Shown here: in pieces, positions 1 to 64,000 of the stretch | Numbering within the stretch: position 1 is the first letter of the stretch | Layout of the letters: every line of letters starts with the position of its first letter | Sequence record: LR746137 | Origin: Escherichia phage vB_EcoM_UP17 | Length of the DNA stretch: 64,000 nt | Reading direction: 5' to 3' (one strand) | Notes under the pieces: generated by a model | The model's input: only the letters and a program-made list of their open reading frames with translations | Database searches by the model: none | Told to the model about the DNA's origin: nothing | Program-made: the position numbers and the translations under genes

Positions 1-126
1 CTAGATGCGTCTTATGGAGCACTAAATGATACAGAAATAGCAACTACTGCTAACGCAGTAACAATTTTGCAATTAACGTATCCTGGTGTGGGTGATATCG
101 TGGACATGGTTGTTGTAACACGATAA
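1..126 (+). CDS. 3' end of upstream gene (partial), unknown product
   Basis: Open frame 1 ending TAA 124-126, followed by terminator hairpin and T-run. Confidence 0.3.
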   Translation, partial: LDASYGALNDTEIATTANAVTILQLTYPGVGDIVDMVVVTR

Positions 127-128
127 CA

Positions 129-155
129 GAAGCCCCGAAAGGGGCTTTCTTTTTA
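129..155 (+). terminator. Rho-independent terminator
   Basis: AGCCCC-GAAA-GGGGCT hairpin 131-146 followed by TTCTTTTT. Confidence 0.6.
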
Positions 156-167
156 TGGAGGGTTTAA

Positions 168-2843
168 ATGTTTCCAATTCCAATATTTACTATTATGACC
201 AGCACTGGTGTCGTTCCTCTGCCAGCAGGTATTGTTAAAAAAGTAATCACTTTAGATTACCCAGATAATGCTGGTAATTCTAACAGCAGTTTAGCAATTT
301 TGCTTAATGATGGTAGATTGTTTACTCAAGGCGCAAACCTTTTTGGTGAGATTGCAGATGGAACTCGTAGTGCACGATTCAATAATTTCCACTTAGCTTC
401 TACTGTAGTAGCGGATGTGTTTACCGCAGATCGTTGTTTTGTTATTAAAACTAACAGTGGGGGATGGCAATATTCAGGATTGACAGCAGGATTGGTAGGA
501 TCTATAGCAGCAGGTGGTACGGACGCATGTGTAACTACTTGGACCAGCTTTCCATCTGTAATAACAGGGACTATCTCTTTAGCCAATCTTAAAGAGGTTA
601 AGGGAGGATATAACAACACTCTCTGGTTAATGAATAGTGGTGTTCTTTACGGATCTGGTCAAAACACAGTAGGCAGTTTAGGTGCAAGTACTACTAACGA
701 AGTTTCTACTCCTCGTCAGATAACAAGTGCAGCAGTTGCTTTTGATGCAGGTTACAACCAATGCTCTTATGTCAACAATGTGGGAACCTTGCGTGTTTGT
801 GGAGCTAGTAAAGGTTTAGCAGGTAATAATAACACAACAACAGCTTTTGTCAATGCCAAGATATCCGCTACTGAAACAGTGTATGTCAAAGATTACATCA
901 ATACAGTTTCCCAGACAATAGTTGTAGGAGATACCTCCGGTGGCACGGGTGCAGTAAACTACTTATATGTTAGATCTAATACAGAAACAACCTACACTAA
1001 ACTGGATACCTTTGCAGCAGGTTTCTCAACATGGAAATTTCCACCAAGCCGCCACTCTTTTTTCGTTGGGATCAATAATTCCTTGTGGGCTATTGGTAAG
1101 AACTACACTGCAAACTTAGGTTTGGGGTATGATTCTGCGAGCGGAGATCCACTTCAAGTGGGAAAACCAGTTAAACCTGAAGGAGTGGGTTCCTGGGATA
1201 TAAACAAGCTCACAAGCGTTCATACGCTGAATATGGATGTTACTAACCAATTAGGTTATCAAGGAACCTTTTTCGTTTATAATGGAGATATGTATTATTC
1301 CGGTATTTGGAAAGATGGAAAAGCCTCGTATCTGTTCAATAGTGGTCTAAACTATAATAAATTCACACCAATAGCAAGCTCCGTGATTACGGGTGATATT
1401 CTGGCAACTGGCTTAACTACGGATTCTTTAGGAATTTGTATTGTAGGTGGAACTAAACAGTTGACACATTCTGTTAGCCCAGAAGGAGGTAAACTTTTCA
1501 ATATTAAATATACTTCTTCTGCCCCTGCAAACATGACAATATCGTCTACTGGTTTAATGACTTTCCATGCAGAAGGTGGTTTTGATGCAGGTATGACAGC
1601 CTTAAACGCTGAAGGAACAACTTTATCAGATACCTCTGGAGGATATGCTTCAACATTGAGTGTTTACACCCCTAGCTTATCTGCGATGGATGTAGGAACA
1701 ACACAAACAATGGTAGCAGAAATAACGCCAACAGGAGCAGCAAGCTTACCTGGCATGGTTGTTGAGTATTTCTCTAATGACCCTACGGTAGCAACAGTTG
1801 ACCCCGTTACAGGCGTTATTACAGCGGTTGCTGATGGAGGTTGTCGTATCGGTTGTAGAGCAACTTATCAAGGTGTGGTAACTGCCGAAGATAGTTCTTA
1901 TCTCACAGTGAATGCTGTGGTGATTGTGATGGATTATGATTTGACGCAAGAAACTATTCCGGCGGATGTAAAGGTCAACAGGAGTAACCGTTATGCCAGG
2001 GCTTCTGGAGATATCCTTGTACCTACAGAGAGTTCTGCTCCCGTAGCACCTTTAGAATATGTTGGTACAACTCCACAAGGTAGACGTGTTGTAGCAGCCA
2101 ACCGTACACATATCTTTATCAACAATAACTTGACAACAGCTTCCCCGTGGTTGAAGACGAACTTGACAGTCACAGCATCAACAATCAACTCTCCGGTTGG
2201 AACTACGGCTAACACTTACAAGTTAACACCTTCTACAACTTCAGGACAACATATTTTATCAGCAGTGAATACAGCTTCTGATATTACAGCAGGTAAGCAC
2301 TGGGCGGCATCCGTATTCTTGAAGCCAGATGGGATCACTAAAGTGAAACTCAAATTGACTTCAGGAGATGAGATTAACGAAGGGACTTATGATCTTGTAG
2401 CTGGAACATTTACAGGTGCAGATGCAAACATAATCGATATGGGGAATGGTTGGTATCGTGTAATTCTACACAAAGTGACAGTTGCCAAACAAGCATCTAT
2501 AACCTATGAGATTATAGCTTTGAATGCAAGTGGATCAGACACTTTCGCAGGAGATGGTACGGCAGGTCTTATTGCTTGGGTTCCACAGCTTGAGATGGGG
2601 GATATGACAAATCCAGTTTGGGCGGGGACACCATTTGTTTGTTCTTATGCACGAGACACTACCAGTGCTGTTACCTTCACTATTCCTAAGAATGGACATA
2701 CTGGCGTGGACATTTACCACACTGATGGTACTGTGCAACGAGAGGTCTTCACTGGTACAGCTACAACTTGGATGTTGACGTTCACCGCCGCAAGTGCGGA
2801 TTGGGGATCGAAGTTCATTACAGGTTTGAAATATTACGACTAA
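168..2843 (+). CDS. Tail fibre / receptor-binding protein with Ig-like (Big_2-type) segment
   Basis: 891 aa, Gly/Ser/Thr-rich repeats, Ig-like stretch (VTAEDSSYLTVNAV), SD GGAGGG before ATG; only rightward gene in the left arm. Confidence 0.55.
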   Translation: MFPIPIFTIMTSTGVVPLPAGIVKKVITLDYPDNAGNSNSSLAILLNDGRLFTQGANLFGEIADGTRSARFNNFHLASTVVADVFTADRCFVIKTNSGGWQYSGLTAGLVGSIAAGGTDACVTTWTSFPSVITGTISLANLKEVKGGYNNTLWLMNSGVLYGSGQNTVGSLGASTTNEVSTPRQITSAAVAFDAGYNQCSYVNNVGTLRVCGASKGLAGNNNTTTAFVNAKISATETVYVKDYINTVSQTIVVGDTSGGTGAVNYLYVRSNTETTYTKLDTFAAGFSTWKFPPSRHSFFVGINNSLWAIGKNYTANLGLGYDSASGDPLQVGKPVKPEGVGSWDINKLTSVHTLNMDVTNQLGYQGTFFVYNGDMYYSGIWKDGKASYLFNSGLNYNKFTPIASSVITGDILATGLTTDSLGICIVGGTKQLTHSVSPEGGKLFNIKYTSSAPANMTISSTGLMTFHAEGGFDAGMTALNAEGTTLSDTSGGYASTLSVYTPSLSAMDVGTTQTMVAEITPTGAASLPGMVVEYFSNDPTVATVDPVTGVITAVADGGCRIGCRATYQGVVTAEDSSYLTVNAVVIVMDYDLTQETIPADVKVNRSNRYARASGDILVPTESSAPVAPLEYVGTTPQGRRVVAANRTHIFINNNLTTASPWLKTNLTVTASTINSPVGTTANTYKLTPSTTSGQHILSAVNTASDITAGKHWAASVFLKPDGITKVKLKLTSGDEINEGTYDLVAGTFTGADANIIDMGNGWYRVILHKVTVAKQASITYEIIALNASGSDTFAGDGTAGLIAWVPQLEMGDMTNPVWAGTPFVCSYARDTTSAVTFTIPKNGHTGVDIYHTDGTVQREVFTGTATTWMLTFTAASADWGSKFITGLKYYD

Positions 2844-2850
2844 TAAAAAA

Positions 2851-2879
2851 GGGAACCCGCAAAGGTTCCCTTTTCTTTT
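2851..2879. terminator. Bidirectional terminator between convergent genes
   Basis: GGGAACC-CGCAAA-GGTTCCC hairpin flanked by A-run and T-run. Confidence 0.6.
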
Positions 2880-2906
2880 ATAAAAACTCTTTATAAATCA
2901 ATAAGA

Positions 2907-3794
2907 TTAGAATGGGATATCATCGTCGAAGTCCATTGGAGGTTCTTCTTGATTGCTTGGAGTTGGTTCTGGTTGTGGTTCAGGTTTCTTCTCTTCTTTC
3001 TTCTCTTCTTTCTTAGGTTGTTCTGCGGAACCACGAATGGCAGCAGCAACTTTATCAGACAGAGCCAGAACTTTACGAGCAGAGTCAATCAGATCTTCTA
3101 CAGATACAGTCTTAATGGTATGGTCTTTACAAGCATTGAGAATAGCGTGACCAACAGATGCCCCAAGATCATAATCATTAATATCAACGCCACGAGATTC
3201 AGCAATTTCAGATTTCAGCGTGACAGTTGCAGATTGAACAACCCCAGCGATATCGAAAGCATCGCCTTTAACACCATTACGAATCAGTTCCAGTGCACCA
3301 TTTACTGCGTGACCAGTTTCCAGACCTACAGTATCACGTTTTTTATAGGACTGCTTAGGAGCAGCATCGTTGGAACCTTTATTGCCAGAAGATTTGTTAG
3401 ACTTCTGAACACCATCGGTAGACAATACTGTAATACGAGATTTTTTAGTATTGTAGTAAGTCTTACCGCCTTTATTATCAACGCGATCAATATCAATACT
3501 TACTTCTACACCTTTTTCAATAGTGATCCAATTATCACCTTCTTTGACTTGCAGGTTTTCATAACCTTCTTTCAGTTCAATGTCACCAAGAGAAATCCAA
3601 ACACCTTTCTCATCTGGTTTAGCACCTTTCTCTTTCAGAACAAGAGAAGCTCGGTGAGTTGAAACAATCGTTTTCCCTTCCCAATGAAAAGTTTTAGGTT
3701 CAGCGAATTTATCCAGTTTAACGTAGTCTACGATACCAGTTGCATAAGTTACGGTTTTGCCTTTACGATCAGTTTCAGTATTAATTACGGACAT
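2907..3794 (-). CDS. Single-stranded DNA-binding protein-like
   Basis: 295 aa, Gly/Lys-rich linker, acidic tail ending MDFDDDIPF (identical to bacterial SSB tip). Confidence 0.55.
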   Translation of the reverse strand: MSVINTETDRKGKTVTYATGIVDYVKLDKFAEPKTFHWEGKTIVSTHRASLVLKEKGAKPDEKGVWISLGDIELKEGYENLQVKEGDNWITIEKGVEVSIDIDRVDNKGGKTYYNTKKSRITVLSTDGVQKSNKSSGNKGSNDAAPKQSYKKRDTVGLETGHAVNGALELIRNGVKGDAFDIAGVVQSATVTLKSEIAESRGVDINDYDLGASVGHAILNACKDHTIKTVSVEDLIDSARKVLALSDKVAAAIRGSAEQPKKEEKKEEKKPEPQPEPTPSNQEEPPMDFDDDIPF

Positions 3795-3810
3795 TATTAT
3801 CTCCTCTACA

Positions 3811-4203
3811 TTACATTAATTTTGCACAGAAAGAGCGGAGTCTTTCCATATCATCTTGCTCTAACAGGTATTTACCTTTACCTATTCCAACTCCAATTTC
3901 ACCATTAGGAAAATGAACTATTTGCACTGGGAAACCTCCGAGTTTAATTGTGGCAGCTTTGCCTTCTTCGTCTATAACGTTTCGGATTGTATCTTGCAGT
4001 GAAATGAATTCTTTGTTTGTAACAGTGGTTTCAATTATTTCAGATGTTTCGACACGAGCAGTTAGCTTCTTGTTTCCACCTTGAATAACCAAAATTTGAA
4101 AATAAAAAGAGTTGTCAAGACCTACAACATTTTTCTCAACTAGTGTCAAACTGGTATAGTTTCCATAAACAGTTTCAACAGCTATCTTAGAACGTTCAGT
4201 CAT
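3811..4203 (-). CDS. Hypothetical protein
   Basis: 130 aa ORF in co-directional gene string. Confidence 0.45.
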   Translation of the reverse strand: MTERSKIAVETVYGNYTSLTLVEKNVVGLDNSFYFQILVIQGGNKKLTARVETSEIIETTVTNKEFISLQDTIRNVIDEEGKAATIKLGGFPVQIVHFPNGEIGVGIGKGKYLLEQDDMERLRSFCAKLM

Positions 4204-4248
4204 TGAATGCTATCCTATCATAAAATGTTTAATATTGTCAAGCTTTAA

Positions 4249-4842
4249 TTACCAAGGAATATCATCTTCTTCCAATCTGGTATCTACTTGAGGTGGACGT
4301 GGAACCTTAACCTCTTTCACAAAACGAAGATATGGGAAACGTGTAGCAATTTTAATAACATGTTTGGCATCTTCTCTAACATCTTTGTGCAAGAAGCAGA
4401 TCCCTGTTTCCAAGGTTGTTTCAAAATCTTTAGAATAATAACAGTCCTTCCCATCAAATGCAGCCTGGCAGATGGAAAGATCAAACTCATTTAGAAAGGT
4501 TGTCATTACATTTGGGTCCATGATCATAAGGTTGCAAAGCTGACCGTCACGTTCAAACTCAAAAACGTGTTTAAGACCAGTGCCACCTTCATAACTATCA
4601 GAAGCCTCTTTGTTTCCTAGTTTACGAATATTGGTTCCCATTAAAGCAGATGCAATTAATCCTTGTATTTGTTCTTCAGTCCGATGTGCAGGAAGGGATG
4701 TATAGAAATCCAGATCACGTCCAGCAATATCAAGAATACGCCAATCACGAACAGCACCGCCAGCCAAGACAGAATTAGGATCAGCGATCTTTAATACGGT
4801 AAGAATTTCTTTGGCAATATTGATTTGTTTTGATTTAGTCAT
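4249..4842 (-). CDS. Hypothetical protein with SSB-tip-like acidic C-terminus
   Basis: 197 aa, ends LEEDDIPW. Confidence 0.5.
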   Translation of the reverse strand: MTKSKQINIAKEILTVLKIADPNSVLAGGAVRDWRILDIAGRDLDFYTSLPAHRTEEQIQGLIASALMGTNIRKLGNKEASDSYEGGTGLKHVFEFERDGQLCNLMIMDPNVMTTFLNEFDLSICQAAFDGKDCYYSKDFETTLETGICFLHKDVREDAKHVIKIATRFPYLRFVKEVKVPRPPQVDTRLEEDDIPW

Positions 4843-5053
4843 TGATACGCTCCACAGTTACTTTTACAACATCGTCCATATTAATCTCATCCCCCAAGAC
4901 CTCAATAACACCTTCCTCATAAAGTCGAGCACATTCTTCCCACACTTCAGCTTCCGTCATTCCACCTGCAATCTTATTTGCAAGACCTTTAATAACATCT
5001 TCATTTTGTTCATCAACAAGAATTGAAACATTAAAGCTCACTAATTTACGCAT
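4835..5053 (-). CDS. Hypothetical small acidic protein
   Basis: 72 aa, SD AAGGAG upstream, 8 nt overlap with next gene. Confidence 0.45.
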   Translation of the reverse strand: MRKLVSFNVSILVDEQNEDVIKGLANKIAGGMTEAEVWEECARLYEEGVIEVLGDEINMDDVVKVTVERIND

Positions 5054-5063
5054 TGTTTTCTCC

Positions 5064-5216
5064 TTATACTTCTAAACGGAAAGTTTCTTTAGATACAAAA
5101 TCGTATCCACCTTTTTCAAGCCAGTCATTATAAACCTCATCGGCTTGAGACTCTATCATAAAATACCGAGTGGTAATTTCGTCTCCGACAATACGCACAA
5201 TTTTATAGCAAATCAT
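5064..5216 (-). CDS. Small ORF (50 aa), not in ORF track
   Basis: ATG 5216, TAA 5066-5064, stop overlaps SD of next gene; hand-translated without internal stop. Confidence 0.25.
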   Translation of the reverse strand: MICYKIVRIVGDEITTRYFMIESQADEVYNDWLEKGGYDFVSKETFRLEV

Positions 5217-5230
5217 GATACCATTTCCCA

Positions 5231-5443
5231 TTAATCTTCCTCCAGATCAATTTCATTATAACAATGTATGCAGAAACCATCATTGTGCATATGTTGTTCA
5301 TAAGACATATCTTTACCACAAGACCAACAACGGATATCCCCATCGTCCCATTCACGTTCTTCTTCGCCTTCAAATTCATCTGGTAGGTAAGGCATACCAA
5401 AGTAGTCTAAATCGTAACTCATATCTTCTCCTACCGAGTCCAC
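5231..5443 (-). CDS. Small zinc-ribbon-like acidic protein
   Basis: 70 aa, CxxC...CxxC, acidic termini. Confidence 0.4.
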   Translation of the reverse strand: MDSVGEDMSYDLDYFGMPYLPDEFEGEEEREWDDGDIRCWSCGKDMSYEQHMHNDGFCIHCYNEIDLEED

Positions 5444-6009
5444 TCCTTACGTTGTTCAATATGTTCGAGCATATCGTTATACAATGTTTTAAGATGTGGA
5501 ACAACTCTTTGATCTTCTGTTTCAAAAAACTTTGTAAGCTGTTCTGCTTTAGCTTTCAACCAACAAAGATGTGCTTGGAGTTCCGTATCGAAACGACCGA
5601 GTGTTATGATACGTCCTCCGATTTTAATATGGGCCTTATACTTCTTACGATCCTTCTCATAATTACATCCTACCATTTGACCTGACTTTTTTCTGTAGGC
5701 TAAAAACTTATTAAGATTTCCAGAAATCATTAAGCAAGTATCAGGGGAGTAGACTCCCCCTCCCATAAGATCCTTATCAAGTTCCGAGTTTTCCCAGTCG
5801 TCCCAAGTTTCCAACCAAGAGTAGAAGTTGGAAAACAGCTTCCACTCTTCACAAACCGTCACTCCATGGTAAACGACATCTCTTGCCTGTTGGCAAGATG
5901 AATAACACCTTCCCAACATTGCCATCCATTTCATATAAGCAGGGTGCATAACCCCTTCAGGAGATCTTGCAGTAATGCTCCCATCAAAAACACCGTGACC
6001 ATAAACCAT
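5431..6009 (-). CDS. AP2-domain DNA-binding protein, homing-endonuclease-like
   Basis: YMKWMAMLGRCY...VTVCEEW motif plus AP2-like YKAHIKIGGRIITLGRFDTELQAH; sits next to polymerase gene. Confidence 0.45.
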   Translation of the reverse strand: MVYGHGVFDGSITARSPEGVMHPAYMKWMAMLGRCYSSCQQARDVVYHGVTVCEEWKLFSNFYSWLETWDDWENSELDKDLMGGGVYSPDTCLMISGNLNKFLAYRKKSGQMVGCNYEKDRKKYKAHIKIGGRIITLGRFDTELQAHLCWLKAKAEQLTKFFETEDQRVVPHLKTLYNDMLEHIEQRKEWTR

Positions 6010-6038
6010 AAAAACTCCTTAATAAGTAATAGGTTAGA

Positions 6039-8636
6039 CTAATGGCAACTCGCCCAGGAATTACCCACATCATATCCAGCAGTAAGCTGAACATTAAGAT
6101 TGTAAAATTCTCCAGCCTTAGTAACAGCTAAGGCAGCAAGTTCACCTGCCCGACTATAGGCTGTAAACCATCCACCTTTGGGAGATTCATGAATGTTAGC
6201 CCAAATTTGTCCCGTCTCTTTTTCCTTATTATGCTTCCATTCTTCAACTTTAGCAAGGCATTCTTTATCAATTTTCTTTTGTTCTTCAGGATCGTCTACT
6301 TTCTTCCAACCTAATGATTCAGGTGAAAACCATTTGAATTCTACAAGGTTACGAGAAACTTCAAGCTGGGCTTCATCGTGATATGCAATCATTTGTTGCA
6401 CGAAGTCTTTATTCTTCCAGTCATCTTTAAAGAAGTCAACACTTAGCCCTTCTTCTTCGATCATGTCATCATAAATAACCATTGCACGTTTAGCACAGAT
6501 AACCCCACCACTTTGGAACAGAGAGTTAAGAATCGCGTGAGCAGAACGAGTAGGAACCTTACGACCGTCAATACCCAAAACATATTGTTTACCAGTCTTA
6601 ACCCAAAAATCGTTTAAACGTTCTTTAAGACGCGCCAATGGGAATGCAGCTTCCCAGAAAGCATCGAACACCAATTGACCTGTAAACTTGTCGCTACCAA
6701 TTGTTTTAGCAACCTTGTCGGCTTGTGCACCATAGGTAATACCATACTTAACAGATTTAGCAGGACTACGTTCAAATTTACGTCCAATAGTTTCAGTGAT
6801 ACGTTTTGCCATCATTGTGTGAACATCGTTAGGTTTCTCTAACAACAGAGCGTTACAATATTCGTGTGGCTCCGGCTCGTACCGCCAACAGTAGTGTGAT
6901 TCAATTTTTGCTTCCAAAGAGTCGAAGTCGTAGCCGATCTGGAAGTATTTAGGAACCTCTACACCAAACAAGTTACGCATCTCCCACCCAAACAAAGATG
7001 TGACACGAGGAATATTAGCTACAGATCTATGCTTCATACGAGAGGTTGCAGCATCACATGTAGCGGCTGGGGTAGGAATACGCCCATCCGCCCTTACTGC
7101 GGCTAAGAAACCTTTATCGTATTCTTGATCTTCTTCATCTTCTTCCCAATCAGCACCGCCACCTAAAATAGAGTTCCTACGATGCTTATACGTTAAGTAT
7201 TCTACAATCTGTGTAGCATAAGGGAATTTCTCACCTAAAGCTTGCAGGTTAGGACAGATTTCTTTTTCCTGACCTTTGGTAAAACATGGGTTAGTCAATA
7301 CTTTAAGACCGCGACCTTTACCTTTTGCTATACGCTCTTGAATCTTCCTTTCCAGGGTTTCCGGTGTGCACTCCAGATGATCACAACGATCCTGACAAAA
7401 ATTAGAAGATAGGGTTTGCTCAACGTAAGCTCGAATACCTTTCTGAAGTTCTTCCTCGCTCTTTTTAATCTTGGTGCCAGATTTAAGAGTCAAGTCTTTA
7501 TCTTTATATTCAGACGGTACCCAACCTAATCCTACAAGCCAGTTTTTAATATGGGTTGTATCGTTCAATGTTGCAGGAATGTTAGGATCACATAGAGGCT
7601 CATCTGCTGCAACTGGCAGTTTCCACTCTTTCCCCAACATAACTAACCACCAATCGCCATCCCTCTCTTCCAAATGACCATCATGTTTCTTAGCAAAATT
7701 GATCATATGGTTAGTTGGCTCTAAGTTCTTTTTAATTTGCAACTTAGGTGGAATAAAAGCCTTAAGATAACCTTTTGTTGCTGGTTTAGGTGGCAAAATA
7801 GGCTCAACAAGTAAACGAAGACGCTCCATTTCTGCATCCAAAAAAGCAAGGTTCTCTTCTGCTTGTTTCATGTTAAAAGCAAACCCACGGTGTTCCTGGC
7901 GTGTAATAATGTCTGCTACACGTTGTTCAAGTTCAAATGGACCTTCCCATTTATCATAATCACCCCATTCTTCCATAAGGTAATTATATACGCTCGTATT
8001 GGCTTTGTTGTCATAGATACAGTAATAAAGCATATCCGCAGCAAAAGTCTTAAATCGATCTTCTTCTGGAATCTCTTTACGGAAATCTATTTTTACATCA
8101 CCACCTGCTTTTCGAGAAAGTGCTGCCAAGCTATGTCCTGATTTGCCCTCAATCTTTCGATCTGGGTTTAACACTTTACTCAAAATCAAGGAGTCAATAA
8201 GTTTTACCTTATTTTTGCCCCACGTATTATATTTAACACTGTAATCTAATCCATAAAACAGTTTTGTAGCCAACCAGTCGTAGTTGATACCGTTGTGAGC
8301 CACAGCCATTTCAACCAGATATTCAGGCTTGTCTTTAAAATAACCTTCATGATTAATAAAATCTGGGAAATCTTTTAGTTGAAAATGTGTGTAATCTTGC
8401 GCCACATACTCTTTAAGAACATATGTGTATTTACCATCTGACTCTTCATAAGGACGCCCATCAAAGATGTATTTAGGGCCATCGTGGAAAGCTACTATTT
8501 CTCCTGTTTCATGGTTCTCTAAGACAATACAGTGCATTTGAAATGTGTCTTTGAGACGATAAGGACTAGCTAAATAATCAATAGTGTCATTATTCAACAA
8601 TCCGTTTGCTTCAATATCCCATGTAAACTTACTCAC
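6039..8636 (-). CDS. DNA polymerase, family A, with 3'-5' exonuclease domain
   Basis: 865 aa, Exo I-like WDIEANGL, motif B-like KYGITYGAQ, motif C-like YHDEAQLEV. Confidence 0.85.
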   Translation of the reverse strand: MSKFTWDIEANGLLNNDTIDYLASPYRLKDTFQMHCIVLENHETGEIVAFHDGPKYIFDGRPYEESDGKYTYVLKEYVAQDYTHFQLKDFPDFINHEGYFKDKPEYLVEMAVAHNGINYDWLATKLFYGLDYSVKYNTWGKNKVKLIDSLILSKVLNPDRKIEGKSGHSLAALSRKAGGDVKIDFRKEIPEEDRFKTFAADMLYYCIYDNKANTSVYNYLMEEWGDYDKWEGPFELEQRVADIITRQEHRGFAFNMKQAEENLAFLDAEMERLRLLVEPILPPKPATKGYLKAFIPPKLQIKKNLEPTNHMINFAKKHDGHLEERDGDWWLVMLGKEWKLPVAADEPLCDPNIPATLNDTTHIKNWLVGLGWVPSEYKDKDLTLKSGTKIKKSEEELQKGIRAYVEQTLSSNFCQDRCDHLECTPETLERKIQERIAKGKGRGLKVLTNPCFTKGQEKEICPNLQALGEKFPYATQIVEYLTYKHRRNSILGGGADWEEDEEDQEYDKGFLAAVRADGRIPTPAATCDAATSRMKHRSVANIPRVTSLFGWEMRNLFGVEVPKYFQIGYDFDSLEAKIESHYCWRYEPEPHEYCNALLLEKPNDVHTMMAKRITETIGRKFERSPAKSVKYGITYGAQADKVAKTIGSDKFTGQLVFDAFWEAAFPLARLKERLNDFWVKTGKQYVLGIDGRKVPTRSAHAILNSLFQSGGVICAKRAMVIYDDMIEEEGLSVDFFKDDWKNKDFVQQMIAYHDEAQLEVSRNLVEFKWFSPESLGWKKVDDPEEQKKIDKECLAKVEEWKHNKEKETGQIWANIHESPKGGWFTAYSRAGELAALAVTKAGEFYNLNVQLTAGYDVGNSWASCH

Positions 8637-9430
8637 TATTCCTCCTTTCTAATGTTCTCCAGAACCCACTGAAGTTCTTTTAAACTTAAACTTCTTACTC
8701 CCGCAGTTTTACTAGCTTCAGCTTTAAGTAACGGGTAAGCCTCAATGATACGCGTTTTAAGATCAGAAGTCAAGGCTTTTAAAAAATAGGTAGATGCTTC
8801 AGATAAAGAATCTTCTTCTGATAACACTTTACCTGCACTTGCCCCCGCTCTCCTAACGGCTATATCGTAGTCTTTACTGTTACCTAATACGAATAGTCGA
8901 TTCTCTCCTAAAACAACGGGAGAACGCTTCTCGTTGCGTTTAATCCATATCTGGAATACACAAGGAACATCCCAAGGTTCTCCATGAAGAATAAAAGACC
9001 CTTTTGGACATTCTTCTTCGTAAAGAAGATGCATATGGGGATTTAGTTTGTGTGCAAAAAAGATTTTTTGAAATGTGCGAGGCAAGATAAAACAAATACC
9101 ACCTTCGTTATCCAGCATTTCAGCACAATGGTTAAAGAACTTAATGGCAAGACTAGCATTTTTTCCAAATGGAGGATTACCGACAAAAGCAGTTACACTA
9201 CCAACAGACTCAACAGATTGAGCTAAAAAATCTGCCTCAATACAATCTTCAAACTTAGGGTCAATATCAAAAGAAGTTATGTTTTTAAAACAAGAAGAGA
9301 AAGCTCCTTCTCCCGCAGATGGTTCTACGTAGTTAGCTTCCTCTCCAAAAATTTCTTTGATCTTATCACATAAGAACCCCGCATAAGCGGGGTTAGTGTA
9401 ATATTGATCAAGTGTGTTCAACTTGCTCAA
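8636..9430 (-). CDS. DNA N6-adenine methyltransferase (M.TaqI-like)
   Basis: SAM motif EPSAGEGAF, catalytic NPPF (VGNPPFGKN). Confidence 0.65.
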   Translation of the reverse strand: MSKLNTLDQYYTNPAYAGFLCDKIKEIFGEEANYVEPSAGEGAFSSCFKNITSFDIDPKFEDCIEADFLAQSVESVGSVTAFVGNPPFGKNASLAIKFFNHCAEMLDNEGGICFILPRTFQKIFFAHKLNPHMHLLYEEECPKGSFILHGEPWDVPCVFQIWIKRNEKRSPVVLGENRLFVLGNSKDYDIAVRRAGASAGKVLSEEDSLSEASTYFLKALTSDLKTRIIEAYPLLKAEASKTAGVRSLSLKELQWVLENIRKEE

Positions 9431-9439
9431 TAGTCCTCC

Positions 9440-9871
9440 TTAGTTGTTAGCGAACTCAATAGTGAGGTCAACTTTACCATCGTCAGAAATAACCATGTTT
9501 TTGGTATTTTTAAAGATGATATCTACTTTACCTTCACTTACACGACAGAATGCAACACCATCTGCAACTTTATCAATATAATATTTGTAAGAAAGAATAC
9601 CCACTTTACTACGACCAGCACCTTTTGTGAAAGAAGGGCTTACATCGAAACGGAAACCTTTAGAAGAAACAACACGGTAAGAACGTCCAGTTGGAAGATG
9701 TTCAATAACAGAGACATTGTTCTCAACAACTTTTACAGCAAACTCTTCAGGATGATCCTCAACAATCATATGTGGGATGGCAAATGCCAACGCTTGTTTG
9801 TGTTTAATAACACCAGCACCCAGAGCACCAGCAGCTTTAACTTTTGCATTCAGATTGATTGTCATACGCAT
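9440..9871 (-). CDS. Hypothetical protein
   Basis: 143 aa, SD GAGGAG, own promoter upstream. Confidence 0.5.
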   Translation of the reverse strand: MRMTINLNAKVKAAGALGAGVIKHKQALAFAIPHMIVEDHPEEFAVKVVENNVSVIEHLPTGRSYRVVSSKGFRFDVSPSFTKGAGRSKVGILSYKYYIDKVADGVAFCRVSEGKVDIIFKNTKNMVISDDGKVDLTIEFANN

Positions 9872-9904
9872 TTTTACTTCTCCTCTTGTTTGGTTGATGA
9901 GACA

Positions 9905-9933
9905 AGTATAAGTCCCTTCCGTAAAGTTGTCAA
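9905..9933 (-). promoter_or_regulatory. Sigma70-like promoter
   Basis: Minus strand TTGACA (9933-9928), 17 nt spacer, TATACT (9910-9905). Confidence 0.5.
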
Positions 9934-9949
9934 CAGGTATTTTTAATAA

Positions 9950-9965
9950 AAGGGCCGAAGCCCTT
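9950..9965 (-). terminator. Stem-loop at 3' end of primase-helicase gene, possible weak terminator
   Basis: AAGGGC-CGAA-GCCCTT overlapping stop codon, short T-stretch. Confidence 0.3.
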
Positions 9966-11742
9966 AATAGTTGCTATCCGTAGGCAAATTAGCAGGATTG
10001 TTGAAATACTGCTCTTTGTCATGCAGAGTTGCAGTTCTAATGTCATAGTAAAACTGCCCTGCCGGACCAGTTTCCGAGAACTCACGGTTTTTTAGGATAA
10101 AGCAATGAGTCGTATTGCGTTCTACAGGGTCTTCAGCGGCTTTATCTCGTTCCAGAGCCAAGGTAATACCAGCACCTTTAGCCAAGAAACTACTACCCAT
10201 TGCATCGTCCTCTGTTAAGTGTTCATTGCCACCATTAGCCGATTTCTTAACGTGTGAGATGACGATAATAGTTATAGCATACTCTTTCATGATGCGCTTC
10301 AACCATGTTGCTAACTCTTCCTGGGCTTGAACATCCATACCAGAAAGCAAATCAGAATAAGGGTCGATAACAAGAATTGTTACTCCAAAATAGATGATCA
10401 TCTCCAAAACTTTTTCTTTGATAGACTCCACATCTGCTCCACGATCATCACACACATAAAAACGTGGTGATCCATCTTCTCTTTCGTAAAAATCTAGGAT
10501 TTTTTCTTTATTCTCTTCCAAGATTTGAAATTTCTCTTCCGGTGTTTTCCTGTGTAGAGGAATATGCAGGAACGAGGACAACAGGTTACGAGAATATTTC
10601 TTATAAGTTGCTTCCAAGGACAGAATACCTAGGGTATGTTCTGGGTGCGCAACAATAATATGTTTGGTGATCTCGTTCACCATCAAAGTTTTACCGATAC
10701 TGGTCTTTGCCAGGATAACTGTAATCTCTTCCTCTACTAAACCACCACCCAGCATGTTTGCAGCTACACGCATAAAAGGAGGCAAGGTAATCATCTTGGA
10801 TTCCAAGCATTCTAATGCGGCTTCATACAAGACATTAGAAGCATAAACACCTGCTGGGGTGTATAGACGAGCACTCCAAAAAGCTTTTACGAAATCTTTT
10901 GCACGACCTTCTTCCAGATACTGATTGGCATCCTTAAGATCCATCTGCATACGGTAGACTTTGTTACGAGGCAGCACCTTAACAATATTTTCAAATGCCT
11001 CATTACCTGCTTTGTCATTATCCATGCAAACAATAATCTTCTTAAATTTTTCAAAGAAAGGGTATTGTGCCTGAACTTGTTTATACATACTGGTTTCACC
11101 AGTTGTGCCACTAACTACTGCTGGGAGTTCATATTTGTTGTCCAAGTTTTCAGACAGCATTTGATAAGCTGCCAGAGCATCGTGTTCACCACCTGTAATT
11201 ACCACAGTGTGAGAACGGTCTGCAAAACGAATTTGTCCAAAAAGATCTACATCTTTACCTACTTGACCAATAGGTTTACTGAAATCTTTAGGATGAATAC
11301 GACGCTTAAAACCAACCAATTCTTTACCGATGGTAGTTGGATATAAACAACTTTCTACTACCATCTGGTCCCCTTCCTGACGGTATTCATAACGAACACC
11401 ATAGAAAGATGAAACTTTTTCTTTAATGCCTCGATAACCACGTGGGTTGGTTGATGTTTCTTGAACAATTTTACGATGAATCTGTTTATTAAATTCCGAA
11501 CCCACAATCTCCTCCTCTTCTTCTAAAACTTCACCATTTTCTCGTAACCATTCTACGCTAGGAATAGTGTATTCACACGCAAAGCACTTAGCACCTTTAT
11601 GCTCTCCATTAGAATCTAATCCATAAACCATCAGGTTATTACGAGAGCGATCCTTGCCATTTTTCATGCAGCGCGGACAACCTGTATGCCCTTCCTTGCT
11701 AAGATCAACATCAAATCCATATTTAGTTATAATGTGCGACAC
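9964..11742 (-). CDS. Primase-helicase (T7 gp4-like)
   Basis: N-terminal Zn ribbon CPRC...CFAC, TOPRIM (GGEHD...MDNDKAGN), Walker A AKTSIGKT. Confidence 0.85.
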   Translation of the reverse strand: MSHIITKYGFDVDLSKEGHTGCPRCMKNGKDRSRNNLMVYGLDSNGEHKGAKCFACEYTIPSVEWLRENGEVLEEEEEIVGSEFNKQIHRKIVQETSTNPRGYRGIKEKVSSFYGVRYEYRQEGDQMVVESCLYPTTIGKELVGFKRRIHPKDFSKPIGQVGKDVDLFGQIRFADRSHTVVITGGEHDALAAYQMLSENLDNKYELPAVVSGTTGETSMYKQVQAQYPFFEKFKKIIVCMDNDKAGNEAFENIVKVLPRNKVYRMQMDLKDANQYLEEGRAKDFVKAFWSARLYTPAGVYASNVLYEAALECLESKMITLPPFMRVAANMLGGGLVEEEITVILAKTSIGKTLMVNEITKHIIVAHPEHTLGILSLEATYKKYSRNLLSSFLHIPLHRKTPEEKFQILEENKEKILDFYEREDGSPRFYVCDDRGADVESIKEKVLEMIIYFGVTILVIDPYSDLLSGMDVQAQEELATWLKRIMKEYAITIIVISHVKKSANGGNEHLTEDDAMGSSFLAKGAGITLALERDKAAEDPVERNTTHCFILKNREFSETGPAGQFYYDIRTATLHDKEQYFNNPANLPTDSNY

Positions 11743-11754
11743 TTTGTTCTCCTG

Positions 11755-12033
11755 TTAAAATGGTTCGTTAGTCTCCATCATATATTCTGCTTCTAGTTCT
11801 TCCATGTGCTTTCTAAATTGGAAAGCAATTTCTGCTACAGTTACATTTAAATCTTTTTCAAAAACTTCTGTAGAGCCTTCGTAAAAACGAATACCGTCAA
11901 TTAAAAGCCCTCCGTGGTAATCCCAATCACTTTCACGAGAAAGCGGGTTAGGCTCTTCATAATAGTAATCCACCTCCACGACTAAGGCTTTCCCGTTACG
12001 AGTGGTGTATTCAAAATCAAAAGTGTTAATCAT
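11755..12033 (-). CDS. Hypothetical protein
   Basis: 92 aa acidic ORF. Confidence 0.45.
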   Translation of the reverse strand: MINTFDFEYTTRNGKALVVEVDYYYEEPNPLSRESDWDYHGGLLIDGIRFYEGSTEVFEKDLNVTVAEIAFQFRKHMEELEAEYMMETNEPF

Positions 12034-12977
12034 TATAGCTCCTCAAATAAAAGTCTACGACGCTCATTCAACACATCAATGTGATAATGAGTCCTGACAT
12101 ACTTAGCTAATGCTAATCCTTTCTCCATGCAAACATCGGGAGCACTTAATAAGTATTCCGTAATATCTTTCCACTCGGAAGGTGTTTCAGCAAAGAATAG
12201 CAGATCTTTAAACTCTTGTGTATGATAATTCTCACGAGGAGAACAGATCAAAGGTAAACCCTTAGCACCTGCCTCAAGAATTTTAAGATTGCTTTTTGCA
12301 TTGTTAAACACGTTATCAATCAATGGCGCAAGACTGATTTGATGACCATCGTAAGATTCCATGTAGTTGGCATATGGTCTTACACCTTCATAAACACAAG
12401 TTGGTGCTACATTTTCTCTGATCACAGACCATTCACGACTACTTAAAACTTCAGAATCCCTACGAAAACCACATATTGTAAGATCTTTACCAAAATCGGG
12501 CAAGATAGCCAAATCTTGTTTATGTGTTTCACTTCCAGCCCAGACTAATGGAGTTTTGGAGTAGCGATCACGGGTCAACACAAATTGGCCTTCATCGTAA
12601 GGAAGTCCATTAGGGATTATGTGCACATTATCATTGTATTGTGAAAGTTCAACTTGCAAAGCAGGTGTCGTAGTTGTAACAAGATCGCTGTGCTCTAAAA
12701 ACCATTTTAAATGTTCACGAATACCTGATTCAAAAATACCTTCTAACATGTGTCCTTTTGGAATAACTAAAGAGTCATCCAAATCCATAACCATTTTAAA
12801 GCCTAGGTTTTTAAGGGCTAAAAAGCCCTCTTTACCTTTTGTTGGCACCCCGTTAAAAACGAAAACGTTGTGTTTAGGTTGTGAAGAGAACTGCCTTGAG
12901 TAAGGCAGCACTACCCTATGGAAATCGCAGACACTATAATTGATTCCGTTACGATTGTCAAGAATTATTTGTCCCAT
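12033..12977 (-). CDS. Glycosyltransferase, GT-B fold (paralog A)
   Basis: IIPNGLPYDEGQF and KILEAGAKGLPLICS motifs; paralog of 12985-13932. Confidence 0.5.
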   Translation of the reverse strand: MGQIILDNRNGINYSVCDFHRVVLPYSRQFSSQPKHNVFVFNGVPTKGKEGFLALKNLGFKMVMDLDDSLVIPKGHMLEGIFESGIREHLKWFLEHSDLVTTTTPALQVELSQYNDNVHIIPNGLPYDEGQFVLTRDRYSKTPLVWAGSETHKQDLAILPDFGKDLTICGFRRDSEVLSSREWSVIRENVAPTCVYEGVRPYANYMESYDGHQISLAPLIDNVFNNAKSNLKILEAGAKGLPLICSPRENYHTQEFKDLLFFAETPSEWKDITEYLLSAPDVCMEKGLALAKYVRTHYHIDVLNERRRLLFEEL

Positions 12978-12984
12978 ACTTCAC

Positions 12985-13932
12985 CTACAAACTTTCAATA
13001 ACCTGGCGTCGCAACTCGTTTGCATCTGCCAGATTATAATGTGTTCGAACATGTTCAGCCAAGAACAAGCCACGATCTTCCCGATAGTTTGGATTGCGAA
13101 GAAGCTTAACAATTTCGTAATGCCATTCTGCTTTATTCTCTGCGTAAGCAACAGCGCGAGCATCTACAGGGTTAAAATAAGGTAATACCTTAGAACAAAC
13201 AATTGGAATACCTTTTGCTCCAGCTTCCAGGATTTTGAGATTACTTTTACAATTATTAAAATCATTATCTACCAAAGGAGCTATAGCAATAGCATGACTT
13301 TCGTAAACACTCATGTAATTATCTAAATCTTTTACAGCGGCTTTATATTTGGCATTTGGTAAATTTCTGCGAATCTTAATCCACTCTTGTCCTGTGATGC
13401 TTTGTGATGCTTCATATCCCGCAATAGTAAGAAGTTCATCATCGAAAGTATTAGAGACTAGTCGTAAGTCTGGTTCGTGACTAGCACCGCCAGCCCATAC
13501 AACAGGGGTACCGGATGAACGATCATTTGACAAAGTGAATTGTCCACTATCAAAAGGAAGTGCATTTCGGATCACAACAACATTCCTATTTAAGTGACGG
13601 ATCTTATATGCCAAATATTCCGTGGTTACAATAACCACATCCGCAAGCTTAACCATAGCTACAATAGCATGAGTGTTTGACTCGTATAGACTTGCTAAAT
13701 AATGTTCTGGATTGAGTTGGTAGAAATCATCTAAATCTACAACAATCTTAACACCTTGACGTTTCAAAGATAAAACGTATTCTGCACCTTTAGAGTGGAT
13801 ACGGTTAAACACAACAACATCTTTCTTAGGTTGAATATTATTGTTGTTAAAGGGCATAACAATACGATGATAGTCACAACCGCTATGAGGTTTTGCATCA
13901 ATTTTTAGTTTAGACCATTTTTTATTTGACAT
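12985..13932 (-). CDS. Glycosyltransferase, GT-B fold (paralog B)
   Basis: VIRNALPFDSGQF and KILEAGAKGIPIVCS motifs. Confidence 0.5.
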   Translation of the reverse strand: MSNKKWSKLKIDAKPHSGCDYHRIVMPFNNNNIQPKKDVVVFNRIHSKGAEYVLSLKRQGVKIVVDLDDFYQLNPEHYLASLYESNTHAIVAMVKLADVVIVTTEYLAYKIRHLNRNVVVIRNALPFDSGQFTLSNDRSSGTPVVWAGGASHEPDLRLVSNTFDDELLTIAGYEASQSITGQEWIKIRRNLPNAKYKAAVKDLDNYMSVYESHAIAIAPLVDNDFNNCKSNLKILEAGAKGIPIVCSKVLPYFNPVDARAVAYAENKAEWHYEIVKLLRNPNYREDRGLFLAEHVRTHYNLADANELRRQVIESL

Positions 13933-14605
13933 GTGCTAGTGCCTCCTCATAGGAAATTCGGATTTTCCCATTTTTAATATCCTCTAAAGATGCTTTATAT
14001 TCTTCCCAGTTAATCCCAATAGCAGCTTCTTTCTCTTCTTTTGTCAGATTAGCAAAAGGCATAGGATTGTTTCCAAAAACATCGTCTGGGTGGATATAAG
14101 CCATGATACGAAGTGGACAAGGTGTTGCCTGAATACCATGATTCAAACCAGCAGCTTGCAAACGGTGTCCCCATTCAGCATCTTCAAAACCATAACCGTG
14201 AGTGTAAGGACGGAAATAACCCATCTTCTCAACAACGGCACGAGAATACATTGCAAATTGACACATTGCAAGTTCCCAGAGAATAACTTCTCCTTTGCTT
14301 CCAACAACTTTATCTTTGAAATACTCCGGCATACCAAAGAAATCCCATCCTCCAGAGACAGCTTGATCTACAAAGTATGTTTCCCATCCCTCCATGACTG
14401 GGTAGCAATCGTCGTCAAAAATAAACCAATAATCATAACCTTCTTCATAAAACTGGTGCATAAGTTCATTCCTGGCATAAGCTACACCTTTACGATCTGG
14501 ATCGTTGAATACTCGAAAATCTGCACGTGGATCTGTTACAAGGTAGTCTTTAAGTGGACGGACACCTACAGTGATAACACCCACTCCGATTTTAATATTT
14601 TCCAT
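13922..14605 (-). CDS. Glycosyltransferase-like, GT-A fold
   Basis: DxD-type FIFDDDCYP, GYGFEDAEWGHR. Confidence 0.4.
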   Translation of the reverse strand: MENIKIGVGVITVGVRPLKDYLVTDPRADFRVFNDPDRKGVAYARNELMHQFYEEGYDYWFIFDDDCYPVMEGWETYFVDQAVSGGWDFFGMPEYFKDKVVGSKGEVILWELAMCQFAMYSRAVVEKMGYFRPYTHGYGFEDAEWGHRLQAAGLNHGIQATPCPLRIMAYIHPDDVFGNNPMPFANLTKEEKEAAIGINWEEYKASLEDIKNGKIRISYEEALAHVK

Positions 14606-14613
14606 TTTCTCTC

Positions 14614-15177
14614 CTAAATAGTTTTACTGTGATCATGACAGTGTAATAAATGATGTATAGACCGTTGAGGATTTGTTTGACCTAATCTGTAAATGTGAAA
14701 CAGATACATTCCCCGCATCAATCCTAACCTCTTTCCTTTTTCATGTAAAGTGCGAGAGAAAATTAAGTCGAATTGGATAGATTTTTCTTCGAAAGGAATT
14801 TCATTCCACAATGATTTTCTAAAAAGCAAAAAGAAACCTGCCAGAGGTGTTCCGAAAGGAACTTCTTCAACATTTACTTTATGATATTCTCTTGCAATCT
14901 TAGCATATTCTATATGGTTTAGAATATCGGGATCATCGTTAATTTGGTTAGAGAAAAGCTGATAACCACTACCTAACCTGTTACAAGTTGCACCTATTAC
15001 ATCAAAAGGCGGGTTTGACATAACAAGCTCTTCAAGCAAAGATGGTTGATCAGGTAGGAGGAACATCGTATCGGTATCTCTTAAACACACCCAACTATCA
15101 TCTGGAAGAACGGCAATGGCTTCATTGATAGCCTTGCCGATATTTCCTGTCAGATAGGGAGTAATATAATAAATCAT
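14614..15177 (-). CDS. Glycosyltransferase-like, GT-A fold (tentative)
   Basis: LRDTDTMF DxD-like motif. Confidence 0.3.
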   Translation of the reverse strand: MIYYITPYLTGNIGKAINEAIAVLPDDSWVCLRDTDTMFLLPDQPSLLEELVMSNPPFDVIGATCNRLGSGYQLFSNQINDDPDILNHIEYAKIAREYHKVNVEEVPFGTPLAGFFLLFRKSLWNEIPFEEKSIQFDLIFSRTLHEKGKRLGLMRGMYLFHIYRLGQTNPQRSIHHLLHCHDHSKTI

Positions 15178-15193
15178 TCTCCCCTCCGTTATA

Positions 15194-15385
15194 TTAACTG
15201 TCGGCTACAATCCCACGTTTAATCATTTCCTGTTGGATCTGGATCACACGATCTCGTGCTTCCATGTATTCTTTAAAAGATTCTTGGAGATGATCACGAG
15301 CTACATCCCGTAGTTTAATCAGTTTGTCGTTTGTCACTTCTTGAAGAGAGATCTCGCCAGTTTCATTGGTCCCAAGCGTTTTCAT
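15194..15385 (-). CDS. Hypothetical small protein
   Basis: 63 aa ORF. Confidence 0.4.
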   Translation of the reverse strand: MKTLGTNETGEISLQEVTNDKLIKLRDVARDHLQESFKEYMEARDRVIQIQQEMIKRGIVADS

Positions 15386-15641
15386 TTACAACCTCCTTAA
15401 TAGCTACTGCACAGTTCTTACAAATACATTGACCTTTGTTCTTAGAAATTTCAATGTAAGGTTCATTTTCGTTTTCTCCGCGTCGTGAGTCGTATATTAC
15501 TGTATTGAAGCAGACAACGCAAATGTTTTTAATAACGACATATTTTTGCACTTTTTGTTTAGTGCGAAAATTGACTTCAATGACTTCTCCCATCAGTGAA
15601 TCTCCCCTAAAATGTTGTTTTGAGACATTACTGCGGAGCAT
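15363..15641 (-). CDS. Small Cys-rich zinc-finger-like protein
   Basis: CVVCF...CICKNC. Confidence 0.4.
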   Translation of the reverse strand: MLRSNVSKQHFRGDSLMGEVIEVNFRTKQKVQKYVVIKNICVVCFNTVIYDSRRGENENEPYIEISKNKGQCICKNCAVAIKEVVNENAWDQ

Positions 15642-15940
15642 TCTACAGCATCATGAGTCCTTGCAAAACGCTCCCACAACACAGCATCTACTTTAAGGAC
15701 CATACAAGGATAAATACTGTCGTTAATCATGTCAATGCTATATTTATCTACATCCTTTTCATCTTCCATAAACAGAGTAGCATATGCTTCCAAATGTTTA
15801 CGGGTGTAGTATACATCCTCTTCGGTAAGACCAACAACCAGGTAACTTGCTACAACAACAGTATTATCTTCTTGCATTTTAACTCCCCTTTGGTAGATAG
15901 AAACCATGCACTTTATCTCGATAAACAAGACGCATATCAC
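15593..15940 (-). CDS. Hypothetical protein
   Basis: 115 aa ORF; start may lie downstream of the overlap. Confidence 0.4.
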   Translation of the reverse strand: MICVLFIEIKCMVSIYQRGVKMQEDNTVVVASYLVVGLTEEDVYYTRKHLEAYATLFMEDEKDVDKYSIDMINDSIYPCMVLKVDAVLWERFARTHDAVECSAVMSQNNILGEIH

Positions 15941-16400
15941 GTTCCCAGTGTGTCCTTATATTCCGTTTCTTGAAGTATAGCGCACCTTTAGTAACATCTA
16001 AAACAGATCGCAATTCAGGAAAATGTTTCTCTAAATAAAGTAAACGCTCCGCTATTGCTTTTGCTTCCTGCCACTTATCTTTCTCTGTTACGTTAAAAGT
16101 TTTCGCATATGAGAATTGCCCTTTCTGGAACAAGACTCCTCTGACTGTGTTAGGGAAATAAGCATCATTTCTTCTGTTGATCACTACATTCCCAACGGCA
16201 TTCATTCCTTTTTTACCCAGACCGCGACCTTCTGCGTAAATTGCACAAGCTAATAGAATTTTATCATTATATTGCTTTGTACATTTGTGAACTACTTTAG
16301 CGGTTTTTACGTTTGCAGCTTCGGCTTTCGCCATAACAGGTGTAAATGTAAAAGCAGTTAAGGATAGTAACGCAACTGTTACAAAGTTTTTTATCAGCAA
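15879..16400 (-). CDS. Secreted cell wall hydrolase (SleB-like)
   Basis: N-terminal signal peptide, CAIYAEGRG...VGNVVINR motif. Confidence 0.55.
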   Translation of the reverse strand: MLIKNFVTVALLSLTAFTFTPVMAKAEAANVKTAKVVHKCTKQYNDKILLACAIYAEGRGLGKKGMNAVGNVVINRRNDAYFPNTVRGVLFQKGQFSYAKTFNVTEKDKWQEAKAIAERLLYLEKHFPELRSVLDVTKGALYFKKRNIRTHWERDMRLVYRDKVHGFYLPKGS

Positions 16401-16500
16401 ATTTTGCCTCCTTTTTAAGTTAACGAACTTCTAGTATAACACGATAGAGGCTTTATTGCAAGAGGGGGATTTCTCCCCCCTCAAAATCATTTGTTAATTA

Positions 16501-17103
16501 TTATGGACATTCATACCATTCTTTTTTACCACCGAAGGCCATCACCACATCGCAAATATCCAGACCAGCTTTACCTACACCATATGCTTTCAGCTTCCAT
16601 TCCCCATCTTCACGAACCAGCGAAGCCACGTGGCAGATTGTGTTGCCAGCTACTTCAGGAGCCAGGAAGTCAAAATCCAGAATTTCCACATTGCGCTCGG
16701 AGTCGAAGATTTTAAGCATACCTTCAGAAGCATGACCAAAACGTTTCAGACCTGTATCATCATCAATGGTCAGAACAAAGGCAATCTCTTGTGCATCAGG
16801 AGAGATTTTAGCCAGAGTAATATCAATCTGCTCCATGCTGCCAGTTCCATCACGAACATCGTCACCAGCGAAGGTAGAACGTTCAGGATCAAACTTGTTA
16901 GCATAGCAAACCAGATGACGTGCAGACAGCATTTCAGGATTGCCAGCGGCATTATGACGACAAACCAGTGCACTTACATCCAGATCCAGTTTAGAATCAG
17001 ATTTCCAAGAGAATTCCAGGCGCAGTTCTTTCAGAGCCGGAGCAACTTTCTTCAGGGAAATTTTTTCGCTAGAACCTTTTTTCAGGGAAATTTTATCAGT
17101 CAT
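16501..17103 (-). CDS. terD: TerD-family protein
   Basis: 200 aa, ISLKK N-terminus, LDLDVSA, Ca-binding-like GDDVRDGTGSMEQI. Confidence 0.7.
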   Translation of the reverse strand: MTDKISLKKGSSEKISLKKVAPALKELRLEFSWKSDSKLDLDVSALVCRHNAAGNPEMLSARHLVCYANKFDPERSTFAGDDVRDGTGSMEQIDITLAKISPDAQEIAFVLTIDDDTGLKRFGHASEGMLKIFDSERNVEILDFDFLAPEVAGNTICHVASLVREDGEWKLKAYGVGKAGLDICDVVMAFGGKKEWYECP

Positions 17104-17118
17104 CTTTTGTCTCCTCTA

Positions 17119-17388
17119 TTATTTAAGTGTAATACCAGTTACAGTCAATTCTACTTCCAAAAGCTTAGATGTGTTTTGGATTGATACTAATTGTGCATGA
17201 TGGTTTAGTTCTACAGCAGAATAATCATTTTCCCCATCATCTACTTTTAAATAAACAATGATTTCACTAAGGTCTAAACCATTTTCGTCAAATGCATTTT
17301 CATAGACGAAAGTATCTCCTACATCCAAATCTTTAATGGTAAGGCATCGTTTATTTACTTTTTGCTCATCAATTTCGAAGTTTAACAC
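17119..17388 (-). CDS. Hypothetical protein, paralog of 18410-18688
   Basis: Shared DLDVGxTF...GLD...TxITLK with 18410 ORF. Confidence 0.45.
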   Translation of the reverse strand: MLNFEIDEQKVNKRCLTIKDLDVGDTFVYENAFDENGLDLSEIIVYLKVDDGENDYSAVELNHHAQLVSIQNTSKLLEVELTVTGITLK

Positions 17389-17617
17389 TTCTTCCTCCTA
17401 ATGTTATCTCCGGTTTGTATATACGAAGAATTATAGCATTTTCATTTTCTTTGTCAACCCATTCTTCATAATCGGGCCATACATGAATCTCTACTCTACT
17501 TACAATATCTTCCATTCGCACAGTCCCAATGAAATACTCTTTGAGACTGCGCATAATGAAAGCTTCTCTCTCGCGCCAATAATTTTCTACGACTTGAGAG
17601 GCAAGCTCGTCGATCAT
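17369..17617 (-). CDS. Hypothetical protein
   Basis: 82 aa ORF. Confidence 0.4.
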   Translation of the reverse strand: MIDELASQVVENYWREREAFIMRSLKEYFIGTVRMEDIVSRVEIHVWPDYEEWVDKENENAIILRIYKPEITLGGRSVKLRN

Positions 17618-18408
17618 TTTTTAGCACCTACTTTAACAACCCACTCTCCGAACTCTTCAGATAAGAGTTTGTCATAAAGCTCTGAATCTGTCAAGTCTAA
17701 ATCTTTAATGCCAATAAAACCAACATTATCATAAGCATTTGCCAGTTCTTTCAGGAAGCCAAACTTCTCATTACCAACGCCAACCATGAACCAATAAATA
17801 GGTTTATTCTTATTCTCTTCAATAAGACGACGAACAGCACTAGGATCACCATTCTCACCATCCGTTTGGAAGAATACAACACCAGGGGTAACGTCAGCAC
17901 CTGGTTCAGATACAGCTACAACCTTTTCACGCTCTACAGATACTGTTTCAGTTTTACCAAGCAGACGATTAAAGAAGCCTTTCTTTGGAGCCTCCTCTTG
18001 TACCACTTGTTTAGTGGTAATATATTTGGTAACAGTGCCAAAATACTCGTCGTAGATATCTGCCATTACAGGGGCGTAGTTTGTTCCACCTCCGATACGA
18101 ACATTACGCATACATTTACCAACATAATCATCGTAAACGTCTGCTGTTGCTGGGGTAAGCTCTTGAGAACTCGTATTGAAGGCCCACATATCAATTTGTT
18201 CATTATCGTCGAACAGCATACCAAAAGGAAGCAGTTTACCTACAAAATCACTCACTACCCCACTAGAATATAGACCATGCATACTACCAGAAATATCTAG
18301 AGCACATGCTACACGAAGAACAATCTTACCTTCATTCAGGTTCTTATTCTTTTTCAGAGAGAAAGCAAGGTTTTCTTGACGTTTTTTCAGGCTGATTTTC
18401 TCGGACAT
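17614..18408 (-). CDS. vWA-domain protein (TerY-like)
   Basis: MIDAS motif DISGSM, ISLKK N-terminus like TerD. Confidence 0.55.
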   Translation of the reverse strand: MSEKISLKKRQENLAFSLKKNKNLNEGKIVLRVACALDISGSMHGLYSSGVVSDFVGKLLPFGMLFDDNEQIDMWAFNTSSQELTPATADVYDDYVGKCMRNVRIGGGTNYAPVMADIYDEYFGTVTKYITTKQVVQEEAPKKGFFNRLLGKTETVSVEREKVVAVSEPGADVTPGVVFFQTDGENGDPSAVRRLIEENKNKPIYWFMVGVGNEKFGFLKELANAYDNVGFIGIKDLDLTDSELYDKLLSEEFGEWVVKVGAKK

Positions 18409-18409
18409 A

Positions 18410-18688
18410 TTATTTCTCCTTCTTAAGTGTAATATTGGTAACTTCTAAATCTACTTCCACCATATTTGTATCTGGTGGGATGCAATGAGTATAGCCTCGT
18501 TGTGCTAGTGATCCATTAATACAGATCGCACTGTTTGTGGAATTTTTAATGAACACCAAGTTACGGTAGGTATCCAACCCTGCGTCTTCATAGGCATCAT
18601 AATACATGAATGTGGCCCCTACGTCAAGATCTTCGAAAGCAATAGGTAAATCCTGACCTTTTTCTTCTTGAATATTGAATCTAAACAC
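18410..18688 (-). CDS. Hypothetical protein, paralog of 17119-17388 (start revised to GTG)
   Basis: GTG at 18688 sits 5 nt after GAGGAGG and removes the 74 nt overlap with upstream gene. Confidence 0.4.
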   Translation of the reverse strand: MFRFNIQEEKGQDLPIAFEDLDVGATFMYYDAYEDAGLDTYRNLVFIKNSTNSAICINGSLAQRGYTHCIPPDTNMVEVDLEVTNITLKKEK

Positions 18689-19244
18689 GCATACCTCCTC
18701 TACCAATTTTGAAGCCCAAATCGTAAGCTTCCTTAGTGATCTTTTGTAACTCACTTATAGGAAGTGTTACAAGAGGATCATCTTCTTCAATTTCCATCTT
18801 GTCATCTTCTGTTTCAATGAGAGTATTATGCACTTTGTGATAAGGGTTGTCAACACGTTTAAACTTATTCTTTTCTGTGCTGAAAAAACAATCTGGATCT
18901 TCTTCACCATCACCCCAACCTTGATTAGGATCTCCGTCAGATTGTTCTGTAGGGATTTCACCTGTAAAGTACTCTTCCAGCACCATAGCAATACCGTCCC
19001 TTGGATTTGAGGAATGCATTAAATCACAAACCTTACCCCAATCCATAGCCCATTCGAACCGTTCACGAACGCCATTTTCATCCTCTTTTCCAGAGAAAAC
19101 ACAACCATAACTATCATAGTTGCCATACATCTCTTCAATAACAACACCGTCTTTCAAAAGAAAGAGGTAGCAAGGTGATCCGTCGAAAGAAGTAGAAAGG
19201 GCAGCTTTGCCCGATTCTTTGCACAAAAAACTAAAACAACCCAT
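18681..19244 (-). CDS. Hypothetical protein
   Basis: 187 aa, acidic C-terminal half. Confidence 0.45.
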   Translation of the reverse strand: MGCFSFLCKESGKAALSTSFDGSPCYLFLLKDGVVIEEMYGNYDSYGCVFSGKEDENGVRERFEWAMDWGKVCDLMHSSNPRDGIAMVLEEYFTGEIPTEQSDGDPNQGWGDGEEDPDCFFSTEKNKFKRVDNPYHKVHNTLIETEDDKMEIEEDDPLVTLPISELQKITKEAYDLGFKIGRGGMRV

Positions 19245-19441
19245 TACAAACCCTCCTTCAGATTATCAAGAGCTACAGTGGTTTCACAAAATTCTCCATA
19301 AGCTTTATGATGTTCCAGAAAAGCTTCGGGTCCACCCCAGTCATTATCTTGTGTATTCCAGCCATCAATAAAAGCATCTTCAATGATTGTGATCAGTTCC
19401 TGTCGAGTCAACGTAATGGTATCAGGCTTTGGATTATGCAT
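19244..19441 (-). CDS. Hypothetical small protein
   Basis: 65 aa ORF. Confidence 0.4.
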   Translation of the reverse strand: MHNPKPDTITLTRQELITIIEDAFIDGWNTQDNDWGGPEAFLEHHKAYGEFCETTVALDNLKEGL

Positions 19442-19607
19442 CTTCTTCCTCCTCTAAAATATGAAACCCATAGCTACAATAGTCCTGAAAGGTTTCGTGT
19501 GCAAGATCTTCTATATCCTCTTGAGACATATCATCTTCAATTTCGATATCCACAACCTCATTGCATCCACACCAAGCAGTTTCAATATTCACCCGTAATA
19601 TTTTCAT
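19434..19607 (-). CDS. Small acidic ORF (57 aa), not in ORF track
   Basis: ATG 19607 overlaps upstream stop (TAATG), GGAGGAG SD, hand-translated codon by codon. Confidence 0.35.
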   Translation of the reverse strand: MKILRVNIETAWCGCNEVVDIEIEDDMSQEDIEDLAHETFQDYCSYGFHILEEEEDA

Positions 19608-19804
19608 TACTCCTCCTCCTCATTGAAGTCAATATCTGCAAGGAGTTGGAATTTACGGAAGTTACGACAACCTTCATAAATATAACAATCACGACAAACT
19701 GCTAGAACACTTGGGGGATATATGCCTCCCATCGGTGCGAATCGTTTTTCGTCATCATAACGGACACCAATGTCTTCATCAATTATATAGATACGGATTC
19801 TCAT
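19607..19804 (-). CDS. Small Cys-rich protein
   Basis: 65 aa ORF. Confidence 0.4.
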   Translation of the reverse strand: MRIRIYIIDEDIGVRYDDEKRFAPMGGIYPPSVLAVCRDCYIYEGCRNFRKFQLLADIDFNEEEE

Positions 19805-20913
19805 TTACCAAGCCCTCGTTTCACAGCAGCTACCATCCCGTCTTCCAGAGATTGAACTTCATTAATATAATCAACACGAGCAGCACGGGCTTCCGTATTG
19901 ATGCGGTTAGTTTCTTCCAACATCTTAACCAAGTTTTCCTGATCGTGACGCAGAGTTTCAATATCCAACACTTGACGGTTAGCCAGTGCTGCTGCTTCGA
20001 TCTGATTCTGTGTAGCAAGATCGCTACCCAGTTTAATTGCCAGGTTAAATTCATCAAGAACGTTATTCTGCGTCTCTGCTGCTTTCATTTGACGTAAGCT
20101 CTCGATATACATTGAGAAGTTAGCAGAGTAAGCAGGAATAACATTATTTACTATGTTACGCGCAGATCGCATTAAGCTTGCAGAAACTTTTTGCATACCT
20201 TGTACACGCGGTCCCATTTGGACACACAGTAGGCGCAATGCCTTTAAATCTGCAATACGAATCTCCAGAAGATCCAAAGTGTCTCGGATCACTTGTCGCT
20301 GTTCTACTGCATCTTCTGGAAGAGCAGCCAAAGCTTGTTCTTCTTTTTCATAGGTTGCTGTTAGAAGCTGCATATCTCGGTTCAAACTTGCAGCATATTG
20401 TCCAATAGCTTGATGCAGTTTTTCAAGATATACCAAGGAATCTTCTTCTTTGCGAATATCCATTTGAAGGTTCTTTACCAACTCTTCAATACGGTTATTA
20501 ACATTATCAAACTCCCCAAACAGGTCTTCTTTCATACCCATAACTTTTTTAATGAGTTTAGTAATACCTTTGCTTTGTTTAATAGAGTTTGGATCAAGTT
20601 GTTTTGCCTGTTTAATCAAAGCTGTGAGTCGTTCACTCATCTGATCGCCTTGATTACTACGTTGATGTTTTAATACCTCGGCATTCAAGGAACGCAAGGT
20701 TGTTCCTGCCTCTGCCCCAATCTCTTCGATCTCTTGTCGGGTCATAGAAGGCAAAACTGGAACGTCTTGTGGTGCCGCTGGTGCATAAACAGGACTGGCA
20801 TCTAACACGCTTGGAGCGAATACAGATTTACTTGCATCTGTTGTTGCAGCAAATACGCTCATTTCAGGCTTCTTCTGACCACCAGTAGCTGCTTTTAAAA
20901 ATGGACTTGTCAT
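19801..20913 (-). CDS. TelA-like coiled-coil protein (tentative)
   Basis: 370 aa, size and coiled-coil character fit TelA; sits with TerD/TerC. Confidence 0.4.
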   Translation of the reverse strand: MTSPFLKAATGGQKKPEMSVFAATTDASKSVFAPSVLDASPVYAPAAPQDVPVLPSMTRQEIEEIGAEAGTTLRSLNAEVLKHQRSNQGDQMSERLTALIKQAKQLDPNSIKQSKGITKLIKKVMGMKEDLFGEFDNVNNRIEELVKNLQMDIRKEEDSLVYLEKLHQAIGQYAASLNRDMQLLTATYEKEEQALAALPEDAVEQRQVIRDTLDLLEIRIADLKALRLLCVQMGPRVQGMQKVSASLMRSARNIVNNVIPAYSANFSMYIESLRQMKAAETQNNVLDEFNLAIKLGSDLATQNQIEAAALANRQVLDIETLRHDQENLVKMLEETNRINTEARAARVDYINEVQSLEDGMVAAVKRGLGK

Positions 20914-21500
20914 TCTTCATTCTCCTCTTCTGCATCTCTTATATATGGTGAAACACCGTACTCTTTAGCTACTTTAACCCAATCGTCCCATTTATACAAC
21001 CATAATTTTCCTTCGGTCCCTTCTTTATCTGATTTCAACCACATATTCGGTTGCTTACCTGGGTACATGCGATTAGGTTTACGATTATAACCTCTAACAC
21101 ATCTTGTCGCAAACCTATCTACCAGAACAAGAACATATTTATATTCGTGGTTCAACGGCTCTTTGGAAGTGGCTTTAGGATTAGCCCCTAATTCTGCTGC
21201 CAGTTTTTGCCAATGAGCACCGTGCCTACTAAACTTACCCATACAACCATCAATAGCATGAGCAATTTCGTGCTTCATTGTATCCACGATCATATCTCTT
21301 GTGGAGTTCTTATGCAAGTGCCAATTTACAACAACAATTTTATCTCGGTAGTTGCACCAACCGAAAGAGTTATTCACTTTGTTTCTAACACAAGCTTTAT
21401 ATCCTGCTTCACGTAACATGTTGTAGTAAACAGGAAAATCTTCTTTTATTTCCTGCATCACTTCCCACCACAAGAGTTGCAAGTCTCTCTCGGTATGCAT
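20910..21500 (-). CDS. SprT-like zinc metallopeptidase
   Basis: HExxH (MKHEIAHAIDG). Confidence 0.5.
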   Translation of the reverse strand: MHTERDLQLLWWEVMQEIKEDFPVYYNMLREAGYKACVRNKVNNSFGWCNYRDKIVVVNWHLHKNSTRDMIVDTMKHEIAHAIDGCMGKFSRHGAHWQKLAAELGANPKATSKEPLNHEYKYVLVLVDRFATRCVRGYNRKPNRMYPGKQPNMWLKSDKEGTEGKLWLYKWDDWVKVAKEYGVSPYIRDAEEENEE

Positions 21501-21503
21501 AAC

Positions 21504-22097
21504 TTACACCTTAAAAGCGAAATGCGTGGTCGTGGCTTCAAAATCAGGGCCAGATAAACTTGCACTGAAATCTGAAATATTTGTAATTAAAAAGCTTTTA
21601 TGCATACCTAACACAGCCACGCTTTCAATATCTTCTACTAACATTTCAATCATGTTAGAAACATGGCTGAACGTAGAGTTTTGTTTTTTGATGGTGTAGA
21701 AAGAAAGATTCCCACCTGCTATATAAGATACCTCTTCAAAATCTTTAATCGTATATTGTGTGCCATCAGTAAAGAAAATGGTAGCTTTATTAGTAGCACG
21801 TTTCTTGTTTTTTGGTCCTTTTTTACGTTTACTGCGAGTAGGCAAACCGTTTGGAAATACCGTAGCTACAAATTCTTCAGGAGAAACCTCCTTACCGAAA
21901 TCATAACCGTAAGAAACAGCGTCTATAAACTCGTCGTCTTCATTTTTAAAATAATGAAAATAGGGCCAATTTGAGAGATTATCAAGCATCTTATGCTCAT
22001 CCACAGCAGAGAACGTATCCCTCAAAGCCCGTGTGATTTGCAAAGCATTAGGCAAACTTTTAACACCTGTAATGGAAGTACGAATAGAAATTGTCAT
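21504..22097 (-). CDS. Hypothetical protein
   Basis: 197 aa ORF. Confidence 0.45.
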   Translation of the reverse strand: MTISIRTSITGVKSLPNALQITRALRDTFSAVDEHKMLDNLSNWPYFHYFKNEDDEFIDAVSYGYDFGKEVSPEEFVATVFPNGLPTRSKRKKGPKNKKRATNKATIFFTDGTQYTIKDFEEVSYIAGGNLSFYTIKKQNSTFSHVSNMIEMLVEDIESVAVLGMHKSFLITNISDFSASLSGPDFEATTTHFAFKV

Positions 22098-22111
22098 TGT
22101 TTTTCTCCTTA

Positions 22112-22549
22112 TTAACGTCGCTTGCTACGAGATGAACTCTTTTTACTTAAAGGGCTATTGTAAGATTTACGAGTTGTATAGCTACTATTTGTTTTAAAAG
22201 TTTGTCTCGGCTTTTCATAAGTTTTTATCTCTTGTTTAGGCTTACTATAAAAATTAGTTTTCGGTTTAGGTGTATTATAATGCTTATTAATAATCGTTCT
22301 GTTATCGTTATAATCCCCACTGCTACGATTACTACCGCCACTCATCATATGCCCTAACAACATACCTGTAGCAAACTCACCAACACCGCTACTACTAGAA
22401 CCGCCACCATTGTTGATAATAGTTGTATCTCCGTCAGATCCTTGTTGAGCGTATTGTTGAGGAGGTTGTTGGTATTGTGCAGGATTTGTTTCATCCTCGC
22501 AAGCTGTTAAAAAGATACAACCAATTAAAATCAGGGCTAGTTTTTTCAT
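22112..22549 (-). CDS. Lipoprotein, Gly/Ser-rich (start revised)
   Basis: MKKLALILIGCIFLTAC signal peptide with lipobox; ATG 22549. Confidence 0.5.
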   Translation of the reverse strand: MKKLALILIGCIFLTACEDETNPAQYQQPPQQYAQQGSDGDTTIINNGGGSSSSGVGEFATGMLLGHMMSGGSNRSSGDYNDNRTIINKHYNTPKPKTNFYSKPKQEIKTYEKPRQTFKTNSSYTTRKSYNSPLSKKSSSRSKRR

Positions 22550-22736
22550 ATTTGCTTTCCTCGTTTTGGCTATTAATACATCTGTGTTTGAAATCTCCAG
22601 AGAAGCAATAAAGTTGCTCTCCATCTCGGTATAAACTCACTTTACTGCCGTTGATTACGCTTGTCAATACAAAAATTACAACAAACAACCCTATTGCAAA
22701 ACAAATATTTTCAAACACAATCAACAAGTATTTCAT
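22491..22736 (-). CDS. Small membrane protein (tentative)
   Basis: 81 aa with hydrophobic helix; overlaps lipoprotein start. Confidence 0.3.
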   Translation of the reverse strand: MKYLLIVFENICFAIGLFVVIFVLTSVINGSKVSLYRDGEQLYCFSGDFKHRCINSQNEESKYEKTSPDFNWLYLFNSLRG

Positions 22737-23083
22737 TTTAAAAATACCTCATCATCAGTTTCATTATCCCAGAAGAACAAATCCCAACCATTAGGATCAT
22801 TCCACTTGGCTGCTGGAGAAGTCCAGAGTTGTTCGATATCAATATTCAAAACTTCACCGTTTCGTTTTGAAACAGCTTTAGTTAATTCCCAACGAGATAC
22901 AGGTTCTACCTCTCCTGAACCACTTCCACAACAAGCTACTACGTTAGGAGGAAGGTTAATTGGATCTTTGGTCACAATCATAACGCTTACCCCAGGGTAA
23001 ACTTTTGAAAGATAATCTGAAACGTAATCCACATCACCACATAAGTCCCAAACAAGTTCTTGAATTTCATCAAAATTGCTCAT
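22733..23083 (-). CDS. Hypothetical protein
   Basis: 116 aa ORF. Confidence 0.45.
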   Translation of the reverse strand: MSNFDEIQELVWDLCGDVDYVSDYLSKVYPGVSVMIVTKDPINLPPNVVACCGSGSGEVEPVSRWELTKAVSKRNGEVLNIDIEQLWTSPAAKWNDPNGWDLFFWDNETDDEVFLK

Positions 23084-23125
23084 AAGTCTCTCCTATAAAA
23101 TAGCCTCCCGAAGGAGGCTCATCTA

Positions 23126-24100
23126 TTAAACAGCAGCTTCTTCTTTTTCAGGGAAGATAAAGCTTGCAATAACACCAAGAGCTAATGTGCCTAGAACAAT
23201 CATCAAACTTACGTTAGGGGAAATATCATGCGGGAGGAATGACCACTTGGCATGAAGTGTTTCACCGAACGGGTGATACATAAGTTTAGCACCAACAAAC
23301 ACCAGAACCACAGCAACAGCTTTCTCTAAGTGAACCAAATATTTCACAGCAACACTTAACACAAAGAAAAGTGCACGTAAACCAAGAACAGCCATCAGCA
23401 TTGCAGAATAAACTAGCAGAGGTTCTTGTGTCACACCGATCACAGCCGGAACTGAATCAAAAGAGAAGACAATATCTGTAAGCTCAATAACAAACACACA
23501 AAGAAGAGCAGGAGTTGCATATTTAATACCATTCTTAATGGTAATGAACTTTTCACCATCCAGCGCATTGTGCACAGGCAGAACTTTACCTACTAAACGA
23601 ACAGCCCAATGCTTAGAGTAATCAATATCCTCTTCTTCGTCACCACCTTTGATGATAGCCACGGCAGACCAAGCTACAATCAAACCGAACAACACTTGGA
23701 CCGACCAATGAAGGTTAAACAAAGCGGTCCCTGCTGCAACAAAAATACCTCGGAAGACAATGGCTCCTGCAATCCCCCAAAGTAGAATTTTATGTTGGAG
23801 ATGTGTGCTCTTAATTCCAAAGCTTGCAAAAATTGCCATGAACACCATCAGGTTATCTACAGAAAGACTCTTTTCCAACACATAACCACTTAGGAAAAGC
23901 GCGGCAAACTCTTTACCATGTTCTACCCAAATGAATGCGTAATATCCTAAAGCTAAAGCAATCCAAAAAACAGACCAAAGCAAAGCAGATTTAATTCCAA
24001 TTTCTTTATTCTCTTTATGACCAAAGAAATCGATACCAATAGACAATGCCAAAATACTAATTAAAACAACTACATCAATAATTGGGAAACCGAGTTGCAT
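23126..24100 (-). CDS. terC: TerC-family integral membrane protein
   Basis: Multiple TM helices, duplicated motifs SVDNLMVF and FSFDSVPAVIGV. Confidence 0.8.
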   Translation of the reverse strand: MQLGFPIIDVVVLISILALSIGIDFFGHKENKEIGIKSALLWSVFWIALALGYYAFIWVEHGKEFAALFLSGYVLEKSLSVDNLMVFMAIFASFGIKSTHLQHKILLWGIAGAIVFRGIFVAAGTALFNLHWSVQVLFGLIVAWSAVAIIKGGDEEEDIDYSKHWAVRLVGKVLPVHNALDGEKFITIKNGIKYATPALLCVFVIELTDIVFSFDSVPAVIGVTQEPLLVYSAMLMAVLGLRALFFVLSVAVKYLVHLEKAVAVVLVFVGAKLMYHPFGETLHAKWSFLPHDISPNVSLMIVLGTLALGVIASFIFPEKEEAAV

Positions 24101-24179
24101 TCTTTTCTCCTCTCTTTGCGGGGAACTATTCCCCGCTTCATGTGATATATCTTACTCTTTTTAAGAATTATGTCAACAC

Positions 24180-24407
24180 TTATTTTGTTGAATGAGAGGA
24201 AAAGATTCCTCGTAATACCGCCAGAATAAACGAAACACAAACCACGGTCCAGAAGGTTACTGGGACAGTGATATCTGCATGACCCATAACTTCAGCAACA
24301 TAGTTGTAAGCCAGCAACAGTAACCAAGCTGGAATCAAACTAAGCATAAAAGCAATAACAAAAAAGCTTACCACTGCAACAATACCTGCAAAAACACCCA
24401 TACTCAT
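24180..24407 (-). CDS. Small membrane protein
   Basis: 75 aa, two hydrophobic helices. Confidence 0.45.
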   Translation of the reverse strand: MSMGVFAGIVAVVSFFVIAFMLSLIPAWLLLLAYNYVAEVMGHADITVPVTFWTVVCVSFILAVLRGIFSSHSTK

Positions 24408-24413
24408 CTCCTC

Positions 24414-24887
24414 TTAAAGTTTATAAATAGTCACATCGTGACCTGTTTTTACTAAAGTTTCTTCAATCATCACTTGGATGATAGCCCAATTGCCTCCAGC
24501 ATATCCAGCGCCAATCATAGGTAAGCCGATCTTACATTTTTGGTCACGGAGAAGCAAATCATTAGCCATAGCTATTAGTGCATCGTAAAGTGCATCATAG
24601 TCCAACTGACGACCTTTAGCATTGTATCCGTAACGGTATTGCCCGTATAGATTATATACCAAAGGGTCTGATTGTTCGTCTGGCACCCCTAAACTAAAAC
24701 AACCTAGTTTACTTTGATCACCAGCCATTGTGTCTAAGTCTGCTGCATATGCGTAAGGAAATGCTTGTTTGATTTGTGGGGCAATACCTGCCCCCATATT
24801 ACACATACAGTTGCAACAATGAGCAATAACAGTTACTTCACCTGCTTTAGCGGCATCAATAAGATTACCTGTTTTCATTTTAAGCAT
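24414..24887 (-). CDS. Macro-domain protein
   Basis: VIAHCCNCMCNMGAGIA matches macro-domain signature. Confidence 0.55.
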   Translation of the reverse strand: MLKMKTGNLIDAAKAGEVTVIAHCCNCMCNMGAGIAPQIKQAFPYAYAADLDTMAGDQSKLGCFSLGVPDEQSDPLVYNLYGQYRYGYNAKGRQLDYDALYDALIAMANDLLLRDQKCKIGLPMIGAGYAGGNWAIIQVMIEETLVKTGHDVTIYKL

Positions 24888-24899
24888 TTTAGCTCCTTA

Positions 24900-25727
24900 T
24901 TACAGAATGTGTTGTTTTGTGTAACGATCCAAGAATTCAAAGTTTTCAGCATACTTTGAAATTCGGTTGTAACCTTCTCCCAAACATCCGAAGAAAAGTT
25001 GCTCTACATAGTAGTGTGGCAATTGGCTAAGAATGATTTTGAAGTCTTCGTGATTTTGGCCCATAAGATACTTAATAGGACGAACAAGGCACTGTGCATC
25101 ACGTTCTTCATTAATCATTTTAACAAACGCTTCTGGTGTATTAATGTAGTTAAAATTCAGTTTAGCTTCGGTATCTGCTTGATTACCTTCATATTTTGCA
25201 AAATACAAGAAGTAAACATCATTTTTAACTTGATTTTCATCAAGGATCTCAATCAGTTTGTCTTCATGCGTTCCAGTGATATTTACATCATCAATGAATA
25301 CAAGCTTCTTATCACCCCAGAATTCTTTGTTGCAGTAGAATGTATCCCCATCAATAAGTTTCTTACGACTAGCTTTATCCAAGAAACCATAATCGTTGAT
25401 ATAGCTAACTTTACGATGAATAATGTCCAGTTCTGCTGAACGACCTTGATCATATTGTGATTGCAACATGTTAAAGTAATTAATAAAATGATCTGTCATC
25501 ATTGTTGCAGCATTATGCACATGGTTGTAAGGAGAAGGAATGATAACAAATTGTTCCCCAATATGTTTCATTGCCACTTGAGCAAAAAACTGAAGTGCCA
25601 ATTCTTTACCCATACGACGCGCGGCTTGGTTACTACCAAATTTCAATTTTGAATAATCTTGGATATCAAAAGTAGCAGTTTCCAGGTCATCAAATTTATT
25701 TGCAAAAATTTGAGTTTGATTACGCAT
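24900..25727 (-). CDS. Phosphoribosyltransferase-like protein
   Basis: PRPP-binding-like KKLVFIDDVNITGTHE. Confidence 0.45.
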   Translation of the reverse strand: MRNQTQIFANKFDDLETATFDIQDYSKLKFGSNQAARRMGKELALQFFAQVAMKHIGEQFVIIPSPYNHVHNAATMMTDHFINYFNMLQSQYDQGRSAELDIIHRKVSYINDYGFLDKASRKKLIDGDTFYCNKEFWGDKKLVFIDDVNITGTHEDKLIEILDENQVKNDVYFLYFAKYEGNQADTEAKLNFNYINTPEAFVKMINEERDAQCLVRPIKYLMGQNHEDFKIILSQLPHYYVEQLFFGCLGEGYNRISKYAENFEFLDRYTKQHIL

Positions 25728-26376
25728 TTACAATTTCTCCTCTTTTAAGTTTCTCTAGTAAGTCATTAGGGTTCTTAATATGACAGAAGTTAAATCCTAA
25801 GTCAACACATTTTCCATCATATTCTTCACTATCGCCTACGTGCAATACTTCGTGCCCTAACAGAGGGATCGGAGAATACGTGAGCGTGCGAGCAAAGAAT
25901 CGCGGATCTGGTTTACAAAGTAAAGCTTCATCCGAGAAATGGGTGAACTCAAAACAATTCCAACTATCAAACTTACAAGCACGACGCAGGATATCCCCTG
26001 ATATGAAGTTGGTATTGCTCTTAATACTCAAATCATAACGTCCCGAAAGATACAGCAAGTACATCGGCAGATCCACGGCTACGTGTGGTGGAAACTTAAG
26101 GAACCACTGTTCACACTCGAAACGAAGCTTTGCAGACTTCCAAGGTGTTATCCCAAGTTCAGAACCAAGTCTTTCCCAGGCGTATGCTGCACACTCGGCT
26201 TTGCCTTGAAGTGCTGCATTATCCAGTTCCTTTTTGATCTTCTTATAAGCTGCTCTTGCTTCCACTTCCGTAATATCTCCATATTTTGCGATAGTCCAGG
26301 CTCGCATGTCTGCGTAATTGGAGTTTGCTGTGATCAGTGTGTTCCATACATCAAAAGAGATATGTTTAATAGTCAT
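25720..26376 (-). CDS. HAD-superfamily hydrolase-like
   Basis: N-terminal FDVWNTL, C-terminal HVGDSEEYD. Confidence 0.4.
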   Translation of the reverse strand: MTIKHISFDVWNTLITANSNYADMRAWTIAKYGDITEVEARAAYKKIKKELDNAALQGKAECAAYAWERLGSELGITPWKSAKLRFECEQWFLKFPPHVAVDLPMYLLYLSGRYDLSIKSNTNFISGDILRRACKFDSWNCFEFTHFSDEALLCKPDPRFFARTLTYSPIPLLGHEVLHVGDSEEYDGKCVDLGFNFCHIKNPNDLLEKLKRGEIVNA

Positions 26377-26377
26377 A

Positions 26378-26983
26378 TTAAGCCCACCATGCGTCTAAGT
26401 TAAGATTACTGTCCACTACCACTTGTTCTATGTGGTAGCCTTTTATCTGTATCCCACTGTTCAAGAGCATATCATACGCTTCATTGAAACGCAACTTATC
26501 TTCTGCGGAATATAAGCGAGCATTATAAAATCGGTAATCAACTTCTTCAGCATTAGAAGAAATACGGAAGAAGTTTGTTTCTACTTCGGGATCACTTGCT
26601 GAAGTCTTAATGTGAACTTCTCCGTAATTTTCTTTACTTAGATCCATGAAAAGAACACAGGCAACATGTTTAAACATTCGTTCCAGTTTGTAACGAACAA
26701 CATTGAAACCTGCATTCTCAAGTTTTTCTACACACTGCAACATTAAAGTAGTGTCGAGATCGCTTTGATACTTTGTTAACATACGATCACGTTGAGACTT
26801 TGTATCCCGATGTAAATCAATTGTTGTGCATTTGGCACCAATAATCTTAGCTGCTTTCATCAACTCTTCAGAACTAACGTTAGATAAAGTAAGATGAAAA
26901 TGGGCTTTCCACACTTTTTTAGCAGGGACACCAAAAGATTTATCCCCACTATTCGGCATGTTGACTACTACACTATGTTGCAT
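26378..26983 (-). CDS. Hypothetical protein
   Basis: 201 aa, one HxTx motif. Confidence 0.45.
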   Translation of the reverse strand: MQHSVVVNMPNSGDKSFGVPAKKVWKAHFHLTLSNVSSEELMKAAKIIGAKCTTIDLHRDTKSQRDRMLTKYQSDLDTTLMLQCVEKLENAGFNVVRYKLERMFKHVACVLFMDLSKENYGEVHIKTSASDPEVETNFFRISSNAEEVDYRFYNARLYSAEDKLRFNEAYDMLLNSGIQIKGYHIEQVVVDSNLNLDAWWA

Positions 26984-26998
26984 TACTTATCTCCTCAC

Positions 26999-27190
26999 TT
27001 AAAATGGAAGTCTTTGAAGTTCATCTCCTCCGATATCAAGTAATTTAGCAACATCTCGATCAGAAAGCAACTCTTTTCTTTGTAAAATATCCACAAGGGT
27101 TGCAAGAATGTCCTTAACGTCCCGATCACTGTTCTTCAAAAGTTCTCCTGCCGTCCCTACTCTATCTCCTACAGCAAAATATGTAACCAT
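26999..27190 (-). CDS. Hypothetical small protein (start revised)
   Basis: Internal ATG 27190 preceded by GGAGG; removes overlap with nrdG. Confidence 0.35.
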   Translation of the reverse strand: MVTYFAVGDRVGTAGELLKNSDRDVKDILATLVDILQRKELLSDRDVAKLLDIGGDELQRLPF

Positions 27191-27203
27191 GAAACCTCCT
27201 AAG

Positions 27204-27674
27204 TTAATCTGATTGCCAACCACTTGCCGTTTTGGTCCATAATCTTTGATTATCTGACCCTCTGAAAGGTTTTGTAGTTGGATTGTTTATTTCATACTTT
27301 CCGTCTACAATAATGTCAACAAGATTTTTAATATACAAAGGCACTTCCTCAAAAGTATATCCTGTATACACCATTATATCTTTGCTTGACCCATAAACGT
27401 CTCTAACCTTTTCTATAAGGTTTTTAACATTGTAAATATTCTGCGGATCTAATGGCTCCCCTCCTAAAATTGTTAAACCTTTTACAAACGGTCTTGACAA
27501 ATCTTTTAAAACTTGCTCTACATTTTCGTGAGTGAACGGTTTCCCATAAGAATAAGACCAGGCTTTTTGGTTAAAACAGCCACGACAACCGTGGCTACAA
27601 CCACTAACCCAGAGGGAGCACCTAACTCCCTCACCATTAATAAGATCTACAGGTTCATATCCTGCAAAATTCAA
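27204..27674 (-). CDS. nrdG: Anaerobic ribonucleotide reductase activating protein (radical SAM)
   Basis: CSHGCRGC (Cx3Cx2C) cluster, directly downstream of nrdD. Confidence 0.8.
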   Translation of the reverse strand: MNFAGYEPVDLINGEGVRCSLWVSGCSHGCRGCFNQKAWSYSYGKPFTHENVEQVLKDLSRPFVKGLTILGGEPLDPQNIYNVKNLIEKVRDVYGSSKDIMVYTGYTFEEVPLYIKNLVDIIVDGKYEINNPTTKPFRGSDNQRLWTKTASGWQSD

Positions 27675-29485
27675 AGATGTTTCTCCCTTTGCAAAACTTC
27701 CTGCATTTTACCTTTGTTGTAAGGCCGTGAATTAGGGGCAGAAAGATACCCTGATACACGTCTAACTACAGAAATAGTTTCTTCTTCATGGTTGCCACAA
27801 TCAGGACACTCAAACCCTTTAGCCGTTGCCTTAAATTCTCCATGAAAACCACACTTAAAGCATTGATCCACGGGCTGATTAATACCAAAATAGTGAATAT
27901 GTTCATAAGCGTAGTCTACTAAAGTCTCCAAAGCTTCTAAGTTATTCTTTAAGTTTGGTGTTTCGACATAACTTATGTTACCACCATTACTAATCTGTGC
28001 AAAACCTGCTTCATAATCCCATTTTTCAAAAGGATTTGTTACCAACCACACAGGTTGATGAAAAGAGTTAGTAAGATAGTCTCTTTCTACCAAACCTGGG
28101 TATTTTTCATTTAAAGCTGTTGCAAACTTATAGCACAAAGATTCTGCTGGAGTTCCATAGAGACTAAACGCCAGCTTAGATCGTTCTTTAAACACAGCAC
28201 ACACATCTTTCATATGTTGCAGAATGCTTTTACCAAGTTCCTTTTTATCTTTTTCTTCTGGATAAAGGATTTCCAAAGCTTCGGCAAGACCTACATAACC
28301 AATACTAATAGAAGCATAACCACCTTCAAACAAAACACCAATTTCATCATTGGCATTTAAACGCGCTAAAGCCCCTTCCATGAAAAGAATAGGGTTTTCA
28401 GATGCTTTGGTATGTCTGATACGGTTTACACGTAGCATGTGAGCATCGTAGGCTATCTCCATATGTTTATTAAGAAGATCGGTGAAAGATTCTCCTTTAC
28501 TTCTCGCTTCCGCAGCGATCAGAGGTAAGTTGATAGAAACTACTCCAAGGTTGAATCGTCCATCGTATTTTTCTCCTTGTTCGGTGGCATAGTACGACAA
28601 AAAGGAACGACAACCCATACTCGTAACAGTACCATCTGCTGATCCCGTAACTTCTTTGTTCAAAGGAACAGAAATAAAATCTGGATAAATACGATCAGCA
28701 CAACATGCCAAAGCTTGTTGCTTAAGGTCATAGTTAGGATCACTAGGTTTCATGTTAACACCTTCTTGTAAAAAGAAAATAACTTTAGGGAATACAGGCG
28801 TTACATGATCTTTGCCTAGACCGTTACTATGCACTTTAAGATAGTTAGCTGTAATCATTCTGCCAAAAACAGAGGTATCCAGACCCATACTGATTGTAAT
28901 AAAAGGAGATTGTCCATTAACACTCATTAAAGTATTAACCTGATACAAGAGAGTTTGCATAGCATCATATACATCTTGTTCGGTCATTTCTAGGGCTTCT
29001 TTCCTTGCATAACAACCGTAGCGACGTTTGGTTATCTCCATGTTTTTAAGGAAACTAGCTTCAACATAAGGACTAAGACCTTTATCAATGTGCGCACACG
29101 TCTGACCTCCATACTGACTGGAGGCAACAGCTTGGATAATTTGAGTTAGCACTGTGGTAGCTACCCCAATAGATTTTGGTTTTTCTATCTGTGCGGCTCC
29201 GATCTTAAAACCATTCTCTAACATATCTTGATAATTAACAAGACAACAGTTTGTAAGAGGAGAGAGTAGATAATCCAAGTCGTGAATATGTCCAAAACCT
29301 TCTGTATGCCACTCTGACAAGTTTTTTGGCAGTATCTGTGTCATTGCCATATGTTTGCTTAAAATCCCCGCCAAGAGATCCCTATGCGTGTTAACGAGGT
29401 GGGAAGGTTTGTTTGCATTCTCTCTAGTGTATGTTTCTGAAGTGCGATCTAAAAAAGAAAAAACATCTTGGTACAAATCTTTCAT
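27671..29485 (-). CDS. nrdD: Anaerobic ribonucleoside-triphosphate reductase
   Basis: 604 aa, C-terminal Zn ribbon CFKC...CPDC, glycyl-radical RVSGY. Confidence 0.85.
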   Translation of the reverse strand: MKDLYQDVFSFLDRTSETYTRENANKPSHLVNTHRDLLAGILSKHMAMTQILPKNLSEWHTEGFGHIHDLDYLLSPLTNCCLVNYQDMLENGFKIGAAQIEKPKSIGVATTVLTQIIQAVASSQYGGQTCAHIDKGLSPYVEASFLKNMEITKRRYGCYARKEALEMTEQDVYDAMQTLLYQVNTLMSVNGQSPFITISMGLDTSVFGRMITANYLKVHSNGLGKDHVTPVFPKVIFFLQEGVNMKPSDPNYDLKQQALACCADRIYPDFISVPLNKEVTGSADGTVTSMGCRSFLSYYATEQGEKYDGRFNLGVVSINLPLIAAEARSKGESFTDLLNKHMEIAYDAHMLRVNRIRHTKASENPILFMEGALARLNANDEIGVLFEGGYASISIGYVGLAEALEILYPEEKDKKELGKSILQHMKDVCAVFKERSKLAFSLYGTPAESLCYKFATALNEKYPGLVERDYLTNSFHQPVWLVTNPFEKWDYEAGFAQISNGGNISYVETPNLKNNLEALETLVDYAYEHIHYFGINQPVDQCFKCGFHGEFKATAKGFECPDCGNHEEETISVVRRVSGYLSAPNSRPYNKGKMQEVLQREKHL

Positions 29486-29585
29486 TATTAATCCTTATTT
29501 TGTGAGTAGAACTATTATTCTACCTCTTCCAACCGAAAAAAGCTTTGAGGAAAATCAAAAAAGGCGCAAAGTGCGCCTTTAAGTT

Positions 29586-30932
29586 TTATCGTTTGGAGAG
29601 GAATTGTCTTCCCATGATCTTACCGTTCTTTACAGCGGTCCCATCGTGTCCATTATAATCCCAAGTTCCATCAATGTTACGCAAGAAGCTATCACGAACA
29701 GTGTAGGCTTTACCGTTCTCTACTTTACTTTCTTCCACAATGATTGCCATAACAAGCTTATTTTCAATTTCGGTAGTAACCGATTCTTTAATACCTTCTG
29801 TAACTTCACGATCATATTGGATATAAACTCGCTCCTCGGTCACTTGCACGTCTACCACATTTTTAAATGTGTATGTCTGCTGTGTAGTGTAAAGGACACG
29901 AACAACACTCTTCTTACCTACTGGCGGCTTCTGACGACGCTTGCGGTAACGTGGAGACGGGTTAAGTTCAATATAACCTACAATATCTGATCCATCTCCA
30001 GAGTGGCTCCAATAAAACGTCTCTGCCAAACCTTTTCCTTGGTCCCCATTTCGAAAAAGAACATTAACAGGACCATCACAAGGGCGTCTACCTCCAATGT
30101 GGGCTTGGTATTTTGCTGTTCTTGGGAGAACAAAATATTCTTCAATCTGCCATTCACTATCGTATTTCTCCCATTCAAAGTGGTTGGCTTTGCATACTTC
30201 TAAAACACCATTTTTGTAACGGACTTGAACAAAGTCCTCACAAGGTTGAATACCTGTATTAGGAATATAGGTAGGCTCTGTGTCTTCTGGTTCAAAAGTC
30301 TCTTTTTGTTGTTCCACATCTTCCACTTTTCTTACATGCTTAGTATAAAACATATCTTTAAACTCCTGTGCTTCAACCTCAACTGCAAATTCATGTTCTC
30401 TGATAGCCGGAGGCACAAGGCTTCCACACTCAAGATGTAGAGCATCCAGACCTGCCATTTTATCGTAAAAGATAACTTTTCGATACTTCTTACCGTCTTC
30501 TGGAATAGCAGGGTCTACTCGTTTAAGACGGGAAGCATCGCTTTTAGTCCAAAAACTCTTCCCTGTCGTATTATTGAAAGTAGTAATCATTTCTCCAATT
30601 TCTTCTTCAGAAAGGTTACTAGTGTCTGTGTAAACATCTTCAATTTTTAGCATTTTAGTTTTCTTAAGAATTAAATCTAGCATTGCATCTCCTGTAAAAC
30701 GTAGCTCATTATCTCCTACTGTCGGCTCTCCAGAAAATTCATTGGTCCCGACTGTGTGACAGACGTATGGAAAATTTGTGCAACCGTGTAAAAGAGCATA
30801 TTGTCCTGTAAGTTGAGGATCTGTCTCTTTAGTCCAACCATATGCAATTTCAATAGCTTTGCAAAGCCTATCGAACAAGCCCCGATTGTTTGCCGCTGTT
30901 ACCAAATCTTGCTTATGTGTATATACATTCAT
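29586..30932 (-). CDS. Hypothetical protein
   Basis: 448 aa ORF. Confidence 0.5.
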   Translation of the reverse strand: MNVYTHKQDLVTAANNRGLFDRLCKAIEIAYGWTKETDPQLTGQYALLHGCTNFPYVCHTVGTNEFSGEPTVGDNELRFTGDAMLDLILKKTKMLKIEDVYTDTSNLSEEEIGEMITTFNNTTGKSFWTKSDASRLKRVDPAIPEDGKKYRKVIFYDKMAGLDALHLECGSLVPPAIREHEFAVEVEAQEFKDMFYTKHVRKVEDVEQQKETFEPEDTEPTYIPNTGIQPCEDFVQVRYKNGVLEVCKANHFEWEKYDSEWQIEEYFVLPRTAKYQAHIGGRRPCDGPVNVLFRNGDQGKGLAETFYWSHSGDGSDIVGYIELNPSPRYRKRRQKPPVGKKSVVRVLYTTQQTYTFKNVVDVQVTEERVYIQYDREVTEGIKESVTTEIENKLVMAIIVEESKVENGKAYTVRDSFLRNIDGTWDYNGHDGTAVKNGKIMGRQFLSKR

Positions 30933-31483
30933 AATAACCCTCCTCGTTTTATTGCAATAGATGCCCTAGGCTCTGCGATACCAGTGGCGTATAAATACGG
31001 ATGACCTTGTGGAGAAGTTCTCATCCCAAACGAACCTAATTCTAACCCATACATATCTTCCACGTCAAGACCAATATCTGTCTCTATGATTTGAGTTTGA
31101 ACTTTGTAATACGTCCAAAAGAAATAGCGCATAGTTTCGGCATATTCTTTGATGGATGCTCCTGGATAAAACTCAATAATCTCTAACTTCAAGAAAATGT
31201 TAAAATGAACATCATCTAACTCTTCCTCTGTTCGGTAGCAAGGTGTTAGAGCCATGTAAGGATGGTCTGTTGAAAATTCAAACCCATCCTTCTCCATCTG
31301 GAGGAAAGATTGTTCCGCACTTGCGACATAATATTTACCATTAGGATGCCCCAAGGGGCGATCCTCTTTACCTTCTGGTAATGTGTATGCAAGGATATCC
31401 GCATCTACAAGATAAGGGACTTCCAACATCTCTGCAAATCGCCCGTAGTAATCAATAGCTTGAGCAATAACAGCTACGTTCAT
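30929..31483 (-). CDS. Hypothetical protein
   Basis: 184 aa ORF. Confidence 0.5.
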   Translation of the reverse strand: MNVAVIAQAIDYYGRFAEMLEVPYLVDADILAYTLPEGKEDRPLGHPNGKYYVASAEQSFLQMEKDGFEFSTDHPYMALTPCYRTEEELDDVHFNIFLKLEIIEFYPGASIKEYAETMRYFFWTYYKVQTQIIETDIGLDVEDMYGLELGSFGMRTSPQGHPYLYATGIAEPRASIAIKRGGLL

Positions 31484-31731
31484 GATCTTCCTCCTGTGCG
31501 GAAAGCGCGTTTAGTAATGTTGGACATAATGATCAAATCTTGTAAAGTCATGTCTGGGAACTGTTGTTCTAAAACTCCTTCGACAGCACCTACAATATCT
31601 GATAATTCCACAAGTTGCATTATTTTGCAATCCTGTTCAACAGCATCAAAAAGTTCTTCTACTTCCTCTTTAATCTTTTCTATGCTGCCATAAGGTTGTT
31701 TCTTAATGTCTGTTATGTGATACCCTGCCAT
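31480..31731 (-). CDS. MazG-like nucleotide pyrophosphohydrolase (tentative)
   Basis: EEVEELFDAVEQ ... ELSDIVGAVEGV. Confidence 0.35.
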   Translation of the reverse strand: MAGYHITDIKKQPYGSIEKIKEEVEELFDAVEQDCKIMQLVELSDIVGAVEGVLEQQFPDMTLQDLIIMSNITKRAFRTGGRS

Positions 31732-33324
31732 TTAACGATCCTCTCTGATTTGATTAATCTTACGAGCAAGGGCAGCTATAAGCTTATCTTCTTCGGATAC
31801 AGGAGCCGTGCTCTTACCTAAACGATGCATGTCTAAAATCTCTTGAACAGTCCGGTTCCATTGAAGACATTTAATACAACGGGTATGTGCAACATACAGA
31901 AGATTTCGTTCTGATTCTTCAAGACCTACCCACTCACCCTTCTTATCATAGTTGGAAGGGAAGTCATTTGCAACAATAACCTGATCCCACTCCAAACCTT
32001 TTGATTTGTGGGCTGTAGTTAAAGTAACTTTAGCCGTTGGAGAGTTACGGTGCATACGTAAAGTGTATGCAATGTTATTAGCTTTACCAGAAACAACAAT
32101 GTTTAAAAGTCGTTTTGCATCAGGATCTGATTCTGCACACTCTACAAACTCTTCCCAAGAAGTGTAAGGTAGAACTGTCTCATGTTTAACTTTGTCCAAA
32201 TCACCTCTACGTAAAGCATTAACACTGTCAACCATAGAAATGAAATCTTTGGTATCTACGTTAATAATAATCTCTTCTCCGTTAGCGATTCGGTCCATAG
32301 CTTCGAGCAACAAAGTCAAATTCTTACGGAAAATAATGGTATAAGGTTTACTATAATCTACCACATCAGAATGAAAACTTCCAGTGACAGTATCATAACC
32401 TTTGCCTACCAACGGATGCTTCAGAGGTGAGCGATCAGAAAGGATCGCATTAGCAATATCCGCAACTTTAGGACCGAAACGGAAACAAGCTGTCAGAGGC
32501 AACTCAATACCATATGTAGCCGTTTGTTTCATCATATTCTGACTTCCACGGAACTGATAAATACTCTGAAATTCATCACCCACAACAACAATACGTTTAG
32601 CAGATTTAGCATTTCGAAGAATAGACAGAAATGCAGGGTTAACATCCTGGAATTCATCTCCGAAAATAATATCATACCCTAAATCTTCTTTACTTAACTC
32701 AAAGAGTTTCACATAAGTGTCATGAGTCATAATGGTTTCTGATTTAGGATCAATGCGCTCACGCCAAAGTTGCTTCGCATATTTAACAACTTCGTTAATA
32801 AGTTTTTGTTCGTTGATGTTTTTACGTTTAAGATCTGACATGTGCACTTTAGGAAAATGTTTATGTCCAATATGTTCATCGTCAGAAAACTCATATTTAG
32901 CTAAAGTTTGTTTTACCATTAACCCGATCATCGCACGAGTCAGTAGCACTTTACCATTTTTATCAATCAAGTTCTGAATTTTGAATTTCTTGGCAATCTC
33001 ACTGCCAGTTCCAGCTACGTTAACATATTGCCCTTCTGGTCGAGACAATTTGTGTCGAAGGTTTTGTGGAAGACGCTGGTAACAAATCGAATGTAGTGTT
33101 CGGCACATAACGTTAGGAGGCATTTTACGTCGAGCTTCCTCTGCCATACTTTTGTTAAATGCCAAGTATAGAATACTATCGTTTGTGCCATTAGCCAACA
33201 TATACAGTGTTGACGTTTTACCTGATCCAGATTTAGCTTGAATTGTAACGAAACGATTTTCTTTATACCCGCTTTCAATAGCATATTGTTCATCGGTAGG
33301 TGTAAAACTCAATTGTGTAGACAC
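31732..33324 (-). CDS. SF1 DNA helicase (UvrD/Dda-like)
   Basis: Walker A AKSGSGKTS, Walker B-like IIFGDEFQD, motif VI-like TAHKSKGLEWD. Confidence 0.6.
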   Translation of the reverse strand: MSTQLSFTPTDEQYAIESGYKENRFVTIQAKSGSGKTSTLYMLANGTNDSILYLAFNKSMAEEARRKMPPNVMCRTLHSICYQRLPQNLRHKLSRPEGQYVNVAGTGSEIAKKFKIQNLIDKNGKVLLTRAMIGLMVKQTLAKYEFSDDEHIGHKHFPKVHMSDLKRKNINEQKLINEVVKYAKQLWRERIDPKSETIMTHDTYVKLFELSKEDLGYDIIFGDEFQDVNPAFLSILRNAKSAKRIVVVGDEFQSIYQFRGSQNMMKQTATYGIELPLTACFRFGPKVADIANAILSDRSPLKHPLVGKGYDTVTGSFHSDVVDYSKPYTIIFRKNLTLLLEAMDRIANGEEIIINVDTKDFISMVDSVNALRRGDLDKVKHETVLPYTSWEEFVECAESDPDAKRLLNIVVSGKANNIAYTLRMHRNSPTAKVTLTTAHKSKGLEWDQVIVANDFPSNYDKKGEWVGLEESERNLLYVAHTRCIKCLQWNRTVQEILDMHRLGKSTAPVSEEDKLIAALARKINQIREDR

Positions 33325-33338
33325 GTATTTCTCCTCTC

Positions 33339-33854
33339 TTAATAAAAACTCTTGACAATCCTCATCATTTCCTTAGCTCTGCTGGCGTAAGGTTCTTTTA
33401 GATTAGGTGGCAAATGTGCATTAATGTATCCCATTTGTTTTTCCCATGTCCATTTATCTTTAAATCTTGGCATGGTGTCTCCTGCTAAACTGTTTTCTTT
33501 TCGTGTTTGAATAATCCAATTACATGGAAAATGCACACCACCTTTACGGAAGGGAATATAATGTCCCAATGTGAATGCCTTATTGTTCTTTAAACGTCCA
33601 GCTAAATTAAGATTAACAATAAGACTACGAAACACGTAGTATTGATAAAGATTGTCAACAGTATATACAGAGTAGTATGCTCTAAGTGCATTATCTCTAC
33701 TAAGATTACCAACATCCAAACTGCACCAGTTTAAATTACTTGGATCGTAGTTGTGATTATCAATCCATTCTTCTCTTTCCTCAAATTCTGCATTAACAGC
33801 AGATTGCCCTGCTGTAGATACAAAAAGAGAATTTGCATCAAAGAACATACTCAC
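33339..33854 (-). CDS. Hypothetical protein
   Basis: 171 aa ORF. Confidence 0.45.
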   Translation of the reverse strand: MSMFFDANSLFVSTAGQSAVNAEFEEREEWIDNHNYDPSNLNWCSLDVGNLSRDNALRAYYSVYTVDNLYQYYVFRSLIVNLNLAGRLKNNKAFTLGHYIPFRKGGVHFPCNWIIQTRKENSLAGDTMPRFKDKWTWEKQMGYINAHLPPNLKEPYASRAKEMMRIVKSFY

Positions 33855-33861
33855 TCCCCCT

Positions 33862-34272
33862 TTAGTTTACATCATTTAGAGCATTACCAATCTTTAAGAT
33901 AATAACATCGTTAAGAGCTTCTTCTCCATTAAGGCCAGAGAAAGCAGGAGTAACGAAAGTTACCATATAATAATGGTCTTCTTGTAGGATTGCGATAACG
34001 CCGTCTAGTTTAACATCTCCTGTGAAACGAAAAACTTTCAACTTTTGTTCTAAAGGAAGATCTCCTTCAACATTTAAAACCATATCTCCGACACCAAACT
34101 TTTCTGCCCCGATGTAGATGTAAGCTTGGTCCTCTTTTTTATGATAATACAATGTTGCTTGTTTGTCTTGTAGTGTTGTGATACCAAACACATCTACATC
34201 AATAATATTTTTCAAAAATTCTCCTCCCAAATCCAATAATTGTCTACATAAGTAGGATGCCTTTTGTCCCAC
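33862..34272 (-). CDS. Hypothetical protein
   Basis: 136 aa ORF; true start may be downstream. Confidence 0.4.
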   Translation of the reverse strand: MGQKASYLCRQLLDLGGEFLKNIIDVDVFGITTLQDKQATLYYHKKEDQAYIYIGAEKFGVGDMVLNVEGDLPLEQKLKVFRFTGDVKLDGVIAILQEDHYYMVTFVTPAFSGLNGEEALNDVIILKIGNALNDVN

Positions 34273-34580
34273 TCTTTTCTAGCCCAAGCCACGGCTGCTA
34301 CCAATACATCTCCATGACAAGGTTGAGGGGAGCAGAAGCAAACTAAATCTTTCCCTTCTAACTCTAATAAATCTTCAAGAGTGATCTTACCACAACGAAT
34401 TTGCTCCCACAACCACTCTTTATACCTTTGTATGGTTGATCCTCGTGGTTCATCATCTTTTAACTTAAAAGGGTTTGCAAACTTAGAGGCTTTTAGTCCC
34501 ATGTGTGGCATTGCTCTACCAATATAAACAGCACCTTCTGGAATTGTTTTGCCTAAATGGTAAAAGTTTAATACCTTCAT
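34212..34580 (-). CDS. Hypothetical protein with Cys/His motif
   Basis: CFCSPQPCHGDVL. Confidence 0.4.
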   Translation of the reverse strand: MKVLNFYHLGKTIPEGAVYIGRAMPHMGLKASKFANPFKLKDDEPRGSTIQRYKEWLWEQIRCGKITLEDLLELEGKDLVCFCSPQPCHGDVLVAAVAWARKEWDKRHPTYVDNYWIWEENF

Positions 34581-34581
34581 A

Positions 34582-34944
34582 TTAACCTAAACACATACGT
34601 GCGATCAGACCCTGGATGAGTTTATCTGCTTCTTCACGATCATAGTCGGTATCTTCTATACCACCATCTTCGTCACGATAAACTTTACCTTCCAAGTAGC
34701 CAGCATCGATCAAACCAATAATCAAATCGAACTGCCAGCAAGAGTTACCGAAAGGGCGTTTTCCACTGAAACTATCTTCTTCTTCCCAAAGTGTAGAGAG
34801 CAGTCGTCTGAAATATTCACGCACAGTAACAGTTCCAAGATCATCGTCTTCAAAAACAACATCTAAAGCATCTGGTTCAGCTTTCTCTACAACAGGCACA
34901 TAACGTTGACCATTAATAACAACATCTACAATCGTTTCTCTCAT
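34582..34944 (-). CDS. Hypothetical acidic protein
   Basis: 120 aa ORF. Confidence 0.45.
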   Translation of the reverse strand: MRETIVDVVINGQRYVPVVEKAEPDALDVVFEDDDLGTVTVREYFRRLLSTLWEEEDSFSGKRPFGNSCWQFDLIIGLIDAGYLEGKVYRDEDGGIEDTDYDREEADKLIQGLIARMCLG

Positions 34945-35303
34945 TTTTCCTCCTTCTTGTATTCTAAGAACATGTCAACTTCATAAGCTGTCCGTTCATC
35001 AAATTTACTAGGATCTACTAAAATAAAAAGTTGTTTGTTTATATCTTGAAACTCTTTTACTACAATGTAAAGGTGTTTCTTACACGAGAAGCCTGTTGCT
35101 TGATAAGCATCACCCCAATCATCCACACCTTTTAATGTTTCTACATACTTACATTTTATTTTATCTTTACCGTCTTGGTAAAGTGCTTCACCTCCGAACC
35201 ATGTGAAGAATTTAGTGCGATCTGCCCCAACCTTAAAGCCGTCACGAGCAAAAACACCAGTAGAGGCTAATAACAGCAAGGCAAACAGCACTTTTCTCAT
35301 CAC
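34941..35303 (-). CDS. Secreted protein
   Basis: Signal peptide MMRKVLFALLLLASTGVFA. Confidence 0.45.
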   Translation of the reverse strand: MMRKVLFALLLLASTGVFARDGFKVGADRTKFFTWFGGEALYQDGKDKIKCKYVETLKGVDDWGDAYQATGFSCKKHLYIVVKEFQDINKQLFILVDPSKFDERTAYEVDMFLEYKKEEK

Positions 35304-35608
35304 ATCTCCTCGTCGGACTTCAAGGCTTTAGAGAATACCACATTAAACATTTCACCGCAACCATTATTAACGTAATACATGATATAATTATCATCTTCGT
35401 CTACAGGCGCACGGTACTCAAGTTCATAACTGTATAGGTTAGAATTACTTGTGCAACCTTGTGGATACCAAAAATAAAGTTCATCACCGGATTCTACCCA
35501 TTTAAGACCCGTCCGATCTTCAAACACCAATGTAGAAGGATTTTCTGAATCTTTCACAGCTTCTTCGTAATACTGATGAACCGTAACTGCTAATGATAAT
35601 GTACTCAT
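35300..35608 (-). CDS. Hypothetical protein
   Basis: 102 aa ORF. Confidence 0.45.
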   Translation of the reverse strand: MSTLSLAVTVHQYYEEAVKDSENPSTLVFEDRTGLKWVESGDELYFWYPQGCTSNSNLYSYELEYRAPVDEDDNYIMYYVNNGCGEMFNVVFSKALKSDEEM

Positions 35609-35778
35609 ATAACCTCCTCATAGCCTTTGCAGACAACTAAACGCCAAGTCTTTTTATAGTGCTCTCGGATCTCAAGAGCAGCGTGATAAGATGGAATGTG
35701 TTGTGCTAAAAGCATCCATTCACAGTCCACACCCATACGTCCGTAAAGTGCATACTTGATTACTTTGTTTTTAGTCAC
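35605..35778 (-). CDS. Small ORF (57 aa, GTG start), not in ORF track
   Basis: GTG 35778 six nt after AGGAGA, TGA overlaps next ATG; hand-translated without stops. Confidence 0.3.
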   Translation of the reverse strand: MTKNKVIKYALYGRMGVDCEWMLLAQHIPSYHAALEIREHYKKTWRLVVCKGYEEVI

Positions 35779-35797
35779 AACACTTCTCCTTAGTTAA

Positions 35798-35995
35798 TTA
35801 AACTTTTTCCCAAGTACCAAAAGCACAGGAAGGATAGATCCCAACTTGAGGGTTTCCGTTATCATCTTTGAAAGTAAAACTGTTGTTGTCTTTATCAAGA
35901 ACTGTAGAATAAATCTTACCAACAGTAACGCAGTTGGAAGCTTGACCTAGTTCGGTAAGGGTAAGACATTTCATTTTCTGTTTCTTTGTAGCCAT
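35798..35995 (-). CDS. Hypothetical small protein
   Basis: 65 aa, SD AGGAGAT, promoter upstream. Confidence 0.45.
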   Translation of the reverse strand: MATKKQKMKCLTLTELGQASNCVTVGKIYSTVLDKDNNSFTFKDDNGNPQVGIYPSCAFGTWEKV

Positions 35996-36025
35996 TTATA
36001 AAATCTCCTTAGTAAGTGAATCTTT

Positions 36026-36055
36026 ATTCTACACAAAGAACTCTGCACATGTCAA
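36026..36055 (-). promoter_or_regulatory. Sigma70-like promoter
   Basis: Minus strand TTGACA, 18 nt spacer, TAGAAT. Confidence 0.45.
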
Positions 36056-36077
36056 GTAACTCTTTGTCAGATTAGTC

Positions 36078-36347
36078 TTAATGATTGGTGATGTTGATGA
36101 CAATCTTAGTTTCAACCTTAGCCCAACAGGAGTCTGCTTCATTAAAACGACTATTCACAATATATTCTCCTGCACGAGAACCTGTTAAGCACACTGCACC
36201 TGTATCTGTAGCCAAATAGTATTCCCGTTCTTGTTCATCTACTTCTGCAATGTAATAGTAGAAAACAGACATAGGTTCAATTTCAGCTAAACGGTATAAC
36301 TTTGGAACAGGGGATTTCTCGATAAACTCAACAGAAGTTTTACTCAT
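36078..36347 (-). CDS. Hypothetical protein
   Basis: 89 aa ORF. Confidence 0.45.
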   Translation of the reverse strand: MSKTSVEFIEKSPVPKLYRLAEIEPMSVFYYYIAEVDEQEREYYLATDTGAVCLTGSRAGEYIVNSRFNEADSCWAKVETKIVINITNH

Positions 36348-36580
36348 TTGTTTTCTCCTAGATCTAAACTAATTAAGAAGTCACGAAGGATGATCATTTG
36401 TTCTGTAGACAATGATAATACACCTTCTCCATAAATATCACCAGACCATTCAGCAGTTAGATCTAGTGTACCAGTACCAGGAAACCAATCAATAGTGATC
36501 TGATTACCATTAGAGTCAGGTAGTATTTCACTGACTAACATAACACACTCTCCTATTATTGTTCTTGATCTTACGATCAT
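36344..36580 (-). CDS. Hypothetical protein
   Basis: 78 aa ORF with long structured leader. Confidence 0.45.
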   Translation of the reverse strand: MIVRSRTIIGECVMLVSEILPDSNGNQITIDWFPGTGTLDLTAEWSGDIYGEGVLSLSTEQMIILRDFLISLDLGENK

Positions 36581-36710
36581 CTACCGATAAGAACAAGTAC
36601 TTAAATCTCTGTTCTTCGAACATCTAACGATAGAGATTAATCTATTACATAATCTATACTCGCTATCGCTCGACCCTTCGGGGTTAGGGTAGCATATTTT
36701 TTGAAAAAAG

Positions 36711-37067
36711 TCAACACTTATTTTTGGTAAGTAGATAAATCAATTGTTCACCTGCTTCTGGTGCATATAGTGCTTTAGTATCGAAGTCAAAGAAGTGAGT
36801 GACCCCTGTTACTTTGGATGCCTGAATAGATAATCGTGCAAGCTTAAGCAGATTATCCATTTCCGCAATCTTTGCACGAAACACCGCACGTGTAGCGTCA
36901 AAAGCTGCATGTGGCATGTATTTACGATTTAGACTACTACGTTTAAATTTACGATAATCTGCAATGATCCTGTTACGTTCTTTGTTCAAGTGCTTTACCA
37001 GTGCAGTATATACATGTGGTTCTTTGTTAGCCATTGTTAATCTCCTCTTCATATGTTGGTAGTGCAT
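36711..37067 (-). CDS. Hypothetical basic protein
   Basis: 118 aa ORF. Confidence 0.45.
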   Translation of the reverse strand: MHYQHMKRRLTMANKEPHVYTALVKHLNKERNRIIADYRKFKRSSLNRKYMPHAAFDATRAVFRAKIAEMDNLLKLARLSIQASKVTGVTHFFDFDTKALYAPEAGEQLIYLLTKNKC

Positions 37068-37239
37068 GGTATGCGATCACAGGTGCCAAGTCAAAATAAA
37101 AATGACCATTGATAACAGCTATCGTGCCATTGCGTGTTTTGTTAACTTCACAGAATCCCTTCTTGCCATTTGCCATGATTACAAGCCACTCTCCGATAGG
37201 AACATCCTCGGTACCAGATACTTTAATCCATCCACTCAC
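37027..37239 (-). CDS. Hypothetical protein
   Basis: 70 aa ORF. Confidence 0.4.
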   Translation of the reverse strand: MSGWIKVSGTEDVPIGEWLVIMANGKKGFCEVNKTRNGTIAVINGHFYFDLAPVIAYHALPTYEEEINNG

Positions 37240-37496
37240 TTTACCTCCCCTTTGTAATCGGACACTATACCAGGTCTTACTTTTGCCTTAAGATGTTTCA
37301 ACTCTGCCATAGGAGTTGCCACTTGTATAAGGTTAATAATTTCAACCTCGTAGATAGTATACTCATAACCCGCATACTTCCCGATGGAATGCAGGTACTT
37401 GATAGCATGTTCAGGTGAATCTGCTTCAACATACCCCAAATCTTTTGTAGTGCGGCCTTCACAGTCGCCTTCTGTAGTTACGTGATAAAGTGTCAT
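37236..37496 (-). CDS. Hypothetical protein
   Basis: 86 aa, SD GAGGAGG. Confidence 0.45.
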   Translation of the reverse strand: MTLYHVTTEGDCEGRTTKDLGYVEADSPEHAIKYLHSIGKYAGYEYTIYEVEIINLIQVATPMAELKHLKAKVRPGIVSDYKGEVK

Positions 37497-37642
37497 AAAA
37501 CCTCCTCATAGTAAGGTAAAGCCTTGATCAGTTGTTCTGAAGTGCCATTTTGCACCCACGTAACACCCTTGTCAAGAGAAACATACCCTTTCTTATTGAT
37601 AAATTTACGGAGACAACCAGTGAACTTGTTTTTGTAGATCAT
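37493..37642 (-). CDS. Small ORF (49 aa), not in ORF track
   Basis: ATGA overlaps at both ends; hand-translated without stops. Confidence 0.3.
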   Translation of the reverse strand: MIYKNKFTGCLRKFINKKGYVSLDKGVTWVQNGTSEQLIKALPYYEEVL

Positions 37643-38073
37643 TTCTTCTTTCCTTTCTTTAATTTGTTGTGACCTTTACCCTTATAAAGCTTGTGATTAC
37701 GAGCAGACGGGTTATTTTGGTTCTCCAGTCGGCTAACAGGTGTATTCCAAAGGTTTCCTGCTACAAAAGATGCTGCCACAAGTTCTTCCAGGTATACAAA
37801 ATCCAAAGCAGGTATCTTTGTTCCCCTCATCTCGCGTTCTACATTAGACAACACTCCTTCTTCCTTACTGTCTTCTTTTTCAATTACAGACCAACCCTCT
37901 TCCTGCCAAGCTTCCCCTCTGAACCAAGTTTCCATGTTACAACCTTGTTCGTCGAGAATAACACCATCTCGCATCTCAAACCATTCACCACCGCAAAAAT
38001 AGCTGTGTTCAACACGCCTACCTTCCTTCATTGCTTCTTTAGCTTCGGTCCAAGTCAGTTTGATGTTTTGCAT
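37639..38073 (-). CDS. Hypothetical protein, first gene of leftward arm
   Basis: 144 aa, SD GAGGAG. Confidence 0.5.
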   Translation of the reverse strand: MQNIKLTWTEAKEAMKEGRRVEHSYFCGGEWFEMRDGVILDEQGCNMETWFRGEAWQEEGWSVIEKEDSKEEGVLSNVEREMRGTKIPALDFVYLEELVAASFVAGNLWNTPVSRLENQNNPSARNHKLYKGKGHNKLKKGKKK

Positions 38074-38103
38074 TTATTTTCTCCTCTCGTTTTGTATGAG
38101 TTG

Positions 38104-38131
38104 ATCTTAACAGGACTAAAAAGCATGTCAA
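38104..38131 (-). promoter_or_regulatory. Leftward promoter of divergent pair
   Basis: Minus strand TTGACA (38131-38126), 16 nt spacer, TAAGAT. Confidence 0.45.
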
Positions 38132-38134
38132 TAC

Positions 38135-38163
38135 TTGATCTGAAATTATTTTCAGGTATCATA
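38135..38163 (+). promoter_or_regulatory. Rightward promoter of divergent pair with palindromic spacer
   Basis: TTGATC, spacer containing CTGAAATTATTTTCAG palindrome, then TATCAT/ATCATA. Confidence 0.45.
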
Positions 38164-38187
38164 TATGAATATTAACAAGAGAGGTAG

Positions 38188-38481
38188 ATGATGAACATTA
38201 CTTTAGCAACTAAGAATATTTCTGAAACAATTAACGGTTTTGGTGTTATTGTAGCCTTGCACGGTAACAACGAGAAATGGTTGGCTTCTTTTGAAGAGGA
38301 TCGTCAACACAACATCATTTTAGACGCTCCTATAAAAGTTATGCATATCCTTGGTGAAAACAAAGTGCTCACTTCCTCCCGTTCAAAGGAACAAATTACA
38401 AACGAACTAGTAAAACTGCTTGACAATGTTCTTAATATGTTTGATAATGCCCCCATCGACACAAAACGTGTCTTAATGTGA
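38188..38481 (+). CDS. Hypothetical protein
   Basis: 97 aa, SD GAGAGG. Confidence 0.5.
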   Translation: MMNITLATKNISETINGFGVIVALHGNNEKWLASFEEDRQHNIILDAPIKVMHILGENKVLTSSRSKEQITNELVKLLDNVLNMFDNAPIDTKRVLM

Positions 38482-38493
38482 GAGGAGAACCAA

Positions 38494-38781
38494 ATGTATT
38501 ATTCACAAAATGAAGTAGCAAACATTAAACTGGCAGTGGGCGATCTTATTGTGTCACCTAACTACTATTGGGATAACACAGATTTGGTTGAAGTAGTAAC
38601 CCATGTTGGAGTTGAAGGTATTGTGCTCTACACACTAGGTGGAGGTGTTGTTGGGGAAATGGAACGTTATACGACAACGAAGAAACTGGTAAGCTCTTAT
38701 CACATGTTTTTACACCAAGGTTCGGAAGAGTATACAGCTTTCTTGTTGAAATTAGATGCAGATCGGGAGAAGGCACGATGA
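38494..38781 (+). CDS. Hypothetical protein
   Basis: 95 aa, SD GAGGAG. Confidence 0.5.
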   Translation: MYYSQNEVANIKLAVGDLIVSPNYYWDNTDLVEVVTHVGVEGIVLYTLGGGVVGEMERYTTTKKLVSSYHMFLHQGSEEYTAFLLKLDADREKAR

Positions 38782-39134
38782 AAATTGTACACGATGAAAT
38801 TCAAATAGAAGAAAGTGACCTGATGGATTTGGATGCAGCTTTGGGGAAGGTAATCTATGCAGGAATTAAAGCCTTCCGTGAGAAGGCAAACAATAGCACG
38901 TTTGTCATGATCCCCACTAAACTGATGCGTGTTTTGTATCCAAATAGAAGTGCGCCGTATACAGATGAAGAAGAGGATACAGGTAGAAGAGAGTGGTTAA
39001 ATATTTTAGAAAAGATGGAGAATGCTTTTATTGATAGCGGTAATCCAGAAATCGTGTATGCTGAAGATCAAAGGAAGGCACGGTTAGAGGGCCGTCTTTT
39101 ATTCGCTAGTTATTTTGATAATCTTTGGAGCTAA
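38778..39134 (+). CDS. Hypothetical protein
   Basis: 118 aa, ATGA overlap with upstream gene. Confidence 0.5.
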   Translation: MKIVHDEIQIEESDLMDLDAALGKVIYAGIKAFREKANNSTFVMIPTKLMRVLYPNRSAPYTDEEEDTGRREWLNILEKMENAFIDSGNPEIVYAEDQRKARLEGRLLFASYFDNLWS

Positions 39135-39136
39135 AT

Positions 39137-39313
39137 ATGTCTGAATTCTTCACAATGGCTTTCTTAGGGATCTATCTGATTATTAGTGCTGTTGGCTTAA
39201 TCATGTCTCTAATAGAGGAAATGGGAATTAAGTGGAATTGTGCATTCGGTATAGCTCTTATGCTCACTCCAGTTTGGATTTACATTTGCAAATCGGTTGA
39301 ACTAATTGGTTAA
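39137..39313 (+). CDS. Small membrane protein
   Basis: 58 aa, two hydrophobic helices; ATG 39137 preferred over track TTG. Confidence 0.45.
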   Translation: MSEFFTMAFLGIYLIISAVGLIMSLIEEMGIKWNCAFGIALMLTPVWIYICKSVELIG

Positions 39314-39323
39314 TGGAGGTAAT

Positions 39324-39662
39324 ATGTTTAGTAAAGAAATGAGAGAGGTAATCGCTACTCTGGTAGTTGATCATGGTGTTGAAGTTGAGCGTCACGTTTG
39401 GAAAGATGAGCCTCCTTTCTTTGATTTGGCATCACGGGCTAAAAGTCACATGTATCTCCTTGAAGATGATAAGGATTTTATTCTGCGTATGCGTTATGAT
39501 CGAGAGTTTAGAATTCCTCTTGACACAGATCCTGGTGATGTAGTATTGTGGTTGGCAGAGCATTTCGCATTTAACGCTCTACATGGAAGAAGTTTTGGTA
39601 ATGAACGTTGGGATACCATTTGTCGTAAACATAATATTGAACCAGAATACGGGAGTATGTAA
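39324..39662 (+). CDS. Hypothetical protein
   Basis: ATG 39324 after GGAGG. Confidence 0.5.
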   Translation: MFSKEMREVIATLVVDHGVEVERHVWKDEPPFFDLASRAKSHMYLLEDDKDFILRMRYDREFRIPLDTDPGDVVLWLAEHFAFNALHGRSFGNERWDTICRKHNIEPEYGSM

Positions 39663-39913
39663 TGTTAAGCGTTAAGCCTAAGATGATCAGTGAAGACCAG
39701 AAAGATTTCATTTACAAGTGTGGACGAATCTGGAGAGAGTATACCAAGGGTAACGAGGTCGTGGTGGTTACTGAACACCAGATTGAAATCTCTGATCTTT
39801 TCGGTGATTATTTGCAAGTGATCAAATTAGGCATTGACAGAGGTTTGGTGCAGGTGTTAACATTATCCCAAGTTGAAGCAGAACACTTAGACAAAATCAT
39901 TGTCGAGTTCTAA
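39662..39913 (+). CDS. Hypothetical protein
   Basis: 83 aa, TAATG overlap. Confidence 0.5.
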   Translation: MLSVKPKMISEDQKDFIYKCGRIWREYTKGNEVVVVTEHQIEISDLFGDYLQVIKLGIDRGLVQVLTLSQVEAEHLDKIIVEF

Positions 39914-39926
39914 GAGGAGAAAGAAT

Positions 39927-40091
39927 ATGATCTCTTTAGAATCAATAGCTTTTAAGAAAGGGTATACCGCAGGGTTCAAGTTTGGTATGTTTAATAAAGT
40001 AAATCCATATTGTCCAAAGACACACAAAAAGGAATTCGAAGAATGGGAAGATGGATTTTCTAAAGGCTACCAGGCAAAGGGTTGGTTGTAA
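39927..40091 (+). CDS. Hypothetical small protein
   Basis: ATG 39927 after AGAGGAG. Confidence 0.45.
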   Translation: MISLESIAFKKGYTAGFKFGMFNKVNPYCPKTHKKEFEEWEDGFSKGYQAKGWL

Positions 40092-40100
40092 GGAGAGAAT

Positions 40101-40265
40101 ATGATTTTAAACTTCATCATCAATTTGTGTTTGACATTGGGACTACTTTGTGCAATAGTATCCCCTCTGGTTGGTGAATATTGTTCAGAACTGGCGATGT
40201 TTATAGTTCTTGGTGCGGCTATTGCTAATATGTTTGTCGCTGCGATTTGTATGTTGTGGGAATAG
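40101..40265 (+). CDS. Small membrane peptide (54 aa), not in ORF track
   Basis: ATG 40101 after AGGAGAG, hydrophobic throughout. Confidence 0.4.
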   Translation: MILNFIINLCLTLGLLCAIVSPLVGEYCSELAMFIVLGAAIANMFVAAICMLWE

Positions 40266-40276
40266 GAGGGAAGTTT

Positions 40277-40633
40277 ATGAAAAAATTAATCTTAGCCACA
40301 TTGCTGGCTACCGTAAGCTTCACCACTTACGCTCAAAAATTTGTAGCAGTTAAAACGGATATTGGTAAAGATGTTGTGATCACAGGCAACAAATTTTACT
40401 ATACACCTGGAAATGGTGTTCTGGAAGAGTGCCAAGATGTTGAGGCATATACAGGAAAAGAAGATAACACGGAACGTCCTTTTTATTCGATTATAGCTAC
40501 TTGCAAAAATGAAATAGTAGCTATTAAACAATACAAAGATGCTCCTGGAGGAGAGTACTTATTAGTCAAGAATATTAAGAGTGAAAAAACTGCAAAGTTT
40601 ACAGTAATTATTTTAAAAGGAGAAACGTTCTAA
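40277..40633 (+). CDS. Secreted protein
   Basis: ATG 40277 after GGAGGG, signal peptide MKKLILATLLATVSFTTYA. Confidence 0.5.
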   Translation: MKKLILATLLATVSFTTYAQKFVAVKTDIGKDVVITGNKFYYTPGNGVLEECQDVEAYTGKEDNTERPFYSIIATCKNEIVAIKQYKDAPGGEYLLVKNIKSEKTAKFTVIILKGETF

Positions 40634-41772
40634 TGAAATACACTATTTTTGGAGATGTAGCTGTTGTAAATAAGGAATATGGCGTTGAAGCTAATAAACT
40701 TCCTGCTGGAGTTTGGGTTGTCAACTGCGATCCGCACGGTAACTACTCTTTAGTGCGTGGCGAAAGTTTCTCTCTTCCGAACACTCTTTATGGGGAAACT
40801 AAAGACCGCGCCGCACATGTTATTAAAACATTTGCTCGTCGTAGTAAAGAAGGTAAAAATACCGGGGTGTTACTGACAGGGACAAAGGGCAGTGGTAAGA
40901 CGATGTTAGCTAAACTGATTAGCATGTCCCTAATGTCCACAGAAGGTTTAGGTATTCCAACCATTTTGGTGACACAGCCTTACACAGATGCTGGATTCTT
41001 AGAATTTATGAGTAAAATTACAGATCGTGCTGTTGTTTTATTTGACGAGTTTGATAAAGTGTACGCTAAGAAAGAAGATCAGGAAGCACTGTTGACCTTG
41101 TTGGATGGAACAGGAAGTGGAAATAAACTTTACATCCTCACTAAAAATAGTGGCTATATCTCGGAATATTTTGTAAACCGTCCTAGTCGTATCTACTACA
41201 GTTTCAATTACGATAAACTGTCTAGTGAAACTATGTTAGATTACTTGGATAAGAACTTGGTAAATAAAAAGCACGTAGATAACTTCCAACGTTTATGGGA
41301 TGTTAGCACAGAGTTGTCTTTCGATGTTATTCAAGGCATTGTAGAAGAATTGAATTTCTATCCAAAAATGACTTTTAAAGAATGTCTTGAAATGATGGGT
41401 ATTTCTTTAGGGAACGATGCTAAATGGAATGTGGCTTCTATCGTAGCTAATGGCAAAACCTTGAAGGTGAATTGGATCAATAACTGGCACGACTTCACCC
41501 CTACTAAGTTTTTGTCGGGTGCTTGTTCCCTGAACATCTATCTACAAAGTTTGAAAGATGATGAAGTGGAAGCAATGGAAACCAACAGTTATGTTATCCT
41601 GGATGAAGATGGTGATCCACATATTGATCTATGTGCAACGGCTGATGGTCTAACTTGTGATCTGATTGAAGGTGGTAAGATTCTGGTTATGAGCACTACA
41701 CCAGGAAACACTCTGCGAGTGGTGCTGGAGCCTGTAACACAACGTTCCACCACACTGGGTAGCGTGTTCTAA
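40633..41772 (+). CDS. P-loop ATPase (AAA+-like)
   Basis: Walker A GTKGSGKT, Walker B VVLFDEFD. Confidence 0.5.
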   Translation: MKYTIFGDVAVVNKEYGVEANKLPAGVWVVNCDPHGNYSLVRGESFSLPNTLYGETKDRAAHVIKTFARRSKEGKNTGVLLTGTKGSGKTMLAKLISMSLMSTEGLGIPTILVTQPYTDAGFLEFMSKITDRAVVLFDEFDKVYAKKEDQEALLTLLDGTGSGNKLYILTKNSGYISEYFVNRPSRIYYSFNYDKLSSETMLDYLDKNLVNKKHVDNFQRLWDVSTELSFDVIQGIVEELNFYPKMTFKECLEMMGISLGNDAKWNVASIVANGKTLKVNWINNWHDFTPTKFLSGACSLNIYLQSLKDDEVEAMETNSYVILDEDGDPHIDLCATADGLTCDLIEGGKILVMSTTPGNTLRVVLEPVTQRSTTLGSVF

Positions 41773-41788
41773 TAAGGCTCCCTTATTA

Positions 41789-41811
41789 AACCCGCTTCGG
41801 CGGGTTTTGTT
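41789..41811 (+). terminator. Rho-independent terminator
   Basis: AACCCGC-TTCG-GCGGGTT then TTTGTT. Confidence 0.55.
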
Positions 41812-41851
41812 ATATTGACTTCAGACTTATAGGGAGAGAGGATAGATATAG

Positions 41852-43054
41852 ATGGCGAAGACGTTAGAACAGTATATAGGAGAATGTAAACCAATAGCGG
41901 AAGCTAAAGGATATGAGATTATAGGGATTGTAGAGCCATTTAAAGGTGTGCACACGAAGATGATCAACTTCTGCCCTAATCATGGGGAGTGGAGAACATC
42001 CACATTTGCCAATTTTAAACGTGGTAAGTCTGGTTGCCCTAGGTGCAAAAATGAGAAAGCAAGACAAGACAACAGTAAAAACCTAGATTATTACCTTTCG
42101 GAATGTAAGCCTATTGCTGAAGCTAAGGGAATCGAGATTTTAGGCATTAATGGAGAGTTTATAGGTGTACATACAAAGATGATCAACCTTTGTCCTGAGC
42201 ACGGGGAATGGCGAACATTAACATTTCATAATCTTAAGGGTGGTAGTGGTTGTCCTAAATGCGGTAACAAAAGATCTAGGAATTCTAAAATACTTCCAGA
42301 CGATCAGCACATACAAGACTTCATTAATACAGGAAAGTTTAAAGAGGGTACAATCTTCACTAAAACAGATAAAAAACGAGGCCGCGATTCTTTATGGTGT
42401 GTAGAGTGTCCTGCCTGCTCTCACGATGAGTATGTGCAAGCTGGGGTGTGTGATGGTAAGTTTTATGTCGCAGGGAATGACCTTAAACAAGGGAAGATTC
42501 CTTGCCGTTGTGCAACTAACTGTCATTACACAGAAGCACAGATTACCTATAGGGTAAAAAAGGCAGTAGAAAGGAAAGGGTATATCTGGGTAGGTTGGAT
42601 CGGGAAACCGTCTGTAAGATTAGGTAAGTTTAAATATGGATGTAAGAAACATGGGGTACAAATAGGACGTGCCAGTGGTTTGTTAAATCATGGCACTGGT
42701 TGTCCGCAATGTGCTAACCAGACACAACAACAATGTTACATTAACCACATTCATGATGAACAAGGTATTCTCTGTGCTTTGAAATTTGGAATTGCCAATA
42801 ATAGTGATCGCCGTATCAAAAAACAAAATAGTCGTAATGTGTTTACTATGAAACAGGTCCAAGTGTGGCACTTCCCTACTGTGAAGCAATGCAAAGATGC
42901 AGAAAAGCGTTGTAAGCGTGTCCTTCACACGGAAGCAGTGAGCAAATATTCTATGCCAGATGGCTACACAGAGACAGTGGAGTTATCTTGCATGGCATCA
43001 ATACAAAATATTTATAAACTTTATGGTGGAACATTACAGGAGGAAACATGTTAG
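41852..43054 (+). CDS. Zn-ribbon repeat protein, possible nuclease-like C-terminal domain
   Basis: Duplicated HTKMINxCPxHGEWRTxTF...GCPxC module; C-terminal ALKFGIANNSDRR. Confidence 0.4.
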   Translation: MAKTLEQYIGECKPIAEAKGYEIIGIVEPFKGVHTKMINFCPNHGEWRTSTFANFKRGKSGCPRCKNEKARQDNSKNLDYYLSECKPIAEAKGIEILGINGEFIGVHTKMINLCPEHGEWRTLTFHNLKGGSGCPKCGNKRSRNSKILPDDQHIQDFINTGKFKEGTIFTKTDKKRGRDSLWCVECPACSHDEYVQAGVCDGKFYVAGNDLKQGKIPCRCATNCHYTEAQITYRVKKAVERKGYIWVGWIGKPSVRLGKFKYGCKKHGVQIGRASGLLNHGTGCPQCANQTQQQCYINHIHDEQGILCALKFGIANNSDRRIKKQNSRNVFTMKQVQVWHFPTVKQCKDAEKRCKRVLHTEAVSKYSMPDGYTETVELSCMASIQNIYKLYGGTLQEETC

Positions 43055-43413
43055 TTGACGTTCAAATTATGCGCAACGAAAGAATGGACTTCTTTGAAGC
43101 AGTAGAGAAACATCTGATCCGATGGGACTATGAATTTGTTCCTGCTGGATGTGGACCAGTAGAGCATTTAGCGGAAGACGACGATGTATACATGATCATT
43201 CGTCAAGTGTACCAGACAGACCAGTGTGAAGAAACTCCCGAACTGATTTTGTTTGAGTGTAAAGATCTTGCAAAATATTTTGACTATGGCGGAAAAGAGG
43301 GTCATAATCTCTCCAGATACAATAAACGTCTACTTATCTTAGACTACATGCGGAACAACAAACACAAACTCATCGACGCAGACGCAGTTTATGGCTACTG
43401 GTGGATGGACTAA
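43048..43413 (+). CDS. Hypothetical protein
   Basis: 121 aa ORF. Confidence 0.5.
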   Translation: MLVDVQIMRNERMDFFEAVEKHLIRWDYEFVPAGCGPVEHLAEDDDVYMIIRQVYQTDQCEETPELILFECKDLAKYFDYGGKEGHNLSRYNKRLLILDYMRNNKHKLIDADAVYGYWWMD

Positions 43414-43426
43414 CAAAGGAGAAACT

Positions 43427-43606
43427 ATGGCACGTTTAGCAGATCATGAAATCTTTAAACCTATTCTGAACCACTATGATGAACTTAAAGCAGTGTTGGA
43501 TTGTTATAGAGAGGATGAAGAACGTTTGGAAGTCAATCTTAAGATAGTTCTGATGAAAGCTTTTCAAGACGGGCAAGCTAAAGTTTTAGAAGGCATGAAA
43601 AAATGA
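43427..43606 (+). CDS. Hypothetical small protein
   Basis: ATG 43427 after AAGGAG. Confidence 0.45.
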   Translation: MARLADHEIFKPILNHYDELKAVLDCYREDEERLEVNLKIVLMKAFQDGQAKVLEGMKK

Positions 43607-44145
43607 GAATAACTGATGAATATGTATTCTTCTTTTCACATAAAGATGTGTTTAGTAATTGGTATATTGCACCCTTTACAGAAACTGAACCAGGTTACAA
43701 TGAGACTTTCTGTTGTGTTGAGCAATATATGATGTGGCGTAAGGCTTTGCTGTTCAAGGATCATGCGATTGCAGCAGCTATCCTTGATCACTCAACTATA
43801 CGTGACAACGAGAGGAAACAAGCATACTACAAACGTATGGGTCGAGCGGTATCTGGTTTTAATAATGATATGTGGGAAGAGAACCGTGAGCGTATTGTTA
43901 TGCGAGGCTTATGCTTGAAATATGTACAGAATCCAGATTTGTATGCAGACTTACACCTTTACCAATACAAAACGTTTGTTGAAGCAAGCCCCTACGATAA
44001 GGTTTACGGAATTGGAATGGGGATGTATGAACCAGGGGTGCTAAACCCTGCTACCTGGAAAGGGCAGAATCTTTTAGGCAAATATCATAATAAACTGATC
44101 GAAATACTTTTCCCAGACAAAATACCGCAAAGACGATATTTGTGA
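43603..44145 (+). CDS. NADAR / YbiA-like domain protein
   Basis: VFFFSHKDVFSNWY...CCVEQYMMWRKALLF. Confidence 0.5.
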   Translation: MRITDEYVFFFSHKDVFSNWYIAPFTETEPGYNETFCCVEQYMMWRKALLFKDHAIAAAILDHSTIRDNERKQAYYKRMGRAVSGFNNDMWEENRERIVMRGLCLKYVQNPDLYADLHLYQYKTFVEASPYDKVYGIGMGMYEPGVLNPATWKGQNLLGKYHNKLIEILFPDKIPQRRYL

Positions 44146-44200
44146 TATTTTAACTTTTTTCATTTTTAGAACAAAGGTGTCACTTTGTAGCACAGAAATA

Positions 44201-44235
44201 AGGCTCCTACAGCACCGTAGAGAGCCTGTTATTTT
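44201..44235 (+). terminator. Rho-independent terminator after NADAR gene
   Basis: AGGCTCCTAC...GTAGAGAGCCT stem-loop then GTTATTTT. Confidence 0.45.
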
Positions 44236-44390
44236 GTCCTATACAAACCCTTGTCTTTTTCAGTTTGCATCACTAGGATTCGATCTGAGTGGGTTCCTGA
44301 AGGTCTGCCAATAAGATTAAAGGTTATCTCAAATTCCCACTACCTATTATCTCAAAAATCCCTCAAATTATTTAAACTTTTTAAGAATTT

Positions 44391-44565
44391 ACAAAAGTGA
44401 AAGTTGAAAACCAAAATTTAAAGTTTAGGAAAATTATCTTAAAATGTTAGATACAAAACAAAACTCAAAAGTCAAGGAAAATTTTAAAAATTTTGCGCGC
44501 CCACAGTATTTAAAGTTTTTTTGCTTTTACAAAAATGAAAGTACAAAAGCAAAATTTAAAGTTTA
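44391..44565. repeat. Two AT-rich ~37 bp direct repeats 138 bp apart
   Basis: ACAAAAGTGAAAGTTGAAAACCAAAATTTAAAGTTTA vs ACAAAAATGAAAGTACAAAAGCAAAATTTAAAGTTTA. Confidence 0.5.
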
Positions 44566-44613
44566 CAAAAATTTTTATGCAGGTGAAAATGAGAAGAGTT
44601 CTCATATGGAAAT

Positions 44614-44635
44614 GCAAATGATAATGATTCGCATT
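44614..44635. promoter_or_regulatory. Fur-box-like motif 1
   Basis: GCAAATGATAATGATTCGCAT, 14/19 to GATAATGATAATCATTATC. Confidence 0.35.
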
Positions 44636-44670
44636 TAAGTTTATAAATGAGATTGATTCTTATTTAATAA

Positions 44671-44693
44671 GGTAAATGATAATCATTCTCATT
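44671..44693. promoter_or_regulatory. Fur-box-like motif 2
   Basis: GGTAAATGATAATCATTCTCATT, 16/19 to Fur consensus; 14-mer identical to motif 3. Confidence 0.4.
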
Positions 44694-44923
44694 TAGAGAA
44701 TGACGCGCAGGGGCGGTGTTTGTCTCGCGCTCCCGTGTCCCCTCGCCATGTAATAAGAATAACAGATCCAGCCAGGAAAGCAAGCGATTATTTTATCTTT
44801 ACATTTCTTTACAAATATATAGCGCCCAGCCTACCGGCGATCAACCTTCCAACCAGTGCCCCCCTGGTATGTTAGCCCCGCCTTTACGCCGTGGGGTGGC
44901 GCTTCCTCTTCTGTATGTAAAAC

Positions 44924-44952
44924 AGTATAAGCCCGATCCCTGGGCTTGTCAA
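44924..44952 (-). promoter_or_regulatory. Near-consensus promoter abutting stop of 88-aa gene
   Basis: Minus strand TTGACA, 17 nt spacer, TATACT; no ORF with SD in the downstream ~250 nt. Confidence 0.4.
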
Positions 44953-44954
44953 GA

Positions 44955-45221
44955 TTATTTTTTGTTTTCTTGCCAGGATAGGACACCTAACCAAAAATAC
45001 ATATCGCCCCGCGCCCCTGGTGGTATCTTGCTTTCCCCGCCGCCACTGCAAGCCCATAGATAACCATTTGCGAACGTATCAAAATGATCTATCTCTTCCA
45101 CCTTATGATCGCCCAGGTTGAGAACGGTTTCAACCTTTAAGCCCGTTGCGCTTGCTACCTGGTGCACCGTGCCGCCTTGCCAGCCCAATGAGTGCATAAG
45201 GTGTAATGTAGTATTTGTCAT
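44955..45221 (-). CDS. Hypothetical protein in GC-rich island
   Basis: 88 aa non-repetitive ORF, own promoter, opposite strand to surrounding genes. Confidence 0.35.
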   Translation of the reverse strand: MTNTTLHLMHSLGWQGGTVHQVASATGLKVETVLNLGDHKVEEIDHFDTFANGYLWACSGGGESKIPPGARGDMYFWLGVLSWQENKK

Positions 45222-45268
45222 GGTATCGCCCTTTCTTTGATGTGCGCCCTGGTTGGCGCGGTAGAAAG

Positions 45269-45297
45269 ATGATAGCCCTTTCTTTTATATATAGCAA
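45269..45297 (-). promoter_or_regulatory. Promoter for 88-aa island gene
   Basis: Minus strand TTGCTA, 17 nt spacer, TATCAT. Confidence 0.4.
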
Positions 45298-45330
45298 GTA
45301 AAAAGAAAATAAAAAAGATTGAAAAAGTGA

Positions 45331-45389
45331 TTGACGTTCGCCAGGTGGCGGCATAATATTTACCACGTAGGGCGGCAATGGTGCCGCTC
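45331..45389 (+). promoter_or_regulatory. Promoter-hairpin unit
   Basis: TTGACG-17-TAATAT, then 10 nt, then hairpin GGGCGGCA-ATGG-TGCCGCTC (45370-45389). Confidence 0.55.
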
Positions 45390-45408
45390 ATTATTTGGAG
45401 TTAAAATC

Positions 45409-45606
45409 ATGGCAACATTGCACATTGTGGCGAAAGCTGGACAAATAAACGTGGTAGTAAACGGTTTTACTGAGTTCAGTCATCCCCAGGATGATCATGA
45501 AACGGTTTTATCTTTCATTGATTCACTGTTAGAAATGGGAGTAATTACAGAAGACCAGCACGCTACAAAATGCAAACGCGTTAATCAGATTGCAGGAATA
45601 GAATAA
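45409..45606 (+). CDS. Early small protein
   Basis: ATG 45409 after GGAG; track start 45331 is TTG inside -35. Confidence 0.5.
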   Translation: MATLHIVAKAGQINVVVNGFTEFSHPQDDHETVLSFIDSLLEMGVITEDQHATKCKRVNQIAGIE

Positions 45607-45612
45607 AAAGTA

Positions 45613-45675
45613 TTGACAACAACCAACAACCTGATAAGATGTATCACATAGGGCGGCGGAATGGTCCAGCCGCTC
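45613..45675 (+). promoter_or_regulatory. Promoter-hairpin unit
   Basis: TTGACA-16-TAAGAT, hairpin 45651-45675 with AATGGT loop. Confidence 0.5.
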
Positions 45676-45698
45676 ACAACAGAAGAGAGATTATAATC

Positions 45699-45971
45699 AT
45701 GGCATCATATAGCGCAACAATGATCGTAGCTGGCACCACTGGTAAACCTATGAGCGGTGGCGGATCTTTCGCAAATATCAACATCGACGGGCGTTTATCC
45801 CTGGACGCAGCGATCACCGTGGCGCGGGAAACATTTAAGAAAGAATGTAAATTCAATAAACAAGATTATCTCGGTTTTGCTATTGAAAAAACCGCGCGCT
45901 TTGTTGATTATAAAAGCCCGAAAATGGTTGATACTACACTAAAAGCGCAAGATGTAGCATTTTTGCTTTAA
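45699..45971 (+). CDS. Early small protein
   Basis: ATG 45699 downstream of hairpin. Confidence 0.5.
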   Translation: MASYSATMIVAGTTGKPMSGGGSFANINIDGRLSLDAAITVARETFKKECKFNKQDYLGFAIEKTARFVDYKSPKMVDTTLKAQDVAFLL

Positions 45972-45974
45972 GGT

Positions 45975-46030
45975 TTGACATTAGCGAATAATTTACTAAT
46001 ATGTTGCATAAGGCGGGAATAGTTCCCGCT
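45975..46030 (+). promoter_or_regulatory. Promoter-hairpin unit
   Basis: TTGACA-16-TAATAT, hairpin GCGGGAA-TAG-TTCCCGC. Confidence 0.5.
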
Positions 46031-46047
46031 ATTTGTAAGGTGGTAGA

Positions 46048-46305
46048 ATGTTTTACATCAAATTAAAAGGTCACGTGATCGCGTTCAAAGATAACGCTTT
46101 TTACAGATTAGCAAAATATGCGTTAATACATCCCCACTATGTTTATATAAGGGGGCGTGATGAAATAAATATCTTTGATCAAACAACATGCGAGAACATC
46201 GAGATCCGCAAGGTTGGCGTACGTGATTATCGTACATCTTTCTACCCTTGCAAAGATTCCGCAAGTCTTTTTAAAGTATGCCAATTGTTGAAAAAAGGTG
46301 GTTAA
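46048..46305 (+). CDS. Early small protein
   Basis: 85 aa, SD AAGGTGG. Confidence 0.5.
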   Translation: MFYIKLKGHVIAFKDNAFYRLAKYALIHPHYVYIRGRDEINIFDQTTCENIEIRKVGVRDYRTSFYPCKDSASLFKVCQLLKKGG

Positions 46306-46306
46306 T

Positions 46307-46864
46307 ATGGGCCGCGAATATGTGATCCAGTCTTGGGTAAAACATGAAGCAGATGATCCGCGCATCATTCCCGATCATCTTATCGATGAATCCACGGGGT
46401 ATAGCGGTGAGCAAATAGGTAACAGATTAGCACGTAGTAACGGCAACGTAAAAGCGCGTTATTTGCGCCCTGGCTGGCTGGCAAATGGTAACGCTGATTT
46501 ATCCAGTGCGGAAGATGCGAGCGACGGCGCGAAAGATAATCCTTTGTACAAAGTTGATCCGGCTTTTCGTGTCCTGGATGAATACCCCAGCAAGATAGCG
46601 GCGCTTGATGAAGCACTGGAAAGTAAGCGCATCACCTGGACCGCTTACAACATGGCAAAAAACGTACTTGATGGTAAATTGATTCAAGCCGAAAGAAAAT
46701 TAGCCAAAATTGCAGCCATAGCCCAGGAGGAAGACGAGGAGACAACGGAAGAGGAAGAGTACGAAGAGATCCCGCCGTTGTTGTGTGTTGATGCTTTTCC
46801 TGATTATCAGCCGACAGAGGAAGAAAAAAGGATCGCACTAGAAAACTTTGAAAATAGTCTTTGA
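46307..46864 (+). CDS. Early protein with acidic C-terminal region
   Basis: ATG 46307 after AGGTGG; EDEETTEEEEYEE. Confidence 0.5.
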   Translation: MGREYVIQSWVKHEADDPRIIPDHLIDESTGYSGEQIGNRLARSNGNVKARYLRPGWLANGNADLSSAEDASDGAKDNPLYKVDPAFRVLDEYPSKIAALDEALESKRITWTAYNMAKNVLDGKLIQAERKLAKIAAIAQEEDEETTEEEEYEEIPPLLCVDAFPDYQPTEEEKRIALENFENSL

Positions 46865-46919
46865 CATATCGCCGCCACTAGCATAATATTTACCACGTAG
46901 GGCGGCAATGGTGCCGCTC
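46861..46919 (+). promoter_or_regulatory. Promoter-hairpin unit
   Basis: TTGACA overlapping upstream stop, 17 nt, TAATAT, hairpin 46900-46919. Confidence 0.5.
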
Positions 46920-46946
46920 ATAGTGAAATTATACAAGAGGCTTACA

Positions 46947-47042
46947 ATGATTAATAAAGAAAATAGCTTGACGGTTGGAACGATTAACGCTATCATTCTA
47001 GCCGTTCCATTTTGGATTGTAGTGGCGGTTATTATTTTCTAA
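46947..47042 (+). CDS. Hydrophobic micro-peptide (31 aa), not in ORF track
   Basis: ATG after AAGAGG; MINKENSLTVGTINAIILAVPFWIVVAVIIF. Confidence 0.3.
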   Translation: MINKENSLTVGTINAIILAVPFWIVVAVIIF

Positions 47043-47051
47043 AAAATATTC

Positions 47052-47112
47052 TTGACAACGTTTTTTAATCTGATAAGATGTGTCACATAGGGCGGCGGAA
47101 TACTTCCCCGCC
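47052..47112 (+). promoter_or_regulatory. Promoter-hairpin unit
   Basis: TTGACA-16-TAAGAT, imperfect hairpin 47090-47112. Confidence 0.5.
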
Positions 47113-47133
47113 AAAACAAAAAAGGGTAACACA

Positions 47134-47496
47134 ATGAGCAAGCAAATCAATACTATCATGTTTAATCTGGTATCTTTCCGCGATGATATGAAAAATTTAC
47201 CACGTGAAACGGTTGATATTCATGTTTCAGCTTATCGCGCCCTTATTGATATGTTACCGCTAAAACGTGATCAACATGCCGCTAATATGATGCTTAATGC
47301 TATGCTTAAAAAGATGATTCAAACGGATCTTACTCTGGCGTATGAGTATCAAGGGCGCTTATATGCTACTTACAACAAAGCGGTACCTGGTCTGGGAAGT
47401 ACCGAAGAGTTGCACGGCTTAAACCTGGATCAAAACAATTGGGATAGTATGCGCCGCGTTATGGTATGGGCCGAAAGCGGTAAAATTTACGAATAA
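47134..47496 (+). CDS. Early small protein
   Basis: ATG 47134 after AAGGG; track GTG start lies in hairpin. Confidence 0.5.
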   Translation: MSKQINTIMFNLVSFRDDMKNLPRETVDIHVSAYRALIDMLPLKRDQHAANMMLNAMLKKMIQTDLTLAYEYQGRLYATYNKAVPGLGSTEELHGLNLDQNNWDSMRRVMVWAESGKIYE

Positions 47497-47502
47497 AAAC
47501 GG

Positions 47503-47559
47503 TTGACACTGTTTAAAATTCTGGTATAGTTTATCACGTAGGGCGGCAATGGTGCCGCC
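47503..47559 (+). promoter_or_regulatory. Promoter-hairpin unit
   Basis: TTGACA-16-TATAGT, hairpin 47541-47559. Confidence 0.5.
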
Positions 47560-47579
47560 AACAATAAAAGGTTAACATC

Positions 47580-47759
47580 ATGGCTATCATTGCAAAAACT
47601 GAGATTATAGGTTTAGATTCGATCCTCCTGGCTTATGAGGAAACTTTAAAAATGTATGTAGTGACCTATGGTGATTATGTGCGTGAATACGAATACATTG
47701 ATCTTGCTTTCGAATGTTACATTAGCCAGGTCAATAAAGCCTATAACGATTATCGTTAA
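47580..47759 (+). CDS. Early small protein (59 aa), not in ORF track
   Basis: ATG after AAAAGG; frame anchored to flanking track genes. Confidence 0.4.
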   Translation: MAIIAKTEIIGLDSILLAYEETLKMYVVTYGDYVREYEYIDLAFECYISQVNKAYNDYR

Positions 47760-47778
47760 AAGTTTTAGTCTTATACTA

Positions 47779-47830
47779 TTGACAATGAGTGATAGTATAA
47801 GCATAATAACTTTTATCGGGAATACTTCCC
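47779..47830 (+). promoter_or_regulatory. Promoter-hairpin unit
   Basis: TTGACA-17-CATAAT, hairpin GGGAA-TAC-TTCCC. Confidence 0.5.
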
Positions 47831-47856
47831 ACTAACCAAAAAGAGAGAGTGACACC

Positions 47857-48222
47857 ATGGCTATTAATATCAATGTTTCCGCTTATGCTACCCTGGCTGA
47901 CACGGCTAAAATTGAATTATCCAGCATTGAGGCGGTGCATATTAGCGCCCGTCGCTGGTTTCAACAGTCCTACGGTAACACATATTTTTCTTTAAGCGTG
48001 GACGTTGAGATCGGCGGTAAACTGATCGAAGTGGTTAACGTGCCGTTTCAATATGGTTATGGTGATCATTTTGATACCGTCGCTATGGAAGAATTTAGCA
48101 AGGTTGTTGACCTGGAAGGCAAGGAATTTTCACGCGGCGCGTATCTTTCCCGTTTTTGCCGTGACAATGGGATCACTGTATACAGTCATGCAAGCGATGT
48201 TAAACGTAAAAAAGATTTATAA
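47857..48222 (+). CDS. Early small protein
   Basis: 121 aa, SD AGAGAGAG. Confidence 0.5.
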   Translation: MAININVSAYATLADTAKIELSSIEAVHISARRWFQQSYGNTYFSLSVDVEIGGKLIEVVNVPFQYGYGDHFDTVAMEEFSKVVDLEGKEFSRGAYLSRFCRDNGITVYSHASDVKRKKDL

Positions 48223-48228
48223 AAGTAG

Positions 48229-48287
48229 TTGACAGCACGAATAAAAAGCGTAAAATGTTTTATATCGAGAGCGGGAATAGTTCCCGC
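48229..48287 (+). promoter_or_regulatory. Promoter-hairpin unit
   Basis: TTGACA-16-TAAAAT, hairpin GCGGGAA-TAG-TTCCCGC. Confidence 0.5.
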
Positions 48288-48312
48288 CTCACTGAAAAAA
48301 GAGATTAACATC

Positions 48313-48552
48313 ATGGCTAAATCTAAAATGTATAACGGTCACAAAAACAAAACTCATTGGAATGTAAGCCTTTGGATTAATAACGATGAGTCATTATACC
48401 GCACCGCGAAAGAATTTATTAGTTATAATTCTAACCGTAATGATGCGGCGTGTGATATGATGCTATTCCTGGAACAGATTGGACAAGATAAAACACCGGA
48501 CGGATTCAAGTATAGTAAAACTGCAATCCGCGCCGCGATGGTTGGAATGTAA
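48313..48552 (+). CDS. Early small protein
   Basis: ATG 48313 after AAGAGA. Confidence 0.5.
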   Translation: MAKSKMYNGHKNKTHWNVSLWINNDESLYRTAKEFISYNSNRNDAACDMMLFLEQIGQDKTPDGFKYSKTAIRAAMVGM

Positions 48553-48561
48553 TAAAAACAG

Positions 48562-48616
48562 TTGACAACGTTTAAAATTAGTGTAAGATGTATCACATAG
48601 GGGCGACAAGCGCCCC
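48562..48616 (+). promoter_or_regulatory. Promoter-hairpin unit
   Basis: TTGACA-16-TAAGAT, hairpin GGGGCG-ACAAG-CGCCCC. Confidence 0.5.
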
Positions 48617-48638
48617 TCCTAACGAAGAGAGAAAAATC

Positions 48639-48866
48639 ATGGCTATCAATATTGTTCGCGTATCCGGCACCGTTGGCACTTCCCAGGTTATTGCAGTTGT
48701 AACAAACAAAAAGATTAATGATGTATGTGAGATCTTGAATAAGTGGGCTGTTGCTAATTTTGGGGAATATGCAAGCGTCGAGTACATCGAATCCTACCAG
48801 GTGCCAACCATCAGCCTGACCGATCTCAACGTTGATCGCCTGTTATGCCTGGATGAATTAATCTGA
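48639..48866 (+). CDS. Early small protein
   Basis: ATG 48639 after GAAGAGAGA. Confidence 0.5.
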   Translation: MAINIVRVSGTVGTSQVIAVVTNKKINDVCEILNKWAVANFGEYASVEYIESYQVPTISLTDLNVDRLLCLDELI

Positions 48867-48875
48867 AAAAGATTG

Positions 48876-48933
48876 TTGACACCGGAAAGAAAAAGAGTAA
48901 ACTGTATTACGTAGGGCGGCAATGGTGCCGCTC
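48876..48933 (+). promoter_or_regulatory. Promoter-hairpin unit
   Basis: TTGACA-16-TAAACT, hairpin GGGCGGCA-ATGG-TGCCGCTC. Confidence 0.5.
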
Positions 48934-48956
48934 ACAACAGAAGAGAGATTATCACG

Positions 48957-49169
48957 ATGGCTAATATCCGCACACTGTTAAAAAATGCAAGTCAAGTTTT
49001 ATTTTCAGATGACGAGTATTTCAATAAAGACATTACAGGCGTGAAGAATATCAAAGATGTAAAAAGTGTTATGGGTATATATTGCAATGTTAAACGTGTT
49101 GGAACGTTCGGTGATAAAGTATTGTACCAATCAGGTGATTACAATTTTACTTTGACGATTATTTCATAA
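48957..49169 (+). CDS. Early small protein
   Basis: 70 aa, SD AGAAGAGAG. Confidence 0.5.
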   Translation: MANIRTLLKNASQVLFSDDEYFNKDITGVKNIKDVKSVMGIYCNVKRVGTFGDKVLYQSGDYNFTLTIIS

Positions 49170-49174
49170 AACGC

Positions 49175-49235
49175 TTGCAATACTGCAAAATAAAGTAAAC
49201 TGTATTACATCAAGGCGGCGGAATGGTCCACCGCC
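49175..49235 (+). promoter_or_regulatory. Promoter-hairpin unit (weaker promoter)
   Basis: TTGCAA then TAAACT-like, hairpin 49212-49235 with AATGGT loop. Confidence 0.4.
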
Positions 49236-49259
49236 TAACAAAGAGAAGAGGAAAATATC

Positions 49260-49427
49260 ATGATCACTTTCGCTACCCGTGAAGCCGCTCGCAACGTTGC
49301 ACGTAAAGTTAACGCCGCCAACCTGGGCGCTACTTTTAAAGCCCCGGTGAAAGATGAATCAGGCAAATGGATCTTCCCTGGTCTGCGTCACGCTGATAAG
49401 CTAGGCACTTTAAGCCTTAAAAAATAA
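49260..49427 (+). CDS. Early small basic protein (55 aa), not in ORF track
   Basis: ATG after AGAGAAGAGG; begins MITFA like the next gene. Confidence 0.4.
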   Translation: MITFATREAARNVARKVNAANLGATFKAPVKDESGKWIFPGLRHADKLGTLSLKK

Positions 49428-49430
49428 TCG

Positions 49431-49468
49431 TTGACTTTTCGTTATAGCGCCTTATAATGGGCGCTATA
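49431..49468 (+). promoter_or_regulatory. Promoter with -10 hexamer inside a 9-bp hairpin loop
   Basis: TTGACT-16-TATAAT; TATAGCGCC and GGCGCTATA pair around loop TTATAATG. Confidence 0.45.
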
Positions 49469-49501
49469 GAGAAGAGAAACCACTACTGACAAGGAAACAC
49501 C

Positions 49502-49723
49502 ATGATCACTTTCGCTATTGTCGCCGTTGTTGCTGGTCAAGTTTACGTAAACGATACATTCACCACAGAAGACAAGGCCGCAGGAGACATAACCGCCGTT
49601 TACAATGAGTGCAAGGCAGTAGAAAGGATGTTAGCGCCTTGTATGTTAATGAGTGAACGCCAGGACGGGATAACAGTGTTTACTAACATTGAGACAGGGT
49701 ACCAAATGGTAGTAACAAAATAA
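49502..49723 (+). CDS. Early small protein
   Basis: 73 aa, N-terminus MITFA shared with 49260 ORF. Confidence 0.5.
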   Translation: MITFAIVAVVAGQVYVNDTFTTEDKAAGDITAVYNECKAVERMLAPCMLMSERQDGITVFTNIETGYQMVVTK

Positions 49724-49726
49724 AGC

Positions 49727-49784
49727 TTGACACGGATTTAATTTTCAGTAAACTGTTACACGTAGGGCGGGAATAGTTCCCGCT
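49727..49784 (+). promoter_or_regulatory. Promoter-hairpin unit
   Basis: TTGACA-16-TAAACT, hairpin GCGGGAA-TAG-TTCCCGC. Confidence 0.5.
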
Positions 49785-49801
49785 AAAAAGAGAGAAAGAC
49801 C

Positions 49802-50155
49802 ATGAAAGCACAAAATGCAATTAAAGAGTACATCCTTGCCGCTATCGATTTTAATGATTACGGTATTACAACCGAAAAAGAGAAGATCGCGGAATTGATG
49901 CGCCGTTTTAATTCCGAGTACTGGTACCCTGATAACCAATCACGTTTTAATTATAGTATTGTTAAAGCACTTGCATCATGGTTACAAGGTTTGCCATCAG
50001 ATATTAATATCGCTTTCGAATATTGGGAAATTGATCGCTTGTTAACATCCTGGGGATACATTAAAGAGAATAGCAGCGATGATAAAATCCAACGAGAAAG
50101 GGAAAATTATTGGCTTTATATTGCAGGCGTGATCCTTGCTTGCTCTTATGAATGA
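49802..50155 (+). CDS. Early small protein
   Basis: 117 aa, SD AGAGAGAAAG. Confidence 0.5.
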   Translation: MKAQNAIKEYILAAIDFNDYGITTEKEKIAELMRRFNSEYWYPDNQSRFNYSIVKALASWLQGLPSDINIAFEYWEIDRLLTSWGYIKENSSDDKIQRERENYWLYIAGVILACSYE

Positions 50156-50161
50156 TAAACC

Positions 50162-50215
50162 TTGACAATTTTACAAAACAGTTTAAATTAATAATATAGC
50201 GGCAATGGTGCCGCT
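50162..50215 (+). promoter_or_regulatory. Promoter-hairpin unit
   Basis: TTGACA-16-TAAATT, hairpin AGCGGCA-ATGG-TGCCGCT. Confidence 0.5.
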
Positions 50216-50234
50216 CATATAAAGAGGAAACAAA

Positions 50235-50381
50235 ATGAATACATCTAATCGCGCAGAAAAAATTCAATCTTCCAAGATCCGTAAGGCCTGGAATGAGGAA
50301 GTGATCCGCAAAGGCGACAAGCGCAATAAAACAAAGCGCGGGAAGAGTGACAAATATAATTGGATGGATTTAGAGGATTAA
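50235..50381 (+). CDS. Small basic protein (48 aa), not in ORF track
   Basis: ATG after AAGAGG; Lys/Arg-rich. Confidence 0.35.
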   Translation: MNTSNRAEKIQSSKIRKAWNEEVIRKGDKRNKTKRGKSDKYNWMDLED

Positions 50382-50389
50382 CATAACAA

Positions 50390-50415
50390 GGGCGCACCAA
50401 GCGCCCTTTCTTTTT
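50390..50415 (+). terminator. Rho-independent terminator
   Basis: GGGCGC-ACCAA-GCGCCC then TTTCTTTTT. Confidence 0.6.
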
Positions 50416-50436
50416 ACATGTAGAGGATAAACAAAA

Positions 50437-50622
50437 ATGATTTTAAACGAGCTTAAAACAGCCTACAGCGCAACATTAAAAATAGCCGTGCGTTACCGTG
50501 ACGAATACGGTTTTATCGCGCAGGGCGTGATCCTGGGCTTTTCTGACGATGGTTTGATCTATGTTGATGCACATCACAACAAGGTTAAACCTGAAAACGT
50601 CATTAGCATAAAATATCTTTAA
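50437..50622 (+). CDS. Early small protein
   Basis: 61 aa, SD GAGGATAA. Confidence 0.45.
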   Translation: MILNELKTAYSATLKIAVRYRDEYGFIAQGVILGFSDDGLIYVDAHHNKVKPENVISIKYL

Positions 50623-50628
50623 AAGTGG

Positions 50629-50688
50629 TTGACACCATAACCGGACCTGTTAAACTGTATTACATCAGGCGGGGAATAGTTCCCCACC
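50629..50688 (+). promoter_or_regulatory. Promoter-hairpin unit
   Basis: TTGACA-16-TAAACT, hairpin GGGGAA-TAG-TTCCCC. Confidence 0.5.
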
Positions 50689-50707
50689 ATACAAAAAGGT
50701 AAATATT

Positions 50708-50914
50708 ATGATCACCGCAAAACAAGAAAAAATCATTATCGACGTTGCAGCCGTTGCCGCTATTGCTATTATTGGATCTTATTATGATACCCGTTTCCCG
50801 TCGGCTATGCATGAGGTCGCCGCCGTTGCATCAGTTGGCGTGCTGTTTTACGTTGGTAAACGCTATTTATCACCAATGATTAACAAGCTGACACCGTGGA
50901 AAAATAAAGGTTGA
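50708..50914 (+). CDS. Early small membrane protein
   Basis: 68 aa, hydrophobic core. Confidence 0.5.
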   Translation: MITAKQEKIIIDVAAVAAIAIIGSYYDTRFPSAMHEVAAVASVGVLFYVGKRYLSPMINKLTPWKNKG

Positions 50915-50965
50915 TCCTGTTTTACATTGTGTTATAGTTATCGTGTAGGGCGGCAATGGTGCCGC
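50911..50965 (+). promoter_or_regulatory. Promoter-hairpin unit
   Basis: TTGATC-16-TATAGT, hairpin GGCGGCA-ATGG-TGCCGC. Confidence 0.45.
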
Positions 50966-50985
50966 GCCCCTTTGAGGATGCAATC

Positions 50986-51270
50986 ATGAGTAAAGCTAAC
51001 ACCGTGCTAATGTTTTCCCTGGTTAATGATCCCGCTTACTTGTCCAACATGACGCAGGAGGGTGACACATTAACGGCAACATTCACCAATAAGCTTGACC
51101 GAGTGATCATCATCTCACTGAAAACAGTTAGTAAAGGCTTTTACTCGTTAGCTTATCATTGGATCACCGATACCGATGAGACAAGCCAGGACTATAGCGC
51201 CCCTTTCCCTGAATCAATGGCACGGGAGATCATCGCCGCCGTTGTAAATGATGGTTTGTTTACTGCATAA
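50986..51270 (+). CDS. Early small protein
   Basis: ATG 50986 after GAGGATG. Confidence 0.5.
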   Translation: MSKANTVLMFSLVNDPAYLSNMTQEGDTLTATFTNKLDRVIIISLKTVSKGFYSLAYHWITDTDETSQDYSAPFPESMAREIIAAVVNDGLFTA

Positions 51271-51288
51271 AATAATTCAGAAAAAGGC

Positions 51289-51345
51289 TTGCAATCATTT
51301 TGGGATAATGTATATTTAATGCATAGGGCGGCGGGAATAGTTCCC
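51289..51345 (+). promoter_or_regulatory. Promoter-hairpin unit
   Basis: TTGCAA-17-TATATT, hairpin GGGAA-TAG-TTCCC. Confidence 0.45.
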
Positions 51346-51368
51346 AAAGCAAACGAGAGGATTACACG

Positions 51369-51488
51369 ATGAGCAAGTACACAGTAGAATACACGGTAGA
51401 AAATCCGGCAGTATCCGAAGGTAAAAAGATGACATTTGCCATCAGTATAATCGCTTTCGTTGTCACTATCTTATCAATCATCTTATAA
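51369..51488 (+). CDS. Hydrophobic micro-peptide (39 aa), not in ORF track
   Basis: ATG after GAGAGG; C-terminal TM segment. Confidence 0.3.
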   Translation: MSKYTVEYTVENPAVSEGKKMTFAISIIAFVVTILSIIL

Positions 51489-51498
51489 GGTGCACACC

Positions 51499-51678
51499 AT
51501 GAAAACATCAGACGTTATCAAATCATCCAAGATTATTAAAGAGATCGCCCTTGCCACTGGCATTGAGATCGAGGAAGTGATCGCGCTCAATCTTACAGAA
51601 GACAACTTGCGCAGCTATGAAACGGAAAGCGTGAAAGCAAGTGGCGCGATCCTGGCATATAATCCGGCTAACAAATAA
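51499..51678 (+). CDS. Early small protein
   Basis: ATG 51499, 10 nt after previous stop. Confidence 0.45.
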   Translation: MKTSDVIKSSKIIKEIALATGIEIEEVIALNLTEDNLRSYETESVKASGAILAYNPANK

Positions 51679-51679
51679 C

Positions 51680-51734
51680 TTGACAAGCTGAATCAACCTG
51701 ATAAGATGTATCACATAGGGGCGACAAGCGCCCC
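51680..51734 (+). promoter_or_regulatory. Promoter-hairpin unit
   Basis: TTGACA-16-TAAGAT, hairpin GGGGCG-ACAAG-CGCCCC. Confidence 0.5.
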
Positions 51735-51755
51735 GCCTAACAGAGAGATAGAATC

Positions 51756-52034
51756 ATGACCATCACCAAATTATCCACCGAAGAAATCGAACAAGTGCTG
51801 ACTACTAATCTGCAAGATTGGAAGCGTGAAGCAGATTTGCAAGCGGTTTGCAAGCTGAATGCAGAATTAACGGAAAATGATATTGACACTATTGTTAGCC
51901 CCGATTTTTATGATGCTATTCATGATGATTCGATTATCCTTGAAACACTGTTAGATAACACTTGGATCAATCCTGATTTGGCAGCTTATGACCGTAGCGC
52001 CTTTATCACTATCCACAATATTTACAACCGTTAA
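51756..52034 (+). CDS. Early small acidic protein
   Basis: 92 aa, SD AGAGAGATAG. Confidence 0.5.
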   Translation: MTITKLSTEEIEQVLTTNLQDWKREADLQAVCKLNAELTENDIDTIVSPDFYDAIHDDSIILETLLDNTWINPDLAAYDRSAFITIHNIYNR

Positions 52035-52043
52035 GGGGATAAC

Positions 52044-52154
52044 ATGAATCCGAAAGACATGCAAGCCTGGAAAGGGTATGATGATCTAAGCGCCTTGCGC
52101 AATAAGTCAAGCCGTAACCTTAGACGATTGGAAGCAAAGAAAAAGAAAAAATAG
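52044..52154 (+). CDS. Small basic ORF (36 aa), not in ORF track
   Basis: ATG after AAGGGGA; Lys-rich tail. Confidence 0.3.
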   Translation: MNPKDMQAWKGYDDLSALRNKSSRNLRRLEAKKKKK

Positions 52155-52155
52155 T

Positions 52156-52213
52156 TTGACAAGTCCGCGTAGTCTGGTAATATGTATCTTGTAGGGCGGC
52201 AATGGTGCCGCTC
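52156..52213 (+). promoter_or_regulatory. Promoter-hairpin unit
   Basis: TTGACA-16-TAATAT, hairpin GGGCGGCA-ATGG-TGCCGCTC. Confidence 0.5.
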
Positions 52214-52232
52214 ACAAGAAGAGAGAAAAATC

Positions 52233-52517
52233 ATGAAAATCACAAAAAGCCTGACTAATTATGCAGCACGTCGCGGATTATGTTTAACCGTTGAAAACTT
52301 AGGGAAAGAAGACTTTTTGTGTTTTTGGGAGCTTGAGAATGATTGCGAGTGGATGTTTTCTTATTCTATCTGCGAAGATCAAAACGGTTGTTTGTTAACC
52401 TGGCGCGGTAATATCTATTTACCGGAAGAAATTAAAGAAGAGCTACCAGGTACGATCATGACAGAGAGACAGCTTAAGGAAGTGATCAATTTTGTAGGGC
52501 AAAACATTAAAAAATAA
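52233..52517 (+). CDS. Early small protein
   Basis: ATG 52233 after AAGAAGAGAGA. Confidence 0.5.
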   Translation: MKITKSLTNYAARRGLCLTVENLGKEDFLCFWELENDCEWMFSYSICEDQNGCLLTWRGNIYLPEEIKEELPGTIMTERQLKEVINFVGQNIKK

Positions 52518-52518
52518 T

Positions 52519-52581
52519 TTGACAGCAGGCAAACAACGTAGTAAAGTTTATTACATAGAGCGGCGGAATGGTCCACCGCTC
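52519..52581 (+). promoter_or_regulatory. Promoter-hairpin unit
   Basis: TTGACA-17-TAAAGT, hairpin 52558-52581 with AATGGT loop. Confidence 0.5.
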
Positions 52582-52602
52582 ACAACAGAAGAGAAACAAA
52601 TC

Positions 52603-52773
52603 ATGATCCCGACTATGTTTTATGTATCGCGCAAAGGTCACAATATTTTTTGGTCTGAAGATTTAAATGAAGCTATGACGTTTGCCCGTGATCGTGTTGC
52701 TATCGGTGGCGTTAACATCACCGTAACCGATGAAAATGGTATTGAATACTATAACGGCGACGATGAAGAATAA
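52603..52773 (+). CDS. Early small protein
   Basis: ATG 52603 after AGAAGAGAAA. Confidence 0.5.
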   Translation: MIPTMFYVSRKGHNIFWSEDLNEAMTFARDRVAIGGVNITVTDENGIEYYNGDDEE

Positions 52774-52810
52774 TTGACAACCTGAAAGCTGTATTTTTAA
52801 AATACAGCTT
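52774..52810 (+). promoter_or_regulatory. TTGACA followed by perfect 8-bp hairpin
   Basis: AAGCTGTA-TTTTTAAAA-TACAGCTT directly after a -35-like hexamer. Confidence 0.35.
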
Positions 52811-52831
52811 AGAAAATGTAGTAAATAAACC

Positions 52832-52893
52832 TTGACAATGGTTTGTTATCTGGTAAAGTGTACTACGTAGGGCGGGGCAATGGTGCAACGCCC
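52832..52893 (+). promoter_or_regulatory. Promoter-hairpin unit (variant hairpin)
   Basis: TTGACA-16-TAAAGT, hairpin GGGCGGGGCAATGGTGCAACGCCC. Confidence 0.45.
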
Positions 52894-52911
52894 ATTAATG
52901 AGGGTAGAATC

Positions 52912-53016
52912 ATGTTAGAGAAAATTTTCACGGTTGCAGTGGTTGGCCTGGCGTTATCGGTTGGAGTAGTTGCAACTATGGCTAACATGATCCTATCTTC
53001 CCACGGTATCGGTTAA
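52912..53016 (+). CDS. Hydrophobic micro-peptide (34 aa), not in ORF track
   Basis: ATG after GAGGG; single TM-like segment. Confidence 0.3.
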   Translation: MLEKIFTVAVVGLALSVGVVATMANMILSSHGIG

Positions 53017-53026
53017 GGTGAAACAA

Positions 53027-53242
53027 ATGATCACGAACAAAACAGGCAAAACGGAATTTTTACGCGGCTTACAAGTTGGTAAGCCTGAGATCTGGCATTG
53101 CACGAAGTCCGCGCATAATGAAATGAAAGATTTCACCGCTACTTTACAACGTGTTAAAATATCTATTACGCAGAAAAAAGCCTTATTAGTAGTAGAAAAC
53201 GAGATCCCGCAAACTATTATTATTGTCGAGCGTACAGCATGA
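53027..53242 (+). CDS. Early small protein
   Basis: ATG 53027 after AAGGTG. Confidence 0.45.
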   Translation: MITNKTGKTEFLRGLQVGKPEIWHCTKSAHNEMKDFTATLQRVKISITQKKALLVVENEIPQTIIIVERTA

Positions 53243-53625
53243 AAACAGAAATCATTATTGAAATCATCAACGGCTATAAAGAAGCCTTTATTTTTGCTGA
53301 ATCAGCAAGGGATCATGAAGGTAATTTTATTGATAACTTAGACGATTATGATTTTTCTCCTAGTGCGGATCAACGGATCGCCCAGGATGTAACAGTCTTT
53401 ATTAATGCTAATCTTGCCGCTATCTCTGAGGCAATGAGCGACGGCGCAACAGCCAACCAGATCGGGAATGATTTACATTTTACCCGTAACAGTCACGGCG
53501 TAGGCTTTTGGGATCGCCCTGAAATATACACCACTAACACGGCGAACCGCCTAACCAATGCAGCTAAGTTTATGCCGAACGTGTCGGCTTACATTGGTGA
53601 AGATAATTTGATTTATATTGAATAA
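53239..53625 (+). CDS. Early protein
   Basis: 128 aa, ATGA overlap with upstream gene. Confidence 0.5.
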   Translation: MKTEIIIEIINGYKEAFIFAESARDHEGNFIDNLDDYDFSPSADQRIAQDVTVFINANLAAISEAMSDGATANQIGNDLHFTRNSHGVGFWDRPEIYTTNTANRLTNAAKFMPNVSAYIGEDNLIYIE

Positions 53626-53631
53626 AAAGTA

Positions 53632-53689
53632 TTGACACAGATCGCCAGTGTGCTAATATTTACCACGTAGGGCGGCAATGGTGCCGCTC
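53632..53689 (+). promoter_or_regulatory. Promoter-hairpin unit
   Basis: TTGACA-16-TAATAT, hairpin GGGCGGCA-ATGG-TGCCGCTC. Confidence 0.5.
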
Positions 53690-53708
53690 CCCGAAAAAGG
53701 TAAACATT

Positions 53709-53900
53709 ATGAAAACCATCTCCTACCTGGAATCGAATAACATGTTTTTTGCGCCCGTTGATGAAATCATCGAAGCATTAAACAACGAGGAAGGGATCAA
53801 AGGTTTATCTTATAGCCAACTTTTAGGAATGGTTGCAGCAAATGAAGAGCTTGCTTACTATGTTGAAAATTTTGATGAAGCTGTAATCTTTACAAAATAA
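53709..53900 (+). CDS. Early small acidic protein
   Basis: 63 aa, SD AAAAAGG. Confidence 0.5.
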   Translation: MKTISYLESNNMFFAPVDEIIEALNNEEGIKGLSYSQLLGMVAANEELAYYVENFDEAVIFTK

Positions 53901-53903
53901 TCC

Positions 53904-53960
53904 TTGATCTAATCTCTTAGATAACTTATATTTAATGTGTAGGGCGGCAATGGTGCCGCC
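53904..53960 (+). promoter_or_regulatory. Promoter-hairpin unit
   Basis: TTGATC-17-TATATT, hairpin GGGCGGCA-ATGG-TGCCGCC. Confidence 0.5.
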
Positions 53961-53978
53961 GATAACGAGGAAAGTAAA

Positions 53979-54278
53979 ATGGAAACTATCGCTATTGTTA
54001 CCGTAGAAAAGCTGGTTGTTGGTGATGTATTCGCGTTAATGGTGCCTAACAGCAGCAAGCTGGGCGCTTATGAAGTAATGGATCATAAAAATGAATCATT
54101 TGGCGACGGTTGCACAATGGCGGTAAAATCTTTAAAGGATGGAATCATCCGCCAGGCTAACTGGCACAAAGGGAATCAAGTCGGTTTAATATCAGCTAAT
54201 TTCTTGCCAGAAGAGCAAACGTTAGACCAACTATCAGGCGGTAAGACGTTAGCCGAACTACTGGAAACAGCGATCTAA
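53979..54278 (+). CDS. Early small protein
   Basis: 99 aa, SD GAGGAAAG. Confidence 0.5.
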   Translation: METIAIVTVEKLVVGDVFALMVPNSSKLGAYEVMDHKNESFGDGCTMAVKSLKDGIIRQANWHKGNQVGLISANFLPEEQTLDQLSGGKTLAELLETAI

Positions 54279-54286
54279 TCAACAAA

Positions 54287-54302
54287 GGGGCGGCAACGCC
54301 CC
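54287..54302 (+). promoter_or_regulatory. Leader hairpin with GCAA tetraloop, no obvious promoter
   Basis: GGGGCG-GCAA-CGCCCC, 20 nt before ATG 54323. Confidence 0.4.
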
Positions 54303-54322
54303 ACATCAGAAAGGAAAAGATT

Positions 54323-54559
54323 ATGAGTATTGCAACAGTATTAACCGCCGTTAAAACCGCTGAATCATCCGGCTTGCATGTTGAGCTTATAGATCAACCA
54401 GGTGGCGATCTCCTTGTCCAGGTTTACCCGCCGAAAGTAGGGGATGATCATTATTGGTGTTATTCTGATACGTTCGAACAAGTAGACACGAAAGCGATCA
54501 CAACCTTTATTTTAAAAGCCGTTGAAGAAAATAACTTTCATTATAACATCAATCAATAA
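54323..54559 (+). CDS. Early small protein
   Basis: 78 aa, SD AAAGGAAAAG. Confidence 0.5.
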   Translation: MSIATVLTAVKTAESSGLHVELIDQPGGDLLVQVYPPKVGDDHYWCYSDTFEQVDTKAITTFILKAVEENNFHYNINQ

Positions 54560-54569
54560 ACCATAAGCA

Positions 54570-54584
54570 GGGCGGTAACGCCCC
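54570..54584 (+). promoter_or_regulatory. Leader hairpin with GTAA tetraloop
   Basis: GGGCG-GTAA-CGCCC upstream of ATG 54614. Confidence 0.4.
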
Positions 54585-54613
54585 ATTAAACGCAATAGGA
54601 AGAGGATAGACGT

Positions 54614-54898
54614 ATGAAAAAGATGATCGCAGTAGTTGCCCTGGTTGTTGGTATTAACGCGCCTACACTGGCTAATGAGTTGCCAGAATCCATCACGCTA
54701 ACCGACATCAACGCAGTGAATCGGATCGGTGTTAATTATCGCCTATGCCTTGCCGCTAAAACTTTCCAGGACGGCACGACAGAGTACTACGGATTCGAGG
54801 GTATCCGCTGCGGTGAGCTTGCACGCGACCTTAAGGAAGATCCAGACCTTGAGGCCATACCGATGACCGTAAACGGTAAAGCCCACGTAAACCGCTAA
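54614..54898 (+). CDS. Secreted small protein
   Basis: Signal peptide MKKMIAVVALVVGINAPTLA. Confidence 0.5.
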   Translation: MKKMIAVVALVVGINAPTLANELPESITLTDINAVNRIGVNYRLCLAAKTFQDGTTEYYGFEGIRCGELARDLKEDPDLEAIPMTVNGKAHVNR

Positions 54899-54900
54899 CC

Positions 54901-55035
54901 ATGAGAAAGGTAATCATCACAATGGGGATCGTAGTAGCAACGCTGGCGCTTATCCCTTTCATGGTTGAACATGTGCTGATCAGTGTTGTCCTTATAGTCA
55001 GTGACCTATTGGAAACGGTTGGCACCTGGTTTTAA
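54901..55035 (+). CDS. Hydrophobic micro-peptide (44 aa, or 37 aa from internal ATG 54922), not in ORF track
   Basis: Two hydrophobic segments; weak SD; terminator follows. Confidence 0.3.
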   Translation: MRKVIITMGIVVATLALIPFMVEHVLISVVLIVSDLLETVGTWF

Positions 55036-55043
55036 GATAATAA

Positions 55044-55070
55044 ATAGGGCTTGCAATAGTCCTATTTTTT
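55044..55070 (+). terminator. Rho-independent terminator
   Basis: ATAGGGC...GTCCTAT stem then TTTTTT. Confidence 0.5.
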
Positions 55071-55209
55071 GTTATACTTGTTGAACGGGCGGCACCTGGG
55101 AGCAGGGGAAGATAATCACCGGAAGACTCCGCTATATATTGATAACTAACGCCTATCAAACAACAAAACATCAAAGGAACAAACTATCAAATCTTTACAA
55201 TTCCACCTA

Positions 55210-55270
55210 TTGACACCGGATCACGCTTACACTATTATTTATCACGTAGGGCGAGCAATACAGCAAGCCC
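55210..55270 (+). promoter_or_regulatory. Promoter with degenerate hairpin
   Basis: TTGACA-17-TATTAT; GGGC...GCCC short stem at 55249-55270. Confidence 0.45.
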
Positions 55271-55287
55271 ACAAAGAGGAAAATAAA

Positions 55288-55656
55288 ATGAGCAAATCAG
55301 CAATTAAAGCACTTGAAAAAGCACAAAAAGTGATCGCCACTTCCACCACTGGCACAAGTATTAATCTGGTCGCTTACTTGGAAGATGAAACTATCCGTAA
55401 AAATTGGCGTAATGCTGATTTACTGGCTTGCTTATTGATTAATAGTGTCGCTAATGCTTTCCAGTGTGAAACAGCCGAGAGCCTAGAGGAAAACTTGTTT
55501 GATAATATGGATCAAGCCATTGAAACCTATATACAATCAAACCTGGATAACTGGAACAGTAAAACATGGCCCGACAATTTACGCGATACAACTGATCAAC
55601 TGATCCGCCTTGCCCTGATGGTTGAACGCGATAACATTCACAACCGCACAAAGTAA
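55288..55656 (+). CDS. Early protein
   Basis: ATG 55288 after AAGAGGAAAA. Confidence 0.5.
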   Translation: MSKSAIKALEKAQKVIATSTTGTSINLVAYLEDETIRKNWRNADLLACLLINSVANAFQCETAESLEENLFDNMDQAIETYIQSNLDNWNSKTWPDNLRDTTDQLIRLALMVERDNIHNRTK

Positions 55657-55713
55657 GATTATACAAGGGCGCACTAAGCGCCCTTTAACGTAAAGAAATG
55701 TAAATAATGCGCT

Positions 55714-55750
55714 ATCCCCTATTGACAGGGGATCGGCGTTATATTATATT
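55714..55750 (+). promoter_or_regulatory. Promoter whose -35 sits in the loop of a 7-bp inverted repeat
   Basis: ATCCCCT-ATTGAC-AGGGGAT; TTGACA 55722-55727, TATAT-rich -10 about 17 nt on. Confidence 0.4.
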
Positions 55751-55795
55751 TAACTCACTGGCAGCAAACAACGAAACGAAACAAAGGACAACACC

Positions 55796-56215
55796 ATGAA
55801 CATTAAATCAAATAATCCAGCTTACTCCTTCGACAACGCTTTTTGTCACGGTAGCGCCGCTAAAGGATTCGAAATCGATGGTAAATTGGTTATCGTGAAC
55901 GTTGACGGGGAAGAGGTTGCAGTATATCCGGTAAACGATGTTAAAAGCCGTTTACAATGCCGCATGGATGTTACCGCATATCAGCTTGATCCGATCCGTG
56001 TAGTTGCCCTGGTATTAGAGGAAGAGATCAAAGCAATGCATCACAGCAATAAGTTTATTGGTGACGCGCAGGATAATATGAACGTTTGCCGCCATAAAGT
56101 TAATGAAGCCTTGAAAGAGTATGGTTTTAAGGATCTGATGATTAAACGTGATGAAAAATTCCGCTTTCGTAATGACCTGGCAAACCGGATCTACTCAATC
56201 TATGAAGCGTTATAA
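55796..56215 (+). CDS. Early protein
   Basis: 139 aa, SD AAAGGACAA. Confidence 0.5.
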   Translation: MNIKSNNPAYSFDNAFCHGSAAKGFEIDGKLVIVNVDGEEVAVYPVNDVKSRLQCRMDVTAYQLDPIRVVALVLEEEIKAMHHSNKFIGDAQDNMNVCRHKVNEALKEYGFKDLMIKRDEKFRFRNDLANRIYSIYEAL

Positions 56216-56230
56216 TTGACAACAAAACAA

Positions 56231-56257
56231 GGGGCGCACCAAGCGCCCTTTCTTTTT
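56231..56257 (+). terminator. Rho-independent terminator closing the early array
   Basis: GGGGCGC-ACCAA-GCGCCC then TTTCTTTTT. Confidence 0.6.
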
Positions 56258-57028
56258 GCCCGAACAATGTTGATAGCTTTCGCCTATGAAAAACCGACAC
56301 AGAACAAAATTGAATAAATCGCGGTATCGAGCTAATCAACCATTAAACGAATAACCATACCTCCCAGGGTAACAGGCTGTTAGAGAGCCATTTAAAGCGG
56401 TTAAAATCGATCAACAACCAACAACAAACCATCAAAAACACCCTTTTACCTCCTTTCTAGTGCAATGATAACCATTATCATCTATCCATGTTTATCTATG
56501 CAATATAAGTGCATAACTATAATGTTGATAATAGTTCGCAACAACTAACTAACCAACAACCTAAAACAATAAGCAAACTAATCATAATCAAAGGAATAAT
56601 AGCAAGATGATTGATAACGACAAACAATCAAACCATGATGAATACTAAGCAAGATAACGATAACACGACAAAACAACCAACTAACGAACAATAACAAACG
56701 AAACCATTAAAATAACAACTATTAGCAAAATAGTGCCTGAATGAAATCATTACAAAACGAATCATTCACAGAGTCATCATTAGCACGCTATGCCGGACAC
56801 ATAGCGAGCTAATAATAAGCCAACTACACCCCAACAATCATAACCATCGGTGATGGTTATTTCTTGTTACTGCGTAGCTTGCAATAATTGCAAGCGTAAT
56901 TACGCTTACACTTATTGCGCTGGCTTATTATTAGCATTATATGTAATTACTGAGATCATAACATTAGCGCAATAACAATAATCATTGTGGTAATTACGTA
57001 AGGAAACAATTAGCATGGCAATAATTAT

Positions 57029-57176
57029 GGGGGCAATGGGAGGATGATTATCATCATTCCGATACATTGCACACTATGCACATAATGAGATAAAAAGCAA
57101 TACTTTTGGGGGCGAAATGTTACCGCCACAGGCGGGAATGTTGAGCACTAAGAAAAGAGCAAATATTACGGGGGCG
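57029..57176. repeat. Three iteron-like GGGGGC(G/A)A direct repeats
   Basis: GGGGGCA at 57029, GGGGGCG at 57108 and 57170, each in TNNGGGGGCNAAT context. Confidence 0.45.
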
Positions 57177-57275
57177 AATACTATCGCTACGCGATATGTT
57201 AAGCACCTTCTCTTAAACGTAAATAAAATCAGAAAATTCTTGATTTATTTTGGCTTTTATGTTAATAAACGTTTA

Positions 57276-57296
57276 AATAATAATCATTCTCATATA
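57276..57296. promoter_or_regulatory. Fur-box-like motif 3
   Basis: AATAATAATCATTCTCATATA; ATAATCATTCTCAT identical to motif 2. Confidence 0.35.
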
Positions 57297-57453
57297 AATA
57301 ATAGTCTGCTTGTCATGAGCGGGATCAGTTGACAGTGTTCCGTCATATGATGAAGTTGCCAACCCCTTGATAAATAAGTGTTTGTGTGATTTATAATCAA
57401 GTGGCCCACCTTGTCGCTACGTTGGCATGAAGCTTGCATAAGTCATTGAATAC

Positions 57454-57478
57454 GAATGATAATTATTCTCATTCGCAT
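57454..57478. promoter_or_regulatory. Fur-box-like motif 4
   Basis: GAATGATAATTATTCTCATTCGCAT. Confidence 0.35.
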
Positions 57479-57589
57479 GATATTTGGGAATTGTCGCTGC
57501 GTGGACCTGACGGCCCGAAAATTCGCGTTAAGCACTTCTTACGTATACGCCATGATTATTGCCATATCATATTGATTCTATTAGATATT

Positions 57590-57787
57590 CTTGCCATGAT
57601 TGCCATGAAACAGGGTGTGTCGAAATAATCTCTCCCCGTAGATATTTTGGGTTACTTTTTATACAAGAGTAGGGTGTCAAAAATAATCGGTATATATGGG
57701 ATAATTGATAGGAATCCCCTATGATAATTCGATTGTAATTCCCTAAGATTGATCGTATGATGTTGGTGATTGATGATTGCCATGAAA
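57590..57787. repeat. TTGCCATGA-type short repeats
   Basis: CTTGCCATG/ATTGCCATGAAA tandem at 57590-57610, GATTGCCATGAAA again at 57775-57787. Confidence 0.4.
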
Positions 57788-57814
57788 GATGGCTAACGAT
57801 GAGAGGGGATTATC

Positions 57815-58159
57815 ATGCAAGAGAGTAAAAATGTTCCGTTGAGTAGTTTACGTCTAATGAAGTTTTACAAAGCTTGGCTTGCTGGTGAGGTAGAAGGTCA
57901 CACAACGAGTGGTTTGTGCATATGTTTGATTAAGTATGTAGAGGGAACATATCCTGATGAACTGTTACCTCGTCTACAACAGGAGATGAGATCACAATTT
58001 ATTAGTGCAGGGTTGGATTACAATTTCCCGTTTAATGAGGGTGGCTATGAGGAATACACGTTTGAACATAGAGCATGTATTTGCCATAAAAACAAACATC
58101 GTATACAATGGGTGCTAGATAGAATTCAAGATTACGAAGGAGAGAAAAATGACAAATAA
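57815..58159 (+). CDS. Small protein, paralog family A (copy 1)
   Basis: Shared FYKAW...TTSGLCxCL...AGLDYNxPFN...RxQWVxDRI. Confidence 0.5.
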   Translation: MQESKNVPLSSLRLMKFYKAWLAGEVEGHTTSGLCICLIKYVEGTYPDELLPRLQQEMRSQFISAGLDYNFPFNEGGYEEYTFEHRACICHKNKHRIQWVLDRIQDYEGEKNDK

Positions 58160-58517
58160 TATTCCGTTGAGCAGTGCAGAATTGCTTCGCTTCTATAAAG
58201 CATGGATTGCCAACTATCCTGCAATGAATCGCACAACGAGTGGCTTATGTGGTTGTCTGGTAGATTATGTAGATGATTTTGTTGGTGAGACAACTAGAGA
58301 AGAAGATAGAAGATGGCGGGATAGTTTGTTGGACCGCTTGAAATATGAAATGAGGAAACAATTTACATGTGCAGGGCTGGACTACAATCTTCCGTTCAAT
58401 GCAGATTGCATGGATTACCTTTCAGAGTGTATAAACTTGGCGTGTCATACCAACACGTTACGTCTTCAATGGGTAAAAGACAGAATTGAAGATGCAAATA
58501 ATGCTTGCATTGAATAA
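58149..58517 (+). CDS. Small protein, paralog family A (copy 2)
   Basis: Same conserved blocks as 57815 ORF. Confidence 0.5.
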   Translation: MTNNIPLSSAELLRFYKAWIANYPAMNRTTSGLCGCLVDYVDDFVGETTREEDRRWRDSLLDRLKYEMRKQFTCAGLDYNLPFNADCMDYLSECINLACHTNTLRLQWVKDRIEDANNACIE

Positions 58518-58566
58518 AGATGTTTGTATAATGGATGACATAACAGATAGCCAATGAGGAGATGAA

Positions 58567-58788
58567 ATGAAAAAGTTGAAAACTGTCGCAATGTTCCTGA
58601 CTGATCCTACACGTGTGCAAGCACTGGCTAAAGCCAGTCGTGTAGCTGTAGAATTCCAAAACTTTAAGCCGTCCGTTGTGACAGGCAGTGAAACGTGTGT
58701 TATCGATTTCATTAACGAATACTTCCGAGGGAATCCGGTTGGTCGTTACTTCATTAAAAACTTGAAGGATGCGGAGCAGGTACAATGA
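58567..58788 (+). CDS. Hypothetical small protein
   Basis: 73 aa, SD GAGGAG. Confidence 0.5.
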   Translation: MKKLKTVAMFLTDPTRVQALAKASRVAVEFQNFKPSVVTGSETCVIDFINEYFRGNPVGRYFIKNLKDAEQVQ

Positions 58789-59024
58789 TCCTTCCAGTAG
58801 ATAATGAGATAGCTATGAATGTTCTGGATACAGAATACTTCTACAATCACTACTCTGAGACAGAGTGGATGAACACGCAAACTCTAAAAGAGAAGACGCA
58901 AGCTTTGATTAAGTGTGATCGCTACTTGCAACGTGCCGAGGAAGATAATATAACATTAGCATCTCGCGCACGACGCGTTTCTATTTTCAATAAAATGTTA
59001 GCATTATGGGGAGGTAGAAAATGA
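58785..59024 (+). CDS. Hypothetical small protein
   Basis: 79 aa, ATGA overlap. Confidence 0.5.
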   Translation: MILPVDNEIAMNVLDTEYFYNHYSETEWMNTQTLKEKTQALIKCDRYLQRAEEDNITLASRARRVSIFNKMLALWGGRK

Positions 59025-59482
59025 GACAACCATCTATACTGGAAGCGCATGTGCAATGTGTTGTAGATTATGTCAAAGAACACTCAAGTTTGTTGAATGT
59101 AACCTGTGCAGTGCAAAACGATGTAGGTATTGTCTGTGTGCAACATATCTTATCTGAAACTCGTTATGAAGTATTTCGTGCCACGTTGTTTGGATGTGAT
59201 CGAGTGCATGTAAACTTCCTGGACTCCAATTATCGTTATGCTTTAGAAAATATTGATGATTATCTTCCTTGCTCTCCGACCGGATATGTGATGATAGCAG
59301 CAAATGAAATAACACCAAGCAACAGTGAGCGGGAAGCTTTGTTACGGAAGAAAATACGCCAACTGCAAGTGTTGAATGAACTGAAAGAAGAGATCGAAAA
59401 AGAACTAAAAGAAGATTTTGGTATGCTTCCAAAAGATGCTTTGAAATGGTATGATGAGTTAGGAGGAGAAAGTTATGAATAA
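59021..59482 (+). CDS. Hypothetical protein
   Basis: 153 aa, ATGA overlap. Confidence 0.5.
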   Translation: MRQPSILEAHVQCVVDYVKEHSSLLNVTCAVQNDVGIVCVQHILSETRYEVFRATLFGCDRVHVNFLDSNYRYALENIDDYLPCSPTGYVMIAANEITPSNSEREALLRKKIRQLQVLNELKEEIEKELKEDFGMLPKDALKWYDELGGESYE

Positions 59483-59669
59483 AGGAACTACTGTATATTT
59501 AGTGACTAAGAACACCCCAGGTTGGAGTCAGTGCACAACAACTCCATATAAAATCTGTGCAACACTGGAATTAGCACAACGTGCAGAAGCAGAAGTTGAT
59601 GCTATGCGATACAGTTACGGTGAAATCATTCCTTTTACTCTTGAACAAGAAGGAGCACATCATGTTTAA
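59475..59669 (+). CDS. Hypothetical small protein
   Basis: 64 aa, SD GGAGGAG. Confidence 0.45.
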   Translation: MNKGTTVYLVTKNTPGWSQCTTTPYKICATLELAQRAEAEVDAMRYSYGEIIPFTLEQEGAHHV

Positions 59670-60117
59670 AGTAGGGTTTACTTATAAATTCAAAAGCGTT
59701 GCTGACCAAGGAGATATGGCAACACATGACAAAGCAAATATTGCTGTTTGCCAAGTGATTGGAAACGAAGTTTTCAAAGTTATGAATACAGATGATAAGT
59801 ATGGTCATGTTCTTGAGTTTTATATCAATGGTACCCTCTATACAGCAGGTGTTACCCCAGGGTTTAATTCGTATACTTATTTGATTGATAACGAAGAATT
59901 TAAATATTTTGAAGAAGTAAAGGAGGAAACAATGGGTAAAGCAGAACCACAATGGCATGTTGTGATCGTAGGATCAGAGTGTGTAGATGTTTGTTCTAGT
60001 TTTGAAAAAGCTTCTGAAGTCGCTACAAAAGCTAAGAAGGATTATCCGTCGAAGACGGTTGAGATTTACACTCGTGTTGCAGTAGCAAACGCCACAATCA
60101 CTATTGATAAGGAGTAA
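59662..60117 (+). CDS. Protein, paralog family B (copy 1)
   Basis: ATG 59662 after AAGGAG; MFKVGxxYKF start and VEIYTRVAVAN tail shared with 60123 ORF. Confidence 0.5.
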   Translation: MFKVGFTYKFKSVADQGDMATHDKANIAVCQVIGNEVFKVMNTDDKYGHVLEFYINGTLYTAGVTPGFNSYTYLIDNEEFKYFEEVKEETMGKAEPQWHVVIVGSECVDVCSSFEKASEVATKAKKDYPSKTVEIYTRVAVANATITIDKE

Positions 60118-60122
60118 AGCCA

Positions 60123-60581
60123 ATGTTCAAAGAAGGTCATGTCTACCGTTTCCAGGATGAAGATTATATGCGACTATATTCTACCTTTGATAGCAGTATT
60201 GCTGCTATCATTGGAGAGAATTTTTTCGAGGTGTTGAGCACTGATGCAAATGGTAATATCTTGTCAATGGTTGTAATAGGTATGAGAGACGGTATTATCA
60301 CTGCTGGTGATGGGGATCGTTACATAATCAATTCTGCTCATATAGATTATTTTGTTGACGGTGGTGTTCGTGGTGGTCGTGGAAAACCCCAAGAAGAACC
60401 TGTTGATACAACAAAAGAAGAGTGGTATGTTGTAATGACTGATGACACCTGTATTTCTGGATTTGAAAGTTATGAAGAAGCTTTGAAAGAAGCAGCAGAG
60501 CATAAAATGGCTAATCCTACAGAAGAGGTTGAAGTTTATAAACGTTTGGTTGTTGCTACCATCGGCGTATCTTTTGTTTAA
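60123..60581 (+). CDS. Protein, paralog family B (copy 2)
   Basis: MFKEGHVYRF ... VEVYKRLVVAT. Confidence 0.5.
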   Translation: MFKEGHVYRFQDEDYMRLYSTFDSSIAAIIGENFFEVLSTDANGNILSMVVIGMRDGIITAGDGDRYIINSAHIDYFVDGGVRGGRGKPQEEPVDTTKEEWYVVMTDDTCISGFESYEEALKEAAEHKMANPTEEVEVYKRLVVATIGVSFV

Positions 60582-60593
60582 AAGGGGAATGTT

Positions 60594-61031
60594 ATGTTTA
60601 AAGTTAATGCTGTTTACTGTTTCAAAAGCAAAGCTGCATGTGAAGCTTTCTCTATGATCTCTGATGAAAATTTCAAAATGGCAGCTTTGATTGAAGGGTC
60701 TTGTTTCCGCGTCGAAGATGTTAGTGAATCAGGCTCTGTTTGCTCATTGACTTTATTGGACAGCGGAGATATTATTAAAGCTGGACAGTATCCGTTCAGG
60801 AGTTGGGAGATATTGTTAGCTCGCGGAGAGCGTAACTTTTTTATGTGCGTGTCTGCGGGGGAAGTTGTGAAAGAAACTAAGGATGTTTCTGTTTACAATT
60901 CTGAATTTATAAGTTATAGTGAGTATCAACATCTGGAAGGCATTGTTGGTCACTTGTTATCTCTGATTGACGTTGAATGTGACCTGCCTGAATCATTGAA
61001 AGAAGAGTTGAAAGCATTAGATCTGTTATAA
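60594..61031 (+). CDS. Protein, family B-related N-terminus (copy 3)
   Basis: MFKVNAVYCF start. Confidence 0.45.
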   Translation: MFKVNAVYCFKSKAACEAFSMISDENFKMAALIEGSCFRVEDVSESGSVCSLTLLDSGDIIKAGQYPFRSWEILLARGERNFFMCVSAGEVVKETKDVSVYNSEFISYSEYQHLEGIVGHLLSLIDVECDLPESLKEELKALDLL

Positions 61032-61058
61032 TGTTTCGCACAACGAAAGGAGAATAAG

Positions 61059-61358
61059 ATGAATCTGACCGAACAGTTACGCCGTATTGCAAAAGAAGCT
61101 TCCTTCAACTTCCCTGTTGAAGAAGTGATCGAGACATGTTTTGCTGAAGCACGAGCGGGAAACTCTTCAAGAAATTTCACGCCATCTGATTTTGGTCTGG
61201 ATAATTCACCTACCCACCCAGGGGAGATCTACAATCAGGTGAAGTGGATGGATGAAGCAGTAGCAATTCTTCGTGAGCGTGGGCTTATTGTTTATAAAGA
61301 AATGGATCTGAACGGGGCATACGAGTGGATCACTATTGATTGGTCCGAGGTGAAATGA
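61059..61358 (+). CDS. Hypothetical protein
   Basis: 99 aa, SD AAGGAG. Confidence 0.5.
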   Translation: MNLTEQLRRIAKEASFNFPVEEVIETCFAEARAGNSSRNFTPSDFGLDNSPTHPGEIYNQVKWMDEAVAILRERGLIVYKEMDLNGAYEWITIDWSEVK

Positions 61359-61591
61359 TGAAAGGTAATAAGATGAAAGTTAATCAGGCACCGAGCGCAT
61401 ACACTTTGTGGCTTGCGCGAGCGTTACACCAGACGATCAAAAACCCTAAGAAGCCAATGAAGAGCGGGAAGAAGTTTATGTCTAAGGGCAAAACAACCTT
61501 TGGCTTCACTCGTATGTCTGTTAAGATGAAAAGACTGGGGTATAAGCCAAACTACGCTCGTTACCCTTCTGAATACAACTGGTTCGACTAA
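61355..61591 (+). CDS. Hypothetical basic small protein
   Basis: ATG 61355 after GAGGTG, ATGA overlap; alternative starts 61358 or 61373. Confidence 0.4.
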   Translation: MMKGNKMKVNQAPSAYTLWLARALHQTIKNPKKPMKSGKKFMSKGKTTFGFTRMSVKMKRLGYKPNYARYPSEYNWFD

Positions 61592-61606
61592 AAAGGAGAA
61601 CAAAAC

Positions 61607-61825
61607 ATGAAAACATCTATTCGCGTAAAACATGATCCAAACAGCAGTTACCCATACGCATATGTTGAACGTCATGAAGGGGACTATTACACCATAAAAC
61701 GTAAAGTCCCAACTGATACAGGGTTTAACTTTGATGTTATTGCACTGGATGATCAAGGTGTTGATAATCTGGTGAATGCATTACTCGCATTGAAGGAAGT
61801 ACGATATGAAAATCCGACTAATTGA
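61607..61825 (+). CDS. Hypothetical small protein
   Basis: 72 aa, SD AAGGAG. Confidence 0.5.
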   Translation: MKTSIRVKHDPNSSYPYAYVERHEGDYYTIKRKVPTDTGFNFDVIALDDQGVDNLVNALLALKEVRYENPTN

Positions 61826-61997
61826 AAAGGGTGATACCATCTTCGAAACCCGTAAAGGTGAAATCACAGAGATTCCAGAAGAAAGATCAACAATCCTTGT
61901 TGATGGTGTTTTGAAATATTGCTGTAGTGTCTATAAATCTTACGAGAAGGATCAGTATGGCGATCCAGAAATCTGGTTTGTAGGAGATGTGTATTAA
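61806..61997 (+). CDS. Hypothetical small protein
   Basis: 63 aa ORF. Confidence 0.45.
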   Translation: MKIRLIEKGDTIFETRKGEITEIPEERSTILVDGVLKYCCSVYKSYEKDQYGDPEIWFVGDVY

Positions 61998-62006
61998 GGG
62001 GGTAAA

Positions 62007-62366
62007 ATGAGCGGAGAATTTCGTAAAGTAAAAGATATCTCCTTGTTTGAAGGAGATGTTGTTAGGATCAACGGAAGATTGTTAAAATTTCACCAATTGA
62101 TGTATCCAAGCACAACACGCAATGTGATGGTGATCTTCCAGGACGCTTTTGCTGCCAGCGATTACACTCCGTATTCAGCAGAAACTGAAGTATATTTTGA
62201 AGGATATGTTGATCGACCACTTGCAAAAGAGATGTGGGACAAGTATCATATAAACATTACAGATTCACGGGGTGTCTTCTGGAACTACCCTAGCGAAGGT
62301 AAAGTGGCTTTCGATTCTTGTGATCGTTTAGCCGAAGAGATTGCCGAATGGCGTGATGCTAACTAA
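62007..62366 (+). CDS. Hypothetical protein
   Basis: 119 aa, SD AGGGGG. Confidence 0.5.
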   Translation: MSGEFRKVKDISLFEGDVVRINGRLLKFHQLMYPSTTRNVMVIFQDAFAASDYTPYSAETEVYFEGYVDRPLAKEMWDKYHINITDSRGVFWNYPSEGKVAFDSCDRLAEEIAEWRDAN

Positions 62367-62381
62367 AACAGGAGAAAGATT

Positions 62382-62558
62382 ATGGCTACTTTTCAACAAC
62401 TAAAAGACGTTTCACGTCTAGTAAGAAAAATCCGAGAGGCAGACGCTGCTGTGCGGAATGCACTAACGCCAGCAGAGCGTGAAGATCTTGAAGATGAGGT
62501 GAAAACAGCCGAGAATGCTTTTGCTGCGTATCTTTCAACACTGTATACAGGAGGTTAA
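62382..62558 (+). CDS. Small protein (58 aa), not in ORF track
   Basis: ATG after CAGGAG, stop overlaps next ATG (TAAATG). Confidence 0.45.
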   Translation: MATFQQLKDVSRLVRKIREADAAVRNALTPAEREDLEDEVKTAENAFAAYLSTLYTGG

Positions 62559-62873
62559 ATGTCAGAGGAACTTAAAGAATTTTATCAGGCATATCATAAC
62601 TGGCTATTAGCTGGTGCTCCAGATAATAATCCTTTCTGGCATGATAAAGGTTTGTGCAGTTGCCTCTATCTTTGGTCTGGTGGCTATGATGATCTAAATT
62701 ATGAAATGCAAATGCAATTTCGAGAAGCAGGGTTGTCTGAAGAATACCCGTTTGATGACGGAGACTGGTTTAAATATGATTTTGCACAAAGAAACGGGCT
62801 ATTGCATTTGAATGCCGCCCGTATAAAATGGGTAAAAGACCATGCTACACAGGAGGATGTGCAATGCCAATAG
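62559..62873 (+). CDS. Small protein, paralog family A (copy 3)
   Basis: FYQAY...KGLCSCL...AGLSEEYPFD...RIKWVKD. Confidence 0.5.
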   Translation: MSEELKEFYQAYHNWLLAGAPDNNPFWHDKGLCSCLYLWSGGYDDLNYEMQMQFREAGLSEEYPFDDGDWFKYDFAQRNGLLHLNAARIKWVKDHATQEDVQCQ

Positions 62874-63064
62874 TGTTTAGTTTCTTAGTAATTGTTATGG
62901 TTGTTCTTTTCGCGGCATGGCTTTGGGATTTTGACCCAGGAGCAGCGCAGCAAAGAGCTACAGACTGGAAAGAACAATGTATTGTGCTCAAACATGAACG
63001 AAATGCGGAGAAATTTCTTGACCTGGAGTGTGATCGCCTTGTAAGATACAAGCAAGATAAATAA
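62864..63064 (+). CDS. Small membrane protein
   Basis: ATG 62864 after GGAGG; TM helix. Confidence 0.45.
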   Translation: MPIVFSFLVIVMVVLFAAWLWDFDPGAAQQRATDWKEQCIVLKHERNAEKFLDLECDRLVRYKQDK

Positions 63065-63078
63065 CCTTGAGGTGCAAA

Positions 63079-63267
63079 ATGGTAATTGAGATTAAACTTG
63101 AATATGCTGGGGCTGTTGCTCTGATCGCACAAATGCTTGGAGCAAAGATTGAAGAAGTGTATATCAATGCCTGGAGCGTAGAGATTGATGTTCCTATGGA
63201 CAACATTGCTAATCGCTTGCTGGTGGCAGAGTGTGAACGCACCAACATAATCTACAAAGGAGCATAA
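63079..63267 (+). CDS. Hypothetical small protein
   Basis: ATG 63079 after GAGGTG. Confidence 0.45.
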   Translation: MVIEIKLEYAGAVALIAQMLGAKIEEVYINAWSVEIDVPMDNIANRLLVAECERTNIIYKGA

Positions 63268-63268
63268 T

Positions 63269-63490
63269 ATGAAAATTAGAGTTTGTGATGTATTGGGTTA
63301 TGTTGGTTTTGAGAATGTTCAGATTCCTTTTGTTGTTGAAGCGCATCTTGTTAGCGATGATATGACAACATTCTTTGTTACGATAGAAGAAATGTCCAAA
63401 GTTGAGGGATGGGAGTGGTTTGAAGAAGATGTTTGGGAAGGTTGTGATTACGTATTTTTCTCTGACGAAGTGAATGTTCTTTCGGAGTAG
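63269..63490 (+). CDS. Hypothetical small acidic protein
   Basis: 73 aa, SD AAGGAG. Confidence 0.5.
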   Translation: MKIRVCDVLGYVGFENVQIPFVVEAHLVSDDMTTFFVTIEEMSKVEGWEWFEEDVWEGCDYVFFSDEVNVLSE

Positions 63491-63492
63491 GT

Positions 63493-63699
63493 ATGTCTTG
63501 TTTTACAAAAGCAGTGTCCATATGTAAGAAACAGTATGAAAGTGATTACGGAATATTTAATATTCCAGCAGATCATACAGAGTATTGTTCATGTGGTGGC
63601 AGAATGAAGAAAACAGTGATTTATGCGGATAATGGAGATGAACTTGTTCCAGTTATGGTTTGCAAAGCTTGTCATTCTGTTAAAACATTAAAAGCGTAA
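63493..63699 (+). CDS. Small zinc-ribbon protein
   Basis: CSCGG ... CKAC. Confidence 0.45.
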   Translation: MSCFTKAVSICKKQYESDYGIFNIPADHTEYCSCGGRMKKTVIYADNGDELVPVMVCKACHSVKTLKA

Positions 63700-63702
63700 G
63701 GA

Positions 63703-63775
63703 GTCGGGACACCCGACGATTGGAGCTAAAAATTTTGCGTACAACCCTTTCCGCCCAACAGGGGCGCGTCGGGTA
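63703..63775 (+). promoter_or_regulatory. GC-rich structured intergenic element
   Basis: GTCGGG-ACA-CCCGAC hairpin; ACCCGACG pairs with CGTCGGGT about 50 nt on. Confidence 0.3.
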
Positions 63776-63794
63776 AATAAAGAGGAGAGTTTAT

Positions 63795-64000
63795 ATGAAA
63801 AAGATCATCGTAGGTTTATTGTTACTCATTGCATCACTCGGAACAGCAAATGCGTCTCAAGTTTATGAGTGTGTGTCAGATGTGGTTGTTAAAAATCTGA
63901 AAGGTGAAGTGATTTCTGGTCCTAAGAAAATGGCTTCTGTTGTCATTAATAAAGATAACTCCTTTATCCTTAAAAATTCAGGTGGTGCTTTGATGAGTGG
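63795..64000 (+). CDS. Secreted protein (5' partial, runs off window)
   Basis: ATG after AGAGGAGAG; signal peptide MKKIIVGLLLLIASLGTANA. Confidence 0.45.
   Translation, partial: MKKIIVGLLLLIASLGTANASQVYECVSDVVVKNLKGEVISGPKKMASVVINKDNSFILKNSGGALMS

Follow-up and report, generated by a model that had tools for sequence, protein, structure and literature searches.

A minimal Ter gene module in the phAPEC8-like Escherichia phage vB_EcoM_UP17 and its relatives

The analysed stretch of 64,000 nucleotides from Escherichia phage vB_EcoM_UP17 (LR746137; hereafter the window) very probably carries a conserved phage Ter module. The window belongs to a virulent, phAPEC8-like E. coli phage of the genus Phapecoctavirus. 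The core of the module consists of one TerD, a stand-alone TerF-type vWA protein, TelA, a ter-operon-type TerC and a pair of a HAD-fold hydrolase and a PRTase_3 phosphoribosyltransferase. Minimal Ter systems of this phage-adapted kind are conserved among phAPEC8/phi92-type myoviruses (Stephanstirmvirinae) and turn up in many large phages. Between positions 16501 and 26983 every gene is co-directional and located on the minus strand. Profile searches with the 20 ORFs of this region recovered all families that the first-pass annotation had named there (Table 1). TerD, TerF-type vWA, TelA, SprT-like, TerC, Macro and PRTase_3 clear the Pfam curated cut-offs, including the two families, TerD and TerC, on whose assignability the reading had been made to depend beforehand. 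The HAD-like assignment stays below the Pfam cut-off (21.2 bits, cut-off 26.4); sequence motifs, HAD-IA NCBIfam models, PHROGs ("hydrolase", 3e-117) and PDB 2om6 agree on it. The placement beside replication genes holds approximately: directly upstream lie the genes for NrdG and NrdD of the class III anaerobic ribonucleotide reductase.

Table 1. Features of the region 16501-26983 (window coordinates).
Feature	Coordinates	Strand	Remarks
TerD-domain protein, 200 aa	16501..17103	-	single copy; Pfam TerD 98.9 bits (cut-off 25.3)
Paralogue A of phrog_11278, 89 aa	17119..17388	-	directly upstream of TerD; PHROG 7e-45
Sigma-70 promoter-like site	17430..17457	-	TTGACA-16-TATAAT, 12/12, with TG; upstream of paralogue A and TerD
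vWA, TerF C-terminal type, 264 aa	17614..18408	-	stand-alone; Pfam vWA-TerF-like 130 bits; PHROG 5359
Paralogue B of phrog_11278	18410..18754	-	small ORF directly upstream of vWA
187-aa ORF, phrog_14928	18681..19244	-	no Pfam match
TelA-family protein, 370 aa	19801..20913	-	Pfam TelA 115.6 bits
SprT-like HExxH metalloprotease, 196 aa	20910..21500	-	Pfam 36.7 bits; HEIAH
Predicted lipoprotein	22112..22624	-	likely start M26, giving MKKLALILIGCIFLTAC
Terminator-like hairpin	23102..23119	-	directly 3' of TerC; rho-independent terminator annotated at the same site in ASO2A
TerC integral membrane protein, 324 aa	23126..24100	-	Pfam 138.3 bits
Sigma-70-like promoter	24149..24176	-	TTGACA-16-TAAGAT; upstream of TerC; promoter annotated at the same place in ASO2A
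75-aa ORF, phrog_16065	24180..24407	-	between Macro and TerC; two hydrophobic, membrane-spanning-looking stretches
Macro domain protein, 157 aa	24414..24887	-	SCO6735/BT1257/TARG1 class; Pfam 22.4 bits (cut-off 22), borderline
PRTase_3, ComF-like type I phosphoribosyltransferase, 275 aa	24900..25727	-	Pfam 142.5 bits
HAD-fold hydrolase, 218 aa	25720..26376	-	gene overlaps PRTase start
201-aa ORF, phrog_22504	26378..26983	-	restricted to phAPEC8-like phages and close relatives

Ter systems in the sense of Anantharaman, Iyer and Aravind (2012) and the classical terZABCDEF determinant served as reference. A TerD-domain protein is present together with its sub-membrane partners TelA and a TerF/TerY-type vWA protein. 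TerD matches the Klebsiella TerD structure 2kxt (1.5e-15), of which the acidic Ca-binding loop is kept in part only. The vWA protein contains a MIDAS-type DISGSM (DxSxS) motif, and TelA matches PHROG 5890, "tellurite resistance" (2.5e-139). TerC is of the ter-operon type. It scored 319.9 bits against the TerC/Alx subfamily model TIGR03718 (cut-off 246.4), and over its full length it is 47% identical to the plasmid ter-operon TerC versus 34% to E. coli Alx.

The ter locus of the Klebsiella plasmid pRJA166a (L008), a terZABCDEF determinant of the IncHI2 R478 type, was used for comparison. Both loci share, besides TerC, the TerD domain (the phage protein is ~31% identical to plasmid TerE/TerD), a TerF-type vWA and a PRTase and HAD linked to membrane genes. 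The plasmid has five TerD-domain genes, whereas the phage has one, and plasmid TerZ, TerD and TerE all match this single gene in phmmer searches. Neither TerB nor the additional TerD paralogues (TerZ, TerA, TerE) were found: plasmid TerB and TerA had no phmmer match among all stop-to-stop ORFs of the window, and Pfam detected no TerB among the 20 ORFs of the region. Of the further plasmid components, TerW, ATPgrasp_Ter, C-C_Bond_Lyase, StiP (with PELOTA) and PRTase_2 (with TRSP) were likewise not detectable in the 64 kb window. A putative biosynthetic arm would consist of PRTase_3 and HAD, families that differ from the enterobacterial PRTase_2/StiP/HAD. The phage also differs in having TelA and in a vWA protein without a fused TerD domain. 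Its genes fall into at least three predicted transcription units, and roughly a dozen small ORFs lie between them.

The PRTase_3 protein has the two hallmarks of a type I phosphoribosyltransferase, an invariant PRPP-binding loop (DDVxITGTHE) and the PRTase fold, for which ComF is the closest match. Among 25 homologues of the HAD protein the nucleophile Asp is conserved, as are Ser/Thr in motif II, Lys in motif III and the Asp residues in motif IV. HAD phosphatases typically carry a general acid, Asp+2, in motif I (DxDxT). Here motif I reads D-x-W-N-T, with Trp in place of Asp+2 (Tyr in one of the 25 homologues), and the same FDVWNTL motif occurs in 2om6. In a comparison set of 26 other PRTase_3-bearing loci, 19 of them distant phage contigs, HAD was always located upstream of PRTase_3, in 25 cases directly adjacent. 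Ter genes (TerD, vWA, TelA and/or TerC) were found within 10 kb of the pair in eight of the 19 distant contigs (L004, L005, L014, L018, L019, L021, L022, L030), and in all of these except L030 the pair directly abuts a vWA, TelA or TerD gene. Because gene orders vary among these loci, the proximity points to a functional linkage and not to inherited synteny. The remaining 11 distant phage loci and both rhizobial plasmids examined carry the pair with no Ter gene nearby; in other phages it lies beside genes for RNA repair or NAD salvage (RNA ligase, CCA-adding enzyme, NadM-type, PnuC).

The module is kept in 61 GenBank phages that match the window at 96-99% identity. In phi92 the Ter gene order is the same, yet the PRTase is only 65% identical. 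TerD, TerC and PRTase_3 each occur in 145-174 of 50,697 phage records (~0.3%) and are found together in the window as well as in the same lineages; since each is this rare, chance co-occurrence is excluded. Phage Ter modules as such are already known, so that the novelty implied by the first-pass annotation was unwarranted: dozens of sequenced relatives have these genes annotated, and papers discuss them. Ter clusters were described in the Acinetobacter jumbo phage ME3 and in Caulobacter jumbo phages (Iyer et al. 2021, PMC7824862), and likewise in the Klebsiella phages ZCKP1 (2018, PMC6141743) and phiKp34 (2021, bioRxiv 2021.03.02.433402). In these phages and phi92 (gp172/173/178/182) the families involved, TerC, TerD, TerF-type vWA and TelA, are those of the window; the fuller clusters include PRTase and HAD as well, and the setting is again a large virulent phage. 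The window differs from them in nothing of substance and is a phAPEC8-type representative. What the present analysis adds is a split between the conserved parts, HAD-PRTase_3, TerD, vWA, TelA and TerC, and lineage-specific neighbours, to which the SprT-like gene, the Macro gene, the 201-aa ORF and the duplicated small ORFs belong.

This split narrows the condensed Ter locus that had been proposed: the core stands, and SprT and Macro are not Ter components. Handling of nucleotide or metal/membrane stress, the function put forward in the first pass, is hypothetical. Judging from their distribution, the SprT-like gene, the Macro gene and the 201-aa ORF are lineage-added neighbours. The SprT-like gene was found in the window and three of the comparison loci (L001, L011, L012), and is absent from phi92 and all distant loci. 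A PRTase-adjacent Macro gene occurs in the whole phAPEC8/phi92 group and, among the comparison loci, only there. The Macro protein matches the PDB macrodomain 5e3b (3.5e-12), TARG1 (3e-6) and Thermus DarG (1e-5), as well as the PADLOC DarG profile (4e-10), of which it covers the first 144 of 329 positions only. Fold and ADP-ribose-binding motifs are shared with TARG1, DarG and SCO6735. A role as DarG-type antitoxin was rejected: the protein, whose closest relatives are SCO6735 and BT1257, has Gln at TARG1 Lys84 (as have both relatives) and Ala at Asp125, and it lacks the DarT-binding C-terminal domain of DarG. The 201-aa ORF is missing from phi92-type relatives and all distant loci. Pfam and PDB sequence searches gave no match for it, and PADLOC "AbiEi" profiles matched at 3.6e-13. 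Its AF2 model is tandem ferredoxin-like and had no significant PDB match. An assignment as AbiEi antitoxin, judged by resemblance to characterised AbiEi in sequence and fold, was dropped.

The region is not a single operon; terminator-like hairpins and sigma-70-like promoters divide it into at least three predicted units. According to these predictions, the HAD/PRTase pair shares a unit with nrdDG that contains none of TerD, TelA and vWA. The terC leader contains a GC-rich hairpin after the sigma-70-like promoter.

Taken as a whole, the region is best explained by a minimal phage Ter system acting through an envelope or exclusion mechanism, an explanation that we regard as about evenly balanced between right and wrong. 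It draws on the family assignments, the TerC sequence being closer to ter-operon TerC than to Alx, the conservation in 61 phages and phi92, the linkage of HAD-PRTase_3 to Ter genes, the rarity of the families and the host-type promoters. The role itself, exclusion or envelope protection of the infected cell, is tentative and falls somewhat short of an even chance; it is suggested by analogy with bacterial ter, whose phenotypes include inhibition of phages and resistance to colicins. According to PMC12054061 (citing Whelan 1995), bacterial terZ, terC and terD are required for phage inhibition and colicin resistance; deletion of Klebsiella terC leads to larger plaques (PMC12054061). Protection from superinfection or colicins has been put forward for phage Ter genes before (PMC7824862, PMC6141743, bioRxiv 2021.03.02.433402). 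Most likely the module would act as an early-expressed membrane complex shielding the cell from superinfecting phages or pore-formers. The Ter genes would be transcribed from host-type promoters, TerC would enter the inner membrane, and TerD, TelA and the vWA protein would assemble underneath. The PRTase could attach a base to PRPP, and dephosphorylation by the HAD enzyme would then yield a nucleoside-like ligand. The combined effect would be a change in envelope and ion properties of the infected cell that excludes superinfecting phages and pore-forming toxins. Several observations argue against this explanation. TerB, TerZ, TerA and TerE are absent, although terZ is needed for the bacterial phenotypes. 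The HAD/PRTase unit belongs with nrdDG, and no Ter gene lies near the pair in the 11 distant phage loci and the two rhizobial plasmids mentioned above. HAD motif I is without Asp+2 and the Ca-binding loop of TerD is only partly kept; the ComF-like nature of the PRTase weakens the step to a nucleoside product.

The partition into units is also consistent with three juxtaposed functions, which we consider unlikely: the 201-aa ORF, HAD, PRTase and Macro, cotranscribed with nrdDG, would serve nucleotide or NAD/ADP-ribose metabolism, terC would stand on its own promoter, and TelA, vWA and TerD would form a further unit. Macro would then be an independent counter-defence enzyme removing ADP-ribose, and orphan DarG-like enzymes of phages are known counter-defence. 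The solitary HAD/PRTase pairs of rhizobial plasmids and those beside RNA-repair or NAD-salvage genes fit as well. However, the pair abuts vWA, TelA or TerD in the seven distant contigs named above, and Macro has Gln in place of the catalytic Lys of TARG1/DarG. A separate and quite improbable reading makes HAD-PRTase_3 a mobile nucleoside-signal cassette that in this phage group is wired to a minimal TerC/TerD/TelA/vWA membrane complex, the whole being a counter-defence and lysis-timing device and not classical superinfection exclusion. If so, the complex would keep the membrane energised, prevent premature endolysin action and blunt pore-forming abortive-infection effectors.

The gene directly downstream of TerD (15879-16400) encodes a SleB-type lysin (Pfam Hydrolase_2) with a Sec-type signal peptide, and a homologous lysin lies beside Ter genes in phi92 and four comparison loci (L010, L012, L021, L030). 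The Ter proteins might accordingly guard lysis timing or membrane energisation, preventing early action of the exported endolysin or blunting pore-making abortive-infection effectors. It would fit that the lipoprotein gene and several small ORFs whose hydrophobic stretches are of membrane type lie interleaved among the Ter genes, and that bacterial ter confers resistance to pore-forming colicins (PMC12054061). We nevertheless doubt this strongly: all contigs with the lysin are ~145-155 kb and myovirus-like, so the adjacency may be inherited, and compact Ter modules of jumbo-phage contigs (L004, L005, L022) have no lysin nearby. Auxiliary metal homeostasis is no more probable. Here export of Mn/Zn (or Ca) would fall to TerC and metal binding to TerD and vWA, which would tune cytoplasmic metal levels for phage enzymes such as the neighbouring ribonucleotide reductase. 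The TerC/Alx subfamily assignment agrees with this, E. coli Alx being annotated as a Mn2+ exporter, as do the MIDAS-type motif and the occurrence of TerC without other Ter genes in Proteus, Vibrio, Aeromonas and Pectobacterium phages; Klebsiella terC adds to Zn and Mn resistance (PMC12054061). TelA and the HAD/PRTase pair are left unexplained, however, and a search for Rfam elements upstream of terC found no Mn riboswitch or other element. The adjacent reductase is the class III enzyme NrdD/NrdG, which is not known to be manganese-dependent.

The biochemical function of Ter has been a puzzle since the 1970s, and a minimal version in an easily grown virulent coliphage would lend itself to working out the sufficient parts and the product of PRTase and HAD. 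For phage therapy the relevance is slight; annotation pipelines flag "tellurite resistance" homologues, and transfer of resistance by these phages is not known.

The small ORFs of the region include the two phrog_11278 paralogues, which are 33% identical (E 5e-13). The 12/12 promoter-like site upstream of paralogue A lies inside an 82-aa ORF (17369-17617). Paralogue B likely starts at a GTG near 18685, preceded by a GAGGAGG ribosome-binding site, and has an 11/12 promoter-like site nearby (18853-18825). The 187-aa ORF is adjacent to vWA also in phi92-type phages, and the predicted lipoprotein is conserved inside their module (jackhmmer), where phi92 gp180 has an annotated signal peptide.

All real genes between positions 16501 and 26983 of the window lie on the minus strand. 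The first-pass annotation had read this region from sequence alone as a co-directional Ter-like module, possibly a condensed version of bacterial ter loci. Pfam assignments were judged against the curated cut-offs. Assignment of TerD and TerC by profile search had been set beforehand as a test, and both were assigned. The vWA, TelA, SprT-like, Macro and PRTase families named in that reading also scored above their cut-offs. The HAD-like ORF stayed below the Pfam cut-off but was recognized by HAD-IA NCBIfam models, PHROG 14393 ("hydrolase"), PDB 2om6 and its motifs. About 12 small ORFs between the module genes had no significant Pfam match, and their PHROGs are all of unknown function.

Genes and predicted transcription signals in and around the Ter module (window coordinates; promoters and terminators rest solely on consensus matches)
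Feature	Position	Strand	Basis
SleB-type cell-wall hydrolase, annotated as endolysin	15879-16400	-	Pfam Hydrolase_2
TerD	16501-17103	-	Pfam 98.9 bits, above cut-off
Small ORF before TerD	17119-17388	-	phrog_11278
Sigma-70-like promoter	17457-17430	-	perfect TTGACA-16-TATAAT with TG
vWA, TerF-C-terminal type	17614-18408	-	Pfam 130 bits, above cut-off; DISGSM MIDAS motif
Small ORF before vWA	18410-18754	-	phrog_11278
Sigma-70-like promoter	18853-18825	-	11/12 consensus positions
TelA	19801-20913	-	Pfam 115.6 bits, above cut-off
SprT-like	20910-21500	-	Pfam 36.7 bits, above cut-off; HEIAH
Region of predicted lipoprotein and overlapping 81-aa ORF	22112-22736	-	lipobox LTAC
81-aa ORF	22491-22736	-	hydrophobic N-terminus
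Terminator-like hairpin directly after terC	23119-23102	-	consensus
TerC	23126-24100	-	Pfam 138.3 bits, above cut-off
Short leader of terC	24101-24148	-	GC-rich hairpin
Sigma-70-like promoter before terC	24176-24149	-	consensus
Macro	24414-24887	-	Pfam 22.4 bits, cut-off 22
PRTase_3 "ComF-like"	24900-25727	-	Pfam 142.5 bits, above cut-off
HAD	25720-26376	-	Pfam 21.2 bits, below cut-off 26.4; NCBIfam, PHROG, PDB, motifs
201-aa ORF	26378-26983	-	no Pfam match
nrdD	27671-29485	-	intact 604-aa ORF
Terminator-like hairpin upstream of nrdD	29580-29560	-	consensus

The comparison with a bacterial ter locus that had been proposed on first reading was carried out with the Klebsiella plasmid pRJA166a. 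Its locus encodes TerZ, TerA, TerB, TerC, TerD, TerE and an IS-disrupted TerF, and further TerW, DUF4236, C-C_Bond_Lyase, StiP+PELOTA_1, PRTase_2+TRSP, ATPgrasp_Ter and a PF12710 HAD protein. When all stop-to-stop ORFs in the entire 64 kb of the window were searched by phmmer with each of these proteins, the only ORFs hit were those of TerC (1e-88) and the single TerD. Protein identity of the phage TerC is 47% with the plasmid TerC and 34% with E. coli Alx, and at the DNA level blastn of phage terC gave no match in 5,426 complete genomes of E. coli. These results led us to reject a recent acquisition of the gene from E. coli as the host. Judged from these sequence comparisons, the phage set is a truly reduced Ter system and not a recent copy of a host or plasmid operon. 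The notion of a condensed Ter version is supported at its core; the enzymatic arm is drawn from different families.

In GenBank, 61 Phapecoctavirus phages match the 10.5-kb module at 96-99% identity, among them phAPEC8, ESCO5, ESCO13 and anhysbys. Some public records already label its genes "tellurite resistance", "TerD family protein", "VWA domain-containing", "SprT-like", "putative stress protein", "phosphoribosyltransferase" or "HAD hydrolase". The gene order nrdD-nrdG ... HAD-PRTase-Macro ... TerC ... TelA ... vWA-TerD ... lysin is kept in the sister genus Justusliebigvirus, where phi92 shares 65% (PRTase) and 71% (TerC) identity with the window. Ter clusters in phages have been published before: Iyer et al. 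(2021, PMC7824862) proposed a superinfection role for phage Ter genes, the ZCKP1 paper (2018, PMC6141743) described four tellurite-resistance genes, likewise with a superinfection rationale, the phiKp34 preprint (bioRxiv 2021.03.02.433402) lists terC, terF-vWA, two terD genes and telA, and attention was drawn in 2015 to gp172, gp173 and gp178 of phi92. The phage Ter module is therefore confirmed but already known. Our analysis adds a distinction between its conserved and lineage-specific parts and an explicit list of the parts missing relative to bacterial ter loci.

We compared 26 further loci with a PRTase_3 relative, taken from GenBank phages (L001, L002, L003, L025, L026), IMG/VR contigs (L009-L024), metagenome contigs (L004, L005, L029-L031) and two rhizobial plasmids (L006, L007). 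In L001-L026 every ORF was searched with jackhmmer profiles seeded by the window proteins; L029-L031 were assessed from existing Pfam gene tables, together with a single BLASTP comparison. PRTase_3 is preceded upstream by the HAD gene in 26/26 loci, with a zinc-finger ORF inserted between the two in L030. Among the compared loci, SprT is restricted to phAPEC8-like loci, the 201-aa ORF to these and two close relatives, and the PRTase-adjacent Macro gene to the phAPEC8/phi92 group. Outside this group, 8 of 19 phage or viral loci (L004, L005, L014, L018, L019, L021, L022, L030) have TerD, vWA, TelA and/or TerC within 10 kb of the HAD-PRTase_3 pair, in arrangements such as TerC-x-TerD-x-vWA-HAD-PRT, TelA-vWA ... 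HAD-PRT-TerD and TelA-HAD-PRT-vWA. Since TerD, TerC and PRTase_3 each occur in just 145-174 of 50,697 phage records, their repeated juxtaposition in differing orders argues for a functional link between the pair and the Ter genes. Compact metagenomic modules carry 389-402-aa proteins between TerC and TerD that might be divergent TelA (hhalign probability, 24%).

The remaining 11 distant phage loci and both rhizobial plasmids have the pair without Ter neighbours within 10 kb. On the large Rhizobium and Sinorhizobium plasmids it stands alone. In the T4-like or jumbo phage loci L003 (XaC1), L029 and L031 its neighbours are a DUF2828+DUF7788 protein of 467-531 aa and genes of RNA-repair type (RNA ligase, CCA-adding enzyme, 2H-SAK, PTH2, Nudix, YqeY). 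NAD-salvage-type genes lie near the pair in Rhizobium phage TM2_3B (NMN adenylyltransferase/Nudix) and in metagenome contig L005 (PnuC, AAA_28), the latter being one of the eight loci with Ter neighbours. Because it occurs without Ter neighbours or beside RNA-repair-type genes, the pair can evidently also function in contexts other than Ter. In one rival, less likely reading of the module, neither the macro domain nor the enzymatic arm would depend on the membrane genes.

We tentatively favour a different role, that of an envelope-modifying complex which may protect infected cells against superinfection by other phages and against pore-forming toxins; the PRTase/HAD product would be its ligand. 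This preference stems from bacterial ter phenotypes (phage inhibition and colicin resistance) and from the apparent early host-type promoters. Deletion of terC in Klebsiella led to larger plaques and reduced Zn and Mn tolerance (PMC12054061). Metal homeostasis is a possible, less likely rival role for the module; no Mn riboswitch or other known RNA was found upstream of terC, with zero Rfam matches in the whole window. Alternatively, the Ter genes could protect membrane energisation or lysis timing, and in favour of this a SleB-type lysin with a Sec signal recurs beside them. The lysin gene of the window lies directly downstream of terD and encodes a Sec-type signal peptide (MLIKNFVTVALLSLTAFTFTPVMAKAEA); homologues adjoin Ter genes in phi92 and in contigs L010, L012, L021 and L030.

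The layout of promoter-like and terminator-like sites suggests at least three transcription units, which would be read by host polymerase. Two of the promoter-like sites precede a small ORF followed by vWA or TerD, respectively. These small ORFs are paralogues (33% identity, E 5e-13); phi92 has a single phrog_11278 copy, located before vWA. TerD is followed by a weaker terminator-like hairpin. In the ASO2A record, terminators were independently annotated after both terD and terC and ahead of nrdD, as was a promoter in front of terC. The short leader that separates the terC promoter-like site from the start codon contains a GC-rich hairpin (GCGGGGAATAGTTCCCCGC) without a T-run after the stem. 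ASO2A annotates this hairpin as a terminator; it may just as well serve as a stabilising or regulatory stem at the 5' end.

The Macro domain is nearest to Streptomyces SCO6735 (5e3b, 3.5e-12) and Bacteroides BT1257, followed by TARG1 and Thermus DarG. Gln and Ala align with TARG1 Lys84 and Asp125, and a DarG-like mechanism is therefore not supported by the sequence. A role as a DarG mimic against DarT was downgraded to less likely, since neither catalytic residue (Lys, Asp) is conserved and SCO6735/BT1257 are closest. In the HAD protein the catalytic motifs are conserved in 25 homologues. Motif I reads D-x-W-N-T, and the window protein shares FDVWNTL with Pyrococcus PH0253 (PDB 2om6). Trp takes the place of the usual Asp+2 general acid in all but one of the 25 homologues, the exception being Tyr in L019, so that a phosphatase activity is plausible but not certain. 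The AF2 model of the 201-aa ORF has two tandem ferredoxin-like halves, to which no PDB structure is significantly similar, although two PADLOC "AbiEi" profiles match the protein over nearly its full length (3.6e-13). Conserved His, Glu, Lys and Arg positions occur in its family, whose invariant residues include H28, H30, T32, E122, H124, K126, R151, F152, Y153, N154, R156 and a C-terminal WW.

The 81-aa ORF, with a membrane-type N-terminus, overlaps the start of the predicted lipoprotein, which likely begins near 22549. The overlap resembles a spanin gene pair, with atypical sizes and composition. For the phi92 nrdD (5218-7296 of its locus), the annotation joins two pieces into a "spliced variant"; this points to an intervening sequence in phi92 that is absent from the window phage. 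Finally, the "Campylobacter phage" record B15 (MG065650) is 98% identical to E. coli Phapecoctavirus, and the proteins of C3 (MG065656), A110a (MG065689) and A145 (MG065645) are the same as those of phi92-type E. coli phages; the host label of these four records looks doubtful.

Follow-up and report, generated by a model that had tools for sequence, protein, structure and literature searches.

A back-to-back pair of probable sigma-70-type early promoters where two non-structural gene arms diverge in an Escherichia phage of the genus Phapecoctavirus

We analysed a short intergenic region of Escherichia phage vB_EcoM_UP17, referred to here as the hub, from which leftward and rightward genes diverge; the stretch of DNA in which it lies, 64 kb in full, is referred to as the window. 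We consider it likely that the hub is a back-to-back pair of early promoters of the host sigma-70 type, placed where two arms of non-structural genes diverge, and that both promoters fire in the manner set out below. This reading is built on the sequence elements present in the hub, on their match to a family of promoters that the phage itself carries in many copies, and on conservation among relatives that falls at specific promoter positions.

Results

Two arms of non-structural genes diverge at the hub

The 2.5 kb surrounding the hub is 97–98% identical in more than 60 GenBank phage records of the window's genus, Phapecoctavirus (subfamily Stephanstirmvirinae), and near-identical relatives include phAPEC8, dw-ec, ASO2A and anhysbys. 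Phages of this genus are virulent E. coli myoviruses with genomes of approximately 150 kb. Between about 2.9 kb and 38,073 of the window, almost every long ORF is encoded on the minus strand; from 38,188 they switch to the plus strand. A first-pass annotation of this DNA had leftward and rightward transcription units diverging within 114 bp, and this was borne out, with positions 38074–38187 lying between a CAT at 38071–38073 and an ATG at 38188; the gap is 117 bp if the rightward gene begins instead at the ATG at 38191.

Moving away from the hub, the left arm carries small hypothetical genes followed by a helicase, aerobic and anaerobic ribonucleotide reductases, a primase-helicase and a DNA polymerase, while the right arm carries small hypothetical genes followed by an ATPase, an endonuclease and a dense promoter array. 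From this gene content, both arms are non-structural, with early or DNA-metabolism functions, and the layout is therefore not one of an early arm facing a late arm. Each arm also has many promoter-like sites of its own, and a scan of the whole window found these to be predominantly co-oriented with the genes (approximately 26 sense versus 7 antisense in the left arm, and approximately 36 versus 5 in the right arm).

Layout of the hub

The first-pass annotation had described back-to-back promoters with TTGACA and TTGATC as their -35 hexamers. Sequence reading and a consensus scan located both of them, on opposite strands. The features of the hub and its flanking genes are as follows, where lineages are those of the alignment described in the next section.

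37639–38073, minus strand: first leftward gene, 144 aa, phrog_22208 (from the ORF list; a hypothetical protein in relatives)
38080–38088, minus strand: ribosome-binding site for the leftward gene (minus-strand sequence GAGAGGAGA); TCTCCT is invariant in 11 of 11 lineages
38094–38098, minus strand: block CATAC with the predicted leftward start, A 38097, 7 nt after the -10
38104–38112, minus strand: leftward extended -10, TGT TAAGAT (consensus scan, conservation and promoter-family design)
38118–38122, no strand assigned: A-tract of the leftward spacer, positions -51 to -47 relative to the rightward start
38126–38131, minus strand: leftward -35, TTGACA (consensus scan); GTCAA on the plus strand is invariant in all lineages
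38135–38140, plus strand: rightward -35, TTGATC; TTGA is invariant
38140–38155, no strand assigned: palindrome CTGAAATTATTTTCAG, with 6-bp arms and a 4-bp centre, in the rightward spacer
38157–38162, plus strand: rightward -10, TATCAT; T-12, A-11 and T-7 are invariant
38169, plus strand: predicted rightward start, A, 7 nt after the -10 and invariant in all lineages
38179–38184, plus strand: ribosome-binding site of the rightward gene (GAGAGG), 6 nt before the ATG at 38191; AGAGG is kept in most lineages
38191–38481, plus strand: first rightward gene, 96 aa, DUF7325 (Pfam PF24011, E = 3e-24)

The two -35 hexamers are separated by only 3 bp, so that the core elements of the promoters do not overlap and their upstream regions are shared. 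The predicted starts, both at conserved positions, have 72 bp between them. As a consequence of this spacing, the AT-rich spacer of each promoter is placed at approximately -45 to -56 of the other. In the leftward spacer, A38119 and A38120 of the A-tract are invariant among the 11 lineages and A38118 is nearly so, and it is possible that this tract acts as an UP-like contact for the rightward promoter.

The predicted leaders are 24 and 22 nt long, with folding energies of -1.0 and -3.9 kcal/mol, and shuffled sequences fold equally well. When the hub was searched against Rfam, no match was found at the gathering threshold or at E ≤ 1. An RNA element or terminator was considered as an identity for the palindrome and set aside, the dyad being upstream of both predicted starts, the leaders unstructured and Rfam without a match.

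Promoter quality and conservation

The leftward promoter (TTGACA, 16 nt, TG-n-TAAGAT) matches the consensus at 10 of 12 hexamer positions and has the TG of an extended -10 in addition, and the rightward promoter (TTGATC, 16 nt, TATCAT) matches at 9 of 12 positions and has no TG. To score both sites, a weight matrix was built from 15 repeated promoters of the window's own family, which themselves score between 12.4 and 27.1 bits. With this matrix the leftward promoter reached 18.6 bits, inside the family range, and ranked 15th of the 127,872 positions on both strands. The rightward promoter ranked approximately 600th, below the family score range.

To assess conservation, the hub was aligned across 11 lineages, comprising three Phapecoctavirus, phiWec179, phiWec190, three Justusliebigvirus, an IMG/VR contig, Citrobacter phage Tr1 and Klebsiella phage KP13-16, with a mean column identity of 70%. 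A pattern scan of IMG/VR had returned 45 loci, four of which were true relatives (L013, L020, L030 and L032) and the remainder chance matches. All 17 canonical sigma-70 positions were invariant in the alignment, versus 25 of the 97 other hub positions (Fisher P = 3e-9). Since this set of 17 was picked after the alignment had been seen, the comparison was also made for all 26 hexamer and TG positions, a set fixed a priori; on this more conservative footing, 17 of 26 were invariant versus 25 of 88 (P = 8e-4). The invariant columns comprise TTGAC and TG-n-TA...T of the leftward promoter and TTGA and TA...T of the rightward promoter. Invariant columns also fall in the two Shine-Dalgarno sequences and the two start codons. 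In the leftward start block, G38094, T38095, A38096 and G38098 are invariant and position 38097 is nearly so. Judged by sequence, promoter quality and this sigma-70 phylogenetic footprint, as independent tests, support the view that both promoters are real, and it is this part of the first-pass annotation, the divergent promoter hub, that stands.

The edges of the hub coincide with mosaic breakpoints when window positions 37890–38370 are compared with three relatives. Identity to the window is 74% in the left coding flank and 97% in the hub for tuntematon, 96% in the left flank and 74% in the hub for phiWec190, and 76% in the hub and 96% in the right flank for BME3. From these alignments, the conserved hub may serve as a recombination joint between exchangeable gene modules.

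Flanking genes

The first leftward protein had no Pfam or PDB match in sequence searches, which returned PHROG matches only. Its residues 4–65 correspond to the phrog_3474 module, which is common to shorter phage proteins, and its C-terminal tail (KLYKGKGHNKLKKGKKK) is strongly basic. The fifth leftward gene is followed by a 130-bp gap (36590–36712, minus strand) with a folding energy of -26.8 kcal/mol (z = -2.2 versus shuffles). This gap opens with TTGACT...TACCCT, followed by a small hairpin, ACCC-CGAA-GGGT, and a rho-independent terminator is annotated at the equivalent position in the ASO2A record. The first leftward transcription unit probably ends here.

Two in-frame ATGs, at 38188 and 38191, could start the first rightward gene. 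As only the latter is conserved and correctly spaced from the ribosome-binding site (6 nt from GAGG), and as database homologues of the protein are 96 aa long, the sequence comparison indicates that the gene probably begins at 38191 and not at 38188. In Tr1 (893) and KP13-16 (703) the annotated first rightward gene starts inside or immediately after the conserved rightward -10, and the starts given there are therefore probably too far upstream; the DUF7325 homologue of KP13-16 comes second rather than first in gene order. The next rightward gene in the window, at 38494, encodes a Phage_tudor domain.

The DUF7325 protein has 25 aligned database homologues with 57–98% identity. With these homologues, AlphaFold predicted a fold of five strands, a helix and a final strand (pLDDT 95, pTM 0.85), with two of the five models confident. 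Compared with the PDB, this model had no structural neighbour at E ≤ 0.001, and neither a helix-turn-helix (HTH) nor a ribbon-helix-helix (RHH) was present in it. Sequence searches of the PDB with both flanking proteins gave nothing significant, and among the ten ORFs flanking the hub no DNA-binding Pfam domain was found.

The palindrome in the rightward spacer

The first-pass annotation had also pointed to a palindrome in the rightward spacer, and this is indeed present, its first base being the last base of the rightward -35 hexamer. Its further proposal, that the palindrome is a candidate operator coordinating a switch between the two arms, is not supported, the palindrome occurring at chance frequency and as a single copy, with its outer arms lost in relatives and no DNA-binding protein found adjacent to it. 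Perfect inverted repeats whose arms are 6 bp or longer and whose loop is no longer than 8 occur in 33% of dinucleotide-shuffled versions of the hub and in 25% of the window's 114-bp tiles, and the palindrome is thus statistically unremarkable. No second copy of the 16-mer, with up to three mismatches or as an arms-only pattern, was found in the 64-kb window. The relaxed core, GAAA-N4-TTTC, has four further occurrences in the window, none of them at the hub and none among the listed promoter-like sites.

Across relatives, the outer CAG of the palindrome is replaced by TAG in phiWec179 and phiWec190 and by CTG in Justusliebigvirus, and both outer arms, CTG and CAG, are lost in Tr1 and KP13-16, so that the complete arms are kept only in the window's clade. 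The only invariant bases are AAAT (38143–38146) and TT (38150–38151). The GAAA-N4-TTTC dyad is kept in four of seven lineage groups, a level of conservation that the AT-rich composition makes ambiguous.

An operator at this site, either the full CTGAAATTATTTTCAG or its GAAA-N4-TTTC core, would lie between the rightward -35 and -10 and just upstream of the leftward promoter, where a phage or host protein bound to it could shut off or balance both divergent promoters. We regard such an operator as unlikely. The dyad lies wholly inside the rightward spacer, and a post-hoc test reached this placement in about 1% of shuffled versions of the 19-nt spacer segment; the dyad core recurs in the window's clade, in Justusliebigvirus and in the IMG/VR contig L030; and the AAAT and TT that are invariant everywhere are not strictly needed for plain promoter function. 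These points are offset by the inverted repeats of equal size in 25–33% of comparable segments, by the single copy in 64 kb, by the arms broken in phiWec179/190, Justusliebigvirus and Tr1/KP13-16, and by neighbours that include no DNA-binding Pfam domain and a DUF7325 model with no HTH, RHH or Cro-like fold. Partial dyads are also cheap by chance because the sequence is AT-rich. Moreover, since both arms have early or DNA-metabolism functions and dozens of co-oriented promoters of their own, the hub cannot be the sole control point between temporal classes. A narrower version, in which the dyad core at 38142–38153 is a putative site for a phage early protein or a host nucleoid protein that throttles both early promoters, seems to us slightly less probable again; if true, a virulent phage family would have a minimal shut-off device made of one operator.

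The AT core (38142–38153) lies at -45 to -56 of the predicted leftward start, and its minus strand agrees with the UP distal consensus AAAWWTWTTTT at 9 of 11 positions. This match is only suggestive, since matches of this quality occur once per 276 nt of strand in the AT-rich window. The conserved AT core would most simply be spacer or UP-like sequence that tunes promoter strength.

The rightward promoter

The rightward site is the weaker consensus match of the two, and it could be argued that the leftward promoter alone is functional, with TTGATC/TATCAT decayed and the right arm transcribed from a site further downstream, such as the TTGACA-17-GATAAT at 38420. We consider this very unlikely. 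In its favour are the 9 of 12 match with a 16-nt spacer and no TG, the rank of approximately 600, the presence of an 11 of 12 site 280 bp downstream, within the first gene, and the ASO2A annotation, which marks the leftward promoter alone. Conversely, TTGA, T-12, A-11, T-7 and the A at +1 are invariant in all lineages, the window's included, and loss of the promoter would leave the conserved DUF7325 gene without one. Two family cassettes, at 50911 and 53904, likewise have TTGATC as their -35.

In distant relatives the rightward promoter is near-consensus (TTGACA-16-TAAGAT, TTGACA-16-TAAAAT and TTGACT-16-TATTAT). The -35 variants in these phages are TTGACA, TTGACT and TTGACC, and those of the -10 in relatives are TACAAT, TACTCT, TAAGAT, TATTAT and TAAAAT. 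As the site is near-consensus in distant relatives, we read it from the alignment as a real promoter that has drifted in the window's lineage with its critical bases kept.

An alternative rightward promoter, TTAACA-17-AATACT at 38107, was rejected, since relatives do not keep its -10 and its -35 simply reads the leftward extended -10 in reverse. The TTGACA-17-GATAAT site (38420–38448, plus strand; 11 of 12) lies in the 3' end of the first rightward gene, upstream of the gene at 38494, and its position suggests an internal early promoter.

Other readings of the hub

A replication origin, with the palindrome and AT-rich tracts as its elements, is highly improbable. GC skew changes from approximately -0.17 to +0.20 at 38 kb and reaches its cumulative minimum at the hub, as would be expected of an origin, but this flip coincides exactly with the change of coding strand; skew changes in phage rV5 were ascribed by its authors to the same cause, coding-strand orientation (PMC3606486). 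In addition, the 114 bp is wholly occupied by two promoters, two leaders and two ribosome-binding sites, and no iterons or repeat arrays were found. The origin reading was rejected because the skew flip follows gene orientation.

Least credible of all is that the palindrome is a site for a host regulator, LexA or Cra/FruR. It does match CTG-N10-CAG with an AT-rich centre, as in a LexA box, and its CTGAAA/TTTCAG half-sites resemble the Cra/FruR half-site, both likenesses being judged by reading of the motifs. Against this, CTG-N10-CAG occurs five times in the window, three times with an AT-rich centre; the site reads CTGA-N8-TCAG and not CTGT-N8-ACAG, with A and T in place of T and A at positions 4 and 13; the half-sites are 2 bp further apart than in the Cra operator; and the essential CTG and CAG are lost in sister clades.

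Two further candidates were rejected. A T4-like MotA box, TGCTTTTT, is found just after the leftward -35, but its TGCTT is not conserved, being TACTT, AGCTT or TTCTC in relatives. By reading, its spacing to the -10 is approximately 9 nt, which is short of the 11–13 nt between MotA box and -10 in T4 middle promoters. Control by Dam methylation was considered for the two GATC sites, one in the leftward -10 (38103–38106; TAAGATC) and one in the rightward -35 (38137–38140), which lie within a 7-bp direct repeat, TTGATCT. GATC is not avoided in this genome (334 observed versus 228–304 expected), and two sites in 114 bp have P = 0.12. By reading of the alignment, only the window's clade carries the leftward GATC, and BME3 and Eryne also keep the rightward one.

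An array of promoter cassettes in the right arm

Approximately 20 near-identical promoter cassettes are present between tiny ORFs at 45600–55250 (plus strand), with one further copy at 24176 (minus strand). Each cassette has an A-rich upstream stretch, TTGACA, a 16-nt spacer and (TG)nTAAGAT, TAAACT or TAATAT, followed by a GC hairpin, GGGCGGC-aatggt-GCCGC, approximately 10 nt after the -10, with folding energies of -8 to -21 kcal/mol. The leftward hub promoter has the design of this family, TTGACA-16-(TG)nTAAGAT. Leader folding found no GC-rich hairpin (GGGCGGC..GCCGC) after the hub promoters, unlike the cassettes of the array.

The array resembles the PeSL promoter/stem-loop cassettes of T4-type phages, which mediate gene shuffling (Arbiol et al. 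2010, PMC2839356; Comeau et al. 2014, PMC4122927). In the literature searched, no description of such a cassette array was found for Stephanstirmvirinae.

Discussion

On the reading that we favour, of two host-type early promoters set back to back, the hub would recruit E. coli RNA polymerase holoenzyme to both promoters on infection. The leftward promoter would be strong, with its start near 38097, and the rightward promoter weaker, with its start near 38169; each transcript would open with a short unstructured leader of 20–25 nt that carries a strong Shine-Dalgarno sequence and leads into a string of small early genes. The placement of these start positions and the early timing are predictions drawn from promoter type and gene content, and each promoter might make use of UP-like sequence in the spacer of the other. 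The balance between the arms would probably be set by interference or competition between the two polymerases, rather than by a dedicated operator. In the literature searched, neither transcriptomes nor mapped start sites turned up for Phapecoctavirus, Stephanstirmvirinae or rV5-like phages.

Parts of this arrangement have precedents. In rV5, bidirectional promoters were described at the analogous junction of genes 10 and 11 from consensus prediction only (Kropinski et al. 2013, PMC3606486). Like the window's phage, rV5 is a large virulent myovirus of the broad rV5-like group, with a strand-switch point at which GC skew changes and a back-to-back pair of sigma-70-type promoters (TTGACT leftward and TTGACA rightward) with small leaders. 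The two sites differ in that the rV5 -35 hexamers are 13 bp apart rather than 3, its spacer has no AT-rich dyad, and its flanking genes encode a fucosyltransferase and an Srd-like/HNH protein; on reading, without alignment, the intergenic sequences have no evident similarity. In ASO2A (MZ726793.1), whose hub is 91% identical, the promoter annotated at 138612–138639 is the ortholog of the leftward promoter. That record, the annotation of which carries no experimental support, marks the leftward promoter only, with neither a rightward promoter nor a palindrome annotated. The leftward promoter is therefore already annotated in ASO2A, and the analogous site in rV5 is already described.

The PR/PRM pair of phage lambda is likewise back-to-back. 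Its start sites are 82 bp apart, a few helical turns as in the hub (approximately 72 bp), and polymerase at one of these promoters can affect the other. Lambda, however, has three repeated 17-bp operators, OR1-3, with cI and cro adjoining, whereas the hub has one unremarkable dyad, no repeated operator and no adjoining gene recognisable as DNA-binding (by Pfam and the DUF7325 model), and it belongs to a virulent phage with early genes on both sides. T4-type early and PeSL promoters share with the hub the character of strong sigma-70 early promoters with AT-rich upstream and spacer regions, although Stephanstirmvirinae are not T4-type phages.

We judge the hub to be an ordinary pair of early promoters, set back to back, from a phage genus that is well sampled. 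If our reading is right, its practical value is modest, and no new regulatory principle follows from it. It would nonetheless give Phapecoctavirus and related phages, coliphages that are candidates for therapy, well-founded coordinates for two predicted early promoters with their leaders, and would correct the likely start codon of the first rightward gene. As a compact bidirectional sigma-70 promoter module, with 72 bp between its predicted starts, the hub could also serve phage engineering.

Follow-up and report, generated by a model that had tools for sequence, protein, structure and literature searches.

The window, the whole stretch of 64,000 nucleotides that was analysed, comes from a Phapecoctavirus, a phAPEC8-like E. 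coli myovirus that is 96% identical to phage DE16. Six short open reading frames proposed in a first-pass annotation, here m1 to m6, were all found at the positions given there and encode products of 58, 54, 31, 39, 34 and 44 amino acids. They and their associated features are listed below.

39137..39313, + strand: m1, 58 aa; two hydrophobic helices, at about residues 4-25 and 34-50
40101..40265, + strand: m2, 54 aa; two hydrophobic helices, no Lys or Arg, four Cys
40277..40633, + strand: partner gene of m2, 118 aa; Sec-type signal peptide (MKKLILATLLATVSFTTYA-QK), predicted small beta-barrel
46861..46919, + strand: promoter and 5' hairpin of m3; TTGACA at 46861-46866, TAATAT at 46884-46889
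46947..47042, + strand: m3, 31 aa; short polar N-terminus (MINKENSLTVGT), then one hydrophobic helix to the C-terminus
51289..51345, + strand: promoter and hairpin of m4, weaker; TTGCAA at 51289-51294, TATATT at 51311-51316, hairpin at 51326-51345
51369..51488, + strand: m4, 39 aa; predicted tail-anchored, polar N-terminal 20 residues, C-terminal hydrophobic helix
52832..52893, + strand: promoter and 5' hairpin of m5; TTGACA at 52832-52837, TAAAGT at 52854-52859, hairpin at 52870-52893; drives m5 and the next two genes
52912..53016, + strand: m5, 34 aa; MLEK, one hydrophobic helix, tail SSHGIG
54614..54898, + strand: partner gene of m6, 94 aa; Sec-type signal peptide (MKKMIAVVALVVGINAPTLA-NE), two conserved Cys
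54901..55035, + strand: m6, 44 aa; MRK, one hydrophobic helix (residues 4-22), shorter second hydrophobic segment
55042..55071, + strand: terminator-like hairpin and T-run, closing the operon after m6

The six products are strongly hydrophobic, with GRAVY values of 0.87-1.79 and best 19-residue Kyte-Doolittle means of 2.34-2.77. Hydropathy agrees with the earlier assignment of one or two transmembrane helices to each, there being two in m1 and m2, one in m3, m4 and m5, and one with a short second segment in m6. When ATG-initiated ORFs of 30-62 aa on the + strand were screened for a 19-residue mean of at least 2.3, exactly these six reached the threshold in the whole 64-kb window; mononucleotide shuffles of the region gave on average 0.05 such ORFs. 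Almost certainly, m1 to m6 encode small proteins of the host inner membrane. The shapes predicted from hydropathy are helical hairpins for m1 and m2, where m2 has no positive charge that would set its orientation, and tail-anchored single-pass proteins for m3 and m4; m5 would cross the membrane once and end in a short invariant motif, and m6 would be a single-pass protein to which a second, short hydrophobic segment is added.

It is clear from comparison with related phages that the frames are maintained. Start, stop and length of each are retained in 5-11 related genomes or loci, down to 40-50% amino-acid identity, and in each set of homologues both other + strand frames are interrupted by stops, whereas the proposed one is open and has the lowest pN/pS of the three. 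The pooled pN/pS values (m1 0.40, m2 0.28, m3 0.18, m4 0.36, m5 0.28 and m6 0.40) lie within the range of 14 neighbouring accepted genes (0.02-0.58). In m3, m4 and m6 there are no stops in the antisense -1 frame either, and its pN/pS is only slightly higher, as is expected of a mirror effect; the strand of these three was assigned from promoter, Shine-Dalgarno and operon context. A Shine-Dalgarno sequence had been claimed for every ORF, and one is present for m1 (GGAG), m2 (AGGAG), m3 (AAGAGG), m4 (GAGAGG) and m5 (GAGGG) but not for m6; relatives keep the ribosome-binding site even in places where the DNA ahead of it differs. On this comparative evidence m1 to m6 are genuine protein-coding genes, conserved under purifying selection. 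The first-pass annotation had named a lack of conservation in related phages as evidence against its reading; since the frames are conserved, that reading is not refuted. The conserved frames, the purifying selection and the dominance of hydrophobic helices in the products give good support to its proposal that small membrane peptides are translated here.

The placement of all six in promoter-hairpin units holds for half of them. The near-consensus promoters of the region have the form TTGACA-N16-TAnnnT, and three lie directly upstream of a micro-ORF; m3, m4 and m5 stand directly behind a promoter-hairpin unit, whereas m1, m2 and m6 do not. The gene m3 is the sole cistron of its own cassette, whose 5' hairpin is GGGCGGCAATGGTGCCGCTC at 46900-46919. 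A 44-aa version of m3, beginning at an upstream ATG (46908), was rejected as an artefact, that ATG lying in the hairpin loop (CAATGG) that the other cassettes have as well. The hairpin upstream of m4 is degenerate (fold -7.8 kcal/mol), and m4 is a first cistron, followed by 51499-51678; m5 heads an operon that continues with 53027-53242 and 53239-53625. An operon lacking such units contains m1, which starts 2 nt past the stop of 38778-39134, and m2 as internal cistrons, and m6 comes last among the cistrons of a unit that has a hairpin only. Judging from the promoter consensus only, host sigma-70 RNA polymerase would transcribe m1 to m6 right after infection.

The arrangement resembles the promoter-early stem-loop (PeSL) cassettes of T4-type phages (PMC2839356, PMC4122927), a likeness of regulatory units and not of proteins: a repeated cassette stands ahead of many small, variable early ORFs, related genera differ in the order of their cassettes, and m5, itself a cassette gene, seems to have been exchanged horizontally. 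It differs in that the hairpin follows the -10 hexamer at a distance of about 10 nt and is found at the transcript's 5' end, whereas the PeSL hairpin is a terminator upstream of the promoter; furthermore, hairpins are also found here alone between cistrons.

The operon context bears on whether these ORFs could be something other than genes for functional proteins, namely chance ORFs in T-rich DNA, or cistrons of the leader or uORF type where it is translation itself that matters, for the expression of the next gene. Short hydrophobic off-frame ORFs do abound on the opposite strand of the window, and m1, m2, m4 and m5 are each followed by another gene after 9-13 nt, where coupling effects are possible. 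Against this, purifying selection on the amino acids equals that on neighbouring genes, homologues only 40-50% identical still agree in length and motifs, the count of six far exceeds that from shuffles, and m3 has no downstream partner in its cassette. Such an origin is therefore extremely improbable.

To call the ORFs a cluster is misleading: they belong to six unrelated families scattered among about 46 genes. They are not one system but independent accessory or genus-core early genes with a common size class. Five of the products (all except m3) match full-length PHROG profiles with E values of 1e-22 to 1e-42. These families are without assigned function, only phrog_10979 carrying a label, "membrane protein". 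The match of m1, whose two helices are linked by an acidic loop (EEMGIKWN), is to phrog_22639 (E 1.5e-42), and that of m2 to phrog_27459 (E 1.4e-38). Each was found in 70 phage records, and the records that reach 90% identity or more in their best match to the region also number 70. Beyond these, Justusliebigvirus has an m1-like 57-aa protein with 26% identity, and a profile search with m1 of 1.84 billion representatives gave one true relative. In phiWec188 the homologue of m2 shares its length and stop at 47% identity.

For m3 there was no PHROG match; it was found in 113 records from Phapecoctavirus and Justusliebigvirus, and in the latter its Shine-Dalgarno sequence is kept despite a different upstream sequence. 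The product of m4 matches phrog_10979 (E 5.9e-23) and was found in 165 records, in 54 of them with more than 80% identity; its polar N-terminal motif xxYxVxNPAxxEG[KR]K is conserved while the helix varies, and a Justusliebigvirus homologue of 39 aa, about 40% identical, has its own Shine-Dalgarno sequence. The match of m5 is to phrog_14631 (E 8.5e-22). Two of its alleles, the window type in 156 records and the AlexBoehm type in 72, are always 34 aa long; these and a third variant in UPEC06 share an invariant C-terminal ATMxNMILSxxGIG, the N-terminal half of the helix being variable.

The m6 product matches phrog_16005 (E 8.6e-30) and was found in 161 records, Vequintavirus among them. In slur16 the start codon is GTG and Leu takes the place of the internal Met, which supports the long start of m6; its second hydrophobic segment contains a conserved SDLL. 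It starts 2 nt past the stop of 54614-54898 (TAAccATG), with an ATGA overlap at this junction in ESCO5 and phiWec188, and is translationally coupled to that gene. The gene m2 lies directly upstream of, and is coupled with, the exported-protein gene 40277-40633, a pairing kept in phiWec188. Both partner genes, with their signal peptides, are retained as pairs with m2 and m6 in diverged phages; neither partner protein gave an informative fold match.

Searches of PHROG, Pfam, NCBIfam and PADLOC models with m1 to m6 returned no holin, antiholin, superinfection-exclusion (Imm/Sp-type), toxin or defence-system match. Their likeliest role is that of early accessory inner-membrane proteins which act on the host envelope, and the account that we favour overall, as probable, is one of unrelated early genes with inner-membrane products and envelope components as targets. 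Once inserted, the products might act stoichiometrically, helix against helix, on envelope components of the host or of an incoming phage, and the outcome could be host takeover or superinfection exclusion, as with T4 Imm/Sp or bacterial small membrane regulators; m2 and m6 might cooperate with the adjoining exported proteins (40277-40633 and 54614-54898). That they exclude superinfecting phages or modulate membrane proteins of the host is a reasonable guess. The analogy to Imm and Sp, early T4 proteins of the inner membrane that act in superinfection exclusion, is functional only. These too are small phage proteins with hydrophobic helices; m1 to m6 are apparently early, and two are paired with exported proteins, but they have no sequence similarity to any function-annotated PHROG or Pfam family, and their T4 counterparts have more residues (Imm 83, Sp 97 aa). 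Bacteria also encode small membrane proteins, among them the regulators MgrB, AcrZ, KdpF and MgtS and the type I toxins Hok, TisB, Ibs and Ldr, which resemble m1 to m6 in having 30-60 aa and consisting essentially of a single hydrophobic helix, to which a short polar end may be added; the proteins described here differ in being phage-encoded, limited to three phage genera and without NCBIfam or Pfam match.

The type I toxins do resemble m3, m4 and m5 in size (31-39 aa) and in their one-helix or tail-anchored build, and strong constitutive-type promoters lie directly upstream of these three. They could be membrane-damaging peptides whose oligomers in the inner membrane lower the proton-motive force and so aid host shut-off or the timing of the infection cycle. 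We consider this unlikely: no toxin model of NCBIfam, Pfam or PADLOC was matched, conservation sits in the C-terminus of m5 and the polar N-terminus of m4, which fits binding to a specific partner better than a generic pore, and a phage needing an energised host to replicate about 150 kb would hardly depolarise it early. The holin or antiholin function suggested in the first-pass annotation, or another role in lysis timing, would suit the small size and the one or two hydrophobic helices, and position by itself is not exclusive, the putative holin of rV5 not being adjacent to the lysin (PMC3606486). Yet no holin or lysis family of PHROG or Pfam was matched at E <= 0.1-1, and the ORFs lie in an early-type region, behind sigma-70 promoters and not near lysis genes. 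Moreover, a charged hydrophilic C-terminal tail is listed as a holin feature for rV5, where the candidate gp129 has 78 aa, two transmembrane domains and a Lys/Arg-rich C-terminus (PMC3606486); the C-termini of m1 to m6 (KSVELIG, E, none, none, SSHGIG and ETVGTWF, respectively) form no charged tail, and most of the micro-proteins are much shorter. Lysis functions are thus very unlikely.

Two further readings concern only some of the genes. As m1 and m2 share an operon just 5' of an AAA+ ATPase gene (40633-41772; in a related BASEL phage its annotation is "FtsH-like protease") whose product has no hydrophobic segment, they could tether this soluble ATPase or other early phage proteins to the membrane; a Justusliebigvirus relative has the m1-like protein and a multi-helix membrane protein there, before the homologous ATPase. 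The argument is one of position and says nothing about m3 to m6, and tethering seems distinctly unlikely. Alternatively, m5 may be a pre-peptide with a Sec signal peptide at residues 1-24 (n-region MLEK or MKQK, variable h-region, c-region TMA or TMS), from which leader peptidase would free NMILSS(H/N)GIG into the periplasm, the decapeptide serving there as ligand or signal. The variable hydrophobic core followed by invariant ATM(A/S) and NMILSxxGIG (three alleles, 228 records) and the small residues at -3 and -1 (T and A/S) would fit. However, the hydrophobic run of about 24 residues, including NMIL, is more like an anchor than a signal peptide, a precursor of 34 aa would be exceptionally small for the Sec pathway of E. 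coli, and no candidate for a receptor emerged, making a released peptide very improbable.

All six ORFs fall below the default 60-aa ORF cut-off and two, m5 and m6, are often unannotated in public phage records, so it is plausible that the ORF track missed them, as had been claimed. The gene m5 has no annotation in DE16, in anhysbys or in about half of the records among the matches listed, and the m4 homologue is unannotated in JohannJBalmer; m3 is annotated as a CDS in DE16, anhysbys, P3322 and JohannJBalmer. Large lytic phages commonly carry genes of this kind, and m1 to m6 are ordinary, catalogued genes: their GenBank counterparts are CDS in phAPEC8-, alia- and rV5-like phages, and near-identical copies have already been deposited, for example in DE16, P3322, JohannJBalmer and AlexBoehm.

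Six small hydrophobic ORFs, m1 to m6, were found at the positions and with the sizes given to them in the first-pass annotation, and its description of each as essentially one or two hydrophobic helices is borne out by hydropathy; the best 19-residue mean lies between 2.34 and 2.77 for all six. The ORFs are:

39137-39313, + strand: m1, 58 aa, two helices with a short acidic loop between them
40101-40265, + strand: m2, 54 aa, two helices with a short acidic loop between them
46947-47042, + strand: m3, 31 aa, polar N-terminus and one helix reaching the C-terminus
51369-51488, + strand: m4, 39 aa, polar N-terminus and one helix reaching the C-terminus
52912-53016, + strand: m5, 34 aa, MLEK, one helix and the tail SSHGIG
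54901-55035, + strand: m6, 44 aa, MRK, one helix and a shorter second hydrophobic stretch

Past the last hydrophobic segment the C-termini read KSVELIG, E, none, none, SSHGIG and ETVGTWF, from m1 to m6 respectively. When a best 19-residue Kyte-Doolittle mean of 2.3 was used as the cut-off, these six were the only + strand ATG ORFs of 30-62 aa to pass in the whole 64-kb window, and shuffling of the region gave 0.05 qualifying hydrophobic ORFs on average as against the 6 observed. It is very probable that m1 to m6 encode small membrane proteins. No significant pairwise similarity was found among them and, since they share none, the "cluster" that had been proposed is a class defined by size and composition rather than one system.

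The region carrying the six ORFs (39000-55100) is 96% identical to Escherichia phage vB_EcoM_DE16 over 97% of its length, and about 70 other records match it at 90% identity or above; these matches are phAPEC8-like myoviruses of ~150 kb, genus Phapecoctavirus, subfamily Stephanstirmvirinae. Farther matches come from Justusliebigvirus (~83%) and the rV5-like Vequintavirus (~77-80% over parts). The GC skew flips at ~38 kb of the window, and between there and ~56 kb lie roughly 46 genes, mostly small, on the + strand. Apart from an AAA ATPase and a NADAR-domain protein, all of the other neighbours of m1 to m6 belong to phage protein families (PHROGs) without an assigned function.

The homologous region was taken from ten phages (5 Phapecoctavirus, 3 Justusliebigvirus and 2 Vequintavirus) and searched with the six peptides. 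The first-pass annotation had named frames not kept in relatives among the findings that would refute it; the frames are conserved, and for each of the six between 5 and 11 genomes have a copy of equal length with the same start and stop. The architecture survives in divergent copies, as in m2 of phiWec188 (47% identical) and m5 and m6 of AlexBoehm (50% and 64%), and Justusliebigvirus has an m1-like protein (26% identity) and an m4-like protein of 39 aa (~40% identity). In each set of homologues only one + strand frame, the proposed one, is without stops, and among the + strand frames pN/pS is lowest in it; its third positions are shared with an antisense frame, which mirrors its pN/pS, as expected. 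Pooled over comparisons of the window with each locus, pN/pS is 0.40 for m1, 0.28 for m2, 0.18 for m3, 0.36 for m4, 0.28 for m5 and 0.40 for m6, all of which lie within 0.02-0.58, the range that the same computation gives for 14 accepted genes nearby. Furthermore, a ribosome-binding site (SD) is found at the right distance despite diverged upstream DNA for m3 in Justusliebigvirus and phiWec188, m2 in phiWec188, m5 in AlexBoehm, and the m1-like and m4-like genes. On the shuffle expectation, the conservation of frame and the pN/pS values, chance ORFs were rejected, and all six can with high confidence be read as translated genes from these comparisons. A search of the literature for transcriptomic, ribosome-profiling or functional data on m1 to m6 found none.

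The distribution of the six was counted by tblastn against 50,697 phage records.

Records matched by each ORF
m1: 70 records, equal to the number matching the region at 90% identity or above
m2: 70 records, equal to the number matching the region at 90% identity or above
m3: 113 records, Phapecoctavirus and Justusliebigvirus, with weaker matches in some Klebsiella phages
m4: 165 records, 54 above 80% identity and the remainder weak, including ~52-kb Salmonella phages
m5: 156 records, all three genera
m6: 161 records, Phapecoctavirus and Vequintavirus

Because their counts equal that of the records matching the whole region, m1 and m2 look close to genus-wide. The AlexBoehm-type allele of m5 is present in a further 72 Vequintavirus records, also at exactly 34 aa, which brings the m5 family to 228 records in three genera, with two main alleles and a third variant in UPEC06, always of 34 aa. 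Outside these phages the families appear to be essentially non-existent, m1 having been searched widely: it has 8 near-identical clusters among 5.8 billion proteins, and a profile of these, run against 1.84 billion representatives, added just one true relative. Five of the ORFs match a PHROG profile HMM over the entire protein and the entire profile (m1, phrog_22639, 1.5e-42; m2, phrog_27459, 1.4e-38; m4, phrog_10979, 5.9e-23; m5, phrog_14631, 8.5e-22; m6, phrog_16005, 8.6e-30), and the 31-aa m3 matches none at E <= 0.1. Four of these families are listed as "unknown function"; phrog_10979 alone is labelled "membrane protein" (moron, auxiliary metabolic gene and host takeover).

For every ORF there is at least one GenBank record in which it is annotated. 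DE16 has five of the six as CDS, with m6 given a shortened start and m5 left out, and m5, like m6, goes unannotated in about half of the records listed. The six are thus already in public annotation and, m3 excepted, in PHROGs, and count among the uncharacterised early genes of phages, a well-known class; the practical value lies mainly in annotation, in that the 31-58-aa hydrophobic ORFs of this phage group are real genes, for which GenBank is inconsistent in the case of m5, m6 and the Justusliebigvirus m4-like gene. The m4-like gene of the BASEL phage JohannJBalmer (17722-17841, 39 aa) has its own SD, is unannotated, and overlaps the start of the annotated CDS bas62_0127 in another frame. 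Just upstream of it, at 17617-17712, is a 31-aa hydrophobic micro-gene, bas62_0126, MPYLHLFFGILLTGSFFFCMLVSIVNHVLRH.

All six had been credited with SDs and placed in promoter-hairpin units, in which a sigma-70-type promoter is followed by a 5' hairpin. A recognisable SD is present 6-8 nt upstream of m1 to m5; m6 has none, and starts 2 nt past the stop codon of 54614-54898. Only m3, m4 and m5 stand directly behind a promoter-hairpin unit, that of m4 being a weakened copy. The m1 and m2 ORFs are internal cistrons of an operon region that starts near 38.4 kb and has no such units, and m6 is the final cistron of a hairpin-only unit, followed by a terminator-like hairpin at 55042-55071. Longer starts were considered for m1 (TTG 39125), m3 (ATG 46908) and m5 (TTG 52843) and rejected; the additional codons of m1 are the end of the upstream gene, the m3 candidate lies within the CAATGG loop common to the hairpins, that of m5 is inside the promoter, and in all three the SD precedes the shorter start. 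For m6 it was the short start of the DE16 annotation (Met8) that was rejected. The long form is supported because the first seven residues are conserved, because slur16 has a GTG start and Leu at the place of the internal Met, and because in ESCO5 and phiWec188 the end of the upstream gene overlaps the m6 start as ATGA, an arrangement which, as read from the DNA, is classic translational coupling. The start of m6 is thereby fixed: the gene has the long form and is coupled to the one before it.

At least 18 repeated promoter-hairpin units lie at 45.3-55.3 kb (45331-55270; for example 46861-46919, 52832-52893 and 53632-53680). They follow the pattern TTGACA-N16/17-TAnnnT, ~10 nt, a GC-rich hairpin of 6-8 bp, SD and start codon. 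In 18 of them the hairpin begins ~10 nt downstream of the -10 hexamer, and it would lie at the 5' end of the mRNA. The stems vary in sequence (GGCGGCA/UGCCGCU, GCGGGAA/UUCCCGC, GGGGCG/CGCCCC) with pairing kept, and hairpin energy compared with shuffles has a mean z of -4.0. In the T4-type promoter-early stem-loop (PeSL) cassette the stem-loop stands before the promoter (PMC2839356, PMC4122927), whereas this terminator-promoter order, with the stem-loop upstream of the early promoter, is not that of the units here. There are also promoter-less hairpins between cistrons, at 54287-54302 (GGGGCG-GCAA-CGCCCC) and 54570-54583 (GGGCG-GTAA-CGCCC), with GNRA-type loops (GCAA or GUAA); the lack of both a promoter and a T-run suggests an element for RNA stability or processing rather than a terminator.

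A T4-type PeSL cassette is also a repeated unit linked to the shuffling of small ORFs among related phages. Here the order of the cassettes differs between genera, and the m3 cassette stands elsewhere in the gene order of JohannJBalmer. Between slur16 and the window only 4 of 102 coding positions of m5 differ (~96% identity), and yet the m5 protein is only 50% identical to that of AlexBoehm, though slur16 and AlexBoehm are both Vequintavirus (compared were 52912-53016 of the window, L007 15561-15665 and L008 15671-15775). The gene after m5 (53027-53242) is much better conserved, at 86-100% across ten loci. The differing cassette order and the contrast between the two m5 comparisons suggest exchange of modules; in the case of m5 a single micro-gene seems to have been replaced by another allele or exchanged horizontally.

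Conservation within the proteins is uneven. The helix of m5 varies in its N-terminal half, while xGxxATMxNMILSxxGIG is invariant across the three alleles; m4 has a conserved polar motif at its N-terminus, (V/I)(E/Q)Y(T/S)VxNPAxxEG(K/R)K, and a variable helix. These patterns point to specific interactions rather than to generic membrane damage. Two of the ORFs are also paired with genes for exported proteins. The two-helix m2 is followed by a predicted beta-barrel protein of 118 aa with a Sec-type signal peptide (40277-40633), the 11-nt gap holding an SD, and the pair is kept in phiWec188, where the partner has clearly diverged as well as m2. The m6 ORF is preceded by a 94-aa signal-peptide protein of predicted alpha/beta fold; both are present in 7 of 7 loci and both absent in the 3 Justusliebigvirus loci. 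Directly downstream of m2 and its partner is a 379-aa AAA ATPase without a hydrophobic segment (40633-41772), named "FtsH-like protease" in JohannJBalmer.

In the reading that we favour, m1 to m6 would be early accessory inner-membrane proteins that directly contact envelope components of the host or of an incoming phage; T4 Imm/Sp and the small membrane regulators of bacteria would be the analogues, and the outcome would be takeover of the host or exclusion of superinfecting phage. The consensus type of the upstream sigma-70 promoters suggests that expression is early. The coding and membrane parts of this reading are well supported; the functional part, drawn from analogy, is tentative and rather doubtful. 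Exclusion proteins of the T4 Imm/Sp kind are small inner-membrane proteins that stop a superinfecting phage at DNA entry or at its tail lysozyme. Hydropathy predicts membrane helices in the six, and their location in the inner membrane is putative. They have no sequence similarity to known exclusion proteins, matching their own PHROGs only and nothing in Pfam. No model in Pfam, NCBIfam or PADLOC matches any of them, and no annotated holin, lysis or superinfection-exclusion PHROG does so at E <= 0.1.

Of five alternatives the most likely is that the ORFs encode toxin-like peptides that depolarise the membrane. The type I toxin description (hydrophobic, <60 aa, one helix) fits m3, m4 and m5, at 31-39 aa, but no curated toxin model (NCBIfam, Pfam, PADLOC) matches, and the conserved motifs of m4 and m5 favour specific contacts. 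Next in likelihood is that they anchor phage proteins that have no transmembrane segment, for example the adjacent AAA ATPase. Proteins that time lysis come third. The holin/antiholin role that had been proposed finds a likeness in the one or more transmembrane helices predicted in all six, by hydropathy only; however, the rV5 paper, which counted 15 transmembrane proteins and put forward gp129, of 78 aa, as the holin, lists a hydrophilic, highly charged C-terminal tail as a holin feature (PMC3606486), and none of m1 to m6 has such a tail. Nor is there a match to a lysis family of Pfam, PHROG or NCBIfam (E <= 0.1-1). The holin idea is weak because the charged tail is missing, because the promoters are near-consensus sigma-70 promoters in a region of early type, and because most of the six are far shorter than 78 aa. 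Fourth, and for m5 only, is a signal peptide that releases a conserved decapeptide, and least likely are non-functional or leader-type ORFs, against which stand the kept frames and low pN/pS.

That the m5 family or the two gene pairs are specific effectors of a new kind is improbable. In that case m5 could dock on one particular inner-membrane or periplasmic protein of the host, or be cleaved to free the decapeptide, and each pair could make up a two-component module for superinfection exclusion or anti-defence with no relation to the systems described so far. Nothing points to an unusual mechanism, and the findings are not surprising enough to change current views. They enlarge the pool of uncharacterised small membrane proteins made early by big lytic phages; conserved proteins this tiny are cheap to synthesise and test, and m1 to m6 are reasonable candidates for a screen of phage factors against the E. 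coli envelope or membrane-bound defence systems.

Several other features of the region were seen. The product of 50708-50914 (68 aa, two moderately hydrophobic segments, phrog_30003), which has its own promoter-hairpin unit, is a putative seventh small membrane protein, absent from the first-pass annotation. That of 47134-47496 is labelled "membrane protein" in DE16, anhysbys, ESCO5 and ESCO8, which looks like a propagated mis-annotation because it is without a hydrophobic segment (best 19-residue hydropathy 0.62); equating this gene with the "putative holin" bas56_0110 of AlexBoehm proved wrong. The 180-aa protein of 43603-44145 has a NADAR domain (Pfam PF08719, E 3.4e-35), is labelled "GTP cyclohydrolase II" or "YbiA-like N-glycosidase" in relatives, and may be an enzyme that serves in counter-defence or in the processing of ADP-ribose. 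The 400-aa "endonuclease" gene 41852-43054 contains an 88-nt direct repeat (41939-42026 and 42158-42245, 77% identity) that reflects a duplicated Cys-rich module of the protein.

A lone minus-strand gene of 88 aa (44955-45221), annotated in DE16 and anhysbys, interrupts the otherwise + strand early region and adjoins a palindrome-rich non-coding stretch. Palindromes of the form AAATGAnAAnnATTCnCATTT occur at 44587-44701, within the gene-poor stretch 44150-45330, and at 57274-57302 and 57453-57481, several at 29-nt spacing. One is 3 mismatches away from the Fur-box consensus of E. coli, GATAATGATAATCATTATC (chance expectation 0.07), and the palindromes may serve as operators or to titrate Fur. 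Finally, between 51756-52034 and the next promoter there is an extremely basic ORF of 36 aa with an SD (52044-52154, MNPKDMQAWKGYDDLSALRNKSSRNLRRLEAKKKKK).
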